Source: Polyangia bacterium
Lineage (GTDB): Bacteria; Myxococcota_A; Polyangia; Nannocystales; Nannocystaceae
Length of the DNA stretch: 64,000 bases
Reading direction: 5' to 3'
Assembly (NCBI GenBank): GCA_030424595.1
Contig: JAUHWG010000011.1
Location: 1,130-65,129, forward strand
In this document: positions 1 to 64,000 of the stretch, piece after piece
Position numbering within the stretch: position 1 is the first letter of the stretch
How the letters are laid out: each line of letters starts with the position of its first letter
Position numbers and translations under genes: made by a program
The notes under the pieces: model-generated
Databases searched by the model: none
Seen by the model: the letters and a program-made list of their open reading frames with translations, nothing else
What the model was told of the DNA's origin: nothing

Positions 1-184
1 CAGTGGCGGTGGCGGTGGCGGTAGCGGTGTCGGTGGCGGTGGTGGTCGCGGTGGTGCTGCTCGCTTCGGTGGCGCTTGTCGCCCCGTCGTCGCCGTTGCA
101 CCCCAGGAGCATCGCCGTGGCCAAGACAAGCGGTGTGACCAGCCGGTGGTCGCCGCTGTGAGCGTGTCGTAGTGTCATCCTCAT
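1..184 (-). CDS. Lipoprotein, N-terminal part only (the gene runs off the window start); Thr/Ala-rich linker
   Basis: Reverse-strand ATG near 184 gives MRMTLRHAHSGDHRLVTPLVLATAMLLGCNGDDGATSATEASSTTATTTATDTAT...; the LLGC lipobox plus the CNGDD start resembles the 59831..61330 lipoprotein (paralog). Confidence 0.45.
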   Translation of the reverse strand, partial: MRMTLRHAHSGDHRLVTPLVLATAMLLGCNGDDGATSATEASSTTATTTATDTATATATAT

Positions 185-416
185 CGTCTCCTCTACCCAT
201 CTGCGGCGGTGCCGCGAGGAGGATTGTAGCGATGCGGGGGACCCCGATGTCGCGATCCTCGGGGCCGGCGTGTTCGGTCGCGCAGCCTGCACGGTGATGG
301 TTGGACCCGCGCACGGGTGTTGGACCCAGCCTCCCCGGAGCCTCAGAGGGGGCATCTAGGGGGGTTGGCGGGTGATCGCTGGACGCTCCGGGGCGGGCCG
401 GTTAGCCTGGGTGCCT

Positions 417-1172
417 ATGGCGGTACAGGCAGACCAGGGTTTCGGGTGGTCGTTGCCGCTGCGTGGTCGCGCGCCCGACGAAATCGCCCGTGAGCTGAAC
501 GGAGTCTCTCGTCAGGTGGAAGGCCTCGTCGAGGTCTATTTTCCAGAGTCGGAGGGCTACGTGCGGGGCCGCGTCGACGCTGTGACGGCCTCGGCGCGCG
601 GCGGCTTCCCAGAGCTCCGGCTGAGCGTCGCCCGGGGCGACTTCCGGGCAGAGCTCGCGTTCGAGTGTCTCGGCCCACGAGAGCCCGGGGCGCCGGCGTG
701 GGTCCGCCTTTGCGGTCGCTCGGAGTCGCGGGCGCTGCTCCGCGCTCGCCACCACGGGCTCGCCGCCTCGGATCTCCTCCGCTGGGTGATGGGCGGGGTC
801 GGGATCCTCGGCTTTGCGGTGATGCTCTCGTTCCTCCTGGTGATCCCGCCACACTTCTCGGTCGAGACGCTCTTCGTGCTCGGCGGTCTGCTGATGGTCG
901 TGGTGGCGGTCCTGACAGTGGTCTCGGCCGTCTCGATCGGCGCCTGGCTCGGCGAACAGATCGCTACGGGCCTCGAGTCGCGGGCCCAACGGCAGGTGCA
1001 GGCCGACGAGGAGCTCCGCCAGGACTTCCTCCGCTGGCGCAGCTTGGCCCGGCAGATGATGGCGAAGCGAGGGCTCCTGGCCGGAGATCTGCGGCGTCAG
1101 CCCTTCCGCCATGATCGCGAGACCTGGACCCTCCCCGAGGGCGGGGCAGCCCTGGCGGCGACCGCCTCCTGA
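417..1172 (+). CDS. Hypothetical membrane protein (about 2 TM helices)
   Basis: ORF 372..1172 (GTG) with an internal ATG at 417; the hydrophobic stretch GVGILGFAVMLSFLLVIPP...LGGLLMVVVAVLTVVSAVSIGAWL looks protein-like. Confidence 0.4.
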   Translation: MAVQADQGFGWSLPLRGRAPDEIARELNGVSRQVEGLVEVYFPESEGYVRGRVDAVTASARGGFPELRLSVARGDFRAELAFECLGPREPGAPAWVRLCGRSESRALLRARHHGLAASDLLRWVMGGVGILGFAVMLSFLLVIPPHFSVETLFVLGGLLMVVVAVLTVVSAVSIGAWLGEQIATGLESRAQRQVQADEELRQDFLRWRSLARQMMAKRGLLAGDLRRQPFRHDRETWTLPEGGAALAATAS

Positions 1173-1255
1173 GCGCCCTCACTCGTCGGCTGTGTCCTGA
1201 GCGTCGTCGACCGTGCCGTCACCCGAGGGCCTCCGAGGGTCCTCTCGGCGGGCTC

Positions 1256-2008
1256 TCACTGCGGCGCCGGGGGGAGCGCGGCCGAGGCGATGATCCGCTT
1301 CCACAGCGGGGTCCAAACGTTCCAATCGTGGCCACCCTCGCGGGTGAAGGTGTGGTCGTCTGGGAGGAGGTCGCTGAGCAGGGCGTGGGCTTTGGCGCTG
1401 CGATCGTCGAGGCCGTAGCCGAGGTAGAGGGGCGGATGTCCAGGCGAGGAGACCCGGTCTTGGTAGCCCTTGAGCCACCGCCACAGCTCGTAGCTGTAGT
1501 TTCCCTCGGCGGCGTCCGGCTCCCAGTCGCGGACCCCGACCGCGCCGATCGGTCGAAGCGTGCGCCCCTTGCCGAGGTACGGCGCGAGGACGACGAGGCC
1601 GTCGATCAGCTCTCCGTGGTGTTGGCTGAAGAGGAGGGCCCCAAACCCGCCCATCGAGATGCCGACCAGCCAGATCTGGTCGTAGCCCTCGGCCCGCGCC
1701 GGGAGGATGACGTCCTCCCGCAGGCGATCGACGATGGTCCGGCCGAAGTAGTAGCTGGCGTGGGCGTCGACGGCGATCACGTCGATGTCGCCGCGGGCCT
1801 CGCTGAGCGCCCCGACGAAGCCGTTGTCGACGTATGCCGCCGGAGCATCCCCGGCGCCGGGGAGGAGCACCATGAGGGTGTTGGAGCGGCGCTGCTGCGT
1901 CGGGTGGCGCTCGACCTCCATGCTCCGATCCTTGGAGGCTGTGGCGCACGCCAGGGCCGCCGAGCCGACGAGAGCGGGGAGGAGGAGCGTCATCAGGCGC
2001 GTGAGCAT
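1256..2008 (-). CDS. Alpha/beta-hydrolase (esterase/lipase) lipoprotein
   Basis: Internal ATG of ORF 1256..2290; signal peptide MLTRLMTLLLPALVGSAALAC; GxSxG nucleophile elbow (LVGISMGG); the N-terminal ORF extension is Arg/Pro-rich junk. Confidence 0.7.
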   Translation of the reverse strand: MLTRLMTLLLPALVGSAALACATASKDRSMEVERHPTQQRRSNTLMVLLPGAGDAPAAYVDNGFVGALSEARGDIDVIAVDAHASYYFGRTIVDRLREDVILPARAEGYDQIWLVGISMGGFGALLFSQHHGELIDGLVVLAPYLGKGRTLRPIGAVGVRDWEPDAAEGNYSYELWRWLKGYQDRVSSPGHPPLYLGYGLDDRSAKAHALLSDLLPDDHTFTREGGHDWNVWTPLWKRIIASAALPPAPQ

Positions 2009-2249
2009 TCCAGGTGTCCCTAGCACGCGCAGGGGCCAGCGCCCGTAATCTCCTGCGAAGCTGGGCGAGCGGGGCGTTGCCCCTCCTCTGCGGCCTCTCT
2101 GCGCTGGCGCGACGATGGTCGACAGGGTCGCCTCGGGGTCGGGTCTGTCCGGCGACGCCCGCAGATCCAGAGGCGCATCGGGGGCGGGGGAGCTCGCGTT
2201 TTCGTTGAAGAGTCGCGGAGATCGTCTAGGGTCTCCGCGGGAACACACG

Positions 2250-3155
2250 ATGCGGATCTTCATCACTGGCGCGACCGGATTCATTGGCACTCACCTCTGC
2301 CGTCGGCTCGAAGCGGAGGGGCACACGGTCGTGGCCTGGGTCCGCTCGGTCGAGCGGGCGCAGAGCTCTCTGGGGGCTGCCCCGGAGCTGGTCGACGCGA
2401 GCGGAGGCGCAGCCGCGCTCGCGGCCGCGGTCGACGGCTCAGACGCGATCGTCAACCTCGCGGGCGAGCCTATTCTCGGCCGTTGGTCGGAGGAGCGCAA
2501 GCGACGGATGATCACATCGCGGGTCGACCTCACCCGCGAGATCGTCGCCGCGATCGAGGCCGCGATCGTCCGCCCCAAGGTCTTCATCTCGGGCTCCGCC
2601 GTCGGCTACTACGGTGCCCGCGAGGATGAGCGGCTGACGGAGGCGTCGGAGCCCGGCGAGGGGTTCCTCGCCGATCTCTGCGAGCGGTGGGAGGCGGCGG
2701 CGAGGCCTGCAGAGGGGCTCGGCGTTCGCCTCGCGATCCTCCGGACCGGGATCGTCCTCGGCAGCGATGGCGGAGCGCTCGAGGCGATGGTCAAGCCGGC
2801 GCGCTTCGGCCTCGGGGGGGCGCTCGGCTCCGGCGATCAATACACGCCGTGGATCCACATCGACGACCACGTCGAGCTCATGGTCACGATCCTCGGCGAT
2901 GAGCGCTACTCGGGGGTGTTCAACGGCACGGCGCCGGCCCCCGTGAGCAACGCCGAGCTCACCCGTGAGATCGGCGAGGTGCTCGGTCGGCCCACCTTCC
3001 TCCGGGTCCCGAGCTTCGCCCTCAAGGTCGCCTTGGGGGAGGCCTCGTCCGCGCTCCTGACCGGACAGCGCGCTCTCCCAGAGCAGGCGCTCAAGCTCGG
3101 CTTCCCCTTCCGCTATGAACAGGTGCGCGACGCCCTCGCGGATCTCCTAAGCTGA
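2250..3155 (+). CDS. TIGR01777/YfcH-type NAD-dependent epimerase/dehydratase family protein
   Basis: MRIFITGATGFIGTHL Rossmann motif at the start; C-terminal DUF1731-like tail; the ATG at 2250 is inside ORF 2115..3155. Confidence 0.8.
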   Translation: MRIFITGATGFIGTHLCRRLEAEGHTVVAWVRSVERAQSSLGAAPELVDASGGAAALAAAVDGSDAIVNLAGEPILGRWSEERKRRMITSRVDLTREIVAAIEAAIVRPKVFISGSAVGYYGAREDERLTEASEPGEGFLADLCERWEAAARPAEGLGVRLAILRTGIVLGSDGGALEAMVKPARFGLGGALGSGDQYTPWIHIDDHVELMVTILGDERYSGVFNGTAPAPVSNAELTREIGEVLGRPTFLRVPSFALKVALGEASSALLTGQRALPEQALKLGFPFRYEQVRDALADLLS

Positions 3156-3188
3156 GACGCCGCGGCGTCTCGCTGGTATCCTCGCGAC

Positions 3189-3503
3189 GTGTCCGAGGAG
3201 CCAGAGCAGCGGGCGACCCTGCCGGAGGCGCGGGGCTCGGGGCTCGGCGTCGCCGGGATGCGCCTCTTTGGGCAGCTGTTGCTGGTCGTCGTCTGCGCGG
3301 CGAGCGGGTTTGTCGGCCTCGTCGCGGTCGGCCCGCTCGCGGGGATCGGCGGGGCGGTAGGGGGAGGCCTCCTCTACGCGAAGCTCGGTCCCCGCCCCAT
3401 GCCAGGGCTGCTCCCAGGCCTGTTGGCGATGGTGGTCGTGGTGTCCGCGGGGGGGGCGTTCGTCGCCTCGATCGCCGGGCTTGCCGGAGAACTCGCGGGA
3501 TAG
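3189..3503 (+). CDS. Small hydrophobic membrane protein (hypothetical)
   Basis: 104 aa, Gly/Ala/Val-rich TM segments; weak evidence only. Confidence 0.3.
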   Translation: MSEEPEQRATLPEARGSGLGVAGMRLFGQLLLVVVCAASGFVGLVAVGPLAGIGGAVGGGLLYAKLGPRPMPGLLPGLLAMVVVVSAGGAFVASIAGLAGELAG

Positions 3504-3515
3504 CGGGAGAGGCCG

Positions 3516-4397
3516 TCAGCGGTGTCCATCGTCGCGCGGAGCGACCGTCCCTCGCGGCGCGGAGGTGAGCGCCTGCGTGGATCCTAGCCCGGACGCGTCC
3601 GGCGAGCGGAGGGCGCGATCGTCAGCCTGCGGCAGGCGGCGGACTCTGAGCGGGTGCAGGAGCTGCGCGAGGTAGCCGCGAGGCCAGGGCTCGGTCAGGC
3701 CGAGCGGGTAGTTCTCTGGGCCTTGCGGGCAGTGATAGGTGCCGAAGAGCAGGTCCACCCAGGGGCCGAGGTTGGCGAAATTATGCCGCGTGACCACCCG
3801 CGCGTGATGCCAATGGTGGAGCTCCGGAGCGCCAAAGATCACCCGCAGCGGCCCCAAGGGCAGGCGGACGTTGGAGTGGATAAAGATCGCCCAGAGGCCG
3901 CGGAAGACGACGAGACCGCCGACGGCGGCGAAGGGGAGGCCGAGCATGATCGCCGGCAGGTTGATGACGAGCTGGGTGAGGATCCCGTCCGCGGGGTGCT
4001 CTCGGTGGGCGGCGAGCCAGTCGAGGTGCTCGGTCGAGTGATGAACGGCGTGAAAGCGCCAGAGGAGCGGGTAGACGTGGCAGGCGCGGTGGAACCAGTA
4101 GACGAGCACATCCCCGAGGGCGATCGCGACGAGACCTCGGACCCACAGGGGAGCGGCGGCCGAGGTCTCGAGGAGCACGCGCGGGAGGAGCGGCTCGATC
4201 GTGTCGACGAAGGCGCTGAGAACGACGACGGCGATCCCTGCGAAGAGGAGGTACTGGCCGAGGAAGAACCACAGATCGATCCGCAGCTCCGGGCGGAGGA
4301 TCGGTTGGCCAGGTCGGGCCGGGAAGGCGCGCTCTAGGGGCCCGAAGAGGAGGGCGAGGATCGCCAACGAGAGGGCGGTGGAGGTCAGCAGCTCCAT
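3516..4397 (-). CDS. Fatty acid hydroxylase / sterol desaturase superfamily membrane oxygenase
   Basis: Three His boxes (HRACH, HAVHH, HHWHH) in a polytopic membrane protein; the real start is an ATG at 4397 (MELLTSTALSLAILALLFG); the 450-nt upstream ORF extension is Pro/Arg junk and overlaps another gene in a different frame. Confidence 0.8.
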   Translation of the reverse strand: MELLTSTALSLAILALLFGPLERAFPARPGQPILRPELRIDLWFFLGQYLLFAGIAVVVLSAFVDTIEPLLPRVLLETSAAAPLWVRGLVAIALGDVLVYWFHRACHVYPLLWRFHAVHHSTEHLDWLAAHREHPADGILTQLVINLPAIMLGLPFAAVGGLVVFRGLWAIFIHSNVRLPLGPLRVIFGAPELHHWHHARVVTRHNFANLGPWVDLLFGTYHCPQGPENYPLGLTEPWPRGYLAQLLHPLRVRRLPQADDRALRSPDASGLGSTQALTSAPRGTVAPRDDGHR

Positions 4398-4404
4398 CGT
4401 CGCC

Positions 4405-4962
4405 TCAACGATGGCCGGCGCTCTTCGGGGGAGGCGCCTGCTGGGCCTGCTGGGCCTGCGGCGGCGGAGAGTCATCTGCGGGGGCGAGGAGCTGCGGCTC
4501 GACGAGCGGAGCCATCGCCTTGCTGGCTGGGAAGAAGCGCGGCTTGTCGGGGGCGGGCGGCTTGTCGGGGGCGGGCGCCTTGTTGACGGAGTTGCCGGAG
4601 TTGCCGGAGTTGCCGGAGTTGCCGGAGTTGCCGGAGTTTTCAGTGTTCGTCGGGTCTTCGGCGTCGCCGAGGCCGGCTCCCGGGGGCTCGGGGGCTGCGT
4701 TGGCAGCGGGCTCGAGCGCCTCGGGTGGGTCGGTCGGAGCTGCGGGGCCTGACTGCGGAGCTGACTGCGGAGCCGCCTCGGCCGGCGCTGCGTCGCTCGT
4801 CGGCGCTTGGGTCGTCGGATCCTCAGCGCTCGAGCTGCATCCAGGAACACCTGCCTGAAAGACCAGGAAGCTCGCGATCCCGAGTGAGAGCGCCAGAGCG
4901 GGCAGGCGGAGGATGAGCGGCGTGGGGGGCGGCCCTGGCGTAGGCGACGACATCGCCTCCAT
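4405..4962 (-). CDS. Secreted lipoprotein with low-complexity repeats (NSG x5, PAPDKP x2)
   Basis: Signal + lipobox LALSLGIASFLVFQAGVPGC; sits directly upstream of the hydroxylase gene with an 8-nt gap; encoded by the 9-bp and 18-bp tandem DNA repeats. Confidence 0.55.
   Translation of the reverse strand: MEAMSSPTPGPPPTPLILRLPALALSLGIASFLVFQAGVPGCSSSAEDPTTQAPTSDAAPAEAAPQSAPQSGPAAPTDPPEALEPAANAAPEPPGAGLGDAEDPTNTENSGNSGNSGNSGNSGNSVNKAPAPDKPPAPDKPRFFPASKAMAPLVEPQLLAPADDSPPPQAQQAQQAPPPKSAGHR
4541..4637. repeat. Intragenic tandem repeats: (cttgtcgggggcgggcgg)x2 and (gttgccgga)x5
   Basis: Seen directly in the sequence; they encode PAPDKP and NSG repeats of the lipoprotein (minus strand). Confidence 0.8.
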
Positions 4963-5278
4963 GGTAGCGAGCGGGGGAGGGGACGTCTCGATCGCGGCTG
5001 CGTCGTGCTCTCGGGCGGCGAGCCGCGACGGCTCCGGGACCGAGGGGCGCGGTTCGTCGCGGGGGGTCGCGGGTGGTCGCGTGTCGTGCGACGGTCACGC
5101 GCTCATCGGCTCGGCCGACGCCTAGTGCGTCAGTGTTGCGGAGCGCCAGCGCGGGGCTCTGGGTCGAGAGACGTCGGGCTGGCCGCGCGGGCGCGCGGGA
5201 GCTCGATCGTTGGCCGATGGCGCGACCGTGCGCATTCGACGACGGCTCTCACCCCCGCGTGTTATAAGGCCGTCCTTG

Positions 5279-5674
5279 ATGGAGGCGCGAACGCATCTTG
5301 GCATTGACGCCCGCCTGTGCGGGACCCCGATCGACCTGGCGGAGGGGCGTGCGGACGTCCGCTGGCGCGCCCAGCCGGAGATGGCCGCGGACGCGCAGGG
5401 CCTGGTCCACGGCGGGTTCGTCTTCGGCCTCGCCGACTACGCGGGCATGCTCGCGATAAACCACCCCAACGTGGTCATCGGCGCGGCGGAGCTCCGCTTC
5501 CTCAGGCCGGTCGTGGTCGGCGATGAGCTGGTCGCCCGCGCCCGACACACCGAGGATCGCGGCAAGAAGAAGATCGTCGAGGTCGAGGTCTGCCGAGGTG
5601 AGCACGCTGTGCTCAAGGGCGTCCTGACCTGCTTTGTTCCCGACAACCATGTGCTCGCGCAGGTCGCGGGCTGA
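5279..5674 (+). CDS. Hotdog-fold thioesterase (PaaI/YbgC-like)
   Basis: HGGFVFGLADYAG hotdog motif; ATG at 5279 inside ORF 5210..5674. Confidence 0.75.
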   Translation: MEARTHLGIDARLCGTPIDLAEGRADVRWRAQPEMAADAQGLVHGGFVFGLADYAGMLAINHPNVVIGAAELRFLRPVVVGDELVARARHTEDRGKKKIVEVEVCRGEHAVLKGVLTCFVPDNHVLAQVAG

Positions 5675-5703
5675 ACGATTGACCGAGTCACGAGGAGTTT
5701 CGT

Positions 5704-7437
<1,734 letters not shown>

Positions 7438-7583
7438 GCGGAGCGGCGGGTTCACACCCGGCGCTCGGCCGCGGAGGCGGACCCGCTGGCCGGCCAGGGT
7501 TCGCGCAGAGCGGGCAAAGCCGGCCGTTCGCCGGTGATATGAGCGATGGCCGCGGGGGGGGTGGGGGCGATACCATCGCTGCG

Positions 7584-8558
7584 ATGCGGTGCGGTCTCAT
7601 GTGTGCCCTGCTGGCGGTGGTCTGGTCGGGCTGCTCCATGCCGAACCCCGCGTGGACGGCCTCGGACAGCGGTCCAGGTCCGTCTACGTCGCTCCCGGAG
7701 ACCGAGTCGGTCGGCAACACCACGGTGTCGGAGACGACGACCGAGGAGCCGACCACGGCGACCACAGATCCGACCGTGACCGAGCCGACCACGGGCACGG
7801 TGACCAGCGATCCGAGCACGTCGACGACGAGCTCGACGAGCACGTCGACGACAGGCACATCGTCGACGAGCACGACCACCGGAGGGGTCGTGTGCAAGGC
7901 CGACGACAGCTTGGCGCTTCAGCTGGAGTTCGAGACATCGTTCGGCCCTGTGCCCTTCTCCCTGCCGACGTTCCCGACCTGCGAGGGCCCGCGCTTCTTG
8001 ATCGGGACGATGGAGATCAACGATGGGCTCAAGGTCTCCGGCGACGGGATGTGCGTCGGCGGCGAGCTGGACTCGTGGGTCAAGATCACCGGGAACTATC
8101 CCGAGCTGGGGGGACCCCCTCTGGCCCAGGGGGCATGTGGGAGGGTCTATCTCCACTTTCGCCCCGACAGCGAGACCGAGACCTGTCGTCTCGCCGCCTT
8201 CCAGATCTTCCAGGAGCCGAACCTAAAGAGCGGCACACCACCGCTCTACGCCGCCGGATCAGGGGGCCTCGCCCTCGGACCGATTCCGTTTGGGCAGATG
8301 TCGGAGCTCAAGGACTACACGCCGACCGCGATCCAATCGGACTGCGTCGCAGATCCTGCGTTTTGCGAAGAGCCAGAGGGGACCGCGACGCTCCTCTGGT
8401 CCCAGCTTGCCCCCCCCGGAGAGGTCGCCGAGTCGGCTGACCCTCAGGACTGCGGCGAAGGCTACTCTTGCTACAACCTCCGCGCGCATCGGCACGGCGA
8501 CGAAGGTGAGCTGAGCTGCGTCTCTCACCTCGACTGGATCATCAAGAAGAAGCAGTGA
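7584..8558 (+). CDS. Lipoprotein with Thr/Ser-rich linker and Cys-containing C-terminal domain (hypothetical)
   Basis: MRCGLMCALLAVVWSGC lipobox; Thr/Ser tract; the ORF track starts at 7191 but its first 130 codons overlap the TPP-enzyme gene out of frame. Confidence 0.6.
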   Translation: MRCGLMCALLAVVWSGCSMPNPAWTASDSGPGPSTSLPETESVGNTTVSETTTEEPTTATTDPTVTEPTTGTVTSDPSTSTTSSTSTSTTGTSSTSTTTGGVVCKADDSLALQLEFETSFGPVPFSLPTFPTCEGPRFLIGTMEINDGLKVSGDGMCVGGELDSWVKITGNYPELGGPPLAQGACGRVYLHFRPDSETETCRLAAFQIFQEPNLKSGTPPLYAAGSGGLALGPIPFGQMSELKDYTPTAIQSDCVADPAFCEEPEGTATLLWSQLAPPGEVAESADPQDCGEGYSCYNLRAHRHGDEGELSCVSHLDWIIKKKQ

Positions 8559-8626
8559 CATCAGGGATCCCGCGAAGGCGGGACATCGGGGCACGGCAGC
8601 CCCGCGAAGGACCAAGGACAAGGCCC

Positions 8627-11242
8627 ATGAACACCGTACGACTCCGCCCCTCACGATGGCTCCGGGTGGGCCGTCTCGCCTCGCTCCTCGTGACCAGCGT
8701 GTGCCTCGGCTGCAGCGGCGGGATCGGGGTCGCCGGATCGGCGACGGCCGGCGAGACCGGCGACAAGGAGTGGGAGGACGACGAGGTGTTCCCCGGCCTC
8801 TCCGGCGAGGTCGAGATCCAGATCGACGACGTCGGCATGCCCCACATCTACGGCGTCAACGACTACGACGTGATGTACGCCGCCGGCTACCAGACGGCGA
8901 CCGACCGGCTCTTCCAGCTCGATCTGATGCGGCGGCGGGCCCTCGGCCAGCGGGCTGAGGTGCTCGGCGAAGAGCGCCTCGCCGACGATGAGCTGGCGCG
9001 GCTGATGGACTTTCGCCGCTGGGGGGCAGAGGACGCGGCGCGGATGCGCAGCGACAACCCTGAGGAGTACCGCTTCTTCGTCGCTTGGGTCGCCGGGGTC
9101 AACCGACGGATCGCCGAGATCGAGGGCGGAGAGGCGCCGCTGCCCTACGGTTTCGGCCCGGGGGAGCTCGACTACGCGCCTACGCCCTGGACCAACGATG
9201 ATCCCTTCGTCGTCGCGAAGCTGATCACCTTCGGCAATTCGAACTCCCTGGAGAACGAGCTCTTGGCGACGGTGGTCCGCCGCCTCTCGCCGGAGGTCCT
9301 AGAGGCGATCGACCTGCCGAAGCCGGCCTTCCCGACCTGGACCGTCCCCGCCGAGGATCGCCCCGCGCCGAGCGTAGAGCCGCCTGCGCCGAAGGGGAAG
9401 ACCTCGGTGGCGGAGCCCGTCGTCCTGCCGGATGGGGCGTTGGAGCGGGCGCCGGAGTCGCTTCGGCGCTTTCGCGGGATGATGGCCGGGGTCCACGTGC
9501 TCGGCTCCAACAACTGGGCGGTCGACGGTCGCTTCACCGCCAACGGCCGGCCGCTCATCTGCAACGACCCGCATCAGCCCTTGGACAGCCCCTCGGTGAT
9601 GTACGCGCTGCACCTGAACGCGGCCGACGCGGGCGGCAAGCTCGACGCTATCGGCTTCGGCTTTGTCGGCGCCCCGGGGATCCAGCTCGGCCACAACCGG
9701 CAGGTCCAGTGGGCGGCGACGACCGGCTTTGCCGACGTGATGGACATCTGGAGCGTCAGCCTCTCGGAGGACGAGAGCTCGGCGAACGTCGGCGGCGAGT
9801 CGGTCGCGATCGTCCCGCGTCAGGAGGTCATCAAGGTCAAGGGCCAGGCCGATCGGGTGATGGACATCCGCGAGGTCCCCGGCTACGGGCTGCTCCTGGA
9901 GGACTACCTGCTGGAGGAGGTGCTCCTGGTGGACGCGGGCCGCAAGGCGCTCTTCAACTGGACCGGCTTCCGGGCGACCAACGAGGCGCTCGCCTTCACC
10001 CGGATGATGCTCGCCGAGAGCGTCAGCGACTACGAGGCGGCGGTCGACACGATGGAGGTCGGCACCTTCAATTTTGTCTCCGCGGACGCGAACGACATCT
10101 CCTACCGGGTCCACGTGCTGATCCCGGACCGCGGCGACCCGAGCGCGCGGAAGATGCCCTTCGAGGTGATCGACGGCGACGACGTCGGCTCCTATTGGAC
10201 CGGGGCGATGCTGCCGCGGGAGAAGATGCCCGCCTCACGGGCGCCCGAGACCGGCTTTGTCGTCACCGCCAACAACGACCCCTGGGGCTTCACCGGCGAC
10301 GGCGATCTCAGCAACGACCCCTGGTACTACGGCACGTACTACGCGGCGGGCTTCCGGGCGAAGCGGATCGAGGACGAGCTGCGGGCCCTGACGGCGGCCG
10401 GCGGGGTCGACGTGGCGGCGATGCAGAAGCTCCAGACCGACGTCCACTCGACCCTCGCCGACGTGATGATCCCGCGGCTCGAGGAGGCCTACGCGAAGAT
10501 CGACAGCGACGACACGCTCGCTGAGTTCCGCGAGCGCCCCCAGCTCGACACGCTCGCTCAGCTGATCACCCAGGGCTGGGATCGAGGGATGCGGCGCGAC
10601 TCCCCGGGGGCGCTCGCGTTCCACGTCTTCGCCCACCTCGCCACCGAGGAGGCGCTCGCGGACGATCTGACGCTGGTCTATGAGCAGATCCTCGAGGCGG
10701 CGCCGCCCTACCTCCTCAAGTTTGGGATGCTCGCCTACACCGGCCAGTACACCGACGGTGACGCGGTGTTGAACGGCGGCGCCGACAAGCTGCTCCTGCG
10801 GGCGCTCGATCGGACGGCGGCCTGGCTCGTCGCCGAGTTCGGCAGCGTCGAGCCCAGCGCCTATACCTGGGGGGATCGTCACGGGACCCACTTCCGAAGC
10901 CCCTACGGCGGTGAGCTCGACGGTGGTTGGCACCCCTCCGACGGGGGAGAGGACACGGTCAACGTCTCATCGTCGGTCTTCCACGACGGCGACGCTGCGA
11001 TCGCCGAGCGCTTCGACTCGCACGACGGGCCGGTCTTCCGGGTCGTCACGGAGTTCGCCGAGGACGGGACGCCGGTCTCCTACATGAACTTCCCGCGAGG
11101 CAACAGCGGCGAGCCGTCGAGCGACCACTGGGGCGACACGCTCGCGGACTGGCTCGCGGGCGTCTACCGCAAGGTGCCCTACAGCCGCGAGGACGTGGAC
11201 GCGGCGACCGAGTCGACGATCACCTTGAGCCCGGAGGACTAG
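8627..11242 (+). CDS. Penicillin amidase / Ntn-hydrolase S45 family acylase (possible AHL or lipopeptide acylase), lipoprotein
   Basis: ATG at 8627 with an upstream AAGGA; signal LASLLVTSVCLGC; the GSNNWAV beta-subunit N-terminal nucleophile motif. Confidence 0.85.
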   Translation: MNTVRLRPSRWLRVGRLASLLVTSVCLGCSGGIGVAGSATAGETGDKEWEDDEVFPGLSGEVEIQIDDVGMPHIYGVNDYDVMYAAGYQTATDRLFQLDLMRRRALGQRAEVLGEERLADDELARLMDFRRWGAEDAARMRSDNPEEYRFFVAWVAGVNRRIAEIEGGEAPLPYGFGPGELDYAPTPWTNDDPFVVAKLITFGNSNSLENELLATVVRRLSPEVLEAIDLPKPAFPTWTVPAEDRPAPSVEPPAPKGKTSVAEPVVLPDGALERAPESLRRFRGMMAGVHVLGSNNWAVDGRFTANGRPLICNDPHQPLDSPSVMYALHLNAADAGGKLDAIGFGFVGAPGIQLGHNRQVQWAATTGFADVMDIWSVSLSEDESSANVGGESVAIVPRQEVIKVKGQADRVMDIREVPGYGLLLEDYLLEEVLLVDAGRKALFNWTGFRATNEALAFTRMMLAESVSDYEAAVDTMEVGTFNFVSADANDISYRVHVLIPDRGDPSARKMPFEVIDGDDVGSYWTGAMLPREKMPASRAPETGFVVTANNDPWGFTGDGDLSNDPWYYGTYYAAGFRAKRIEDELRALTAAGGVDVAAMQKLQTDVHSTLADVMIPRLEEAYAKIDSDDTLAEFRERPQLDTLAQLITQGWDRGMRRDSPGALAFHVFAHLATEEALADDLTLVYEQILEAAPPYLLKFGMLAYTGQYTDGDAVLNGGADKLLLRALDRTAAWLVAEFGSVEPSAYTWGDRHGTHFRSPYGGELDGGWHPSDGGEDTVNVSSSVFHDGDAAIAERFDSHDGPVFRVVTEFAEDGTPVSYMNFPRGNSGEPSSDHWGDTLADWLAGVYRKVPYSREDVDAATESTITLSPED

Positions 11243-11418
11243 CCCTGAAATAAGCGCTGGCGTGAGGTGCCCTCACAAGCCCGCGTAGAACCCTCGCCAA
11301 GCACGAGGTGAGCGCTCACCCACACGGATGCAGGCGAAGCGCAAAACCCGTGTCACTGACGGTTCTACGAGGGTTGTCGAGGAAGCCTCACCGCAGCGCC
11401 TACTTCAGGACTAGCAGC

Positions 11419-11573
11419 GTGGCAATGTCCCGCGCGCTCTCCAGCCCTCGTCGTCCCGCTCGACCCGGCCAAAACGCGCACTACGACCCGGTGCAGCGGC
11501 GTACTGTCCAGGCCAAGCGGGCCGACGACTGCGGCGCGAGAGCACAGAGGACTCTCACCTCGGGCTGCTGCTA
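11419..11573 (+). repeat. Copy C of the GC-rich hairpin repeat family (about 155 bp)
   Basis: Shares the 5-prime motif gtggcaa.gtcccgcgcgctc and the 3-prime core gccgac.a.tgcggcgcgagagcaca with copies at 19561, 28150, 39358, 55590 and 56893; sits between convergent genes. Confidence 0.6.
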
Positions 11574-21027: not shown

Positions 21028-23663
21028 TCGATCATCGTCAGCGCCCGGCCGACAATCTCCCCGACATCCTTCGATAGCTCCTCCACCGCGGCGATCCGCC
21101 GCAGCTGGGTCCGCTGCAGCCCTTGGCGCTTCGCGTCGAAGCGTCGCCAGTTGTTGAAGGCAGAGGCCAGGCGAGAGGCGACCTGCGGGTTGAGGCGATC
21201 GATGGCGATGACCTCGTCGGCCAAGAATTCGTAGCCACGGCCGCTGATGCTGTGGAAGTGCACTTGGTTGCGCATCCCGAAGGTCCCGAGGAGCGCCCGC
21301 GCACGGTTGGGGTTCTTCCGGTCGAAGGAGGCGTGCTCCCGGAGGGCCAGGATCCGCTCAAGGCTGCCGGCGGCGGTGGCCTGGGCCTGCACGGCGAACC
21401 ACTTGTCGAGCACCAGCGGGTCCGCGCTCCAGCGCTCGAGGAAGCTCTGCAGCGCCTTCTCGCGAGCCGCTCCCGGGAGGTCGACCAGGCACACGAGCGC
21501 GGCCTGACGATCGCTCATGTTGTCCGTCGACTCGAACTGGGCGAGCGCAAGGTCGGCGCCCTCTTCGGGGTCGGCCGCGCAGAGATAGGCGAGGGCCGTG
21601 TTGGCGAGTCGGCGGCGCGCGACCGAGCTCGCGCTGGCGTCGTAGGCGAGGCCGATGTTGGCCTTGTGTGTAGTGAGCAGCAGCTCGTGATGGGCCCGAC
21701 CCAGGGTCGCCATGGCCCCACGTCGCGCCCCGTGAATGCCCTCCACGGCGACGACCTTCATCGCCTGTCCGAGCACACGCTCATCGGGGAGGGCCAAGGC
21801 GAGGGCCTTGAGCGAGCCGTCGAGCTGCGGATCGCCGAGAACCGTGCCCCAGCTCGCGACAAAGGCGTCGTCGAGGGCGGGCGGTTCGCCGGTCTCGATG
21901 GCGCTGACCATGCGCAGCAGCGCGTCGGTCGCGAAGCGTTGACCCGCCTCCCAGCGGTTGAAGGCGTCGCTGTCGTGCGCCATCAGGAAGGCGAGCTCTT
22001 CGCTGGTCTGCTCGATCGTGAGAACGACCGGCGCCGAGAAGCCTCGCAGCACTGAAGGCACGGGGTTGGCGGGTATATCGAGGAACGTGAAGGTCTGCTC
22101 CTCCTGCCGCAGCTCCAGCGTTCGCGTACCGGAGACGGCCTCGGGCTCGCCCTCAAGCCGCAGGGGTAGGTCCTGGCCGTCGGGTCCGAGCAGTCCCACG
22201 GCGACGGGCATATGCCTCGGCCGATAGGCCTCCTCCCCCAAGGAGTCCGGGGCTGACTGGCGCAGGGTCAGTTCGTAGCGACCTTCGGTCCACACACCGC
22301 TCGCGTGCAGCGAAGGGGTGCCCGCCTGGCCATACCACCGCTCAAACTGGTCTAGGTCCGCGCCGTTCGCATCGGCCATCGCCGCGCGGAAGTCGTCGCA
22401 GGTGACGGCGCTCCCATCATGCCGCTCGAAGTAGAGGTCCATTCCCCGCCGGAAGCCGTCCGCGCCCAGCAGTGAGTGGTACATGCGGATGACCTCTGCA
22501 CCCTTATTGTACACAGTCGACGTATAGAAGTTGTTCATCTCGACGTAGCTGTCGGGACGAATCGGGTGGGCCATCGGGCCCCGGTCTTCGGCGAATTGAG
22601 CGATTCGCAGGGCGCGGACGTCGTCGATGCGCTTGACGGCCGCCGAGGTCATGTCGGCGGTGAACTGTTGGTCGCGAAAGACCGTCAGGCCCTCCTTGAG
22701 GGTGAGCTGAAACCAGTCGCGGCAGGTGACGCGGTTGCCGGTCCAGTTGTGGAAGTACTCGTGGGCGACGACGGCCTCGATACCCTCGTAGTCGTCGTCG
22801 GTGGCGGTCTCGGGGGCGGCGAGCACGTACTTGGAGTTGAAGATGTTCAACCCCTTGTTCTCCATCGCGCCCATGTTGAAGTCGTGCACCGCCAGGATCA
22901 TGTAGATGTCCAGGTCGTACTCGAGGCCAAAGACCTCCTCGTCCCACCGCATCGCCTTTTTAAGGCTTTGCAGCGCGTGGTCGCACCTGTCGACATCCTG
23001 CGGTGCCACCCAGATCTCCAAGCGCACCTCGCGGCCACGGCAGGTCGTGAAGCTGCCTGTGTGGGAGGCCAGGTCACCGCCCACCAGCGCGAAGAGGTAC
23101 GTGGGCTTCGGGAAGGGGTCCTCCCAGACCACCCGGTGACGACCGTCGTCCGAGGTCTCGGCGCTGACCCGGTTGCCATTGGAGAGGAGCACCGGGTAGC
23201 GAGCCTGGTCGGCGACGATCGTCGTCGTATAGCGCGACATCACGTCCGGGCGATCGAGCATGTAGGTGATGCGGCGAAAGCCCTGCGCCTCGCACTGCGT
23301 GCAGAAGGTCCCCGAGGAGCGGTAAAGTCCGCTGAACGCCGTGTTCTCTTGGGGCTTGATGTGCACCCGCGTCTCGAGCTCGAAGCGCTCTGGCAGGGGA
23401 CCGGCGAGCTCGAGGAAGTCGTCGCCGAGCACGTAGCTCTCGGGGCCGAGCGCTCGGCCGTCGAGCTTGACCTCTAGAAGCTCGAGGCACTCGCCGTCGA
23501 GGCGCAGGCTCGCGTGGGCGTCCGTTTGCAGATTGCGGCGCACGCCCAGGCGACCCACGACCACCGTGTGCTCCTCACCGAGCTCAAATTCGAGGTCGAG
23601 GGTGTCGACCAGGTGCGAGGGCGGAGCGTAGTCCAAGCGGTACACCGGCGTGGGGTCCTTCAT
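21024..23663 (-). CDS. pepN: Aminopeptidase N (M1 family)
   Basis: GAMEN exopeptidase motif and HEYFHNWTGNRVTCRDWFQLTLKEGLTVFRDQ zincin motif; 879 aa. Confidence 0.9.
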   Translation of the reverse strand: MKDPTPVYRLDYAPPSHLVDTLDLEFELGEEHTVVVGRLGVRRNLQTDAHASLRLDGECLELLEVKLDGRALGPESYVLGDDFLELAGPLPERFELETRVHIKPQENTAFSGLYRSSGTFCTQCEAQGFRRITYMLDRPDVMSRYTTTIVADQARYPVLLSNGNRVSAETSDDGRHRVVWEDPFPKPTYLFALVGGDLASHTGSFTTCRGREVRLEIWVAPQDVDRCDHALQSLKKAMRWDEEVFGLEYDLDIYMILAVHDFNMGAMENKGLNIFNSKYVLAAPETATDDDYEGIEAVVAHEYFHNWTGNRVTCRDWFQLTLKEGLTVFRDQQFTADMTSAAVKRIDDVRALRIAQFAEDRGPMAHPIRPDSYVEMNNFYTSTVYNKGAEVIRMYHSLLGADGFRRGMDLYFERHDGSAVTCDDFRAAMADANGADLDQFERWYGQAGTPSLHASGVWTEGRYELTLRQSAPDSLGEEAYRPRHMPVAVGLLGPDGQDLPLRLEGEPEAVSGTRTLELRQEEQTFTFLDIPANPVPSVLRGFSAPVVLTIEQTSEELAFLMAHDSDAFNRWEAGQRFATDALLRMVSAIETGEPPALDDAFVASWGTVLGDPQLDGSLKALALALPDERVLGQAMKVVAVEGIHGARRGAMATLGRAHHELLLTTHKANIGLAYDASASSVARRRLANTALAYLCAADPEEGADLALAQFESTDNMSDRQAALVCLVDLPGAAREKALQSFLERWSADPLVLDKWFAVQAQATAAGSLERILALREHASFDRKNPNRARALLGTFGMRNQVHFHSISGRGYEFLADEVIAIDRLNPQVASRLASAFNNWRRFDAKRQGLQRTQLRRIAAVEELSKDVGEIVGRALTMID

Positions 23664-24006
23664 GGTGAGAAGCTACCGCATGTCGCCGGCGATCGACGCC
23701 CTCACCGACATGACCGTCGACACGTCTCCCTCGCGGGGGAGCCGACAATGCTCGTGTCGGGTCGTAGAGACGGGGCCGTGGCGGTGCGGTCACAGGTCCG
23801 CAGACCATCATGACGATCCCGGCGGTGAGGGGCGCAGCCTCCCCTCCCGACAGGGCCATCGCCTGATCGTCTGCGGCGACGGGCGGAGCACGAGCGAGGG
23901 CGAGCGACCGTGAAGCTCGGCGTCGAGCCCCGAACACGCCGTCCTGTGGAGGGGCGTGGGCTCACCGGCGTGGTGATGCCCAGCATCCGGTGCTAGCGTC
24001 GCGCAT

Positions 24007-25779
24007 ATGTCGATCCCGGACCCGCAGGAGATCGAAGCGCTTCGAGCCCAGCTCGAGGCGTTGACCCGACGCGTCGCCCAGCTCGAGGCGGGCGCGGGGT
24101 CATCCCCGGCGGCCTCCGCCGGGGAGCCTCAGCCGGGCTCGGCACGCGTCGTCTCCGCGAAGACGCGGCCGGCGGCGCCGGCTTGGCGAGGAAAGCAGCC
24201 GCGCACCGAGGCCGCGCAGCCCGGGGGCGAGGGGGCCCCCTCAAGCGGTGAAGGGGGCGTCGAGGCGTGGACGCCGACGGTCTGGATCGCCGCTGCAGGA
24301 GCTCTGCTCTTCTTGCTCGGCGCCGCGTACTTTCTCTACTGGTCGATCGAGCAGGGCTACATCGGTCCGGCCATCCGTGTGGCGATTGGTTGCGGGGCGG
24401 CGATCGCCGGCGGTCTGGTCGCGGTGAGGACGATGAAGGCCGGTACCGTCGCCCTCGGGGGCGCCTTCTTCCTGGCCTCGATCGGCACCTGGACCTTCAG
24501 CCTCTACTACGCCTCGGCGATCGCCGAAGTCCTGCCGCTCATGGTCGGCTTTGGCGGAACGGTGCTGGCGGTCCTCGTCGCCGCTCTGCTCGCGGCGCGC
24601 TTCTCCTACAGCGCCTTGATGGGGATGGGCTACGCCCTGGGGCTCGCGGCTCCGGTGGTGTTCTCGACGGGCTCCAACGACTACCCCTCGCTCGCCGCCT
24701 ACCTGCTCGCCCTCTTGGGGTTCTCGTCGGTCGTCTTCTATCGTCACCCGGAGGCGAGCGAGTGGACGACGGTGCGCTTTGGCGGGCTCATCGGCACCTG
24801 GCTGCTCCTGCTCGCGGCCTGCGGCGATGCGGCGGAGGGACAGCGTGGGCTCCTGCTCGCGGCCGTAGTCGCCGCATACGCGGCCTCGGCCCTGTGGATC
24901 TGGATCCCACGGGGTCTACGTCGACCCTCGGGGGCCACCGGCCAATGGATCCTCTCGGCGTTCGCCGCCACTGGTGGGGCGCTGCTCCTCTGGCCTGGCC
25001 TCGACCTGAGCTTGCCATCCTTTGGCGCGGTGCTCTTCGCCCAGTCGGCGATCCCGCTCGTGTTGCTCCCGGCGGTCCGCCGTCGTCTGGGCGATCACAG
25101 CGGCGACCTCGGGCTCGCGACCCTCGCCTTGGTGCACGCCTTCGTCGCCATTCCTGTGGTCTGGGACTCCGCGTGGGTCGCGACCTCGTGGTCTCTGCTC
25201 TTCGCGACGCTGGCCTACGCGGCGATCCGGGCGGGTCGAGCCGCGCATCCTGATCGCAGGACATTGGCGATCCTCGCGTCGATTGGGGGGGCCTTCGCAT
25301 CGCTCGCCTGGGCGCAGTCGCAGCTCGAGTGGGGCGGTGGGGTGATGATCGGCCTCAACGACGCCTTCGCCAGCGGACTGCTCTGCGGGCTCGGCTGGCT
25401 CATCCTCTCCGCGGGCGATCATGATCTGCGCGGGCAAGCCCTCGCCGCGGGTGAGCTCGTCGTGCATCTCACCCTCGGCCGCGAGGTCTACGAGCTCGCC
25501 CGCTCGACGGGGGCGACCGACCGCGTCTCCTCCCTGGCGCCGACGATCCTCTTCGCCATCTCGGGCGCAGCGCAGTGGCTGGCGAGCGTCCGAGCTCCCG
25601 AGCGCCTCAGGGGTCTTGCCCCGTTCAGCTACCTGCTGCTCGGCTTGTCCGCCGCCAAGCTCTTGCTCTTCGACCTGCAGGGCGTCGGCAGCATCATGCG
25701 AGCGCTCGCGACCCTCGGCGTCGCCAGCGTGTTCCTGCTCGCCGCGTTCCTCGTGAACCGGGCAGAGAAGAGCAGCTAG
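24007..25779 (+). CDS. DUF2339-family polytopic membrane protein
   Basis: Coiled-coil N-terminus (EIEALRAQLEALTRRVAQLEA) followed by more than 12 TM helices. Confidence 0.65.
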   Translation: MSIPDPQEIEALRAQLEALTRRVAQLEAGAGSSPAASAGEPQPGSARVVSAKTRPAAPAWRGKQPRTEAAQPGGEGAPSSGEGGVEAWTPTVWIAAAGALLFLLGAAYFLYWSIEQGYIGPAIRVAIGCGAAIAGGLVAVRTMKAGTVALGGAFFLASIGTWTFSLYYASAIAEVLPLMVGFGGTVLAVLVAALLAARFSYSALMGMGYALGLAAPVVFSTGSNDYPSLAAYLLALLGFSSVVFYRHPEASEWTTVRFGGLIGTWLLLLAACGDAAEGQRGLLLAAVVAAYAASALWIWIPRGLRRPSGATGQWILSAFAATGGALLLWPGLDLSLPSFGAVLFAQSAIPLVLLPAVRRRLGDHSGDLGLATLALVHAFVAIPVVWDSAWVATSWSLLFATLAYAAIRAGRAAHPDRRTLAILASIGGAFASLAWAQSQLEWGGGVMIGLNDAFASGLLCGLGWLILSAGDHDLRGQALAAGELVVHLTLGREVYELARSTGATDRVSSLAPTILFAISGAAQWLASVRAPERLRGLAPFSYLLLGLSAAKLLLFDLQGVGSIMRALATLGVASVFLLAAFLVNRAEKSS

Positions 25780-25933
25780 AGGAGCGCTGCGTGACCCGGA
25801 TCGTGACCCGGACCGTGAGGGCGAGGCGCCGGCAGCTCACGCCCGACGGTCCGTCGGCGGTGGACCGGCCGCGCCCCGTCTCTCGCCTGAAGAGCGGCGA
25901 CGCGGGCCTTGGCCGGCGTCGCCAGGACCCCCG

Positions 25934-27991
25934 CTAGAGGTCCTCGTGGGCGACCCCGTCGAGGAGCGCCCCCGGGAAGCGAGCGCCCTCGAGGTTCGCG
26001 CCGGTGAAGTCCGCTCCCCTGAGGTCCGTCGCCTCCATGTCGGCCCCGGAGAGGTTCGCCTTGCGAAAGCTTGCGCCGCGGAGCGAGGTCCCTGAGAAGT
26101 CGGCCCCGGAGAGGTTCGCCCCCGAGAAGTCGCACTCGTCCATCACCGAGTCCATGGCCATGCTCTGGGCAAGGTTCGCCTCGACGAAGCGGGCGCCGAC
26201 GAAGCTCGCGCCGGAGAGATCGGACCACGAGAGGTCGACCTCGGACGCGTCGCGTCCGTCGAGCTTCTTGAGCCGGAACACCGCCTGCTCACCGTCGGCG
26301 CCCCCCTTGCCGTGATAGATGCACATGGGGATCCCCCCGGCGGAGAGCGGCGTCCACGAGCCCCCCGCGCCGCCGGAGGCGAGGAACGATGCGTGTTTGT
26401 CGAGCGTCTCAGCCCACTCCTCGTCGCTCATGGCGTCGGCGCTGGCGGTGAGGGAGCGGATGAGCGCATGATCCATCCCCCGCTCGCTCGACTCCCCGAG
26501 CCCCGGAAAGACCGAGCCTAGCTTGCCCGACGTGCTCGGCTCGCTCGGCTCGCCCGCACCGGCGAGCTCCGATCTGTGGAGGAGGATCACGACATCCTCG
26601 CCGAGCCACGCGACCATCCCTCGGGCCTCAGGCTCGGACAGGCCCTTCTCCTGGAGAAGGCCGATGATCACCTGCGGGTCCGTCGTTCGCGGGATCGACC
26701 TGCCGAGCAAGGTCTCGGTGAACTCACCCTCGCCGCCGACCTGCCAGTACCAAGAGAACGCCGCGCGAGCGCCGTTGAGAAAGTAGCTCTCGAGCGAGCC
26801 CAGGCGGTGGCGCTCGCAGTCGTTCGCGTTGTCGAAGACGAGCGTCGCCTGCGCAGGAGATCGCCCAGGATCGTACGAATAGACCGTCCTTCCCTCGGCG
26901 ACGAAGTCGTCGAAGGACGCCTCCGCCTCGTAGTCATCGTACTCCTTGCGCCACTCCGGGATCGCGTACCAGAGGCGATAGCCGGGGCTCGGGAGGCCCA
27001 CCAATTTGATCCGACCGCCGTTGTAGCCCTCGGAGAACTGAGCGCGGTCCGCCTTGTGCTCGGTCAACACCCAATTGAACTCGAGGTCGTTGACCTCGGA
27101 GGCCAAGGCCAACCACGCCTTCGGCACACGCTTGTGGTGCGCGAGCAGGCTCGCGTTGCTCGAGGGCCCGCCGATCTGAGTCTTGTAGACATACACATCG
27201 GGGCGTTGGCCGAGCACGTGGATGTACTTGAGCAGGAGCGACCCCAGGGTTACGCCCCACCGTTCGCGCTGGACGTCGAGCACCGAGTCGATGGTCTTGC
27301 GGACCGCCGCCATCTTCTCGCGCTCCGCCTCCTCGGCCTCGGCGACCCGGTCCGAGGCCCCCTCCAGGAGCTCAGACTTCACGCTCGATCGGTCGAGCAC
27401 CGCGATGAACTCGGCCTCCGTCAGGAGCCGGATACCGAGGGTCCGCGCCTTGCTCAGCTTCGATCCCGCCTTCTCGCCGTAGATCAAGAGATCGGTCTTC
27501 TTGGTCACCGAACCGCCGACCGAAGCCCCCGCCGCGGAGAGCAGCGCGGACGCGTCGGCCCGCTTCATCGTCACGAACTTGCCGGTCACTGCGATCGTCA
27601 GCCCCGCGAACTCGGACGCGGGCTCGGCCGCCTTGGGCTTGGCCGCGGTCTTGGGCTTGGCCGCGGCCTTGGGCTTGGCCGCGGTCTTGGGCTTGGCCGC
27701 GGTCTTGGGCTTGGCCGCGGTCTTGGGCTTGGCCGCGGCCTTGGGCTTGGCCGCGCTGCTCTCGAAGAGCGCGAAGAGCTCCTTCGCGGAGTGAACCGGG
27801 AGCCGCAGCGCCTCGGCCTTGCGCTGGTTGGCGTTGCCGTCGCCCCCCGAGAAGACCAGGTCTGTCTTGCCGGAGACCGACCCGACCACCCGCGCGCCCA
27901 AGGCCGTGAGCCGCTCTCTAAGGGCTTTTTGCGTGTGGCCGGGAAAATTGCCGGTGACTACGACCGTCTTGCCAGAGACTTCAATGCTCAT
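25934..27991 (-). CDS. BRCT - (AKPKxA)x7 - BRCT - unknown central domain - pentapeptide-repeat protein
   Basis: Two LigA-type BRCT modules (GKTVVVTGNF...TDLVFSG; GLTIAVTGKF...TDLLIYGEKAGSKLSKA); a Lys/Ala/Pro histone-H1-like linker; C-terminal A(N/D)LxG pentapeptide repeats. Confidence 0.75.
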   Translation of the reverse strand: MSIEVSGKTVVVTGNFPGHTQKALRERLTALGARVVGSVSGKTDLVFSGGDGNANQRKAEALRLPVHSAKELFALFESSAAKPKAAAKPKTAAKPKTAAKPKTAAKPKAAAKPKTAAKPKAAEPASEFAGLTIAVTGKFVTMKRADASALLSAAGASVGGSVTKKTDLLIYGEKAGSKLSKARTLGIRLLTEAEFIAVLDRSSVKSELLEGASDRVAEAEEAEREKMAAVRKTIDSVLDVQRERWGVTLGSLLLKYIHVLGQRPDVYVYKTQIGGPSSNASLLAHHKRVPKAWLALASEVNDLEFNWVLTEHKADRAQFSEGYNGGRIKLVGLPSPGYRLWYAIPEWRKEYDDYEAEASFDDFVAEGRTVYSYDPGRSPAQATLVFDNANDCERHRLGSLESYFLNGARAAFSWYWQVGGEGEFTETLLGRSIPRTTDPQVIIGLLQEKGLSEPEARGMVAWLGEDVVILLHRSELAGAGEPSEPSTSGKLGSVFPGLGESSERGMDHALIRSLTASADAMSDEEWAETLDKHASFLASGGAGGSWTPLSAGGIPMCIYHGKGGADGEQAVFRLKKLDGRDASEVDLSWSDLSGASFVGARFVEANLAQSMAMDSVMDECDFSGANLSGADFSGTSLRGASFRKANLSGADMEATDLRGADFTGANLEGARFPGALLDGVAHEDL
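27629..27757. repeat. Seven 18-bp tandem repeats (cttgggcttggccgcggt) encoding the AKPKTA linker
   Basis: Seen directly in the sequence. Confidence 0.85.
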
Positions 27992-28149
27992 TGTCTAGGC
28001 CTTCTCGCTTCGTCGTCGGAGGTCGGACGTCGTGGAGGATGTCGGGCGCCCGGGTCGATCGACGGTGTTTCTCGTGGACCTGTACGAGGTACCACATCTT
28101 GCGGGCGCTACCCTCGACGTTGGCGGTCGCGGCGGGGTCGCTCGAGCGG

Positions 28150-28280
28150 GCTCGACCTGGTCTCGGAGGCCGTGGCGGAGCCGCCGAAGCTTGCGGTGCG
28201 AGCCGGCACAACAGCGTTTCGCCGAGGTCACGAGGACCGACGATCGCGGCGCGAGAGCCCCGGACTCTCACAACTCCCCC
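28150..28280 (+). repeat. Copy F of the hairpin repeat family (3-prime half with an internal deletion)
   Basis: cttgcggtgcgagccggcacaacagcgtttcgccgaggtcacgaggaccgacgatcgcggcgcgagagccccggac aligns to the 3-prime halves of copies A and B. Confidence 0.5.
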
Positions 28281-28320
28281 GTGAGGCGCCCTCTCCGGGG
28301 GACCCTGGATTCTCCAGGGC

Positions 28321-29061
28321 TCAGCGGCCGAGGCTGATCTCTCGCCCTTCGACGAGGCGGCCGCCGAGGAGCCCGCTGAGGGCGGCGACAGAGAGGAGCA
28401 CGGCGAGAGATACCGGCCTGCTCGGCATGTCGAGGCCATAGGTCAGGATCCCGGCGTCGACCGACACCCCGGCGAGGCCGTGGATGTAGGTGAGGAGGCT
28501 GAGGTCCTGGATAAACCCGGGGACTCGGAGGGCGCTGTGCTCCCAGATCAGGAAGGCGAGGCCTATCCAGGCGGCGCCGCGGGAGAGGACGCCGAAGAGG
28601 GCGAAGAGGAGGCCGTAGGCGAGGCAGGCGGCGGCGCCGGCGAGGACAAAGTAGACGAGCTGGCTGAAGCTCCCCGCGACGAGGGCGACCGCTGGCAGGA
28701 CCGCGAGGAGGAGCGGTCCGAAGTGCGCGGCGCAGCGGGCCCAGTAGAGGCGGGAGCGGCGGATCGGGCGGGTAAAGGAGTAGGTGAGGGTGCCGTCCTC
28801 GACCTCCTCCCGGAGGACGCCGCTGGTGAAGAAGAGGGCGAGGAGCGGCGCCGGGTAGGCGAGGAGGATCCTGGCGCTGGCGGAGCTCGGCTCGTCGGCG
28901 ACGAAGCGCAGGAGGAGGGCGGCGATCAGCATCGTCCCGATCGCCGCGAGGGATCCGCGGCGGCGGAGGTTCCGGCGGAGGTGGAGGCTCGCCCAGGCGA
29001 GGACGACCCCCTCGCCGGTTCGGCTCGGCGCGCGCTGAGGTGCTTGGGGCGGCTCGTTCAT
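28321..29061 (-). CDS. ABC-2 type transporter permease
   Basis: 6 TM helices; start overlaps the ATPase stop (ATGA). Confidence 0.7.
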   Translation of the reverse strand: MNEPPQAPQRAPSRTGEGVVLAWASLHLRRNLRRRGSLAAIGTMLIAALLLRFVADEPSSASARILLAYPAPLLALFFTSGVLREEVEDGTLTYSFTRPIRRSRLYWARCAAHFGPLLLAVLPAVALVAGSFSQLVYFVLAGAAACLAYGLLFALFGVLSRGAAWIGLAFLIWEHSALRVPGFIQDLSLLTYIHGLAGVSVDAGILTYGLDMPSRPVSLAVLLSVAALSGLLGGRLVEGREISLGR

Positions 29062-30002
29062 CGCTGGACCAGGTAGCGGTAGAGGCTCTCGAGATCGGCG
29101 TCCGGAGAGGTGAACGACGCGAGGGTGAGGTCGAGGTCGCGGGCGATCGTGGGGATCTCGCGGCAGGCGGCGTCGAGGTCGGTGGTCGTGATCTCGACCG
29201 CGCCGTCGATGATCGACGCGGCCTCGACCAGGGCGCCGCCGATCAGGGCGGCGGCGAGGCGTCGCGCCTCCGCCACGGCGTTGTCACCATCGCTCATGAG
29301 GCCGAGGCGGATCCGGTAGGGGCGGTCGCCGAGGAGGCCGCGGAGGCGGGTGATGTCGCCCTGGGCCCGGAGCCGACCGTGGCGGATGACGACCACCTCG
29401 CGGGTCATCGACTCGACCTCGTGGAGCACGTGGCTGGAGACGATCACGCAGCGGCCCTCGTCGCCGAGCTCGCGGATGAGCTGGATGAGGTCGGCGCGGG
29501 CGACCGGGTCGGTGCCGCTCAGCGGCTCGTCGAGGAGGACGAGCGCGGGGTCGTGGGCGATCGCCTGGGCGATCTTCGTCCGCTGCCGCATGCCGCGGCT
29601 CATCTCCCGCATGCGCTTGCCGGCGTAGGGCTCCATGCCGACGCGGCCGAGCGCCCGCGTCGCCCGCTCGCGCGCCTCGGCGGCGCGAAAGCCCTGGAGG
29701 CGGGTGAGGGCGGTGACGAACTCGAGGCCGCGCATGTCCTCGTAGAATCGATCCTGCTCGGGGCAGAGGCCGAGGTCGCGGAAGACCTCGGGGCTCTTGA
29801 AGGGATCGTGGCCCCAGAGCCTGACGTCGCCGGCGTCGGGCCTAAGCTGGCCGGCGATCAGCTTGATCATCGTCGACTTGCCGGAGCCGTTGGGGCCGAG
29901 GAGGCCGATCACCCCGGAGTCGAGCTCGAGGTCGAGCTCGTCGAGGGCGCGCACCTGGCCGAAGAGCTTGCGGACGCCGCGCAGGGCGATCGTCGCGCTC
30001 AT
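29058..30002 (-). CDS. ABC transporter ATP-binding protein
   Basis: Walker A GPNGSGKST, signature LSGGMRQR-like (MSRGMRQR), Walker B LLDEP; ATG at 30002 inside the long ORF 29058..30836. Confidence 0.85.
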   Translation of the reverse strand: MSATIALRGVRKLFGQVRALDELDLELDSGVIGLLGPNGSGKSTMIKLIAGQLRPDAGDVRLWGHDPFKSPEVFRDLGLCPEQDRFYEDMRGLEFVTALTRLQGFRAAEARERATRALGRVGMEPYAGKRMREMSRGMRQRTKIAQAIAHDPALVLLDEPLSGTDPVARADLIQLIRELGDEGRCVIVSSHVLHEVESMTREVVVIRHGRLRAQGDITRLRGLLGDRPYRIRLGLMSDGDNAVAEARRLAAALIGGALVEAASIIDGAVEITTTDLDAACREIPTIARDLDLTLASFTSPDADLESLYRYLVQR

Positions 30003-30918
30003 CCCCCCACCTCCCGGCGGAGCCGGCCGACGAGCGCCGCGAGGCCGAGGCTGGCGAAGCCGAAGAGGCTCAGGGTCGAGAGGAGGGCGCTGGGGTTGAC
30101 GCTGCCGCGGAGCTCCAGGGCCGCCGCCGCAGCGCTCGCGGGGCCGGCGTCGAGGAGGGCCTCGATCATGGTCGCGACGTCGCGGGCCGGCGAGAGGTAG
30201 CCCGCCGCCGCGAGGCCGTTGCCCGCGAGGCTCTCGCCGACCGCGCTCAGGAGCAGCCAGCCGAAGACGAAGACCACGCCGATCGTCCGCCCGCGCTCGC
30301 CGAGGGCGCTCACGCCCAGGAGCGTGACCGTGAGAACGACGCTGGTCACCAGGGCGCCGATGAGCCCCGGGACGAAGAGCCACAGGAGCGAGAGCCGGAG
30401 CGTCGACGGGGCGATGCCGACGGCGAGGAGCCAGAGGAGGACGAAGGGCAGGGCGATCGTCAGGGCCGGGACCGCGCCGGCGGCGAGGAGCTTGCCCATG
30501 AGGTAGTCGCGGCGGCGCAGGGCTCTGGCGAAGTAGAGGTCGAAGGCGCCGTAGCGGCGGTCCTCGGCGATGAACCCACCGCCGATCACCGCCAGGGCGA
30601 TCACCGTGAAGTAGGTCTGGGCGCTGACGAAGCTCGAGAGGACCTCTTGGGTGTTGCCGACGATCCGGTCGACGTTGAGGCTCATCGCCGCGATCGGGGT
30701 CGAGTCGCCGAAGGTGCCGGCGGCCTGCAGGAGCACGACGACGACGATCCCGAGGGCGTGGGCCATCGCGATCATGGCGCAGGCGGCGAGGCTTATCTTG
30801 GTCGCTCGCTTGCGCCAGGCGAGCGTCAGGGCCCAACGGGCGATCGTCCGCGCGGCGTGACCGCGGCGCGGCTGGATCGGCGGCAGCCGGCGGTAGCCGA
30901 CCTCGATGACACGGTCCT

Positions 30919-30922
<4 letters not shown>
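29999..30922 (-). CDS. ABC-2 type transporter permease
   Basis: GTG at 30922 overlaps the upstream ATPase stop (GTGA); polytopic. Confidence 0.65.
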
Positions 30923-31884
<962 letters not shown>

Positions 31885-31931
31885 CGGCGCCGAACCTACC
31901 ACGGCCTCGCCGGGTCTGGGCCTGGGTCTCC

Positions 31932-33218
31932 TCAGCGGGCGGGGTCGAGGAAGGGCTCCAGCGCCTGCACCATCCGCCTCATCTCGTCAGGGGTGTTGTA
32001 GTGGGCGAGGCTCGCGCGGACGAGGCCCTCGCAGGCCGGATCGAGCTCCAGGGCGGCGAGGGCCCGAGGCGCGTAGAAGTGGCCGCTTCGCACCGCGAGA
32101 CCCGCCTCGGCGAGGGCCGCGACGATCGCGTGGGAGGGCACGCCTGCGATCTGAAACGCGACGAGCGCGACCCGCAGCGCCGGATCGCTCGTCTCTGGGC
32201 CGATGATCCGAGCGCCGGGCGCGGCTCTCAGCGCGCTCAGGAGGATCTCGGCGAGGCTCGCCTCGTGCTCGGCGATGGCGCGGAAGAGCCGATCCTTCGG
32301 GGCCTCGTCGGCGTCGCCGCGGACCGCGAAGGTGTGGTGATCGAGCGCGTCGAAGTAGTCGAGGATCCCGGGGAGGCCCGCCAGCAGCTCAGGGCTCGCG
32401 CCGCCCGGCTCGTAGCGGTAGGGCACGTCGTCGGCCGCGAGGAAGTCGTGGGTCGGCGGCGCTCCGGCGAGGAGATGTTCGCGCTTGCCGAAGAGCGCGC
32501 CGACGTGCGGGCCGAAGATCTTGTAGAGCGAGACCGCGTAGAAGTCGACGTCCCAGGCGTCGACGTCCACCTGGCGGTGGGGCCCGAAGGCGACCCCGTC
32601 GACGCAGGCGAGGGCGCCGGCGTCGTGGATCATCTGGGTCGCCGCGCGGACGTCATGGATCGCGCCGACGACGTTGGCGCAGTGGGTGAAGGCGACGAGG
32701 CGGGTGCGCTTGTTCAGGAGCCGGCGCAGGTCCTCGAGCTCGAGCGTCGCGGTGTCGGGGCACAGCGACCACTCGCGGATCGTGATCCCGGTGGCGGCGA
32801 GCCGTCGCCAGGGGCCGATGTTGGCCTCGTGATCGAGGTTGGTGACGATCACCTCGTCGCCCGCGGCCCAGGTCGGGCGGAGCGACCGCGCCAGGAGGTC
32901 GAGGTTCACCGTCGACGACCCGCCGAGGATGACCTCGCGCGGGTCTGCGCCGATCCACTCGGCGACCGCGGCGTGGCCGAGCCGGTCGAGCTCGGCCGTC
33001 TCCTGGGAGCGCGGGTGCCGGCCGCCGCGGGCGATCGTAGCCCGCTCCATCGCCGCGCCGATCCGGTCGATGACCGCCCGCGGAGCGGCGGTGCCGCCAG
33101 CGTTGTCGAGGTGGCCCCAGGCTGGTTCGAGGGCCGGGAAGGCCTCGCGGATGTAGTCGAGGTCGAGCACGGGCGGATGGTAGCAGGGCGCCGTCGATGG
33201 TATGGAGCGCCTGTGCAC
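31932..33218 (-). CDS. Class V aminotransferase / cysteine-desulfurase-like PLP enzyme
   Basis: SLYKIFGPH (PLP lysine) and HYNTPDE-like C-terminus; the track start is GTG, so the true start is uncertain (GTG at about 33170 is also possible). Confidence 0.8.
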   Translation of the reverse strand: MHRRSIPSTAPCYHPPVLDLDYIREAFPALEPAWGHLDNAGGTAAPRAVIDRIGAAMERATIARGGRHPRSQETAELDRLGHAAVAEWIGADPREVILGGSSTVNLDLLARSLRPTWAAGDEVIVTNLDHEANIGPWRRLAATGITIREWSLCPDTATLELEDLRRLLNKRTRLVAFTHCANVVGAIHDVRAATQMIHDAGALACVDGVAFGPHRQVDVDAWDVDFYAVSLYKIFGPHVGALFGKREHLLAGAPPTHDFLAADDVPYRYEPGGASPELLAGLPGILDYFDALDHHTFAVRGDADEAPKDRLFRAIAEHEASLAEILLSALRAAPGARIIGPETSDPALRVALVAFQIAGVPSHAIVAALAEAGLAVRSGHFYAPRALAALELDPACEGLVRASLAHYNTPDEMRRMVQALEPFLDPAR

Positions 33219-33581
33219 CTGCGCTCCGCACTCGCCCTCGGGGCGTCGCTCCTCCTCGGCACCGTCGTCGTCTCGGGCTGTCGACCGAAGGCCTCCAGGG
33301 TCGAGGCCGCCGACGATCCTGCGATCCTGCTCGCGGACACCAGCGCGGTCTGCACGGCGATGGCGACCGGTGATGTCTACGCCTGGCGGACGCCGATCGT
33401 GAAGTCAGCGACCTGGAACATGCTGATCGCGCGGGGTGAGGCGGGCGATGAGGCGGCGAACTGCGAGGCGGCCAAGCTGATCAACCGGCGCTGGCAGCAG
33501 ACGCTCACCTGCACCGCGTCGCTCGCGATCAAGCTGGCTGAGCGCTCTCGCTGCCGGCTTCCGGCGAGCTCGCGCTCCTAG
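33213..33581 (+). CDS. Small lipoprotein (hypothetical)
   Basis: LRSALALGASLLLGTVVVSGC lipobox; GTG start proposed to avoid a 40-nt overlap with the divergent aminotransferase. Confidence 0.4.
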   Translation: MHLRSALALGASLLLGTVVVSGCRPKASRVEAADDPAILLADTSAVCTAMATGDVYAWRTPIVKSATWNMLIARGEAGDEAANCEAAKLINRRWQQTLTCTASLAIKLAERSRCRLPASSRS

Positions 33582-33601
33582 GCTGTTGCTATCATCCGCC
33601 G

Positions 33602-34027
33602 GTGGTCGACCCCGGCGTCATCCTCCTTCACCAGAGCTCCTTCGGCGTGCTGACCCATGAGCCTGCGCTGGGCAGGCTCACCTTGGTGCGGAGCGCCGAG
33701 CCCCTCGATCCGACGACCTTCGAGCCCGTGGTCGACGCGCTCGTCGCTGCGATCGACGGGATCGACGTGCAGGCATGCGGGCTCCTCTTCGACGTTCGCG
33801 CCGTCATGGGTCGCAACGACGACGCCTTCGAGGCGGCGAGCCTCTCCGCGCGCCGCCGCTTCATCGCCCGCTTCGGCCGGACCGCGGTGCTCGTCAGGAC
33901 CCTCGTCGGTCGTCTGCAGGGCGAACGCCTCGCCCGCGAGGACCAGAGCGATGCGCGGGTGCTCGTCACGACAGACCCCGACGACGCGATCGCCTTCCTC
34001 AGAGCTTGGGCGGCGAGCCGAGCGTGA
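33602..34027 (+). CDS. Hypothetical protein
   Basis: GTG start; more protein-like than the antisense ORF 33578..34066. Confidence 0.35.
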   Translation: MVDPGVILLHQSSFGVLTHEPALGRLTLVRSAEPLDPTTFEPVVDALVAAIDGIDVQACGLLFDVRAVMGRNDDAFEAASLSARRRFIARFGRTAVLVRTLVGRLQGERLAREDQSDARVLVTTDPDDAIAFLRAWAASRA

Positions 34028-34072
34028 GGGCCGCGCTCGCCCCTGCGACCTAGAGGCGTCGCCCAAGGGCCG

Positions 34073-35113
34073 CTAGAGCGCGAGCTCGTGGAGAGCGCGG
34101 GCGAGCTCATTGGCGTCGGCGTAGCGATCGTCGGGGTCGCGGGCGAGGGCCCGCTCGACGACGGCGACGAGCGCCGGCCGCAGGCTCGCGGAGAGCATCG
34201 ACAGGGCGGGCGGCGGTCCCGAGATCACCTGTTTGAGGACGGTCTTGGCGTCGTCGCCGGGGTACGGGGCGATGCCCGTCAGGGTGTGGAGCAAGAGCCC
34301 GCCGAGGGCGTAGACGTCGGCCCGCTCGTCGACGTCACCGCCCCAGGCCTGCTCAGGCGCCATGTAGGCCGGGGTTCCCATCACCTGTCCCGCGACTGTG
34401 CGCCGCGGATCCGTGCCGTCGGCGAGGAAGATATCGCTGTCGCCGGTGCTCTCGACCCGGTCGAGGTCCTTGGCGATCCCCCAGTCGATGACCACAGCGT
34501 GTCCGCGCGAGCTGATAAGGACGTTCTCCGGCTTGATGTCGCGGTGGATGATCCGCGACCGGTGGGCGCAGCCTATCGCCTCGGCGCAGGCCGTGATGTG
34601 GCGGAGGAGCGGGAGGCGCTCGCGGAGGGTGCAGGCCTGCTGGAGGAGGGCGGTGAACTCGAAGCCGCGGATCAGCTCCATGACGAAGAATCGGTCGCCC
34701 TGGGGCCAGCGGCCCATGCCGTGGATCTCGACGATCCCGCGGTGGCGGAGGCGGGCGGGGAGGAGCGCCCCTCGACGAAAGCGTGCGTCGGCGATGGGGG
34801 AGACGGGGCCGTTGAGCTGCTTGACGGCGACGTGCTCGCGGCGACCTTGGTCGTAGGCGTGGAGCACTCTGCCGCAGGAGTCCTCGGCGAGCACGCCGAC
34901 GACCATCAGGCGGTCGCTCGAGATCTCCGGTAGCGTAACGGGAGATGCGGAGCTCGTGCCCTCGCGCCTCGCTGACGGCTGAGACTTTCGCAGGCGAACG
35001 AACGCTCGACGCCCACGCTCCGTCGTCTCGGCTGAGCGCGGAGAGTCGCGATCATCCTTCGCGTTCGGGTCGTTCACGTCGCTAGTCATCATTGCGCAAG
35101 TTGTCGCCTGCAA
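34073..35113 (-). CDS. Hanks-type Ser/Thr protein kinase
   Basis: VAVKQL (VAIK), HRDIKPENVL, DWGIAK (DFG), GTPAYMAPE motifs. Confidence 0.85.
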   Translation of the reverse strand: MQATTCAMMTSDVNDPNAKDDRDSPRSAETTERGRRAFVRLRKSQPSARREGTSSASPVTLPEISSDRLMVVGVLAEDSCGRVLHAYDQGRREHVAVKQLNGPVSPIADARFRRGALLPARLRHRGIVEIHGMGRWPQGDRFFVMELIRGFEFTALLQQACTLRERLPLLRHITACAEAIGCAHRSRIIHRDIKPENVLISSRGHAVVIDWGIAKDLDRVESTGDSDIFLADGTDPRRTVAGQVMGTPAYMAPEQAWGGDVDERADVYALGGLLLHTLTGIAPYPGDDAKTVLKQVISGPPPALSMLSASLRPALVAVVERALARDPDDRYADANELARALHELAL

Positions 35114-35279
35114 GATCGGTGCGAGGAATGAAAAATGGCCTTCTGCTCCGAGAACGAGCCTCAGGGGGCCTAGTTTCGCGCGCTAAGGGTGGTGCGTTGT
35201 GCCCCAATGTCCCATCGTCGGGGGCGATGAGCGCCTGCGCGCTCTGGTGAGCGTCTCTGCGCTGGCATAGTCTGGGGCG

Positions 35280-37469
35280 ATGACGCCGCCGTCTCGCCGC
35301 CGCCTCCCCCCACCTCCGCTCGCCATGGTCGCGCTCCTCGGCCTCGCCTGCTCGCCGCCGCCGCCGTCGGTCGCGTCGAAGGCGGGGAGCCCTGAGCCGG
35401 AGTGTCCCGCAGCCCCGGAGCAAGCGGAGGTGCTGCCCGACACGCCGCGACCGGTCGCGGCGGAGTTTGAGTACGCACCCCACAACTTCTCCGCGAAGGA
35501 TCTCATCGCCCTCGATCGCGTCAGCGATCCTCAAGTCTCTCCCGACGGGGAGAAGGTCGTCTACGTCGTCCGGACCACCGACGTCGCCGGCGATCGCGGT
35601 CGGACCGGGCTCTGGATGACGAGCGTGGCCGGGGGCGGGGCTCCGATCGCTGTCGCTGAGGATGACGCCGCCGACTTCAGCCCGCGTTGGTCGGTCGCGG
35701 GCGACGAGATCTTCTTCCTCTCACGTCGATCGGGCTCGACGCAGATCTGGTCCGTCGGACAGAACGGAGGCGCCGCCAAGCAGCGCAGCGACCTCCCTGT
35801 AGACGTGACCGGCTTCATCCTCAGCCCCGACGGCGAGCGCATCGCCATCACCGCCGACGTCTTCCCCGCGTGCGGCGATCTCAGCTGCACGGCGGGGCGG
35901 CTCGCCGCGGAGGAGGAGCGCAAGTCCTCGGGGATGGTCTTCGACAAGCTCTTTGTCCGCCACTGGGACCAGTGGAAGGTCGGCCTGCGATCGCACCTCT
36001 TCGTCGCCCCGCTCGCCGGCGAAGGCGGGAAGATCGGCGCCGCCGTCGACCTCACGCCCGGACTCGACGCGGACGTCCCGTCCAAGCCCTTCGGCGGGGT
36101 CGAGGAGGTGAGCTTCAGCCCCGACGGCCAGCGCCTGGTCTACGCCGCGCGGGTCGCCGGCGCTGGCGAGCCCTGGTCGACCAACTTCGACCTCTACGAG
36201 GTGCCCGTCGGCGGCGGCGATGCGGTCAACCTGACCGCCGACAATCCGGCCTGGGACACGCTCCCCGTCTTCTCGCCGGACGGCAAGAGCCTCGCCTACC
36301 TGGCGATGACCCGCCCCGGGTTTGAGGCCGACCGCTTCCGGATCATGCTCCGCTCGCTCCCCGGCGGCGAGACCCGCGAGGTCGCGCCGGACTGGGACCG
36401 CTCGCCCCGCGGCCTCCTCTTCTCCGCCGACGGCAAGACCCTCTACGCGACCGCCGACGATCTCGGTCAACACCCGCTCTTCGCGATCGACGTCGCGACC
36501 GGAGCGGTCAAGCAGGTGCTCGGCGACGGCTACGTGAGCTCGCCTCAGCTCGCGGGGGCGAAGCTCATCGTCGCCCGCGATGACCTCCGGGCGCCGGCGG
36601 ACCTCTACAGCGTCGCGGCCGAGGGCGGCGAGCCGACGGCGATCACGTCGATCAACGGCGACAAGGTCGGGCATCTCAAGATGGGCGAGACGACCCAGTT
36701 TGAGTTCGCCGGGTGGAAGGGGGAGACCGTCCGCGGCTGGCTCATCAAGCCCGTCGACTTTGATCCGGCGAAGACCTACCCGCTCGCCTTCCTGATCCAC
36801 GGCGGTCCCCAGGGATCCTTCGGCGATCACTTCCACTATCGCTGGAACCCGCAGGTCTACGCCGGCGCCGGCTATGTCGCGGTGATGATCGACTTCCACG
36901 GCTCGACCGGCTACGGCCAGGCCTTCACCGACTCGATCTCCGACGATTGGGGCGGCAAGCCCCTCGAGGACCTGAAGAAGGGGATGAAGCATATCGAGGG
37001 GGCCTATCCATTCGTCGACACCTCGAACGCCTGCGCGCTCGGGGCCTCCTACGGCGGCTTTATGATCAATTGGATCGCCGGCCAATGGAGCGACGGCTTT
37101 CGCTGCTTGGTCAACCACGACGGCGTCTTTGACAATCGCATGATGTACTACGCGACCGAAGAGCTGTGGTTCTCCGAGTGGGAGCACGGCGGCCCCTATT
37201 GGGAGAAGGTCAAGGCTCACGAGCGCGACAACCCGGTCAACTACGTCGATCGCTGGAAGACGCCGATGCTGGTGATCCACGGCTCGCTCGACTATCGAAT
37301 CCCCGAGACCCAGGGGATCGGGGCCTTCACGGCGCTTCAGCGTCGCGGCGTCCCCAGCCGCCTCGTCGTCTTCCCCGACGAGAACCACTGGGTGCTCTCC
37401 CCGGCCAACTCCCTGCAGTGGCACGACGAGGTGCTCGGCTGGCTGGGGACCTACACGGCGGCGAAGTGA
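35280..37469 (+). CDS. S9 family serine peptidase (prolyl oligopeptidase / acylaminoacyl-peptidase-like), lipoprotein
   Basis: LLGLAC lipobox; beta-propeller region; C-terminal GASYGG nucleophile with catalytic D/H. Confidence 0.85.
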   Translation: MTPPSRRRLPPPPLAMVALLGLACSPPPPSVASKAGSPEPECPAAPEQAEVLPDTPRPVAAEFEYAPHNFSAKDLIALDRVSDPQVSPDGEKVVYVVRTTDVAGDRGRTGLWMTSVAGGGAPIAVAEDDAADFSPRWSVAGDEIFFLSRRSGSTQIWSVGQNGGAAKQRSDLPVDVTGFILSPDGERIAITADVFPACGDLSCTAGRLAAEEERKSSGMVFDKLFVRHWDQWKVGLRSHLFVAPLAGEGGKIGAAVDLTPGLDADVPSKPFGGVEEVSFSPDGQRLVYAARVAGAGEPWSTNFDLYEVPVGGGDAVNLTADNPAWDTLPVFSPDGKSLAYLAMTRPGFEADRFRIMLRSLPGGETREVAPDWDRSPRGLLFSADGKTLYATADDLGQHPLFAIDVATGAVKQVLGDGYVSSPQLAGAKLIVARDDLRAPADLYSVAAEGGEPTAITSINGDKVGHLKMGETTQFEFAGWKGETVRGWLIKPVDFDPAKTYPLAFLIHGGPQGSFGDHFHYRWNPQVYAGAGYVAVMIDFHGSTGYGQAFTDSISDDWGGKPLEDLKKGMKHIEGAYPFVDTSNACALGASYGGFMINWIAGQWSDGFRCLVNHDGVFDNRMMYYATEELWFSEWEHGGPYWEKVKAHERDNPVNYVDRWKTPMLVIHGSLDYRIPETQGIGAFTALQRRGVPSRLVVFPDENHWVLSPANSLQWHDEVLGWLGTYTAAK

Positions 37470-37656
37470 GGGGACAGGTGAGGGCTCGTCGTCCCTGCTC
37501 CGGCGGGCGAGCCGAGGCTGGCGTGGGGGCGCAGGCGGAGGCCTGCGCCTCGGGCTCTGTACGCTTTAGCGAGCAGGCCTCACCCGTGGCGAGCACGTGG
37601 TGAGGCCTCTGGCGTGAGGGCGCCGAGCCGCCCCTCACGACCCTTGCTACGGTCTC

Positions 37657-38280
37657 TTAGGGCGCCTTCGCGACCATGGTCTGCTCCGAGAGCTTCGACT
37701 CGAGGCGAGCGACGAGACCGTCGATTCCCTCCTTCTTGAGGAGCTGGTTGAACTCGTACTTGTAGTTGCGGGCGAGGCTCACGCCGTCGGTGATGATGTC
37801 GCGGACGAGCCACTGATCGTCGACCGCGTGCATCACGTAGACCACCTCGACGACGACGGGGCGGCCGTCCTTCTCGTAGCTGACGTTGGTCTTGACCCGG
37901 ACGCTCGAGCCGCGGGTCTCCTCGCCCACGAAGGTGACCTTGTGATCCTTGTCGGTCCGGACCCGGCGCATGTAGTTCTCGCGGATCAGGCGGGCGAGGA
38001 GCTGCTCTAGCTGGTCACACTGCGGGGCGCAGCGATCGGGGAAGCGCTTCGCTCCGCCGAGGGACTCGACCGCGAGGGCGTGGTAGTCGAGCAGGCTGTC
38101 GACCGCGGCCTCGATCTTCTCGGTCTTCGCCCGTGCCCGGGTCAGCTCGCCGACCTTGGCGTGCTGGCTGCGGAAGGTCTCGGTCGCGCTCACGCTCGGA
38201 GCTGCGCCCGCCTCGAAGGCGAAGCCCGCGGTGATGAGGAGGCAGAGCCCGGCGAAGGTTGAGCGGAGATGGCGACGCAT
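37657..38280 (-). CDS. MlaC/Ttg2D-family phospholipid-binding periplasmic protein
   Basis: Signal MRRHLRSTFAGLCLLITAGFAFEA; Tol-tolerance-family fold hallmarks; internal ATG of ORF 37657..38607. Confidence 0.65.
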   Translation of the reverse strand: MRRHLRSTFAGLCLLITAGFAFEAGAAPSVSATETFRSQHAKVGELTRARAKTEKIEAAVDSLLDYHALAVESLGGAKRFPDRCAPQCDQLEQLLARLIRENYMRRVRTDKDHKVTFVGEETRGSSVRVKTNVSYEKDGRPVVVEVVYVMHAVDDQWLVRDIITDGVSLARNYKYEFNQLLKKEGIDGLVARLESKLSEQTMVAKAP

Positions 38281-38512
38281 GACCGACCGTATAAGCAAGG
38301 GATGGGCCAGCTCTGAGGGGAGAGAAAAGCCTGGATCTACGCTCAAACCGCGGATGTTGGGGGTGCTCTGTGTGTGGTGTCCTGCCACAGCTCGTCGGCC
38401 ACTGTTGGCGAATTCCCACGGTCTTTGAGGCGCGCGGAGCGCCGTAAGCGTGAGCCCCCCGGGGCAGCGCAGCGGTGCCAGACTCGCTCGGGTGAGTCGC
38501 GGAGCTAGAGCG

Positions 38513-39352
38513 ATGGGAGGTCTCGTCCCTGTGCTGGTCCCTGTGCTGGTCCCTGTGCTGGTCCCTGTGCTGGTCCCTGTGCTGGTCGGGGCGGGGCTGG
38601 TGTGCACGGGGCCAACCTCGCTCGCGGCGGCCTCCGTCGCGGAGCCAGAGCGCTTTGTCTGTCCCGCTCGCGGCAGCGCGGGTGTCTCCGAGGGCGATGC
38701 AGCCGCAGCTCTGGGTGCAGCCCTCGGGCGATCTTCGGAACAGGTCGAGCAGGTCGAGCAGGTCGAGGAGGTCGAGGAGGTCGAGGAGGTCGAGCAGGTC
38801 GAGCTCGTCGCGACGCCGACGGTGCCGGGGTACGCGGGGATCGTCGTCGGCGTGGTCGGGGACGGGGAGCGGCGCGAGGCGGCGATCCTGCCGATGCTGC
38901 GCTGTGATGATTCCGCCTGCGCCGGCGCTCCGCTGCGATTTCGCGGGGCAGCGCGCGTGCGCGTGCGGGCGGTGATCGACCTCGCCGGCTACGACGGGGA
39001 CATCGTCGTCGGCGAAGGTGGCGATCTGCGCGGGCCGGGGCCGCGAGGGTGTCCGCGGAGGCCTGCCCTGATCGTCGAGGTGATCGACGCGCCGGAGCAG
39101 GGAGCGGACAGGCTCGTGATGATCGTGACGATGTCGAGCCCTGAGCTGCGGGTGATCCACAGCGAACGTTCACACGTCGGTCCAGAGGGGGGCACGACGG
39201 TCGTCGCCCTGCGCTTTCGCGCGACCCGAGGGGGGAGCCCGTCGGATCTGGTGGTCCTGCGCCGCCGCCACTCGGCGCGGACCGGCGAGGTCGCCATCGT
39301 CCGCGAGGATCTCTTCAACTACGTCGACGGTCGCTACCGGTCCGCGCCCTAG
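38513..39352 (+). CDS. Hypothetical secreted protein with (LVPV)x5 and (E[QE]V)x8 repeats
   Basis: Internal ATG of ORF 38450..39352; protein-like C-terminal half; the antisense ORFs are Arg/Pro junk. Confidence 0.4.
   Translation: MGGLVPVLVPVLVPVLVPVLVPVLVGAGLVCTGPTSLAAASVAEPERFVCPARGSAGVSEGDAAAALGAALGRSSEQVEQVEQVEEVEEVEEVEQVELVATPTVPGYAGIVVGVVGDGERREAAILPMLRCDDSACAGAPLRFRGAARVRVRAVIDLAGYDGDIVVGEGGDLRGPGPRGCPRRPALIVEVIDAPEQGADRLVMIVTMSSPELRVIHSERSHVGPEGGTTVVALRFRATRGGSPSDLVVLRRRHSARTGEVAIVREDLFNYVDGRYRSAP
38524..38806. repeat. Two intragenic tandem arrays: (gtccctgtgctg)x5 and (gaggtcgag / caggtcgag)x about 8
   Basis: Seen directly in the sequence. Confidence 0.8.
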
Positions 39353-39357
39353 GAGGC

Positions 39358-39450
39358 CGTGGCAAAAGTCCCGCGCGCTCGCCAGCCGTCGTCGGCTCTC
39401 TCGGCTCCGCCAAAACTTGCAGTACGGCCTGGTACTGTCACAGCCCCTCC
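39358..39450 (+). repeat. Copy D of the hairpin repeat family (5-prime half), fused to an IS91 fragment
   Basis: gtggcaaaagtcccgcgcgctcgcc...ctctcggctccgccaaaacttgcagtacggcctggtac matches the 5-prime halves of copies A and B, then diverges. Confidence 0.55.
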
Positions 39451-39462
39451 CAGAACGCCCCC

Positions 39463-40035
39463 CCTTCCCGTGCAAGGGCCGCGGGTTCTGCCCGTCGAGC
39501 ATGGGCCGGCGCATGGCCGAGGGAGCGGCGCTCCTGGTCGACCACGTTCTGCCGGCCGTCGGCTACCGCCAGTGGGTGCTCTCCTTCTCGGGGCCCTTGG
39601 CCGTCCGCCTCGGCTACGACCGCGAGCTCCTCGCGGCGGTCTCGGGTTGCCTCGGACGAGCAGTCCTTCGGGACATCCGGCGCGCCGTCAAGCGTGAGAA
39701 CGGACTCGCCTCCGTCGCGGCGCTCCACGGCGGCGTCGTCACGGTCGTCCAGCGCTTCCGCTCTGACCTCGGCCTCTACGTCCACCTCCACCTGCTTGTG
39801 ACCGACGGCGCCTTCGAGGAGTGCACAGGCGAGCTGCCCTTCAGGGCCGCGCCGCCGCCGACCCCCGAGCGGATGACCGCCATCCTCGGCCGCGTCCACG
39901 AGGTGCTCACCGCCGCGGGTCACGACGCAGACGACCTCGACCTCGACCCTGCGCTCGCGGCTTGCGTCCAGCATTCGCTGCGAGGCCCGCACCTCGCCGC
40001 CGTCGCGCCCGACACCGAGCCGCCGCCGCACACGG
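39463..40035 (+). pseudogene. IS91-family (Y2, rolling-circle) transposase fragment F1: the end of the Zn-binding domain through the mid-region
   Basis: FPCKGRGFCPSSMGRRMAEGAALLVDHVLPAVGYRQWVLSF...GGVVTVVQRFRSDLGLYVHLHLLVTDGAF...APPPTPERMTAILGRVHEVL...PPPHTVSA; no start, no catalytic Y2 domain; the ORF 39417..41231 continuation is junk. Confidence 0.75.
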
Positions 40036-40270
40036 TCTCGGCGCAGACGTACTCGGCCTCGCCCCCGGCGACCGGCTCGCAGCTGAAGCCCACGGCGCAG
40101 TCCCCGTCGAGGTCGCAGGGCTCGCCCTTGTCTGCGCCGCCGCTCCCGCCGCTCTCGCCGCTCTCGCCGCTCCCATCGCTCTCGCCGTCTGCGGAGACGT
40201 CTACGACGATCGCCGCGCACGCGAACGAGCCGATGCCGACGAAGAAGAGCGACGGAGCGAGCGCTCGCAT
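39920..40270 (-). pseudogene. Small secreted Cys-rich protein whose 3-prime end is antisense to IS fragment F1 (probably disrupted)
   Basis: Signal MRALAPSLFFVGIGSFACAA then DGESDGSGESG...CDLDGDCAVGFSCEP...; the last 115 nt overlap the transposase fragment. Confidence 0.35.
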
Positions 40271-40416
40271 CAACGACCATGATTTCGCAGATCCGACTCC
40301 GCGTCCAACCATCATGTCGGTGCGCGAGAAAGCGCCGCCCCGAAAGCACCGGCGCGAAGCCTCTCGATGCGCACCCGGTTGGCGTCGACGGACTCTGTCG
40401 GCGCAGGTCAGATGGA

Positions 40417-41238
40417 CTACAAGCACGGCTCGTACCAGCCCATTTGCGCGCGGTAGGCCTCGGCTTCGGCGTCGGCGTCGGGATACGCGTCGTAGCGGGC
40501 GGCCGCCCAGGCGGCCCAGTCGGCGTCGATCTGCGCCAGGGAGGCCCCCAGCACGAGCTCCACGGCCCCCGGGTCCAGCTCGCGAGAAGCCGCGAGGTCC
40601 AAGACGACCTCCCGCCCCAGCTCCTCATCGACGTAGCGGAACCAGGAGGCCCGCAGGATGTAGGCCTGCCCCTGACAGCGCATGTTCAGCTCCTCGTGGT
40701 GCTCGCGCAGCTCCGCCAGCGTCGGCCCCCCCTGCTCCAGCCAGTGGCCGACGACCACATCCTCATCGAAGCCGAAGAGCGGGAACCCGGTCTTGCCGGG
40801 ATCGACCTGCAGCGCGACATACTCCGCCCAGCCCTCCAGGTAGAAGCCAGCGTCGCTCCCCGACTCAGCCAGAGCCGGGGCCACCAGGCTGTCGTAGGCG
40901 ATGGCGTGCACGAGCTCGTGGGCGAACATGGCGCGGTAGCCACCCTCCGCCTCCGAGAAGCGCCACAGGTGGACGGTCCCCTCGTCGTCCACGTAGGGCG
41001 ATGTCCGGCGGTAGCGGCCGTGGAGCTCCACCCGGATCTCGCTGTCCAGCTCGATGTCCGGTGGGTGCAGCGCCGCGATGTCGGCGTGGAGCGCCTCACC
41101 GAGCTCCAGCAGCGCCTGGACATCCTCGTCGGAGCTGCTCACGCTGCTCCCGACGACATGGATGTACCCGCTCTGCGCCTCGAGGCTGCAGGCCGACAGG
41201 GAGAGCAAAGCTAGCGCGAGTGCTCGTGTAGTCCGCAT
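40417..41238 (-). CDS. Putative zinc metalloprotease lipoprotein (HExxH)
   Basis: MRTTRALALALLSLSAC lipobox; AHELVHAIA (HExxH); ATG at 41238 with a GGAGG 8 nt upstream. Confidence 0.65.
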   Translation of the reverse strand: MRTTRALALALLSLSACSLEAQSGYIHVVGSSVSSSDEDVQALLELGEALHADIAALHPPDIELDSEIRVELHGRYRRTSPYVDDEGTVHLWRFSEAEGGYRAMFAHELVHAIAYDSLVAPALAESGSDAGFYLEGWAEYVALQVDPGKTGFPLFGFDEDVVVGHWLEQGGPTLAELREHHEELNMRCQGQAYILRASWFRYVDEELGREVVLDLAASRELDPGAVELVLGASLAQIDADWAAWAAARYDAYPDADAEAEAYRAQMGWYEPCL

Positions 41239-41473
41239 CTTCTGGCCTCCGTTCAACGCGTCAAGGACAGTCGTCGGGCGGCGATTCCCTCGCGGCGCTC
41301 GGCGCTCCTCCTCGGCGGTTGTCTTGAGCTTGGCGGGAGCTGGGTGAGGCATGGTGAGTTCCTGTCTGGAGCGGGGGGGGGCGGGCGCGAGCCGGATCAC
41401 GATGCCTCGTGACGAGGCGGGGTCACATCGTTCGGCCGCCCGCGACCCCATCGGCGATGTCAAGCACACTTAC

Positions 41474-41510
41474 CGTAAAGCACGCTTGTCTTTTTGACAA
41501 GTCTGCTTTA
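41474..41510. promoter_or_regulatory. 37-bp near-perfect palindrome (GTAAAGCAcgcTTGTCtttttGACAAgtcTGCTTTAC) in a local AT-rich patch; candidate operator overlapping a TTGACA -35-like hexamer
   Basis: Seen directly in the sequence; immediately upstream of the membrane-protein/HTH operon. Confidence 0.5.
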
Positions 41511-41521
41511 CATTGGCGACC

Positions 41522-41956
41522 ATGACCGACCGACACGGCACCACGACCGGAACTCCCATGCGCGAGGAGCGAATGAGCGCCGCGGACAAACACCAGCGGA
41601 ACAGCTACCTGAAGGAGTTCATCCCGGCGATCCTGAGCTATGGCATCCTGCTCGCGATCGTGCAGACCACCGTCGACGCGAACACGTCGGGCGCGCACTT
41701 CTGGGTCCTGCTCCCCGTGCTCCCGATGATCGGAGTCGCCGTCGCCCTCTATCGGGCGGTCCAGCGGGCCGACGAGTACGGCCGGATGGTGATGCTCGAA
41801 TGTATGGCGCTCGGCTTCGGCGTCTCGATGATCGTCGCGATGGCCTTCGGCTACCTCGGCGGGATCGGGGTGACACCGACATTCGGCGCGTGGATCGTGT
41901 TCGGCGCCGGCATGATCGCCTGGACCGGCTCGCTCCTGGTCCATGGGATGCGCTGA
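41522..41956 (+). CDS. DUF2178-like small membrane protein (4 TM)
   Basis: Its stop overlaps the HTH gene start (TGATG); this is the common DUF2178 + XRE pairing. Confidence 0.6.
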   Translation: MTDRHGTTTGTPMREERMSAADKHQRNSYLKEFIPAILSYGILLAIVQTTVDANTSGAHFWVLLPVLPMIGVAVALYRAVQRADEYGRMVMLECMALGFGVSMIVAMAFGYLGGIGVTPTFGAWIVFGAGMIAWTGSLLVHGMR

Positions 41957-42183
41957 TGCAGAACCGACTGAAGGAGCTGCGGGCCGTCAACGGATGGAGC
42001 CAGGCGCACTTGGCCGATCTGCTCGGCGTCAGTCGTCAGACCGTCAACGCGCTGGAGAAGGGGCGCTACGACCCCAGCCTGCCCCTCGCGTTCCGGCTGT
42101 CCCGGGTCTTCGACACACCGATCGAAGCGCTCTTCACCCCTGACGACGACGATCTGGGCGCCGCCGCGTCGGCCTCCACTTGA
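41956..42183 (+). CDS. XRE/Cro-type helix-turn-helix transcriptional regulator
   Basis: LRAVNGWSQAHLADLLGVSRQTVNALEKGRYDPSLPLAFRLSRVFDTPIEALF is a canonical HTH_XRE domain. Confidence 0.85.
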   Translation: MQNRLKELRAVNGWSQAHLADLLGVSRQTVNALEKGRYDPSLPLAFRLSRVFDTPIEALFTPDDDDLGAAASAST

Positions 42184-42286
42184 CCGGCGACTTGACCGTC
42201 TGCTCCTGTCGAGGGGTCGGGCGAGAATCCAACGATCGGCTTCGATCCATGGGATCGTCGGCCTTGCGCACGAAGGCGGCAAGGGC

Positions 42287-42471
42287 TCCTCGCGGCGGTC
42301 TCGGGTTGCCTCGGACGAGCAGTCCTTCGGGACATCCGGCGCGCCGTCAAGCGTGAGCACGGACTCGCCTCCGTCGCGGAGCTCCACGGCGGCGTCGTCA
42401 CGGTCGTCCAGCGCTTCCGCTCTGACCTCGGCCTCTACGTCCACCTCCATCTGCTTGTGACCGACGGCGCC
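42287..42471 (+). pseudogene. IS91-family transposase fragment F2 (about 62 codons, mid-region)
   Basis: LLAAVSGCLGRAVLRDIRRAVKREHGLASVAELHGGVVTVVQRFRSDLGLYVHLHLLVTDGAF is near-identical to F1; both ends are abrupt. Confidence 0.7.
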
Positions 42472-42730
42472 TTCAGGTGTCCCGCACGGAACTCAGTCTC
42501 AAACGCTGCATACAGAGTGGTCCGGTACGGAACATCGCGCACGGGGTGCATAGGGTGCATGGGCGCATGGCGCGCGCTGGGTAGCGGTTCCGAGACATAC
42601 CGCATGAGGTCATCTTCGCGGGTGGGAGGGCGGCTGTCTGCGGAAGGTATGGTATGCTGTGGTGTGCGGGAAGCAGTGCCCACCAGTATTCTTACTCGGA
42701 CGTGGTATCCGGCTATTGGTTTGAGTTGCC

Positions 42731-44872
42731 GTGGCGTGGGGGGAGTACCTCGATGGACAGGTACTCGGGCGGGTGGTGTATGGCAGGACTCTGTTGGTGA
42801 GGCAAAGATTGCCCCAGAGCGAAGGTGGTGGGCTGCTTTCACCACCCTCGTGTTTTTTTTTGCTCACAACAAACTGTACGCATTCCCATGGCACGGAGGG
42901 AGGCCCCACAGTATCGAAGGTTTTGGAGATACCAGGAGCGCAGGAGCGCAGGAGCAAGCTCATTCAGAGTATTGTGCGGCAAGAGTACGTCTCATGTCTT
43001 GACGACATTGCTCCTAGGACCGATGAGGAGCGAGCTCTTCTCGCGATTTGCTACGTCTCTTTGCGCGAGCAGAGGGAGGCTGCCAGCCTCATCTTGCAGG
43101 TAGAGCCAGGCTCGAAGTGGCGTGATGTTGCCGAGGCTGTTGTCGGGCTCTCCCGTGCCCAGCCGTCCGGTGCGCCGCTCTCCGCGGAGTCGAGTTCGAT
43201 GCCTGCCTTGAACTGGCTCGTTGCGCTCCTTCACACGCGGTTGTCCCATCCTGATGATGCAGTCCGAGTGATCGAGGACTTGCTTGAGCGAGTCAAAGAT
43301 CCCTCCTGGCGCGCAGAGCTGTTGGTCCTGATGGCTGAGGCGCTCCAGCGGAGGGGGGAGCGTGAGAGAGGGCGTGAGGTACTGAAGAGCGCACTACAAG
43401 AGCACGGGGAGTCGGTGAGAGCTCTCGTGAGCCTATCTCTCGGCGCAATTGAGGCGGGGGACTTCGAGGGGGCAAATGAGTTCGCAGCGCGTGCCGTGGG
43501 ACTTGCGCCGCGTTCCTCCCCGGCAAGGTTCGCCTACTGGAAGGCGCGCATTCGGAGTGACCGCGGGGTTCCGCCTGGGTGGCTTGACTCGCAGGCAAGG
43601 GAGTTCGCGGAGTTTGTAGCCAAGTCCGCCTCGGAGACATTCTTCCTGGCAGAAGAGCTGGAGGCCCGTGGTGAGAGTGAGCTGGCATTTTCTCTCTTTG
43701 AGTTCGTAACTTTACGGTTTGCTCGCTCGAGCTTAGCGAATAGTTCTCACTATCGAGCTGCGCGTATTCTTGTGGATAATCCGGGTCTTCGGAAGGACTC
43801 AGAAACTGCGGAACTCTTGGCCAGCTATCTAGCTCGGTCAGACAGTGACAGTGCTATGTTGCGGACGGATGCGTGCTACTGGCTCTTCGACTTCGTTGCG
43901 CGGGGGGAGGTGCCGCAGGGGTCTCCCTCCCTTGAGCACCTCGCCCAGTGTGGGAGTGCTCCAGAGGCCACTGCAGGACACGTTCTACAGCGCAAGAACG
44001 AGATAGCGGTTGGGCTCGCAGGTTTCTCGGAGCAGCGCGAGCTGGCACGGGAACTCGCGCTAGGGGTGATAGAATCGCTAACGGATGCACAGAAGGAGAT
44101 TCGTCCTAATAATATTCTTGCCCGAGCGCACTTGGCCCTGGCGCTTGTGGCTGCGCAGGGATCGGAGGAGAGAGAACTCTTGGTGCATGCTGAGAAGTCC
44201 CTCAGCCTCGTTTCAACCAGTCGCGAGGTCGATTTTCGAACGATACTAGCGAGGCTGCTTATTCGGCAGGAGAAGGCATCACTGGCTTCTTCGTTCGCTG
44301 AAGCTTGCCTTCAACACCCAGACTGTGTTGAAGCGGCGAGCCTCGCGTATGAACTCGAGTACGGCAGCCTTACGGGGTTCGGCGGATATCTCCGGAAGAA
44401 GCACAAACAGCTTCTTGTGGACCGGCAAAAGATGGTCCTTGGGACCGCCAAGCAAGCAGTGGTCACTATCCCTCTGATGGACCTCGTGGACGTCCATGGT
44501 GAGCCCGGGGATCTTCCGTCGCAGGGGGCCCTGGCCATTGGTTTCTGGAACATTGACTGCGCCCCATGTCGTTGGGAGATGCCCGAGTTCCAATCCATCG
44601 TAGATGCAGCTGAGCGGAAGCAGAACCATACCGTCATATCAGTGAATGTCGCAGATAGTCCGGAGCGTGTCCGCAAGTGGATGGACGAGGAGGGCTACAA
44701 TTTTCCTGTCTATTTTCTAAAAGGAGAGTCGCCTGTTCGAGAGTTTCCCACAGTTTGGTTTGTCAATCGTCAGCGTAACCTTGTCTTCGAAACTACGGGG
44801 CTGCAGGAGAAGACTTGGTTTGAGATTGAGAGTTCCTGGCGCATGGACTTTATCGAGAAGGGGCACGAGTAG
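42731..44872 (+). CDS. Large protein with N-terminal TPR-like alpha-helical repeat region and C-terminal TlpA/ResA-like thioredoxin domain (WNIDCAPC)
   Basis: About 55% GC versus about 70% background; the thioredoxin fold has a CAPC active site followed by the typical TlpA C-terminus; the true start is probably downstream of 42731 (around 42900), as there is no clear ATG. Confidence 0.6.
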   Translation: MAWGEYLDGQVLGRVVYGRTLLVRQRLPQSEGGGLLSPPSCFFLLTTNCTHSHGTEGGPTVSKVLEIPGAQERRSKLIQSIVRQEYVSCLDDIAPRTDEERALLAICYVSLREQREAASLILQVEPGSKWRDVAEAVVGLSRAQPSGAPLSAESSSMPALNWLVALLHTRLSHPDDAVRVIEDLLERVKDPSWRAELLVLMAEALQRRGERERGREVLKSALQEHGESVRALVSLSLGAIEAGDFEGANEFAARAVGLAPRSSPARFAYWKARIRSDRGVPPGWLDSQAREFAEFVAKSASETFFLAEELEARGESELAFSLFEFVTLRFARSSLANSSHYRAARILVDNPGLRKDSETAELLASYLARSDSDSAMLRTDACYWLFDFVARGEVPQGSPSLEHLAQCGSAPEATAGHVLQRKNEIAVGLAGFSEQRELARELALGVIESLTDAQKEIRPNNILARAHLALALVAAQGSEERELLVHAEKSLSLVSTSREVDFRTILARLLIRQEKASLASSFAEACLQHPDCVEAASLAYELEYGSLTGFGGYLRKKHKQLLVDRQKMVLGTAKQAVVTIPLMDLVDVHGEPGDLPSQGALAIGFWNIDCAPCRWEMPEFQSIVDAAERKQNHTVISVNVADSPERVRKWMDEEGYNFPVYFLKGESPVREFPTVWFVNRQRNLVFETTGLQEKTWFEIESSWRMDFIEKGHE

Positions 44873-45173
44873 TCGCACCACGAGGGACGGTGCTACGGCT
44901 ACGCGATGGTCGCTCTGGAGGCTGAGGCTGGAAGAACGCCTAGGAAGCGATTCCCTGAGGTGATGTGCCGACCTGTCGACCTCAGAAGCTGAGGCTCACC
45001 GGAGGGCGCTTAGGACGTTCTATCTGGGAATTAGGGCCAGCGACCGAGTAGCGGGAGCTGTCTCGATCCCGGCTCTTTGCGGGCCGTCCCCCAGAGGATC
45101 GAGGAGCGGCACCACGACCGGTGGCCATGAGACGCAACGGCGATCCAGACGCCCAGTCGGCGACTTCACGAAG

Positions 45174-45395
45174 ATGAAGGACCACAAGGTGCCGACCATG
45201 ACACCGCGCCGCATCGGCTGGGCACACCTCCTCGCGCGGGTCTTCGCCGTCGACGTCACGGTCTGCTCGAAGTGCGGCGGGCGGATGAAGATCCTCGAGG
45301 TCGTCACCGATCCCGGCACCATCGCCGAGCGACCGCACGGCGCCCGCGCGCCGCCACGACCCTGTCCTCCTGGGCAGTTGAGGATGTTCGCGTAA
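45174..45395 (+). pseudogene. IS91-family transposase C-terminal fragment F5
   Basis: RIGWAHLLARVFAVDVTVCSKCGGRMKILEVVTDPGTIAE matches the conserved IS91 TnpA C-terminus (RVF.iD...C..CGG.m.i); preceded by an in-frame stop. Confidence 0.7.
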
Positions 45396-45659
45396 GCGCG
45401 TGCCGAGGGGTCGCGCTCGGCTTCGCGCGTCCAGCCGTCGACGTCGCGTCGCGAGGCCCGGCAAGGGCGGTGAACTGGCCTACGAACGCATCTCGCGGGA
45501 CTGTTGAAGCGGTTGGCGCACCTCGTGGAGCGTCCATGCGCCGTCAGGGCTTTAGCCTCCACGAGCCTCCGAGTACCCGGCGCCTTGCCCGAATTTCCGG
45601 CTTGAACTTCTTAACCGCCGCCACGGAGCGGCGGCGTGTCATGATCACCGCTTCGAAGG

Positions 45660-46742
45660 ATGTCACCCCGACCCCGCATCCGCTGGCCGCTCGGCCCGCT
45701 CCTCGCGCTGACCCTGGGGATCGGCTGCGAGCGCGCTGGGCCGACGATCGAGGCCGCGTCACCCGGCGAGGCGCAGGCCGTCGAAGCGGCGTCGCCCGGC
45801 GTCGCCGAGCCCGCCGCGCCTCCAATCGAAATCACCCTCGAGATCACGCAGACGGCGGTCGTCGTCACCCACGTCGAGGCGCTCGACGAACCCGGCGACC
45901 CCCCGCGCGAGCGTGGGCCAGCGCGCTTCGAAATCGCGACGATCCTCGCGGGCGAGCGCAGCGACGAGCGTGAGCCATTCCGCAGCGAGCTCGCGCGCCT
46001 CCACGCCCGGGCCACCGGGCGCGCGGACCCGGCCCCGGAGGACGAGGACGCCGCCGAGGGCGAGGACCAGCGCCTCCTCGTCCGCGTCACCGACGACGTG
46101 GGCACCCGCAAGGTCCAGGAGGTCCTCGATCGGGCGCTCCGCGCCGGCCCGTGGGAGCTCACGCTCGAGGTCCAGGGCCCGGGCGCGCCGCGCCTCGTCC
46201 CCCTCCTCCCCTACGCCTTCTGCGCCTGCCCGATGCCCGAGGGGACGACCTGGTGCGCCGCGCCGAGCCTGCGGATCGACGAAGCCGGCGTGACCCTCCT
46301 GGCCACCCCCGACCTCCGGCCGCCGCCGGGCTGCCACAAGACGATCCCGAGGGTGGGTCAGGAGCGGCCGCCCTTCGCCGCGGCGATCGACTGGCGCAAT
46401 CGCGTGATCGCGGGACCCGAAGGCGGCTGCCCGAGCGCGACCATCGACCGTCGCCGCGTCGACCGCGACACGCTCCGCGAGCGCCTCGTCGCCCTCCACG
46501 ACGCCGCCCCCGGCTGCGGCTGGGCCGAGGTGGCGGTCGACGGCCAGATCCCCTGGGCGCGGGTCGCCGAGGTCCTCGCCGCGCTCCACGAGACCTTCGG
46601 CGTGCTCCGGATCTCCTTCCGCGACCCGACGCCGACGCCGGACCGCGAGTGCGCGCGGGCGCTGACGATCGACGCTCTGCGCCCCGCGAGCGCGACCGGG
46701 TCGCCGCTCGCCCGCCGCCCCGGCTGCCGCGAGGAGCGATGA
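45660..46742 (+). CDS. Hypothetical lipoprotein
   Basis: WPLGPLLALTLGIGC lipobox; 360 aa with several Cys pairs. Confidence 0.5.
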   Translation: MSPRPRIRWPLGPLLALTLGIGCERAGPTIEAASPGEAQAVEAASPGVAEPAAPPIEITLEITQTAVVVTHVEALDEPGDPPRERGPARFEIATILAGERSDEREPFRSELARLHARATGRADPAPEDEDAAEGEDQRLLVRVTDDVGTRKVQEVLDRALRAGPWELTLEVQGPGAPRLVPLLPYAFCACPMPEGTTWCAAPSLRIDEAGVTLLATPDLRPPPGCHKTIPRVGQERPPFAAAIDWRNRVIAGPEGGCPSATIDRRRVDRDTLRERLVALHDAAPGCGWAEVAVDGQIPWARVAEVLAALHETFGVLRISFRDPTPTPDRECARALTIDALRPASATGSPLARRPGCREER

Positions 46743-46756
46743 CGCCGCTCGCCGCC

Positions 46757-46950
46757 AGTGCGTCAGCCGGCCGGTGAGTTGTCCGCGGCTCCGAGATGGG
46801 ACGCGACCGCCCCGCTGTTCGCGAGTCCCTGTGATGAGATCACGCCACTTTACTGAGCAGTCCTCTCCGGCCGCCGCATTGCAGCGCCGGGAGCGATGCC
46901 GGTGTGCGCCAGCTCGGGGGTCTACGTCCCCCGCGACACCCACCGCTGGG
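46757..46950 (+). mobile_element. IS91-family element left end (about 140 bp of 5-prime UTR/terminus plus the first about 17 tnpA codons), copy 1
   Basis: About 95% identical to 53278..53475; encodes M(P/L)VCASSGVYVPRDTHR; here it is followed by an inverted transposase mid-fragment rather than the rest of tnpA. Confidence 0.65.
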
Positions 46951-46989
46951 GCGCCGACGACCACGGGATTGAGCTTGATGATCAGCGCG

Positions 46990-47375
46990 TCGACCTCCTG
47001 CATGCCGTAGGCGGAGACCGTGTGCGGCGGCGGCTCGGGGTCGGGCGCGGCCGGGGCGAAGCGCGGGCCTCGCAGCGAGTGCTGGACACACGCCGCGAGC
47101 GCGGGGGCGAGGTCGAGGTCGTCGTCCGCGTCCTGGCCGGCGGCGGCGAGGACCTCGTGCACGCGGGCGAGGATGGCCGTCATCCGCGCGGGGGTCGGCG
47201 GCGGCGCGGCCCGGAAGGGCAGCTCGTCACCACGCTCCTCGAAAGCGCCGTCCGTCACGAGCAGATGGAGGTGGACGTAGAGCCCGAGGTCGCTGCGGAA
47301 GCACTGGACGACCGTAACGACGCCGCCGTGGAGCGACGCGACCGAGGCGAGCAGCCCGGCGCGTGCAGTAGACTC
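46990..47375 (-). pseudogene. IS91-family transposase fragment F3 (mid-region, inverted relative to the adjacent left end)
   Basis: ...AGLLASVASLHGGVVTVVQCFRSDLGLYVHLHLLVTDGAFEERGDELPFRAAPPPTPARMTAILARVHEVLAAAG...PPPHTVSA; ends at the same PPPHTVSA breakpoint as F1. Confidence 0.7.
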
Positions 47376-47380
47376 GGCCC

Positions 47381-48490
47381 ATGACCTTTCAGCGAGTTTG
47401 GGTGACCCACCCCGACACCCGACACCGCAGCGGGCGCTTCGAGCTGCGCAGCCGCGACGGCGGGCTGAGCCTCATCGAAGACGGCGTCGCCGAGGCGCGC
47501 TGGGCCCAGCCCCGCGCCGAGGTCGAGGGCTCCCCCCAAGCGGTCTGGGTCAGCGATCGGGGCTGGTCGGCCGTGCTCTTCGGCCACGATCAGCTCGTGC
47601 TCATCGACCCGACCGGCGCGCGCACCAACTCCGTCAACGCCCTGAAGCTGCTGCGCGAGGACCCCGCCTCGAAGCCCTTCATCAACTGGACGACCGCGGG
47701 CGAGTACTGGGACACGGCGCCCTGCGGCTCGTTCTTCGCGGTCGAGGGCGAGACCCGCTTCGCTCTGCGCTGCTACTGGTCCCGGCGGGTCCTCCTCGCG
47801 CCGGGCGCGGACCCCCGGATCGAGCCGACCCCGGCCGAGGTCGCGCCCCTGCGCGCCGCCGAGCTCGCGGCGGCCCGCGGGTTCATCGAGGAGCTGCTTC
47901 GCCTCGACCCGCCGGGCGAGGGCGAGGACGAGATGCCCTACCTGCGCGCCCAGGTCCGAGCCCAGGCGGGCGTCGCTATCTTGGGCCTCGAGCTGCAGGA
48001 CCAGCCCGACCCCGCGCTGCACTCGGCGGCCTGCGACGCGATCCTGCGCGTGCTGTCCCGGCCCGCGCACCCCAGCATGTGGACGTCGATCCGCGACGTG
48101 TCTCAGGCCGGCGAGCTCCGCCGCCTCAGCTACGCCCAGGACTCGCTGCGCCTGGCCTGCAACGACGCCCTGGTCCGCCTCGGCCGCGATCCCGCGCCGG
48201 CCTCCGGCTACGGGCTCGCGTGGACCGACGCCGGGTCGACGTTCCCCGATCGTCCCGCCGACCACGTGCGGGCCCTGTACGCCCTCGCCGAGGGCCAGAC
48301 CCACGCCGAGGTCTACGCCCGCGTCGGCGCCCCCGACCTGATCGAGTTTCACCGGGGGACTTGGATCTACGACACCGCGACCTCGACACGGACGCTGCGC
48401 TTCAGCGGGGGCGCCGTCGCCGAGATCCGCGATGACTCCGAGCGCGCGTGGCTGCGCGACGGCAGCCGCGAACAACACCGCAACCGCTAG
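47381..48490 (+). CDS. Hypothetical protein
   Basis: ATG start; diverse composition (W/F/Y/C); the antisense ORF 47255..48493 is Gly/Val/Arg junk. Confidence 0.5.
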   Translation: MTFQRVWVTHPDTRHRSGRFELRSRDGGLSLIEDGVAEARWAQPRAEVEGSPQAVWVSDRGWSAVLFGHDQLVLIDPTGARTNSVNALKLLREDPASKPFINWTTAGEYWDTAPCGSFFAVEGETRFALRCYWSRRVLLAPGADPRIEPTPAEVAPLRAAELAAARGFIEELLRLDPPGEGEDEMPYLRAQVRAQAGVAILGLELQDQPDPALHSAACDAILRVLSRPAHPSMWTSIRDVSQAGELRRLSYAQDSLRLACNDALVRLGRDPAPASGYGLAWTDAGSTFPDRPADHVRALYALAEGQTHAEVYARVGAPDLIEFHRGTWIYDTATSTRTLRFSGGAVAEIRDDSERAWLRDGSREQHRNR

Positions 48491-48894
48491 CACTCACGCC
48501 AGCAGCTCGGCCAGCGGCGCGCGGTCGAGGGAGGGATCGCCAAGTCGCGGATCAGCTCCCCCTCGCTGGTCCGCAGCCCCGCCGCACTCCCGAGGGTGTT
48601 GAGCAGCCCGCCGTGGTTGACCACCGGCGCCCCGGCGCTGGCCCCGACGTAGGCCCCCTGAGCCAGAAACCCGCCCGCGCTCCCGGCGAGGATCGTGGGG
48701 ATGTTCTCGCGGGGATGTTCTCGCGGGTGTGCCCCGGGCCCCAGCGCGATCGCGATGGCATCCCCGACGCCGACGATCGCTGCCCCGACGAGCCGCCGTG
48801 TTCGCGTCCACTTCAAGGCACCCTCGCGCCGAGGTGCCGCGTTGGCGGACATGTCCACGGGCACCTCAGAGAGTCGCTCATTTGGGGTTTGCAT
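48487..48894 (-). CDS. Glycine-zipper (SlyB/17-kDa-antigen-like) small membrane protein, possibly frameshifted
   Basis: GAAIVGVGDAIAIALG and AGSAGGFLAQGAYVGASAGA glycine-zipper segments; contains a 14-bp tandem duplication (48693..48722). Confidence 0.35.
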   Translation of the reverse strand: MQTPNERLSEVPVDMSANAAPRREGALKWTRTRRLVGAAIVGVGDAIAIALGPGAHPREHPRENIPTILAGSAGGFLAQGAYVGASAGAPVVNHGGLLNTLGSAAGLRTSEGELIRDLAIPPSTARRWPSCWREC

Positions 48895-48909
48895 ACGGCT
48901 TGGATGGAG

Positions 48910-49983
48910 TCAGCCCTTGATGATTTGGGCTACCAGTGAGGCCGCGATCGCGGCGAGCCCCGTGGGGCTAAGCTCGTTGTCGTAGAGGTGTAGCTCGGTC
49001 AGCTTAGTCAGGTATGGGGAGCGGATGAGGGCTTGGATGACCTCATCGCCAAAGGGGTTGCTGCCTAGATCAAGCGCGGTCAGGTGCGCCATGTTTGGGG
49101 AGGTTGCGAGGGCTTGGATGCCCTTAGCGCTGATCTTGTTTGTCGAGACGTCGAGCTCAGTGAGATGGACGATGAGCGCAGATTGGACGAGGGCTTGGAT
49201 GCCCTCGTCGCTGATGCCGTTATTGCAGAGGTTGAGCGAGGTGAGGTTCGCCATGTGTGGAGACAGAGCGAGGGCTCGGAGACCCTCGTCGCCGATACCG
49301 TTGCCTAAGAGCTGAAGCGAGGTCAACTTGCTTAGGCGTGGAGATTGAGCGATGGCTTGTGCAGCTTTTGTGCCTTCGGCGCTGCTGATCAAGCTCACGT
49401 CGAGCGAGGTCAGCTTGGTCAGAAATGGGGAGCGCGCGATGAACTGAACACCCTCGTAGCTGAGCTCATTGTCACTGACGTTAAGCGCCGTGAGGTCCGC
49501 CAAATATGGGGACTGAGCAATCGCCAGGGCGCCCTCATCACCGATCTCAGCTTGATGGAGTCGAAGCGAGGAGAGCCCGCTCAAGTAGGTGCAGTCAGCC
49601 AGGTCTCGTGCGCTCTGCGCATCAAGTCCCGTGTTGCTTAGGTCAAGCGAGGTCAACGTGGCGAGGTGTGGAGATTGAAAGAGCGCTGCAAGCTCGCGGT
49701 GTGTAAAGAATGTGTTACCCCGTGCTCCCCATGAGCGGACGATGGGCCAAGCGGCGTGGACCTCAATGTTTGGGTCGCTGAAGGTGAGCCAATGGTATGG
49801 GGCGTGGCGAGCAGAGGTGTCCTCGCGCAGCGCGCCTTCGAGGTAGGGCAGCGCGTGTGTCTTGATCAGCTCAGGAGGCCATGTGTCAAGCAGCTTGGTC
49901 AGCGACCCCCAGCGTGAGTGGTGGTCTTGCTCGGCGTGGATGAGGCTGCGCAGCTCGGAGAGCAGTTCGTTTGGGGTGGGCAT
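48910..49983 (-). CDS. Leucine-rich-repeat protein (ribonuclease-inhibitor type) with a repeat-companion-like N-terminal domain
   Basis: About 9 repeats of LxxLxLsxNxIgDEGaxALaxSPxLaxLT; about 55-58% GC, lower than its surroundings. Confidence 0.8.
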   Translation of the reverse strand: MPTPNELLSELRSLIHAEQDHHSRWGSLTKLLDTWPPELIKTHALPYLEGALREDTSARHAPYHWLTFSDPNIEVHAAWPIVRSWGARGNTFFTHRELAALFQSPHLATLTSLDLSNTGLDAQSARDLADCTYLSGLSSLRLHQAEIGDEGALAIAQSPYLADLTALNVSDNELSYEGVQFIARSPFLTKLTSLDVSLISSAEGTKAAQAIAQSPRLSKLTSLQLLGNGIGDEGLRALALSPHMANLTSLNLCNNGISDEGIQALVQSALIVHLTELDVSTNKISAKGIQALATSPNMAHLTALDLGSNPFGDEVIQALIRSPYLTKLTELHLYDNELSPTGLAAIAASLVAQIIKG

Positions 49984-50110
49984 GGCGGTTGCGTGTGGGG
50001 GTTAGGGCTGTGTCTTGCAATGCGCGTGGGTCGAGCCGTGCAGGCGCCCGCTGGCACGGGCTCGACGGCGTCCGAGCGGTGCGAACGACGGTCGAGCTCT
50101 CGGCCGAGCC

Positions 50111-50881
50111 TCACGGAGGAGGGGCCGCGTCCGTCCTCGTCAGCGAGGCCGTCACCGCGCCCTCAGGGAGGCCATCGCAGACCTCGTCCGCGGTGAGCCC
50201 CCAGGTCGTGACCTCGTGTCCGCGCGGGCGCTGGACGATCCACTCGAGCGTCGAGAGCTCGTCGCAGCTGGCGATCCAGTGCGAGGCGACGTCGTACACG
50301 GCGTAGCCGACCTCGGCGAGGACGGCCACGCCGCCCGTGGTCAACGACGCGGAGGCGCCGTCGACAGTGAGTGTGATCTCGTGGAGCTGGTGCGGGTGGC
50401 ACAGGTCATCGCCGCAGTCCGAAGAGGCGATTACGTCTATCCGCTCGAAGCCGAGCTGACCGGAGCTCGCCGCGATCGGGAAGTCCTCATGAAGGGCGTA
50501 GACGAGGTGCTCGGGGTCGTCCTCGAGGTCCCAGAAGGCGAACCCGCGCAGCTCACAGACCGGGCCGGAGCTCTCGGTCTCGAAGGAGATCCGCTCGAAG
50601 GAGAAGTGAAAGCACTCGGGGACCTGGGGCTCCCAACCCGGCGGCGCCGTGACGGCGAGCGACCACTCGGGGGCGGCGTCGCAGGTCTCCCCGCACGGGC
50701 ACTCGACGAGCGTCCACTCGCCATCTCCGCCGCCTGCGAGGCGCCCGTCGAATTCGACCAACGTCACGCAATCGCTGCTGTCGCCGGTGTCGGTGTCGGT
50801 CGCTGTGCTCGACGTCGCCGAATTGCAGCCGACGAGGAGGCCCAAGGCGACACCGACGCTTCGATGCGCTGATCTCGGCAT
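50111..50881 (-). CDS. Hypothetical lipoprotein
   Basis: VGVALGLLVGC lipobox; Cys-rich. Confidence 0.55.
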   Translation of the reverse strand: MPRSAHRSVGVALGLLVGCNSATSSTATDTDTGDSSDCVTLVEFDGRLAGGGDGEWTLVECPCGETCDAAPEWSLAVTAPPGWEPQVPECFHFSFERISFETESSGPVCELRGFAFWDLEDDPEHLVYALHEDFPIAASSGQLGFERIDVIASSDCGDDLCHPHQLHEITLTVDGASASLTTGGVAVLAEVGYAVYDVASHWIASCDELSTLEWIVQRPRGHEVTTWGLTADEVCDGLPEGAVTASLTRTDAAPPP

Positions 50882-50893
50882 AACGTCCTTGTA

Positions 50894-51277
50894 TCACCCC
50901 AGCTCGAGATCCGGAGACGCGGCCGCGAGTTCGACGCAGTCCGTGCTGTCGACGATCGCCGCGCAGGCGGGCGGCCCCGAGGTGTCGGTCGTCGTCGCGT
51001 CGGTCGTCGTCGAGGTCGAGGTCGATGACGCGCCGCTCGCCGAAGACGAGTCGCTCGATGCAGACGTCGAGCCGGCGGTCACGGTCGCGGCCGAAGTCGA
51101 GGACATCCCGGACGTGCTCGCGGTCGACGCGGTCGACGCGGTCGACGCGGTCGACGCGGTCGACGAGGTCGACGAGGTCGTCGAGGTCGTCGAGGCGCTC
51201 CCCTCCGTCGCTACGCCGTCATCACCGGCGCAGCCGACGAGGAGCCCGAGGGCGAGGACACGCGGGACTTTCGCCAC
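50894..51277 (-). CDS. Ser/Thr-rich lipoprotein (paralogous signal peptide to the next gene)
   Basis: MAKVPRVLALGLLVGC; (STA)n low complexity encoded by tandem gcggtcgac repeats. Confidence 0.5.
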   Translation of the reverse strand: MAKVPRVLALGLLVGCAGDDGVATEGSASTTSTTSSTSSTASTASTASTASTASTSGMSSTSAATVTAGSTSASSDSSSASGASSTSTSTTTDATTTDTSGPPACAAIVDSTDCVELAAASPDLELG

Positions 51278-51283
51278 AGCCTG

Positions 51284-52285
51284 CTAGTCCTCGGCCGTCT
51301 CGGTCGTCGGCGCGGCGCCGGGCTCGAACTGGCGGGCCCAGGTGCGGAAGCGGACGATCGGACCGTCGCCGTCGCAGAGCACCGGGCGCGGGACGACGAC
51401 CTTGTTCTGCCAGATCGGCACGTCGCGCCGGAACTCGCGCATCGCGGTCCAGCCGACGAAGCGGGCGACGAGGCTGCGGACGCCGGGCGGCAGGCGGCGC
51501 GAGACGATCACCGCCTGGCGGTGGACGATCGAGTGCTCGTCGATCGGCATCGGGCAGCCGAGGACGATGAAGGGCGCCTCGCCGCGGCCGCGGGTGACGG
51601 CGAAGCCCGCCCCGTAGGCGTCGATGTCGAGGGAGACCTCGCGCTCGATCCCGAAGCGGCGCCAGAGGACGCGGCTGGTCATCGAGAAGCGCGGGCCGTC
51701 GGTGCGGAACTCGAGCGCGGGCGGCTCGGGGAAGTTGTGGAGGGCGAAGAAGTGGCCGCGATCGACCCCGTTCTCGACGAGCTCGCGCCAGCGCGTGCGG
51801 ATCGTCGTCTCGTAGATCCGCGGCTTCGTCCACTCCTTCGAGCTGAACTCCGGGAGCTCGGGGATCGTAAACCACGGCGCGCGGCCGTCGGCGTCGTGCC
51901 AGATCAGGATCTGGCCGTTGACCTCGCGGACCCTCCAGGCGTCGAGGCGCGCGCGCTTGGGGATCTTCTTCGCGTAGGGGATCCGCGTGCAGGCGCCGGC
52001 GCCGTCGAACTCCCAGCCGTGGAAGGGGCAGCGCAGGTCGTTGCCGACGACGCTGCCGCCGACGCCGAGGTGCGCGCCGAGGTGCGGACAGTAGGCGTCG
52101 ACGACCCGGGCGTCGCCGTCCTCACCGCGGAAGAGCACGAGCTCGCGGCCGAGGCAGCGGATCGCGCGGACCTGGCCGCGACGGAGCTCGTGGCTCCACC
52201 CGATCTGGATCCAGCTGCTCGGGTAGGGGTTGAAGTCGTAGTTCTTCTCGTCGTCGCGGGTGCGGATCTGGATCGGTGTCGACAT
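51284..52285 (-). CDS. Rieske [2Fe-2S] non-heme iron oxygenase (KshA/Neverland-like single-component alpha subunit)
   Basis: CPHLGAHL...CPFHGWEF Rieske motif; mononuclear Fe DxxHxxxxH (DRGHFFALH). Confidence 0.8.
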   Translation of the reverse strand: MSTPIQIRTRDDEKNYDFNPYPSSWIQIGWSHELRRGQVRAIRCLGRELVLFRGEDGDARVVDAYCPHLGAHLGVGGSVVGNDLRCPFHGWEFDGAGACTRIPYAKKIPKRARLDAWRVREVNGQILIWHDADGRAPWFTIPELPEFSSKEWTKPRIYETTIRTRWRELVENGVDRGHFFALHNFPEPPALEFRTDGPRFSMTSRVLWRRFGIEREVSLDIDAYGAGFAVTRGRGEAPFIVLGCPMPIDEHSIVHRQAVIVSRRLPPGVRSLVARFVGWTAMREFRRDVPIWQNKVVVPRPVLCDGDGPIVRFRTWARQFEPGAAPTTETAED

Positions 52286-52674
52286 GGGCCGCGCGAGGAT
52301 AGCGCGGCGCGCCTGTCCTCGCTGGCCCCCGCGGTCGAGTCAGTTGGACATTGTCGATCTCGCCGTCGCCCGTGCTCGACTTGATGAACTGCTGGCCGCC
52401 GTCGACGAGCTCGAGGTTGTGGAGGATGACGTCGTCGGCGTTGGCCCACAGGTGGACGAGGAGCCTCCGAGTACCCGGCGCCTTGCCCAAAACGGTGTCC
52501 TCGAAGTCCATGCCGACGCCCGGCTCGACCTCCAGGCTGGCGACAAAGGGCGCCTCGGTGCTGCGATGAAGGACGTACACCTTTCCCAGCGCGGTGACCA
52601 ACGGGGCGAGGTCCGTGGGTCCTTCCAGCGCGTCTCGTCGGTCAACCTAGGTCGACCAGCCGGCGTCAGCCTCG

Positions 52675-52944
52675 TCAGCTGCGATCGTCATCGCCATCGT
52701 CATCGGAATCGTCGGCGGGCTCATCGTCGACGGCGAGCGCCTTCTGTGCCGCTTTGCGCTGGCGCGCGCGATCGATGCGGAGGACGAGGATGACGACGAG
52801 GGCGAGGAGCATAAGCTGGATAGCCCGCTCTCCAGCCGAGATCACCGCGCCATCGCGATCCACTGGCGGGGAGAAGAGGAGCGCGGCGAAGCCGAGGGCG
52901 AAGCCGGCGAAGATCAGCGCCCGCAGCCACGGACGCCCGAGCAT
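52675..52944 (-). CDS. Small 2-TM membrane protein with acidic C-terminal tail
   Basis: Internal ATG of ORF 52675..53235; the upstream part of that ORF is antisense to IS fragment F4a. Confidence 0.35.
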   Translation of the reverse strand: MLGRPWLRALIFAGFALGFAALLFSPPVDRDGAVISAGERAIQLMLLALVVILVLRIDRARQRKAAQKALAVDDEPADDSDDDGDDDRS

Positions 52945-53106
52945 CGCCGACCACCAGCGCACCCTGTAGTCGCGCTCGTCTTCGGCGTCCCACACCGGCG
53001 CCAGCGTAGCAACTCCGACGCGCTCGCGTCCGACGCGCTCGCGCTCTGGCGTGCCCGCGCCGGGACGCGCCTCTCCGCTCTGGCCGGTCGATCGAAGATC
53101 TGTCGG

Positions 53107-53270
53107 AGTTGCGCGCCGCCGCCGACCCCCGAGCGCATGACCGCCATCCTCGCTCGAGTTCACGACGCCATCCTCGCCCAGGACCCGGACGCCGAGCTCG
53201 ACCTCGACCCCGCGCTCGCGACCTGTGTCCAGCAATCCCTCCGAGGCCCGCCCCGGGCGGCCACGCGCCC
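53107..53270 (+). pseudogene. IS91-family transposase fragment F4a (mid-region APPPTPERMTAILARVHDAIL...SLRGP)
   Basis: Truncated at SLRGP where the left end of another IS copy begins (nested insertion). Confidence 0.65.
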
Positions 53271-53277
53271 CTGCGCT

Positions 53278-53870
53278 CGCGGCCAGTGCGTCAGCCGGCC
53301 GGTGAGTCGTCCGCGGCTCCGAGATGGGACGCGACCGCCCCGCTGCTCGCGAGTCCCTGTGATGAGATCACGCCACTTTCTGAGCAGTCCTCTCCGGCCG
53401 CGGCGTTGCAGCGCCGGGAGCGATGCTGGTGTGCGCCAGCTCGGGGGTCTACGTCCCCCGCGACACCCACCGCTGCGACGCCGCCGTGCTCGTCCAGCAT
53501 CACCTCGCCGGCTTTCTCGAGCGCGTAGAGGAGGGCAGTCATGCCCCGCTGCCTGACTTCGTCCGGGACGAGCTGCGGGGCTTCGCCGTGTGCGGCGACT
53601 TCTCGCAGGGCTTTGTCCGGACGGAATGCCGCCGCTGCGGCGATGAGCTGCGTGTGCCCTTCCCGTGCAAGGGCCGCGGGTTCTGCCCGTCGTGCATGGG
53701 CCGGCGCATGGCCGAGGGAGCGGCGCTCCTGGTCGACCACGTTCTGCCGGCCGTCGGCTACCGCCAGTGGGTGCTCTCCTTCTCGGGGCCCTTGGCCGTC
53801 CGCCTCGGCTACGACCGCGAGCTCCTCGCGGCGGTCTCGGGTTGCCTCGGACGAGCTCGGCAAACAGGTT
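53278..53870 (+). mobile_element. IS91-family element left end plus tnpA N-terminal about 150 codons (Zn-binding domain), truncated at 53870 (F4b)
   Basis: MLVCASSGVYVPRDTHR...HHLAGFLERVEEGSHAPLPDFVRDELRGFAVCGDFSQGFVRTECRRCGDELRVPFPCKGRGFCPSCMGRRMAEGAALLVDHVLPAVGYRQWVLSF... then an abrupt junction (GCLGRA|RQTG*). Confidence 0.75.
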
Positions 53871-53898
53871 GACGTTTGTGAGCTTTGGGGCGTAGTTT
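53869..53898 (+). promoter_or_regulatory. Sigma70-like promoter candidate (TTGACG - 18 nt - TAGTTT) at the IS-fragment junction, upstream of the Cys-rich lipoprotein gene
   Basis: Seen directly in the sequence; a locally AT-rich 50-nt patch in 70% GC DNA. Confidence 0.35.
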
Positions 53899-53908
53899 TG
53901 TCTTTATT

Positions 53909-54859
53909 GTGAGCAAAGGCATACTCTTCGGTGCGCGCCACTGTCCGCTCATCGCGCTCGCGCTCGCGCTCGGATGCGTCGTCGTGACGCCGATGAACAC
54001 CTCCACAGGCGCGTCCGCCGGGGGCAGCGCCGGCGACAGCGACACCTCCGGTGACACCTCCGGCCTCTCCGCCTCGAGCACCTCCGCGGGCACCGCGACC
54101 GCGGGCCCAGGGACGAGCTCATCCACCTCATCCACCTCCGGCTCGGCCAGCTCCAGCCCCAGCACCACCGAGGACGACCCCGGCTGCCTCTTCATCCCCT
54201 GCTTCGATCTTCCGCCGGAGCCCATGAGCTGCGACGTCTACCTCCAGGACTGCCCCGAGGGGATGAAGTGCACCCACAGCCACCTCGACGACGACTCCTT
54301 CTGCAGCGATCTCGCCCCCCGACCCAAGGAGCTCGGCGAGCCCTGTGAGATCTTCGCCGGACCCCTGGAGGGGCTCGATGATTGCGGTGTCGGCGAGCTG
54401 TGCTGGTACTTCGACGAGGAGCAGGGGCTCGGCGAGTGCATCTCCTTCTGCCAAGGATCGATGGAGGACGCGACCTGCCCCGAGCCGATGACCCACTGCA
54501 ACATCGGCTGCCAGAGCTGCGTGGGGATCTGCCTCGACGACTGCGATCCGCTCCTCCCCGACGATTGCCCCGGCGATCGGCTCTGCATCGAGAGCGGCGG
54601 CGACTTCGACTGTGTCCACGCCGCGGAGCCGCTCGGCGGCTACGGCGACCCGTGCGAGTACATCAACGTCTGCGAGTACGGCCTCGCCTGCGTCTCCGGC
54701 GAGAACCTCCCGGAGTGCGAGTCCGGCGGCTGCTGCACCCCCTTTTGTGATCTCGGCGCGCCCGAGTGCCCAGACCAGGAGCTCGGGGTCGCCTGCGTCC
54801 CCTACTTCGACGCGCCGAAGCCCGGCGCCGAGCACATCGGCCTCTGCGTCCTCCCCTAG
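53909..54859 (+). CDS. Cys-rich secreted lipoprotein (Ser/Thr linker plus a C-terminal domain of about 30 Cys)
   Basis: GTG start gives MSKGILFGARHCPLIALALALGC; paralog of 55678..56607 (shared DCPEGxKC..., ...GCCTPxCD... motifs). Confidence 0.65.
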   Translation: MSKGILFGARHCPLIALALALGCVVVTPMNTSTGASAGGSAGDSDTSGDTSGLSASSTSAGTATAGPGTSSSTSSTSGSASSSPSTTEDDPGCLFIPCFDLPPEPMSCDVYLQDCPEGMKCTHSHLDDDSFCSDLAPRPKELGEPCEIFAGPLEGLDDCGVGELCWYFDEEQGLGECISFCQGSMEDATCPEPMTHCNIGCQSCVGICLDDCDPLLPDDCPGDRLCIESGGDFDCVHAAEPLGGYGDPCEYINVCEYGLACVSGENLPECESGGCCTPFCDLGAPECPDQELGVACVPYFDAPKPGAEHIGLCVLP

Positions 54860-55579
<720 letters not shown>

Positions 55580-55589
55580 CCTAGCAGCC

Positions 55590-55665
55590 CGCGGCGAAAG
55601 TCCCGTGTGCTCTCGCGCCGCAATCGTCGGCCCGATTGGCTGCGACGAAACTCGGGGCCAGGTTA
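55590..55665 (-). repeat. Copy E of the hairpin repeat family (partial, inverted orientation)
   Basis: gaaagtcccgtgtgctctcgcgccgcaatcgtcggccc is the reverse complement of the copy A 3-prime core. Confidence 0.5.
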
Positions 55666-55677
55666 CCCTCCGTGGTG

Positions 55678-56607
55678 ATGGCACGACGAGCCTCCCTGCC
55701 TCTCTGCGCTCAGGCGCTCCTCCTCGTCGGCTGTCTTACCCCTGCGGGAATCCCCGGGGCCTCGGCGACGACCTCCGGGGGGATGACGGGCTCGACCACG
55801 AGCTCGACCGCGAACTCGACCACGACGACGGCAGCCTCGTCGGCGAGCACTCGCGGGATGACGACCACAACCGCGGCAGAATCGACGATGACCGGCGCAG
55901 AGAGCTCCACCGGCTGCGGATTTCTCGGCTGCGACGACGTCGGCGAGCTGCCCTGCGACCAGTGGGCCCAGGACTGTCCGGAGGGCCAGAAATGTGTGCC
56001 TTACGCCGACGGTATGGGCTCGGTCTGGAACGCGCTCAAGTGCACGCCCGTCGACCCGCGCCCGGACGCCGTCGGGGACCCCTGCACGGTGACCGAGAGC
56101 CCGCTCAGCGGGGTCGACTCATGCGATGTCGGGGCGCTGTGCTACGGCGTCGACTCGCAGACCATGACGGGCTATTGCATCGCCCTCTGCTCCGGCTCGC
56201 TGCGCGAGCCTAGCTGCCCCGAGGGTTCTTCATGCACCATCCTTGGCCGCGGGATCGTGACCTTCTGCCTGCTCGATTGCTCTCCGCTCGAGCAGGACTG
56301 CCCTGACGGCTATCTCTGCACTGCGTCCTACGGCGGCGACCACTTCGGATGTAGCCTCGACATCTCTGGAGAAGCGGGCTCCTACGGCGATCCTTGCGAC
56401 TACCGCGGCCAATGCGATCCTGGCCTCGTCTGTGGGAGCGGCGACGAGGTCCCCGGGTGTATGTCCAACGGGTGCTGCACGCCCCTATGCGATATTTCGC
56501 AGCCGAACACCTGCCCCGGAGAGAAGCAGAGCTGCATCCCCTGGTTCGACGAGGGAGACGCGCCCCCGGGGCAGGACAACGTCGGGGTCTGCGCGACGGG
56601 GGCCTGA
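55678..56607 (+). CDS. Cys-rich secreted lipoprotein, paralog of 53909..54859
   Basis: MARRASLPLCAQALLLVGC lipobox; Thr-rich linker; same Cys spacing as the paralog. Confidence 0.65.
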   Translation: MARRASLPLCAQALLLVGCLTPAGIPGASATTSGGMTGSTTSSTANSTTTTAASSASTRGMTTTTAAESTMTGAESSTGCGFLGCDDVGELPCDQWAQDCPEGQKCVPYADGMGSVWNALKCTPVDPRPDAVGDPCTVTESPLSGVDSCDVGALCYGVDSQTMTGYCIALCSGSLREPSCPEGSSCTILGRGIVTFCLLDCSPLEQDCPDGYLCTASYGGDHFGCSLDISGEAGSYGDPCDYRGQCDPGLVCGSGDEVPGCMSNGCCTPLCDISQPNTCPGEKQSCIPWFDEGDAPPGQDNVGVCATGA

Positions 56608-56892
56608 TCGACGGGCAGTCGACGGGCAGTCGACGGGCACTTCGACAGCTCGGGCGCTGCGGTCCGCATTTCCAGCCGCGCGAGGACAGAACCGCCTATT
56701 CGCTGCCGAGATCGACATAGGGCAGCGCGTCGCCATCTCTCCTGGCTGGTCGCCGCGATTCTCCATATCCTCGTAGCCGAGCGCGCCTTGGCTGCCGCCA
56801 AATCCCCAGCACTTGACGCCGTGATCGTCGAGGAGCGCGCAGGCGTAGTTCGCCCCGGGCACCGCCTTGATCGCCGTCCGCCCGGCGCCGAG

Positions 56893-57068
56893 ATCGATCG
56901 GCGGCAGGGCGTCGCTCTCGCTTGCCCTCGGCGGCCCTCTCGGCTCCGCCAAGACTTGCAGTACGGCCCGGTACCGCGGCGTTTCATCCAAGCCGAGAGG
57001 ACCAACGATTGCTGCGCGAGAGCCCACGGGACGCTCACCACGGCCTCCGAGGAGCCCGGGGCTCCTCG
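56893..57068 (+). repeat. Copy B of the hairpin repeat family (near full length)
   Basis: cctctcggctccgccaagacttgcagtacggcccggtaccgcggcgtttcatccaagccgagaggaccaacgattgctgcgcgagagcccacgggacgctcaccacggcctcc. Confidence 0.6.
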
Positions 57069-57142
57069 GCGGCGAGTGGCGCCGCGCGGTCGAACGCCTC
57101 CCCGGTGCTCCGCGCTGGGCTCAATCGATGTATCTATAGGGG

Positions 57143-57835
57143 GTGCGTGGTGGAGCATGGGCGAATGGCCGTCAGCGCTGCGGTCTTGGGCTCGCACTCT
57201 TGCTCTGCTTGGGAGCGTGCGGCCATCGTTCTGGTGGAGCCCGTCGTGAGCAGGGAACTCCCAACGGCGACGCGGAGCAGAGCGGGGCTTTGGCTGCAGA
57301 TGCGACGTCACTGGGCCCCGCTGACGTCGAGGCCCGCGCGGAGGCGAGCCAAGAGGCAGCTCCGAAGGACGGACGGGACCCGTCGTCGCCCGATCCGAAG
57401 GGCTCACACGACGCCGCCGACGACGGGCCCTTGGAGGAGGCTCCCGTCGAAGCAAGGATGTTCCACGTCATGTACTACAACGTGGTGCGGTTCGTTGGCG
57501 GAGCTTCGACGATTGAAGCGGAGGAGACCCCGAAGCTGCGCGTGTGGGTGGAGGACCTTCTGCGAGTTGTGGCGTCGACTCGGGCTGACGCATACCCGTC
57601 GCGGTTGACGATCTGGGCGGTCTGCGCGCCTGTCGGGACGAAGCTTGGCGCGGCCCGGTCTGCTCGATTCGAGGCTCAACTCCGCGAGCTCGGGAGCCCC
57701 GAGGAGGTCTTTCGCGGCTGTCCTCTCGGCACGACCAAGGCAGAAGATATTGCCTACGTCGAGGCCACCGTTGCAGACGACACCTGTGTAATGGTCAGCC
57801 AGTGGTGCCCCTTGCTCGACGAGCCATCGTCTTGA
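57143..57835 (+). CDS. Hypothetical lipoprotein
   Basis: GTG start; RCGLGLALLLCLGAC lipobox. Confidence 0.45.
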   Translation: MRGGAWANGRQRCGLGLALLLCLGACGHRSGGARREQGTPNGDAEQSGALAADATSLGPADVEARAEASQEAAPKDGRDPSSPDPKGSHDAADDGPLEEAPVEARMFHVMYYNVVRFVGGASTIEAEETPKLRVWVEDLLRVVASTRADAYPSRLTIWAVCAPVGTKLGAARSARFEAQLRELGSPEEVFRGCPLGTTKAEDIAYVEATVADDTCVMVSQWCPLLDEPSS

Positions 57836-57977
57836 ATTCGGCGAACGAAGGGGTTTAATAAGCGGATGCGTGAAGGAGTCATGTGGCTTGCTGCGGCTGT
57901 GAACAGCGCGACGCACGGCCGCTACTGGGGCAGCCCGCGGCGGTCCGCCGCAGCGGCTGCTGGCAGATCAGGCCCGC

Positions 57978-59414
57978 TCAGGCTCCGTCGCTCTGCGCCG
58001 AGGGGACGCTGACAAAGCCGCGCTCGCTCAGCCCCTTGATGTGCTCCAAGACCCGATCGTGGATCCCGTGGATCATCGCGTCGGACCACAGCGACCAGTA
58101 GGGCGTCGGCCCGAGGTCGAGGGTGTACCAGGTGCTGCCCTCGAGGCGGGTCCGGCCATCGCCGAGATCGACGAGGCGGAACTCGCCGCGGCGGGATCGG
58201 AGGTAGCCGTCGAGGTGCGGCGGGTGCACGTGGGCGTAGGGGCTCCACTCGTGCATCGGCGCCGGCTGGGCGCTGACGTCGAAGGCCAGGCGCTCGCGCG
58301 GCTCCCAGGCGGTGATCGGCTCGACGAAGGCGCCGGTCGTGAATTCACAGTGGCGGATCGCCCCGACCCCCTGACCTTCGATCCGGGCCCTCACGGGGTA
58401 GGCTACGCCGGCGTCGTAGATCCAGGCCGGCGGGGCGTCGAGCTCGGCGAAGCCGACGACGTTGGGCCAGACCGCCGCCGGCGGAGCGTCGATGATGACG
58501 CTCGTCGCGACCTCCCGCTCGATGAGCGGCGCCGGCAGGGCGGCCTCGACGGCGGTGAGCGAGGGCAGGAGGAGGACGAGGAGGATCATGTGGCCGGCGG
58601 TGAGCCGCGAGTAGCGGGCCATCTGCCGCCCGAGAGCGCCGCCGCAGAGGCCTACGGCCAGGGCCAGCGGCATCGCCATCATCAAACAGATCGCCCCCTC
58701 GATCGCGAAGAGGAGGAGCGACATCCCGGCCATCCCGATCGCGAGCGAAGAGACCGCGAGGGTCTGCCGGAGGCCCCGGTCCTGATCGCGGTTGAACGAC
58801 CACCCGGTGAAGGCGCCGATGAGCCCCGGGGTGACGAAGAAGAGCGTCTGCCCGTACTCGCCGAGGACCATGGTGGAGAGGAGCGTCAGACCGACAGCGA
58901 GGCCCACGCCGGCGAGGATGCCGTAGAGGGCGACGGCGATCGTGCCCCTCGGGTGGAGCTCCTCGGCCGAGCGCTCGCGGACCTTCGCCGGGGCGCTCGG
59001 GAGGCACGAGAGGAGGATCATCAGGAGGTAGTTGAGCCCCGGGATCAGAAAGAAGAGCGCGAGCGTCGCAGACTTGCCGGCGTCGACCGCCCGGCGCAGG
59101 CTCATCGACAGGCCGATCCACAGGAAGGGCAGGGTGAGGCCGATCATCAGGGCCAGGGCCCACTCGTTGCCGCCGCCGAGGATCGCCGTGCGGGTCGAGA
59201 GCGCGGGGCTCAGGTACTCGATGGGCCGCCAGAGGTGACCGGTCGTCGCGTAGATGAGGCCTGCGTCGATCCCGTACTTGATCACGGCGAGGGTGAGGCC
59301 GACGAGGGCATAGCGGCGGCGCCCGACCGGGGCGGTGGTGCCGAAGAGCAGCGCGAGGAGGCCTTGAGCGGCCGATCGGGGCGGCTCAGAGCCGGAGGGG
59401 GGCGCATTCTCCAT
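57978..59414 (-). CDS. Polytopic membrane protein with C-terminal SRPBCC-like soluble domain (hypothetical)
   Basis: Internal ATG at 59414 (MENAPPSG...); about 8 TM helices then a globular about 170-aa domain. Confidence 0.55.
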   Translation of the reverse strand: MENAPPSGSEPPRSAAQGLLALLFGTTAPVGRRRYALVGLTLAVIKYGIDAGLIYATTGHLWRPIEYLSPALSTRTAILGGGNEWALALMIGLTLPFLWIGLSMSLRRAVDAGKSATLALFFLIPGLNYLLMILLSCLPSAPAKVRERSAEELHPRGTIAVALYGILAGVGLAVGLTLLSTMVLGEYGQTLFFVTPGLIGAFTGWSFNRDQDRGLRQTLAVSSLAIGMAGMSLLLFAIEGAICLMMAMPLALAVGLCGGALGRQMARYSRLTAGHMILLVLLLPSLTAVEAALPAPLIEREVATSVIIDAPPAAVWPNVVGFAELDAPPAWIYDAGVAYPVRARIEGQGVGAIRHCEFTTGAFVEPITAWEPRERLAFDVSAQPAPMHEWSPYAHVHPPHLDGYLRSRRGEFRLVDLGDGRTRLEGSTWYTLDLGPTPYWSLWSDAMIHGIHDRVLEHIKGLSERGFVSVPSAQSDGA

Positions 59415-59830
59415 CGTCTTCAGAGTACTCGCTAGGGTCGGCGAGAGCGCGGGAGTCTGCACGGCCGCGGAAGGTCGGGATCTCGCGACCTCGTGCGTAC
59501 GGGAGGGTCGCGAGATCGCGCGCTCGGGGTGGTCTGGAGGGTCCTCCTCCGGCGCTGAGACCAGGTCGCTATCGAACCGTCGCGCCCGAAACTCGGTCCC
59601 CGACGACCGTCGTCGGCGGATGAGCCCTCCCTGGGGGAGTCCCGGCGGCGGCGGACGGGTGGCCTGCTGGAGCAACTTAGGGCGTGCGTGGGTCCTGCGA
59701 ACGCCGACCAGCGCGATTGACCCTTGATCGCCTTGAGAGGCCCCGGTATGCGTAGGAGTACGGGATCTCTGACAAGAGATCGACGAGCAGCATCACGCTG
59801 CAAAAGATTTCGATACGAAGGAGCTGCGCG

Positions 59831-61330
<1,500 letters not shown>

Positions 61331-61344
61331 TACGGATCTAGAGA

Positions 61345-61382
61345 GCCGGCGGTCGACCTCGGGTCGCCGCCGGCTTTTTTTA
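61345..61382 (+). terminator. Rho-independent terminator (gccggcggtcgacctcgggtcgccgccggc + T7)
   Basis: Perfect 8-bp GC stem followed by ttttttt, 15 nt after the stop codon. Confidence 0.8.
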
Positions 61383-61383
61383 T

Positions 61384-61436
61384 TGGTTCCGTTGGTTCCG
61401 TTGGTTTCGTTGGTTTCGTTGGTTCCGTTGGTTGCG
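61384..61436. repeat. Six 9-bp tandem repeats (gttccgttg / gtttcgttg)
   Basis: Seen directly in the sequence. Confidence 0.8.
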
Positions 61437-61626
61437 GATGAGTGGGCGGCGCTCGTCGATGGTCGCCCTCCTGGCGGCGAAGATCGCTGCGGGCGCGCGA
61501 GGACAGCGGAGCCGCGCTCGCGACCGCGATGGTCATCGCCACGGAGCGCAGCAGCGGCCTGAGCGTCGCAGAGCCGTGTCTCTGAAGTATGGCGCGCCCC
61601 ACGGAGCGCCCGGGCGCCCTCAACCC

Positions 61627-62010
61627 TCAGAGGAAGAGCGCGACGCCTAGGAGGTTGAGGAGGACGAGCTCGAGGACGTAGGTGATCCCCGCGCCGATCC
61701 GCATCGGCGTCGACACCGGCTTCTTGTAGTAGCCGTAGGCGTAGGAGAGGCGGGCGAGGAGGAAGACCCCGGCGAGCGCCTGCAGCCAGCCGGCGTCGAC
61801 GCCCTGAAGCTCGGCGAAGAAGAGGAGGAGGGTGAAGACGAGCCCGTGCTCGAGGCTGTTGCCGTGGGCGCGGCTGGCTCGGCGGATCGACTCCTTCGCG
61901 GGGCCGTCGAGGTTCCGACCGAAGTGCATGCGACGACGGGTCGTGTTGATCGCGAGGGCGGTCAGGAGAACGCCGAGGAAGAAGACGAAGGTCGCGGTTA
62001 CGGGGGCCAT
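61627..62010 (-). CDS. MAPEG-family membrane protein
   Basis: 127 aa, 3-4 TM helices; ERxxxxxxN/H-like core (RASRAHGNSLEH), YGYY. Confidence 0.7.
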   Translation of the reverse strand: MAPVTATFVFFLGVLLTALAINTTRRRMHFGRNLDGPAKESIRRASRAHGNSLEHGLVFTLLLFFAELQGVDAGWLQALAGVFLLARLSYAYGYYKKPVSTPMRIGAGITYVLELVLLNLLGVALFL

Positions 62011-62060
62011 GCTGGAGTCCTTGTCCGGAGTGTTGGCGAGAGGCTTGGGGTCGGTGGCTG

Positions 62061-62477
62061 CTAGCCTTCGTCGCTCCGGCGCAGGCGCTGACGGAGCCGC
62101 TTGCCGAGCCGGCCGAGCCGGGCGCGGGCGTGGGCCCGGAGATCTGCGCCCGTCGGCAGCGCCCCGCGCAGGGAGTTGGATGCCATCGCTGGGGCCTGCA
62201 TGAGCATCTTGGCGAGGTTGAGCGAGAGCTCTAGCGGCGAATCGGCGCGGGCCTCGATCGCGACCGTCTCGCCGCTGATCGCGTCCTCGAGGGCGCCTCG
62301 GGTGACCGTGCGGCTGCCGTCGGAGCGGATCTCGACGACCAGGCGGGCGACGATCGGCAGCTCGGGATCGTCGACGACGTCCGTCGACACGCGCTCGGCG
62401 GGGTGGACCGAGCGCGGAGCCTCCTCGCGGTCAGCGGGGCTCCGGTCGCTGCGGTCGGGGCGTCGCGGGTCGGCCAT
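62061..62477 (-). CDS. Hypothetical protein
   Basis: Internal ATG; weak evidence. Confidence 0.35.
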   Translation of the reverse strand: MADPRRPDRSDRSPADREEAPRSVHPAERVSTDVVDDPELPIVARLVVEIRSDGSRTVTRGALEDAISGETVAIEARADSPLELSLNLAKMLMQAPAMASNSLRGALPTGADLRAHARARLGRLGKRLRQRLRRSDEG

Positions 62478-62593
62478 TCCCGGCGACGATAGCACGCACC
62501 GCTCGGGCTCGCGGGAGCTGGGAGGTGGGGGGATCAGGGGCGAGCTGGTAGGATCGCGCGGTGGACTTCGTCCTCCCAGACCGGCCGATCACG

Positions 62594-64000: not shown

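Follow-up and report, generated by a model that had tools for sequence, protein, structure and literature searches.

A conserved protein family, mainly of Myxococcota, combining LigA-type BRCT domains, a predicted SUKH-like domain and a capped pentapeptide-repeat beta-helix

BRCT domains found in bacteria outside LigA are poorly understood, and the window analysed here (the whole 64,000-nucleotide stretch of DNA) contains a gene whose product carries two of them in an unusual setting. From the N- to the C-terminus the order is BRCT1, an (AAKPKT)x7 tract, BRCT2, a central domain, a linker, a helical cap and a pentapeptide-repeat (PRP) beta-helix (Table 1). Each of these domain kinds is known and it is their combination that is new; our literature search found no description of an architecture joining BRCT with PRP, SUKH with PRP or SUKH with BRCT. 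The locus raises two questions, namely whether such a protein is genuine and what a protein built in this way could do.

Table 1. Position of the gene and of its encoded domains within the window
Feature	Coordinates	Strand	Basis
Whole gene	25934..27991	(-)	685 aa, ATG start, stop codon 25934-25936; single continuous frame
BRCT1 (aa 4-78), diverged accessory BRCT	27758..27982	(-)	pLDDT 88-95; presence varies in alignment A1
Disordered basic (AAKPK[TA])x7 linker (aa 79-121), net charge ~+12	27629..27757	(-)	TRF; pLDDT <50 at aa 81-122
BRCT2 (aa 118-200), LigA/RFC1 class, conserved BRCT of the family	27392..27640	(-)	2owo alignment; invariant residues in A1
Central domain (aa ~212-474): N-terminal helices, SUKH-like alpha/beta core (predicted), C-terminal helical bundle	26570..27358	(-)	no Pfam/NCBIfam model
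Linker (aa 475-505), partly disordered, fused forms only	26477..26569	(-)	pLDDT <50 at aa 480-487; alignment
Helical N-terminal PRP cap (aa 506-544), conserved with the repeats	26360..26476	(-)	helices 508-516 and 523-538; PRPcap HMM
Pentapeptide-repeat right-handed beta-helix (aa 545-685, ~7 coils), acidic, no C-terminal helix	25937..26359	(-)	PF00805; model

The gene is real and conserved, mainly among Myxococcota. The initial annotation had named a fusion artefact of a frameshifted assembly as one of the outcomes that would undo its reading, and the existence of split versions, in which a BRCT-central-domain gene is followed by a PRP gene, might be taken to favour a joining of separate genes. 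However, the frame is continuous with a uniform GC3 (0.90 overall, 0.85-1.00 per domain), the same architecture is present in many independent genomes, and ten other independently assembled loci carry the fusion as well, its linker conserved. Furthermore, the split-form proteins end at a conserved ...LLPK, immediately before the position of the linker, which they lack; this indicates true gene fission or fusion, and the probability of an artefact is negligible. The open reading frame that overlaps the gene on the + strand (26576..28441) has a GC3 of only 0.645 and is therefore non-coding. Scans for promoters, terminators and Rfam families around the gene gave no matches. In an AlphaFold2 (AF2) model of the 685-aa protein the single domains were confident and the overall pTM was 0.52, which indicates that the domains are flexibly tethered, like beads on a string.

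Domain searches bore out most of the architecture that had been read from the sequence alone, including two LigA-like BRCT modules, a histone-H1-like AKPKTA x7 linker between them and a C-terminal pentapeptide-repeat beta-helix. Pfam BRCT (PF00533) matched in two stretches with 64.9 bits against a cutoff of 21.3. BRCT2 aligned with the E. coli LigA BRCT (2owo residues 591-669, 79 residues; E = 2.5e-17, about half of the positions identical) and with the RFC1 BRCT (E = 3e-8). BRCT1 is a diverged copy, sharing 34 % identity with BRCT2; two invariant residues of BRCT2, the Arg and the GSK Lys, are not present in it, and in homologs the whole domain is missing, duplicated or replaced by lysine-rich tails. 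Across the 30 sequences of alignment A1, the TG...R...GSK motif of BRCT2 was preserved, with R144, G176, S177 and K178 invariant and T136 and G137 nearly so. The TG, Arg and GSK Lys align with the LigA BRCT and correspond to the residues that form the phosphate pocket of BRCT domains, which makes them putative pocket residues here. BRCT domains contribute to the binding of double-stranded DNA by LigA, a Thermus BRCT binds DNA on its own, and the phosphate pocket of the bacterial BRCT has been linked to phosphates at nicks or DNA ends (PMC10504179).

Membership of an anti-phage system was considered and rejected, as PADLOC PDC-S48 matched only aa 109-201, which is the BRCT region. GapS2 was likewise rejected, with 43.9 bits against a cutoff of 330, again confined to the BRCT region. 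Effector genes were not present next to the gene.

The AKPK tract is encoded by an 18-bp tandem repeat (27632-27755, 6.9 copies, 97 % identical by TRF) and was predicted to be disordered. Its length differs even between relatives that are 91 % identical, and a K-rich tract is absent from P0008-P0010, P0012 and P0014-P0016, full members of the family that begin directly at BRCT2. In some other homologs, long K/A-rich tails with a charge of +18 to +23 take the place of BRCT1, and P0022 and P0024 have weak HC2-type histone-like Pfam matches. This exchangeability of BRCT1 for K/A-rich tails, together with the HC2 matches, fits a generic DNA-affinity role.

At the other end of the protein, PF00805 scored 93.8 bits against a cutoff of 20.2, matches of the same type were also obtained against known PRP structures, and the AF2 model shows a regular five-residue strand pattern over aa 545-681 at a pLDDT of 90-98. 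The charge of the PRP is -12, with a pI of 4.1 over the last 105 aa, against a basic head (linker +12, BRCT domains with a pI of ~9.8). Most homologs are likewise acidic in this module, with exceptions in P0015 (+2), P0016 (-3) and P0011 (-2). Separately encoded PRPs align to the C-terminal module from the cap onward with 36-43 % identity. A homology search with the PRP cap alone gave no matches, and known family members were missed by it as well.

Between the head and the PRP, the initial annotation had placed a single uncharacterised domain of about 350 aa. This region proved instead to be composite, consisting of a domain of ~260 aa, a partly disordered linker of ~30 aa and the helical PRP cap. 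The central domain is SUKH-like on the basis of its modelled fold: it has the alpha/beta arrangement by which SUKH folds are recognised, and the best Foldseek match to SUKH structures had an E of 0.04. Comparison of the central-domain alignment with P0030, a relative containing SMI1_KNR4, gave an hhalign probability of 0.4, a weak value obtained against a single-sequence target. None of the SUKH Pfam families (SMI1_KNR4, SUKH-3 to SUKH-6, Syd and others) matched any of 21 members at E values up to 10, NCBIfam gave no match, and a 21-sequence profile returned nothing meaningful from the PDB sequences. Matches to RmlD_sub_bind and PFU were weak (E ~0.03) and were dismissed as noise. Relatives of the central domain numbered 195 among 1.84 billion representative proteins. 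The central domain is also paired with beta-propeller, ankyrin and TPR modules; P0030 has the architecture WGR+BRCT+SMI1_KNR4, and in P0071 the central domain is joined to a segment that resembles the LigA adenylation domain without its KxDG lysine.

Approximately 29 homologs were recovered, mostly from Myxococcota, and the full-length ones share 46-91 % identity with the window protein. The family is patchy; for example, none was recovered from Myxococcus. Among cultured organisms, the Nannocystaceae strain ST9 carries the split form and Nannocystis species carry a divergent form without the PRP, while the Archangium carriers are MAGs only. Conservation is highest in the central domain and the PRP rather than in the basic tract. 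The capped PRP is fused to the central domain in the window and in ten other loci (L001, L003, L005, L006, L009-L012, L015 and L016; L004 and L008 duplicate L003), and it is encoded by the next gene in seven. Central domain and PRP were thus coupled in 18/18 informative loci, which makes them an obligate pair, fused or adjacent, in the BRCT subfamily. In distant relatives without BRCT domains, the central domain, cap and PRP are kept behind lysine-rich or coiled N-termini.

Gene neighbourhoods were compared across nine independent contexts with Pfam-annotated neighbours, a set that leaves out L005, which repeats the synteny of the window, and L026, a 2-kb contig without an annotated neighbour. 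The gene context is chromosomal and single-gene. Window synteny is common only to L005, the closest relative (91 % identical), and this includes the ABC-transporter genes just upstream of the gene in the window. Proximity to repair genes had been put forward as a check on the scaffold idea, and none was seen: genes for repair, topoisomerases or toxins did not occur in any of the nine contexts. Conservation of the neighbourhood thus gave no clue to function. The examined loci were also devoid of ligase genes in a conserved neighbourhood, of an mfpB-like partner and of linkage to a topoisomerase-poison biosynthetic gene cluster (BGC).

What, then, might this protein do? We propose, at a probability of roughly 40 % and with both the DNA binding and the target inferred, that it is a DNA-tethered, non-catalytic adaptor and captures a DNA-processing protein through its SUKH-like/PRP unit. 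BRCT2, helped by BRCT1 and the disordered AKPK tract, would bind DNA, possibly by engaging nicks or 5'-phosphate ends in its phosphate pocket, and the tract would add non-specific affinity. The SUKH-like domain and the acidic PRP would probably act together, presumably as a physical complex, to form a protein-capturing unit in which the PRP may serve as a DNA mimic. Such a unit could bind a DNA-processing enzyme at nicks or ends and modulate or shield it, with type II topoisomerases and nick-processing enzymes as the likeliest targets. Since the central domain also occurs beside beta-propeller, ankyrin and TPR modules, the PRP may instead be a generic binding surface. Further points against the adaptor are the lack of topoisomerase, ligase and repair genes in conserved neighbourhoods, the nearly neutral PRPs of P0011, P0015 and P0016, the missing C-terminal helix and low Qnr and MfpA scores of the PRP, and a SUKH relationship seen at the level of the fold. 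The DNA- or protein-interacting scaffold that was originally suggested survives here as a non-enzymatic idea compatible with all of the findings and indirectly supported by the LigA-class BRCT, the basic head with an acidic tail, and the WGR+BRCT and LigA-like fusions in relatives, without the repair-gene neighbourhood. A more specific version, which is speculative and on present evidence unlikely, regards the SUKH-like domain and the capped PRP DNA mimic as a two-part module parked on nicks or ends by LigA-type BRCT domains or histone-like tails, forming a tethered decoy that controls whether a topoisomerase, a ligase or a nuclease can reach damaged DNA. If true, PRPs would gain a mode of action not seen before, the first to involve an obligate SUKH-type co-factor.

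Three other functions deserve to be weighed against the adaptor. In an XRCC1-like repair scaffold, the BRCT domains would bring the protein to nicks, breaks or a LigA-BRCT partner such as an AP endonuclease, and the SUKH-like and PRP modules would hold repair enzymes for base-excision or nick repair. Such a scaffold overlaps with the adaptor, with repair made the specific process. The LigA-class BRCT is in keeping with it, as are the binding of XthA by the M. tuberculosis LigA BRCT (PMC7530888), the joining in P0030 of BRCT and SUKH-1 with WGR, a domain found in PARPs, and the LigA adenylation-like fusion of P0071. However, a repair gene was adjacent in no examined locus, a LexA/SOS link was absent from all family searches, and the patchiness of the family, with none recovered from Myxococcus, is not what one would expect of a core repair factor, leaving a dedicated repair role doubtful. 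Immunity or protection against DNA-targeting toxins, in which the SUKH-like domain would neutralise a nuclease toxin in the manner of classical SUKH immunity proteins and/or the PRP would shield gyrase from a topoisomerase poison (cf. AlbG, CysO, PcyT and Qnr), is rather less probable again. Myxobacterial PRPs do give self-resistance to gyrase poisons (PMC5982219), and the upstream ABC-transporter genes recall the pcy resistance operon, but these neighbours are common only to the near-identical L005, and in none of the examined loci does the gene lie beside a toxin gene, a polyimmunity array or a biosynthetic cluster. Only one copy is present in the window, and its good conservation (38-91 % identity) contrasts with the fast evolution of immunity genes; the collections searched contained no copies on plasmids or in phages, and the PRP falls far short of the Qnr and MfpA models (34-35 bits against cutoffs of 240-360).

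The least probable of these three functions, in our view improbable outright, is that of a nucleoid-associated or architectural protein, whose H1-like tract and BRCT domains would coat or bridge DNA while the C-terminal modules self-assemble. Strongly basic K/A/P-rich tracts do recur across homologs, and the HC2 matches of P0022 and P0024 agree with such a role. Against this, the tract is missing from the full members listed above, its length varies between close relatives, and conservation peaks at the opposite end of the protein. We favour the adaptor, at the strength given above.

Only the BRCT region matches the NCBIfam LigA models (NF005932, 116 bits against 369; TIGR00575, 92 against 444), and the protein is therefore not a ligase; it has none of the adenylation (KxDG), OB, Zn-finger and HhH domains of LigA. 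As judged by sequence, BRCT2 shares the TG...R...GSK pocket residues of LigA and probably the same kind of DNA/phosphate-binding surface. The SUKH superfamily (Smi1/Knr4, YobK, Syd and FBXO3) comprises toxin immunity proteins and adaptors. At ~260 aa the central domain is twice as large as its domains, having additional helices at the N-terminus and a helical bundle at the C-terminus, and it has neither a sequence-level match nor a toxin-gene neighbour. The founding paper on SUKH mentions no BRCT or PRP fusions, whereas the window protein has both. The central domain adds to this predicted fold a family without a Pfam or NCBIfam model, and would extend SUKH-type domains to a chromosomal, DNA-linked, non-toxin context.

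The PRP shares with MfpA, Qnr, AlbG, McbG, CysO and PcyT the right-handed beta-helix, and by net charge it is strongly acidic in the window protein and in most homologs. In MfpA and QnrB1 structures, a C-terminal alpha-helix mediates tail-to-tail dimerisation into a DNA-sized rod; in contrast, the window PRP has only ~7 coils, lacks a C-terminal helix in the model and has no Qnr-type loops, and it scores 35.4 bits against 240 for Qnr and 34.3 against 360 for MfpA. It differs further from the topoisomerase-targeting PRPs in its family-specific helical cap and in being, throughout the examined loci, always coupled to the SUKH-like domain and never alone beside a BGC. The known partner of MfpA is the GTPase MfpB, not a SUKH domain. 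To our knowledge, no function of PRPs has been established beyond that of the gyrase protectors (Qnr, MfpA, AlbG and McbG) and HetL.

The AKPK tract resembles the tails of Chlamydia Hc2 in its lysine/alanine/proline repeat composition, which makes non-specific DNA affinity likely, and similar K/A/P repeats are present in the tails of mycobacterial HupB and Pseudomonas AlgP. Unlike H1-like tails, it is a short (~40 aa), length-variable internal linker that arose from an 18-bp repeat and is dispensable in many members. XRCC1 and other tandem-BRCT scaffolds are alike in being non-enzymatic, with two BRCT domains across a disordered basic linker and a beads-on-a-string layout. However, homology to XRCC1 does not extend beyond the BRCT fold, and the BRCT domains of the window protein belong to the LigA/RFC1 class, which binds DNA ends, rather than to the tandem pairs that bind phosphopeptides. 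In place of the XRCC1 N-terminal domain the protein has the SUKH-like and PRP modules, and in this family a PRP thus comes with a fixed partner domain and a putative DNA-anchoring head.

The initial annotation had placed the ORF of the BRCT–PRP gene exactly. Long spurious ORFs are common in the window, as its G+C content is ~70 %, but the GC3 of this gene was 0.90 overall and 0.85–1.00 in every one of eight segments, and this uniformly high value indicates a single, continuous and genuine coding frame. An overlapping antisense ORF was rejected as a gene: with a GC3 of only 0.645 it is non-coding, a shadow ORF of the kind usual in high-GC DNA, and its (GLGR)n stretch is what the AKPK repeat gives when read in reverse. 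The full-length AlphaFold2 model (mean pLDDT 85.7, pTM only 0.52) showed individually confident domains with two disordered joins, which indicates a beads-on-a-string protein. The pentapeptide-repeat assignment held (Pfam 93.8 bits, cutoff 20.2), while the uncharacterized region of ~350 aa reported before it was resolved by the model into three parts rather than one single domain. The PRP beta-helix lacks a C-terminal helix, and the 685 aa protein has no catalytic domain. Charge is polarized, with BRCTs of pI ~9.8 and an AKPK linker of +12, followed by −6 in the central domain, −4 in the cap and −12 in the last 105 residues (pI 4.1).

Positions of features in the window, the BRCT–PRP protein and related loci
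Feature	Sequence	Position	Detail
BRCT–PRP gene	window	25934..27991 (−)	ATG start, 685 aa
BRCT1	protein	aa 4-78	
Disordered join (AKPK tract)	protein	aa 81-122	
18 bp tandem repeat (AKPK tract)	window	27632-27755	6.9 copies, 97 % identity
BRCT2	protein	aa 118-200	
Central domain	protein	aa ~212-474	~260 aa; part 1 of 3
Disordered join	protein	aa 480-487	
Linker	protein		~30 aa, between central domain and cap helices; part 2 of 3
Two cap helices	protein	aa 508-538	belong to PRP module; part 3 of 3
PRP beta-helix	protein	aa 545 to ~681	~7 coils
Antisense ORF (rejected)	window	26576-28441 (+)	621 aa
ABC-transporter region	window	28321-33218 (−)	
Low-G+C stretch	window	42000-46000	G+C 0.62-0.63
TPR–thioredoxin-like ORF	window	42731-44872 (+)	713 aa
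Separate PRP gene	L002	10 bp downstream	36 % identity to C-terminal module of window protein, E = 9e-26
Separate PRP gene	L007	24 bp downstream	43 % identity to C-terminal module of window protein, E = 3e-38
ECF-type sigma factor gene	L001	9764-10360	
ECF-type sigma factor gene	L002	6464-7048	
ECF-type sigma factor gene	L027	3267-3866	
DnaE with intein, then transposase	L001	1-2720	near P0016 gene
P0071 gene	L027	6001-7608	

Both BRCT domains (Pfam 64.9 bits over two stretches, cutoff 21.3) and the (AAKPK[TA])x7 tract were likewise borne out. In NCBIfam and PDB sequence searches, BRCT2 most resembled the C-terminal BRCT of NAD-dependent ligases; it aligned with E. coli LigA 591–669 (E = 2.5e-17, about half of the positions identical) and with the RFC1 BRCT (E = 3e-8). 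BRCT1 is a diverged copy (34 % identity to BRCT2) and lacks the Arg and G-S-K residues, which BRCT2 keeps without exception throughout the family alignment. The 685 aa protein was not assigned to LigA, GapS2 or PDC-S48. LigA BRCT domains add to dsDNA binding, an isolated Thermus BRCT binds DNA and the phosphate pocket of bacterial BRCTs has been linked to the phosphates of nicks or ends (PMC10504179); XthA is a protein that the LigA BRCT can bind as well (PMC7530888). Even P0001, the relative with 91 % identity, has a lysine-rich tract of another length, its K/A-rich segment spanning 34 aa compared to 38 aa here, and the AKPK linker looks like a repeat that is still actively growing and shrinking.

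By sequence, the central domain matched nothing in Pfam (E values up to 10, 21 members searched), in NCBIfam or in PDB sequences searched by profile, and hhalign against one SMI1_KNR4-containing protein was negative. The SUKH superfamily was founded on five structures (2PRV, 3FFV, 2PAG, 2ICG and 3D5P; PMC3113570), all of which were among the listed matches to the central domain, and Foldseek agreed weakly (best match 2icg, E = 0.04, probability 0.94). On the predicted structure, the domain would be SUKH-like by fold and not by sequence, and any homology is putative. SUKH domains are non-catalytic and bind proteins via a cleft (PMC3113570).

The homology search returned ~29 true homologs, the named ones being Myxococcales MAGs, and a genome scan found relatives in Myxococcales, Polyangia, Nannocystaceae, Bradymonadaceae and Archangium and in one Leptospiraceae MAG; NCBI labels members merely as 'pentapeptide repeat-containing protein'. 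Alignment showed a constant core of BRCT2, helical linker and central domain, with BRCT1 missing from some homologs and in others duplicated (P0005 reaching four BRCTs) or swapped for long K/A-rich tails (+18 to +23). In about one-third of homologs, a conserved ...LLPK terminus closes the protein directly behind the central domain, and in those genomes the capped PRP module is the next gene. One HMM per module, run over all fetched loci, found the central domain and PRP fused in the window and ten distinct loci (L001, L003, L005, L006, L009–L012, L015 and L016), and split, the PRP being encoded by the ORF that follows, in seven (L002, L007, L013 and L017–L020); L014 was uninformative, its contig stopping too early. 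This pattern of fusion and fission suggests, at the sequence level, that the two modules probably work together, and it rules out an assembly artefact as the source of the fusion, an explanation that is effectively refuted. P0027 (487 aa) was left out of the HMMs, as the central-domain profile matched only to ~216, followed by unrelated arginine-rich sequence that is probably a frameshift in that assembly.

A divergent subfamily (L021–L024, from Nannocystis pusilla, N. punicea, Nannocystis sp. RBIL2 and a Polyangiales MAG) ends at the central domain, with the PRP neither fused nor downstream; most members have no recognizable BRCT and their N-terminal regions are unannotated. When 1.84 billion representative proteins were searched exhaustively with a profile, no more than 195 relatives emerged (E up to 1e-3), among them stand-alone central domains, BRCT plus central domain, and BRCT-less proteins with a lysine-rich or coiled N-terminus, a divergent central domain and the same cap and PRP, while others pair the central domain with PQQ-type beta-propellers, ankyrin or TPR repeats. 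Two more proteins connect the family with DNA enzymes. P0071 joins the central domain to a segment resembling LigA adenylation domains (PF01653, E = 1.6e-13) whose KxDG lysine is replaced, apparently a dead ligase fragment; a HicA/HicB toxin–antitoxin pair lies directly downstream of this gene. P0030, from an Archangiaceae MAG and found only via its BRCT, carries WGR, BRCT and SMI1_KNR4 (canonical SUKH-1), an independent BRCT–SUKH combination in Myxococcota.

We favour, with a probability of about 0.4, a DNA-anchored head joined to a SUKH-like/PRP unit that captures a DNA-processing protein. The basic head would hold the protein to DNA, with nicks or 5'-phosphate ends as the probable sites, and the SUKH-like domain and acidic PRP would then bind a DNA-processing protein there, modulating or shielding it. 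A scaffold specific to repair seems doubtful; the neighbouring repair genes raised by the initial annotation were not seen, as none adjoins a family member at any examined locus. Myxobacterial PRPs shield gyrase from poisons (PMC5982219), but immunity to a toxin or poison is an unlikely role here, since the PRP has no dimerization helix, its Qnr and MfpA scores are 34–35 bits against cutoffs of 240–360, and no toxin or biosynthetic gene lies beside a family member at the examined loci. A nucleoid architectural protein is more improbable still, the basic tract being missing in many members.

Single or as a pair, the gene forms a self-contained unit of the chromosome. Plasmid and phage collections held no homologs, and promoter, terminator and Rfam scans around the gene revealed no feature that stands out. 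Its window neighbours are an M1 aminopeptidase and a convergent DUF2339 membrane protein, and on the upstream side, genes for two ABC-transporter ATPases alternate with those of two unannotated membrane proteins and are followed by a class V aminotransferase. This synteny is common to the 91 % identical relative (L005) only, other loci having unrelated neighbours with no topoisomerase gene next to the family member, and the link to the ABC-transporter genes is thus probably coincidental. ECF-type sigma factor genes lie ~1–3 kb from family members at three unrelated loci, but not at that of the window. Near the P0016 gene, DnaE (Pol III alpha) with a LAGLIDADG endonuclease intein precedes a DDE transposase. 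Elsewhere in the window, which holds no tRNA genes, a stretch of reduced G+C (~0.70 elsewhere) may be horizontally acquired DNA; an ORF inside it encodes TPR repeats and, at the C-terminus, an AhpC/TSA thioredoxin-like domain.

Within the literature library searched, no paper described BRCT, SUKH and PRP together, and the founding SUKH paper makes no mention of BRCT, pentapeptide, WGR, ankyrin or TPR (PMC3113570). What is new is the combination of known domain kinds, a domain family unmodelled by current libraries and the obligate partnership of its PRP. The function is predicted only and the family taxonomically narrow, but the architecture is real and offers a testable handle on the function of PRPs and bacterial BRCTs. 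A canonical SUKH domain is about half as large as the central domain, which has additional helices at its N-terminus and a helical bundle at its C-terminus. The ABC genes and BRCT–PRP gene of the window resemble the ABC and PRP resistance operons of myxobacterial gyrase-poison clusters.

Follow-up and report, generated by a model that had tools for sequence, protein, structure and literature searches.

ISCR elements are blamed for the assembly of resistance regions, although no experiment has yet demonstrated that they transpose (PMC6218425, PMC13393415). In ISCR1, variable genes are positioned downstream of oriIS (PMC6218425); in the IS91 family, termination fails in 1-14% of events, mobilising DNA beyond terIS (PMC13181058). 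Here we describe IS91/ISCR-like remnants in a 64-kb stretch of DNA from a Nannocystaceae-like myxobacterium (hereafter the window, meaning the whole stretch analysed). The locus is a real yet fairly ordinary transposon junkyard, of a type known from antibiotic-resistance regions. It holds eight coding remnants and one 31-nt piece, nine in all, every one within 39,456-53,857; a six-frame profile search found zero significant extra IS91/ISCR-like pieces in the rest of the window, and there is no complete copy in its 64 kb. A sequence-only reading of the region had listed six fragments (F1, F2, F3, F4a, F4b and F5), none of them complete, and this is borne out. All six lie within ~5-25 nt of where that reading placed them and are homologous to IS91/ISCR-type transposases by Pfam, NCBIfam, tblastn and HMM, with E-values of ~1e-15 to 1e-113 (tblastn, profile-HMM); the NCBIfam models ISCR_clade_Ia and transpos_IS91 match five of the six. 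Its count of 'at least 6' stands, but its list was incomplete, as F7 and a 31-nt right-end piece are also present.

In the parental IS, which is ~1.77 kb long, the gene for a 465-aa transposase is flanked by a left end of ~150 nt (terIS side) and a right end of ~223 nt (oriIS-type). The transposase carries a Zn-binding domain, an HUH motif, one conserved CRY tyrosine and a C-terminal CxxC. Full-length relatives have 460-470 aa, and the nearest named elements are ISVsa3/ISCR2, at 33-37% identity (33% over the full length, E 4e-71, in an alignment that matches up both the HUH and the CRY motif). The Pfam domain Zn_Tnp_IS91 (PF14319, cut-off 26.3) is found in F4b at 56.7 bits (E 2.4e-15) and in P0002, the 465-aa relative in whose residues we give fragment extents, at 54.2 bits. 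Y2_Tnp (PF04986, cut-off 20.9) scores 81-92 bits in full-length relatives; in the window, F1, F2 and F3 match only profile positions 1-32 of 183, at 20.9-21.1 bits. The HUH/Y2 core had been described as missing everywhere, and this is only partly so. The HUH motif VHLHLLVTDG is intact in F1, F2 and F3 and aligns with VHFHMLFLDG of ISVsa3 (HLH versus HFH), but the catalytic CRY tyrosine (Y298 of P0002, aligned to the ISVsa3 CRY) is retained by no fragment: most of aa 277-399 (277-304 and 347-397) is absent from all of them, and Y298 falls within the lost aa 277-304. Present-day transposition from the window copies is impossible: the tyrosine is gone from all of them, and not one keeps both ends.

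The two ends of the element, each defined from several contexts, are unrelated in sequence; the left terminus reads CGCTCGCGGCCAGTGCG and the right terminus ...GAACTTCTTAACCGC. F6, F4b and the outside locus L087 share the left terminus CGCTCGC(C/G)GCCAGTGCG, and in another outside locus, L002, the left terminus CGCTCTCGGC comes directly after the stop codon of a cargo gene. The right end finishes ...CTTCTTAACCGC, and in 25 copies on other contigs the flanks diverge directly past ...CTTAA[C/G/A]CGC. A GTTC/CTTG-type tetranucleotide (GAAC/CAAG on the tnpA strand) abutting the right terminus is not consistent among these 25 copies, in which the four bases after the terminus differ; since the IS itself ends in a variable NCGC, a different target tetranucleotide is conceivable. 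Short palindromes occur near the left end (GTGAT-GAG-ATCAC) and 55-100 nt from the right end (CTCGTGGAG...CTCCACGAG), and the folding energy of the IS ends is no better than that of shuffled controls (z -0.8 to +0.3).

The remnants lie on the plus strand except for F3. F1 (39462-40042) covers tnpA aa 77-273, from the last part of the Zn domain through the HUH motif to the variable linker; its frame is open and it has no IS ends. It is 99% identical in amino acids to P0015 (tblastn, E 1e-114; HMM E 9e-113), and its nucleotide identity is 95.7% to L001 and 97.3% to L116. F2 (42285-42475) covers aa 133-196, HUH motif included (HMM E 7e-34), and is 98.4% identical to F1 over 190 nt. F5 (45193-45618) holds aa ~398-465 with the CxxC zinc motif, its own stop codon and the 223-nt right end, and terminates in the conserved oriIS-type motif given above (HMM E 4e-32); it is 89.6% identical to L001, a contig that stops at the identical base. 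F6 (46746-46956) is an IS left end (the 150-nt upstream region, terIS side) with codons 1-20; 42 nt of unrelated filler separate it from the inverted F3 (46999-47351, minus strand). F3 covers aa 160-276, keeps the HUH motif and belongs to a separate subfamily (HMM E 1.5e-60; 87% nucleotide identity to F1 and 92.8% to L002/L003). F7 (48762-48866), which the sequence-only reading missed, is a degenerate older remnant of aa ~305-340 (RVRVHFKAPSRRGAALADMS; tblastn E 8e-8, HMM E 9e-7), 90-92% identical to copies in L115, L147 and L157. Also missed was F8 (52461-52491), a possible remnant made up of 31 nt from the non-coding part of the right end; it matches 45563-45593 of F5 at 30 of 31 nt and L001 6288-6318 at 93.5%. 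F4a (53112-53271) is an older tnpA remnant of aa 208-262 (HMM E 6e-18), 79-82% identical to F1 and F3 and 92-93% to L115 and L112. Finally, F4b (53274-53856) consists of an IS left end and aa 1-145 with the Zn-binding domain complete (HMM E 8e-92); its ORF is an intact 149 aa (53423-53872), ending five codons past the break, and it is 99.5% identical to F1 across their 200-nt overlap.

Because the fragments cover overlapping residues, at least six copies or duplicates are required. F1, F2 and F4b share 98.4-99.5% nucleotide identity with one another; F3 is 87-89% identical to these three, yet 93% identical to the outside copy L002; and F4a and F7 are 79-82% identical to the other fragments and 90-93% to outside copies such as L115. 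Every fragment has its own nearest outside relative, with pairwise identities of 79-99.5%. The nine remnants represent three or more subfamilies or lineages and a minimum of six copies (or duplicates). These lineages, the overlapping residues, the nested F4a/F4b junction and the inverted F6/F3 pair all agree with the earlier statement that this is not a single insertion. The multi-copy nature of the element raises the question of whether the joins are collapsed or chimeric products of assembly, and short-read contigs of the same material do break at the element (L087, L090 and L091; 1.2-2.9 kb). We consider such an artefact extremely unlikely: subfamilies at 79-93% identity could not collapse together, six junctions between fragments and unique DNA recur at 99.5-100% in the independently assembled L087, L090 and L091, and equivalent multi-fragment clusters are seen in long contigs of many other genomes. 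Specifically, the junction of F2 with a low-GC segment is also present in the independent Logan contig L091 (window 42445-45085, 100%), and the distal junction of F3 in the Logan contig L090 (window 47190-50061, 100%).

Five of the nine remnants (F1, F2, F3, F4a and F7) have neither IS end, so that each needs two illegitimate breaks; they are therefore not primary products of rolling-circle initiation or termination, which places generic deletion behind most of the breakpoints. All breakpoints examined join IS sequence to non-IS sequence, and no reciprocal junctions were found that would permit reconstruction of any inversion or deletion. Recurring breakpoints had been proposed on the ground that F1 and F3 end at the same residue, but F3 extends 12 nt (YGM) further, and ~1.7 pairs this close are expected by chance from ~16 breakpoints in a 1.7-kb element. 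No breakpoint hot spot is significant; the 60 genuine 3' truncations found elsewhere have end points scattered over aa 28-439. The duplicated left end, in contrast, is real: 46746-46959 and 53274-53486, which include the first 20 codons, are 95% identical over 214 nt. One of these left ends was said to be joined to an inverted mid-fragment; the F6/F3 pair exists as described, but the 42 nt of filler rule out a direct join. The interruption of F4a at the left end of another copy is confirmed, in that F4a is cut 2 nt ahead of the F4b left terminus.

One arrangement looks like one-ended or circle-mediated capture, and it is the sole such arrangement in the locus: a right end (45618), a 360-aa hypothetical gene (S3, 45660-46742, plus strand, 76.6% GC) and a left end (46746). 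This candidate captured gene starts 41 nt after the F5 right terminus and ends 3 nt before the F6 left terminus. No other segment has true IS termini on both sides; six more lie between remnants only, and their import by the IS is conjecture. F5 is likewise the only fragment that could be a direct premature-termination product, as it keeps the oriIS-type end. A homologue of the gene in L088/L089 is 80% identical and has no adjoining IS. L087, a contig assembled from a different metagenome, matches window 45608-46837 at 99.5%, each of its two ends falling within an IS end; an identity this high could mean that L087 stems from the same organism and is not independent evidence. A one-ended or aberrant rolling-circle origin had been suggested for the whole set. 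F5 and the gene between the two ends fit this idea, but the five fragments with neither end do not. Across the family, full-length copies account for only 36 of 201 (163 loci). L002 contains 1.83 units of a tandem [FMN oxidoreductase - IS] array, in which the left terminus comes right after the stop codon of the cargo gene. Clusters of several fragments occur often in this IS family: 35 of the 163 loci hold at least two fragments, with out-of-order and opposite-strand pieces among them, and in L119 another older fragment abuts a left end.

Every IS remnant lies in a strain-specific island of ~18.6 kb (39359-57947) situated between two convergent chromosomal genes. The close relative L084 is colinear with the flanks (28308-37470 at 95%, 37658-39358 at 90% and 57976-64000 at 88-91%) and has the empty site, with only ~26 nt separating the two convergent stop codons. 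The island segments are mosaic in GC, at 58.8-76.6% against ~70% in the flanks. No tRNA is present in the 64-kb window, no integrase or other transposase was found among the island proteins, and no repeat was found at the island edges; the hallmarks of an integrase-type genomic island are absent. It is possible, though on balance we think it unlikely, that the site was a passive landing pad, in which an island built by other means received whole ISs repeatedly and random deletion eroded them with no cargo moved. This would account for the many fragments that have lost both ends and abut unrelated DNA and for breakpoints without site specificity; in addition, the locus varies even without ISs (L084 has two genes here that are absent from L085/L086), and MITE copies likewise accumulate in it. 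However, the island has no other mobility gene and no tRNA to explain its arrival, a right and a left terminus exactly enclose the gene at 45660-46742, and the tandem gene-IS array of L002 is a capture-type arrangement in the same IS family.

The MITE-like element is ~158 bp long with 27-nt terminal inverted repeats, and full copies lie at 19561-19717, 56900-57048 (plus strand, inside the island) and 11421-11574. The copy at 56900-57048 is the repeat behind the end, at 57068, of the range drawn by the sequence-only reading. At its left edge the island begins with the left half of such an element (39359-39435, plus strand), which aligns to ~1-111 of the full copies; 26 nt of filler separate this half from F1. 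A complementary right half (55576-55651, minus strand) is broken at the same MITE position within ~3 nt. That the two halves are complementary and oppositely oriented may point to a ~16-kb inversion and could be taken, together with copies on both strands within 14 kb and the good substrates that F1, F2 and F4b provide at 98-99.5% identity, to mean that homologous recombination between dispersed IS copies, through inversions and deletions, was the main cause of fragmentation. We regard this as very unlikely. Recombination between copies, which had also been put forward earlier, would yield hybrid but whole copies rather than truncations against unrelated DNA, and every breakpoint examined joins IS to non-homologous, non-IS DNA. 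Moreover, the putative inversion breaks within a MITE and not between two repeats, and the same half-MITE with its 26 nt recurs in L136, with an IS left end 190 nt downstream of it.

Taken together, the region is probably a decayed pile-up of IS91/ISCR-type elements in a strain-variable island, produced by serial arrival, some carriage of flanking DNA, and then deletions and inversion. Six or more copies, belonging to three or more subfamilies, would have reached the site over time, F4a and F7 being presumably the oldest and F1, F2 and F4b the youngest. Some arrivals probably carried or trapped neighbouring DNA, by one-ended transposition or by integration of a circle of IS plus flank, which could have given both the right end - gene - left end arrangement and the nested junction, where a left end lies within an older copy. 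Every copy would then have been shortened by illegitimate deletions and one or more inversions. The sequences themselves show what the fragments are, how many copies and lineages they come from, where the IS termini lie, the nested and gene-flanking junctions, the empty site in a relative and the frequency of such clusters in the family; the import of intervening genes by the IS, the order of events and the rolling-circle chemistry are inferred. A broader proposal, which we think improbable, is that a Nannocystaceae ISCR-like lineage prefers to integrate in or beside its own copies and, through successive rounds of one-ended or circle-mediated transposition, assembles foreign genes into mosaic islands in environmental myxobacteria. 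If this were true, ISCR resistance arrays would have a natural equivalent outside the clinic, several successive captures would be preserved in the window, and tandem [gene-IS] arrays of the L002 type would be an active intermediate.

These findings have practical implications. For annotation, the nine ORF fragments are pseudogene remnants in a strain-variable island, not independent 'zinc-binding domain proteins'. The family appears to be a large, diverse and partly intact group of environmental ISCR relatives, with 36 full-length copies and a tandem gene-IS array, and one cleanly bounded captured-gene candidate together with filled and empty versions of the island would offer natural material on gene capture and decay into clusters.

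Compared with ISCR elements (ISVsa3, ISCR2-type), this IS shares the Zn-binding N-terminus, the HUH motif and the single conserved CRY tyrosine, and it lacks inverted-repeat ends. Its right end lies ~225 nt past the stop, where CTTCTTAACCGC (CTTCCTATCCGC in L156) resembles the CTTCCTATACG that ISVsa3 carries ~230 nt downstream of its stop codon. As in ISCR-type gene-capture arrays, unrelated genes are bounded by IS copies, with truncated copies amid them, and a gene with the same orientation follows directly after the oriIS-type end. The relationship to ISCR clade Ia is nevertheless distant: NF052416, though the best-scoring model, gives 238-255 bits against a cut-off of 925. In contrast to the ISCR-bounded mosaics of resistance plasmids, ICEs and integrons, this IS resides in an environmental myxobacterium, its cargo consists of hypothetical, LRR, TPR-thioredoxin and Rieske genes rather than resistance genes, and there is no integron 3'-CS. 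With IS91, IS801 and IS1294 the IS shares Zn_Tnp_IS91 and Y2_Tnp domains in its full-length relatives and functionally distinct ends, and the one-ended transposition of flanking DNA described for the IS91 family (PMC13181058) offers a mechanism for a gene between two ends. It differs from IS91 in falling below the cut-off of 125 for the NCBIfam equivalog NF033538 (P0002 84.2 and P0006 95.5 bits), in having, as we read the alignment, one tyrosine conserved with ISCR2 and not a Y2 pair, and in having neither GTTC/CTTG by the right end nor orf121. Many partial copies of mixed ages and nested junctions in a small dispensable region are also typical of the IS graveyards and nested clusters of bacterial plasticity zones; unlike the usual graveyard, this one was built from a rolling-circle-type family with gene-capturing relatives and has one gene precisely bounded by IS termini.

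The cluster is made up of decayed remnants of IS91-family elements from a distant, ISCR-like branch, lying within a strain-specific island. The sequence-only reading had assigned six intervals to fragments of an IS91-like tnpA, and this assignment holds: once translated, these intervals give open reading frames that match Pfam and NCBIfam IS91-family models. Pfam Zn_Tnp_IS91 matches fragment F4b with 56.7 bits, fragments F1, F2 and F3 match the N-terminus of Y2_Tnp, and for five of the six intervals the best NCBIfam model is ISCR_clade_Ia. A search with a composite F4b + F1 query returned 542 relatives; the transposases P0001 and P0002 show 89% identity, and P0015 matches F1 at 99% identity. 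The full-length relatives (460–470 aa) contain both Pfam domains above threshold but fall below the IS91 equivalog cut-off (84 versus 125 bits) and the ISCR clade Ia cut-off (238 versus 925 bits). Among named sequences they come closest to ISVsa3 (ISCR2-type), with 33% identity across the whole protein in BLASTP (E 4e-71) and 37% in tblastn, and to plasmid-borne ‘IS91 family’ transposases of Delftia and Pseudomonas (32% identity); sequence search found no solved structure of a relative. Window GC is ~70%, and the window's genes and their closest relatives point to an origin in the Nannocystaceae (myxobacteria).

To map the remnants we used tblastn with P0002 (465 aa, the source of residue numbers here) and P0015, blastn against the near-complete copies on contigs L001 and L002, and a six-frame profile-HMM scan, which together gave eight coding remnants and one non-coding piece. 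On the plus strand lie F1 (39462–40042, aa 77–273), F2 (42285–42475, aa 133–196), F5 (45193–45618, aa ~398–465 plus the right end), F6 (46746–46956, left end plus aa 1–20), F7 (48762–48866, aa ~305–340, newly found and degenerate), F8 (52461–52491, 31 nt from the right-end region, also newly found), F4a (53112–53271, aa 208–262) and F4b (53274–53856, left end plus aa 1–145); F3 (46999–47351, aa 160–276) is on the minus strand. The HMM scan of the window detected no further significant remnants outside 39456–53857. The fragments have uninterrupted reading frames; rearrangement, not decay through point mutations, therefore broke them up. F4b forms an intact 149-aa ORF (53423–53872, plus strand); of the transposase this encodes the zinc-binding DNA-binding domain alone, and the native upstream region still precedes it. 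The HUH/Y2 core had been described as missing everywhere, but F1, F2 and F3 keep the HUH motif VHLHLLVTDG, aligned to VHFHMLFLDG in ISVsa3; lost from every fragment are the conserved CRY tyrosine (Y298), aa 277–304 and aa 347–397.

The fragments overlap, and thus at least six copies or duplicates are needed. Nucleotide identity is 99.5% between F1 and F4b (200 nt), 98.4% between F1 and F2 and 95% between F6 and F4b; it is 87% for F1/F3, 89% for F2/F3, 79% for F1/F4a and 82% for F3/F4a. F3 is nearer to copies outside the window (92.8% versus L002), and the copies nearest to F4a and F7 are those of L115, L112 and L147 (90–93%). These pairwise and outside identities indicate at least three subfamilies, differing in age. 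The proposal of repeated events instead of a single insertion is therefore upheld as to the number of events, although the mechanism put forward for them is unproven.

Misassembly had been named as an explanation that could overturn the pattern. It is unlikely: L090 (window 47190–50061) and L091 (42445–45085), assembled independently from run ERR3428543, which seems to include the window's genome, are 100% matches, L087, from another metagenome, matches at 99.5%, and together the three reproduce six junctions. Exact-match look-ups with five other window proteins gave no matches, which leaves seven junctions without independent support.

An unoccupied version of the island site is found in L084, a contig from the same metagenome as L001 that we reached via a MlaC-family neighbour gene (protein 99% identical). 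L084 is colinear with the window on the left (28308–37470 at 95%, 37658–39358 at 90%) and on the right (57976–64000 at 88–91%), but between the stop codons of two convergent genes, MlaC and DUF805, it has ~26 nt versus 18.6 kb (39359–57947) in the window; a more distant relative (L085/L086) is different again at this site. The island contains no tRNA, and no integrase, other transposase or defence genes are found among its proteins. Its segments range from 58.8 to 76.6% GC, and the IS remnants make up 2.6 kb. Also present are a TPR-thioredoxin gene, an LRR gene, a Rieske/KshA-type oxygenase, several hypothetical genes, two paralogous Cys-rich lipoproteins, and truncated SBF/ACR3-type and RCC1-like genes. 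Two low-GC segments, 42476–45192 and 48867–50090 (58.8% and 60.6% versus ~70%), carry genes for a 713-aa protein with TPR and thioredoxin-like (AhpC/TSA) parts and for an LRR protein of 357 aa whose repeat unit is 81 nt, and both are probably foreign in origin. The transporter gene (54875–55579, plus strand) lacks its N-terminus, with profile positions 59–175 of 191 left, and is flanked by the lipoprotein genes (53885–54859 and 55636–56607; ~39% identical, without family assignment). Island cargo genes do not recur beside the IS in 83 other loci (genome contigs and L001–L003), the later-fetched metagenome loci having been compared with the island at the nucleotide level only. Short in-frame tandem repeats (12-nt and 9-nt units) lie in or beside coding regions at 38522–38599, 38733–38819 and 51121–51198; among them are TGTS repeats located where the MlaC-family ORF is extended at its N-terminus, relatives of this ORF being just ~207 aa long.

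A MITE-like element of ~158 bp with imperfect 27-nt terminal inverted repeats (GTGGCAAGAGTCCCGCGCGCTCTCGCC) is present in full at 11421–11574, 19561–19717 and 56900–57048, the last overlapping the 5′ part of the RCC1-repeat fragment (56485–57027, minus strand), and as a degenerate copy at 28162–28274. A 36-nt end-like piece (51252–51287) extends over the start codon of the lipoprotein gene 50894–51277 and the beginning of its signal peptide. L084 has a copy (8546–8712) between its MlaC and S9-peptidase genes where the window has none, so the element was apparently mobile recently. Two halves, at 39359–39435 (plus) and 55576–55651 (minus), are complementary and oppositely oriented, and their break points in the element agree to about 3 nt; they could mark a ~16.2-kb inversion (39436–55651) spanning the whole IS cluster. 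Because in L136 (2572–2663) an IS left end is preceded, 190 nt away, by the same left half with the same 26-nt filler, we keep this inversion only as a possibility.

Several features argue against a purely rolling-circle history. F1, F2, F3, F4a and F7 have neither IS end, and each thus needs two illegitimate breaks. Homologous recombination cannot be the source of these truncations, as they abut unrelated DNA, which is beyond what it can make. Only S3, the segment between the F5 right terminus and the F6 left terminus, has true termini on both sides. Many ordinary deletions therefore belong to the history, along with at least the F6/F3 inversion; F6 does lie beside the inverted F3, but 42 nt of unrelated sequence separate them, and the two are not directly joined as had been read. 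We also considered a 14,195-bp unit bounded by F1 and F4b and repeated 1.014 times through rolling-circle overrun; this is without support, since the start of F1 lies within the gene instead of at an IS end.

Recurring breakpoints had been suggested by F1 and F3 appearing to end at the same residue. F3 extends 12 nt beyond F1, and with roughly 16 breakpoints chance alone would give ~1.7 pairs this close. We surveyed 201 copies at 163 loci fetched from genomes and metagenomes; 36 copies are full-length, and genuine truncations number 104 at the 5′ side and 60 at the 3′ side, the latter spread over aa 28–439. A mild cluster just past the HUH motif (F2, L111, L116, L117 and L162, within ~35 nt) has bases and downstream DNA that differ among its members, and may partly reflect a boundary between conserved and variable sequence together with locus sampling. 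A breakpoint seemingly shared by F7 and L119 vanished when F7 was aligned to its own subfamily, where it reaches 48866. There is no convincing hot spot. Two or more pieces occur at 35 of the 163 loci, and in some of these the pieces are not in order or lie in opposite orientations; L119 is a second instance of a left end abutted by an older fragment; multi-fragment clusters are not unusual for this IS family.

The gene held by S3 (45660–46742) starts 41 nt past the F5 right terminus and ends 3 nt ahead of the F6 left terminus. L087 is 99.5% identical over 45608–46837, and both its ends fall inside IS ends; an 80%-identical homologue (L088/L089) has ordinary neighbours and no IS. In L002 (1–5744; JGI Ga0376080_0016676), an FMN oxidoreductase gene and a full-length IS form a tandem array of 1.83 units of 3139 bp; the units differ by three mismatches, the stop codon of the cargo gene adjoins the left terminus of the IS, and at the right terminus the 9-nt GTTAACCGC is duplicated. 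For IS91 and IS1294, termination at terIS fails in 1–14% of events, which co-mobilises the DNA beyond, and known intermediates include circles with an oriIS-terIS junction (PMC13181058); the variable genes of ISCR1 sit downstream of oriIS (PMC6218425). An IS-gene-IS arrangement is precisely what integration of an IS-plus-flank circle, at a resident copy or inside one, would produce, and we infer this as its source.

The earlier observation was thus essentially right, with corrections. Of the by-products, the most useful are the element ends as now defined, the pair of filled and empty islands, the one cleanly bounded, putatively captured gene and the L002 tandem array. The intact element is ~1.77 kb, from CGCTCGCGGCC... 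to ...CTTCTTAACCGC. Its left terminus, CGCTCGC[G/C]GCCAGTGCG..., lies ~150 nt before the ATG and is common to F4b, F6 and L087, with differing upstream contexts; in L002, CGCTCTCGGC immediately follows the stop codon of the neighbouring gene. L119 and L136 suggest that this terminus is uncertain by about 10–20 nt. The right terminus is sharp: in 25 copies on many contigs similarity reaches ...CTTAA[C/G/A]CGC and the flanks then diverge at once (45618 in the window, where contig L001 also ends). No GAAC/CAAG-type target abuts the right end in these 25 copies. The two ends are not inverted repeats of each other, and candidate hairpins fold no better than shuffled sequence. Directly past the IS end, a right-terminal piece is duplicated in L140 (36-nt repeat) and TAAGCGC is present twice in L097; these may be solo ends from repeated same-site insertion. 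Within the left end, ~70 nt ahead of the tnpA start, there is a small conserved palindrome, GTGAT-NNN-ATCAC (53340–53356, 46812–46828, L001 ~4663), which could be an operator. In the corresponding region ISCR1, ISCR2 and ISCR8 have LexA boxes (PMC13393415); by contrast, the palindrome does not resemble a known LexA box. In ISVsa3, CTTCCTATACG lies about 230 nt past the stop codon and resembles CTTCTTAACCGC of the window family and CTTCCTATCCGC of L156.
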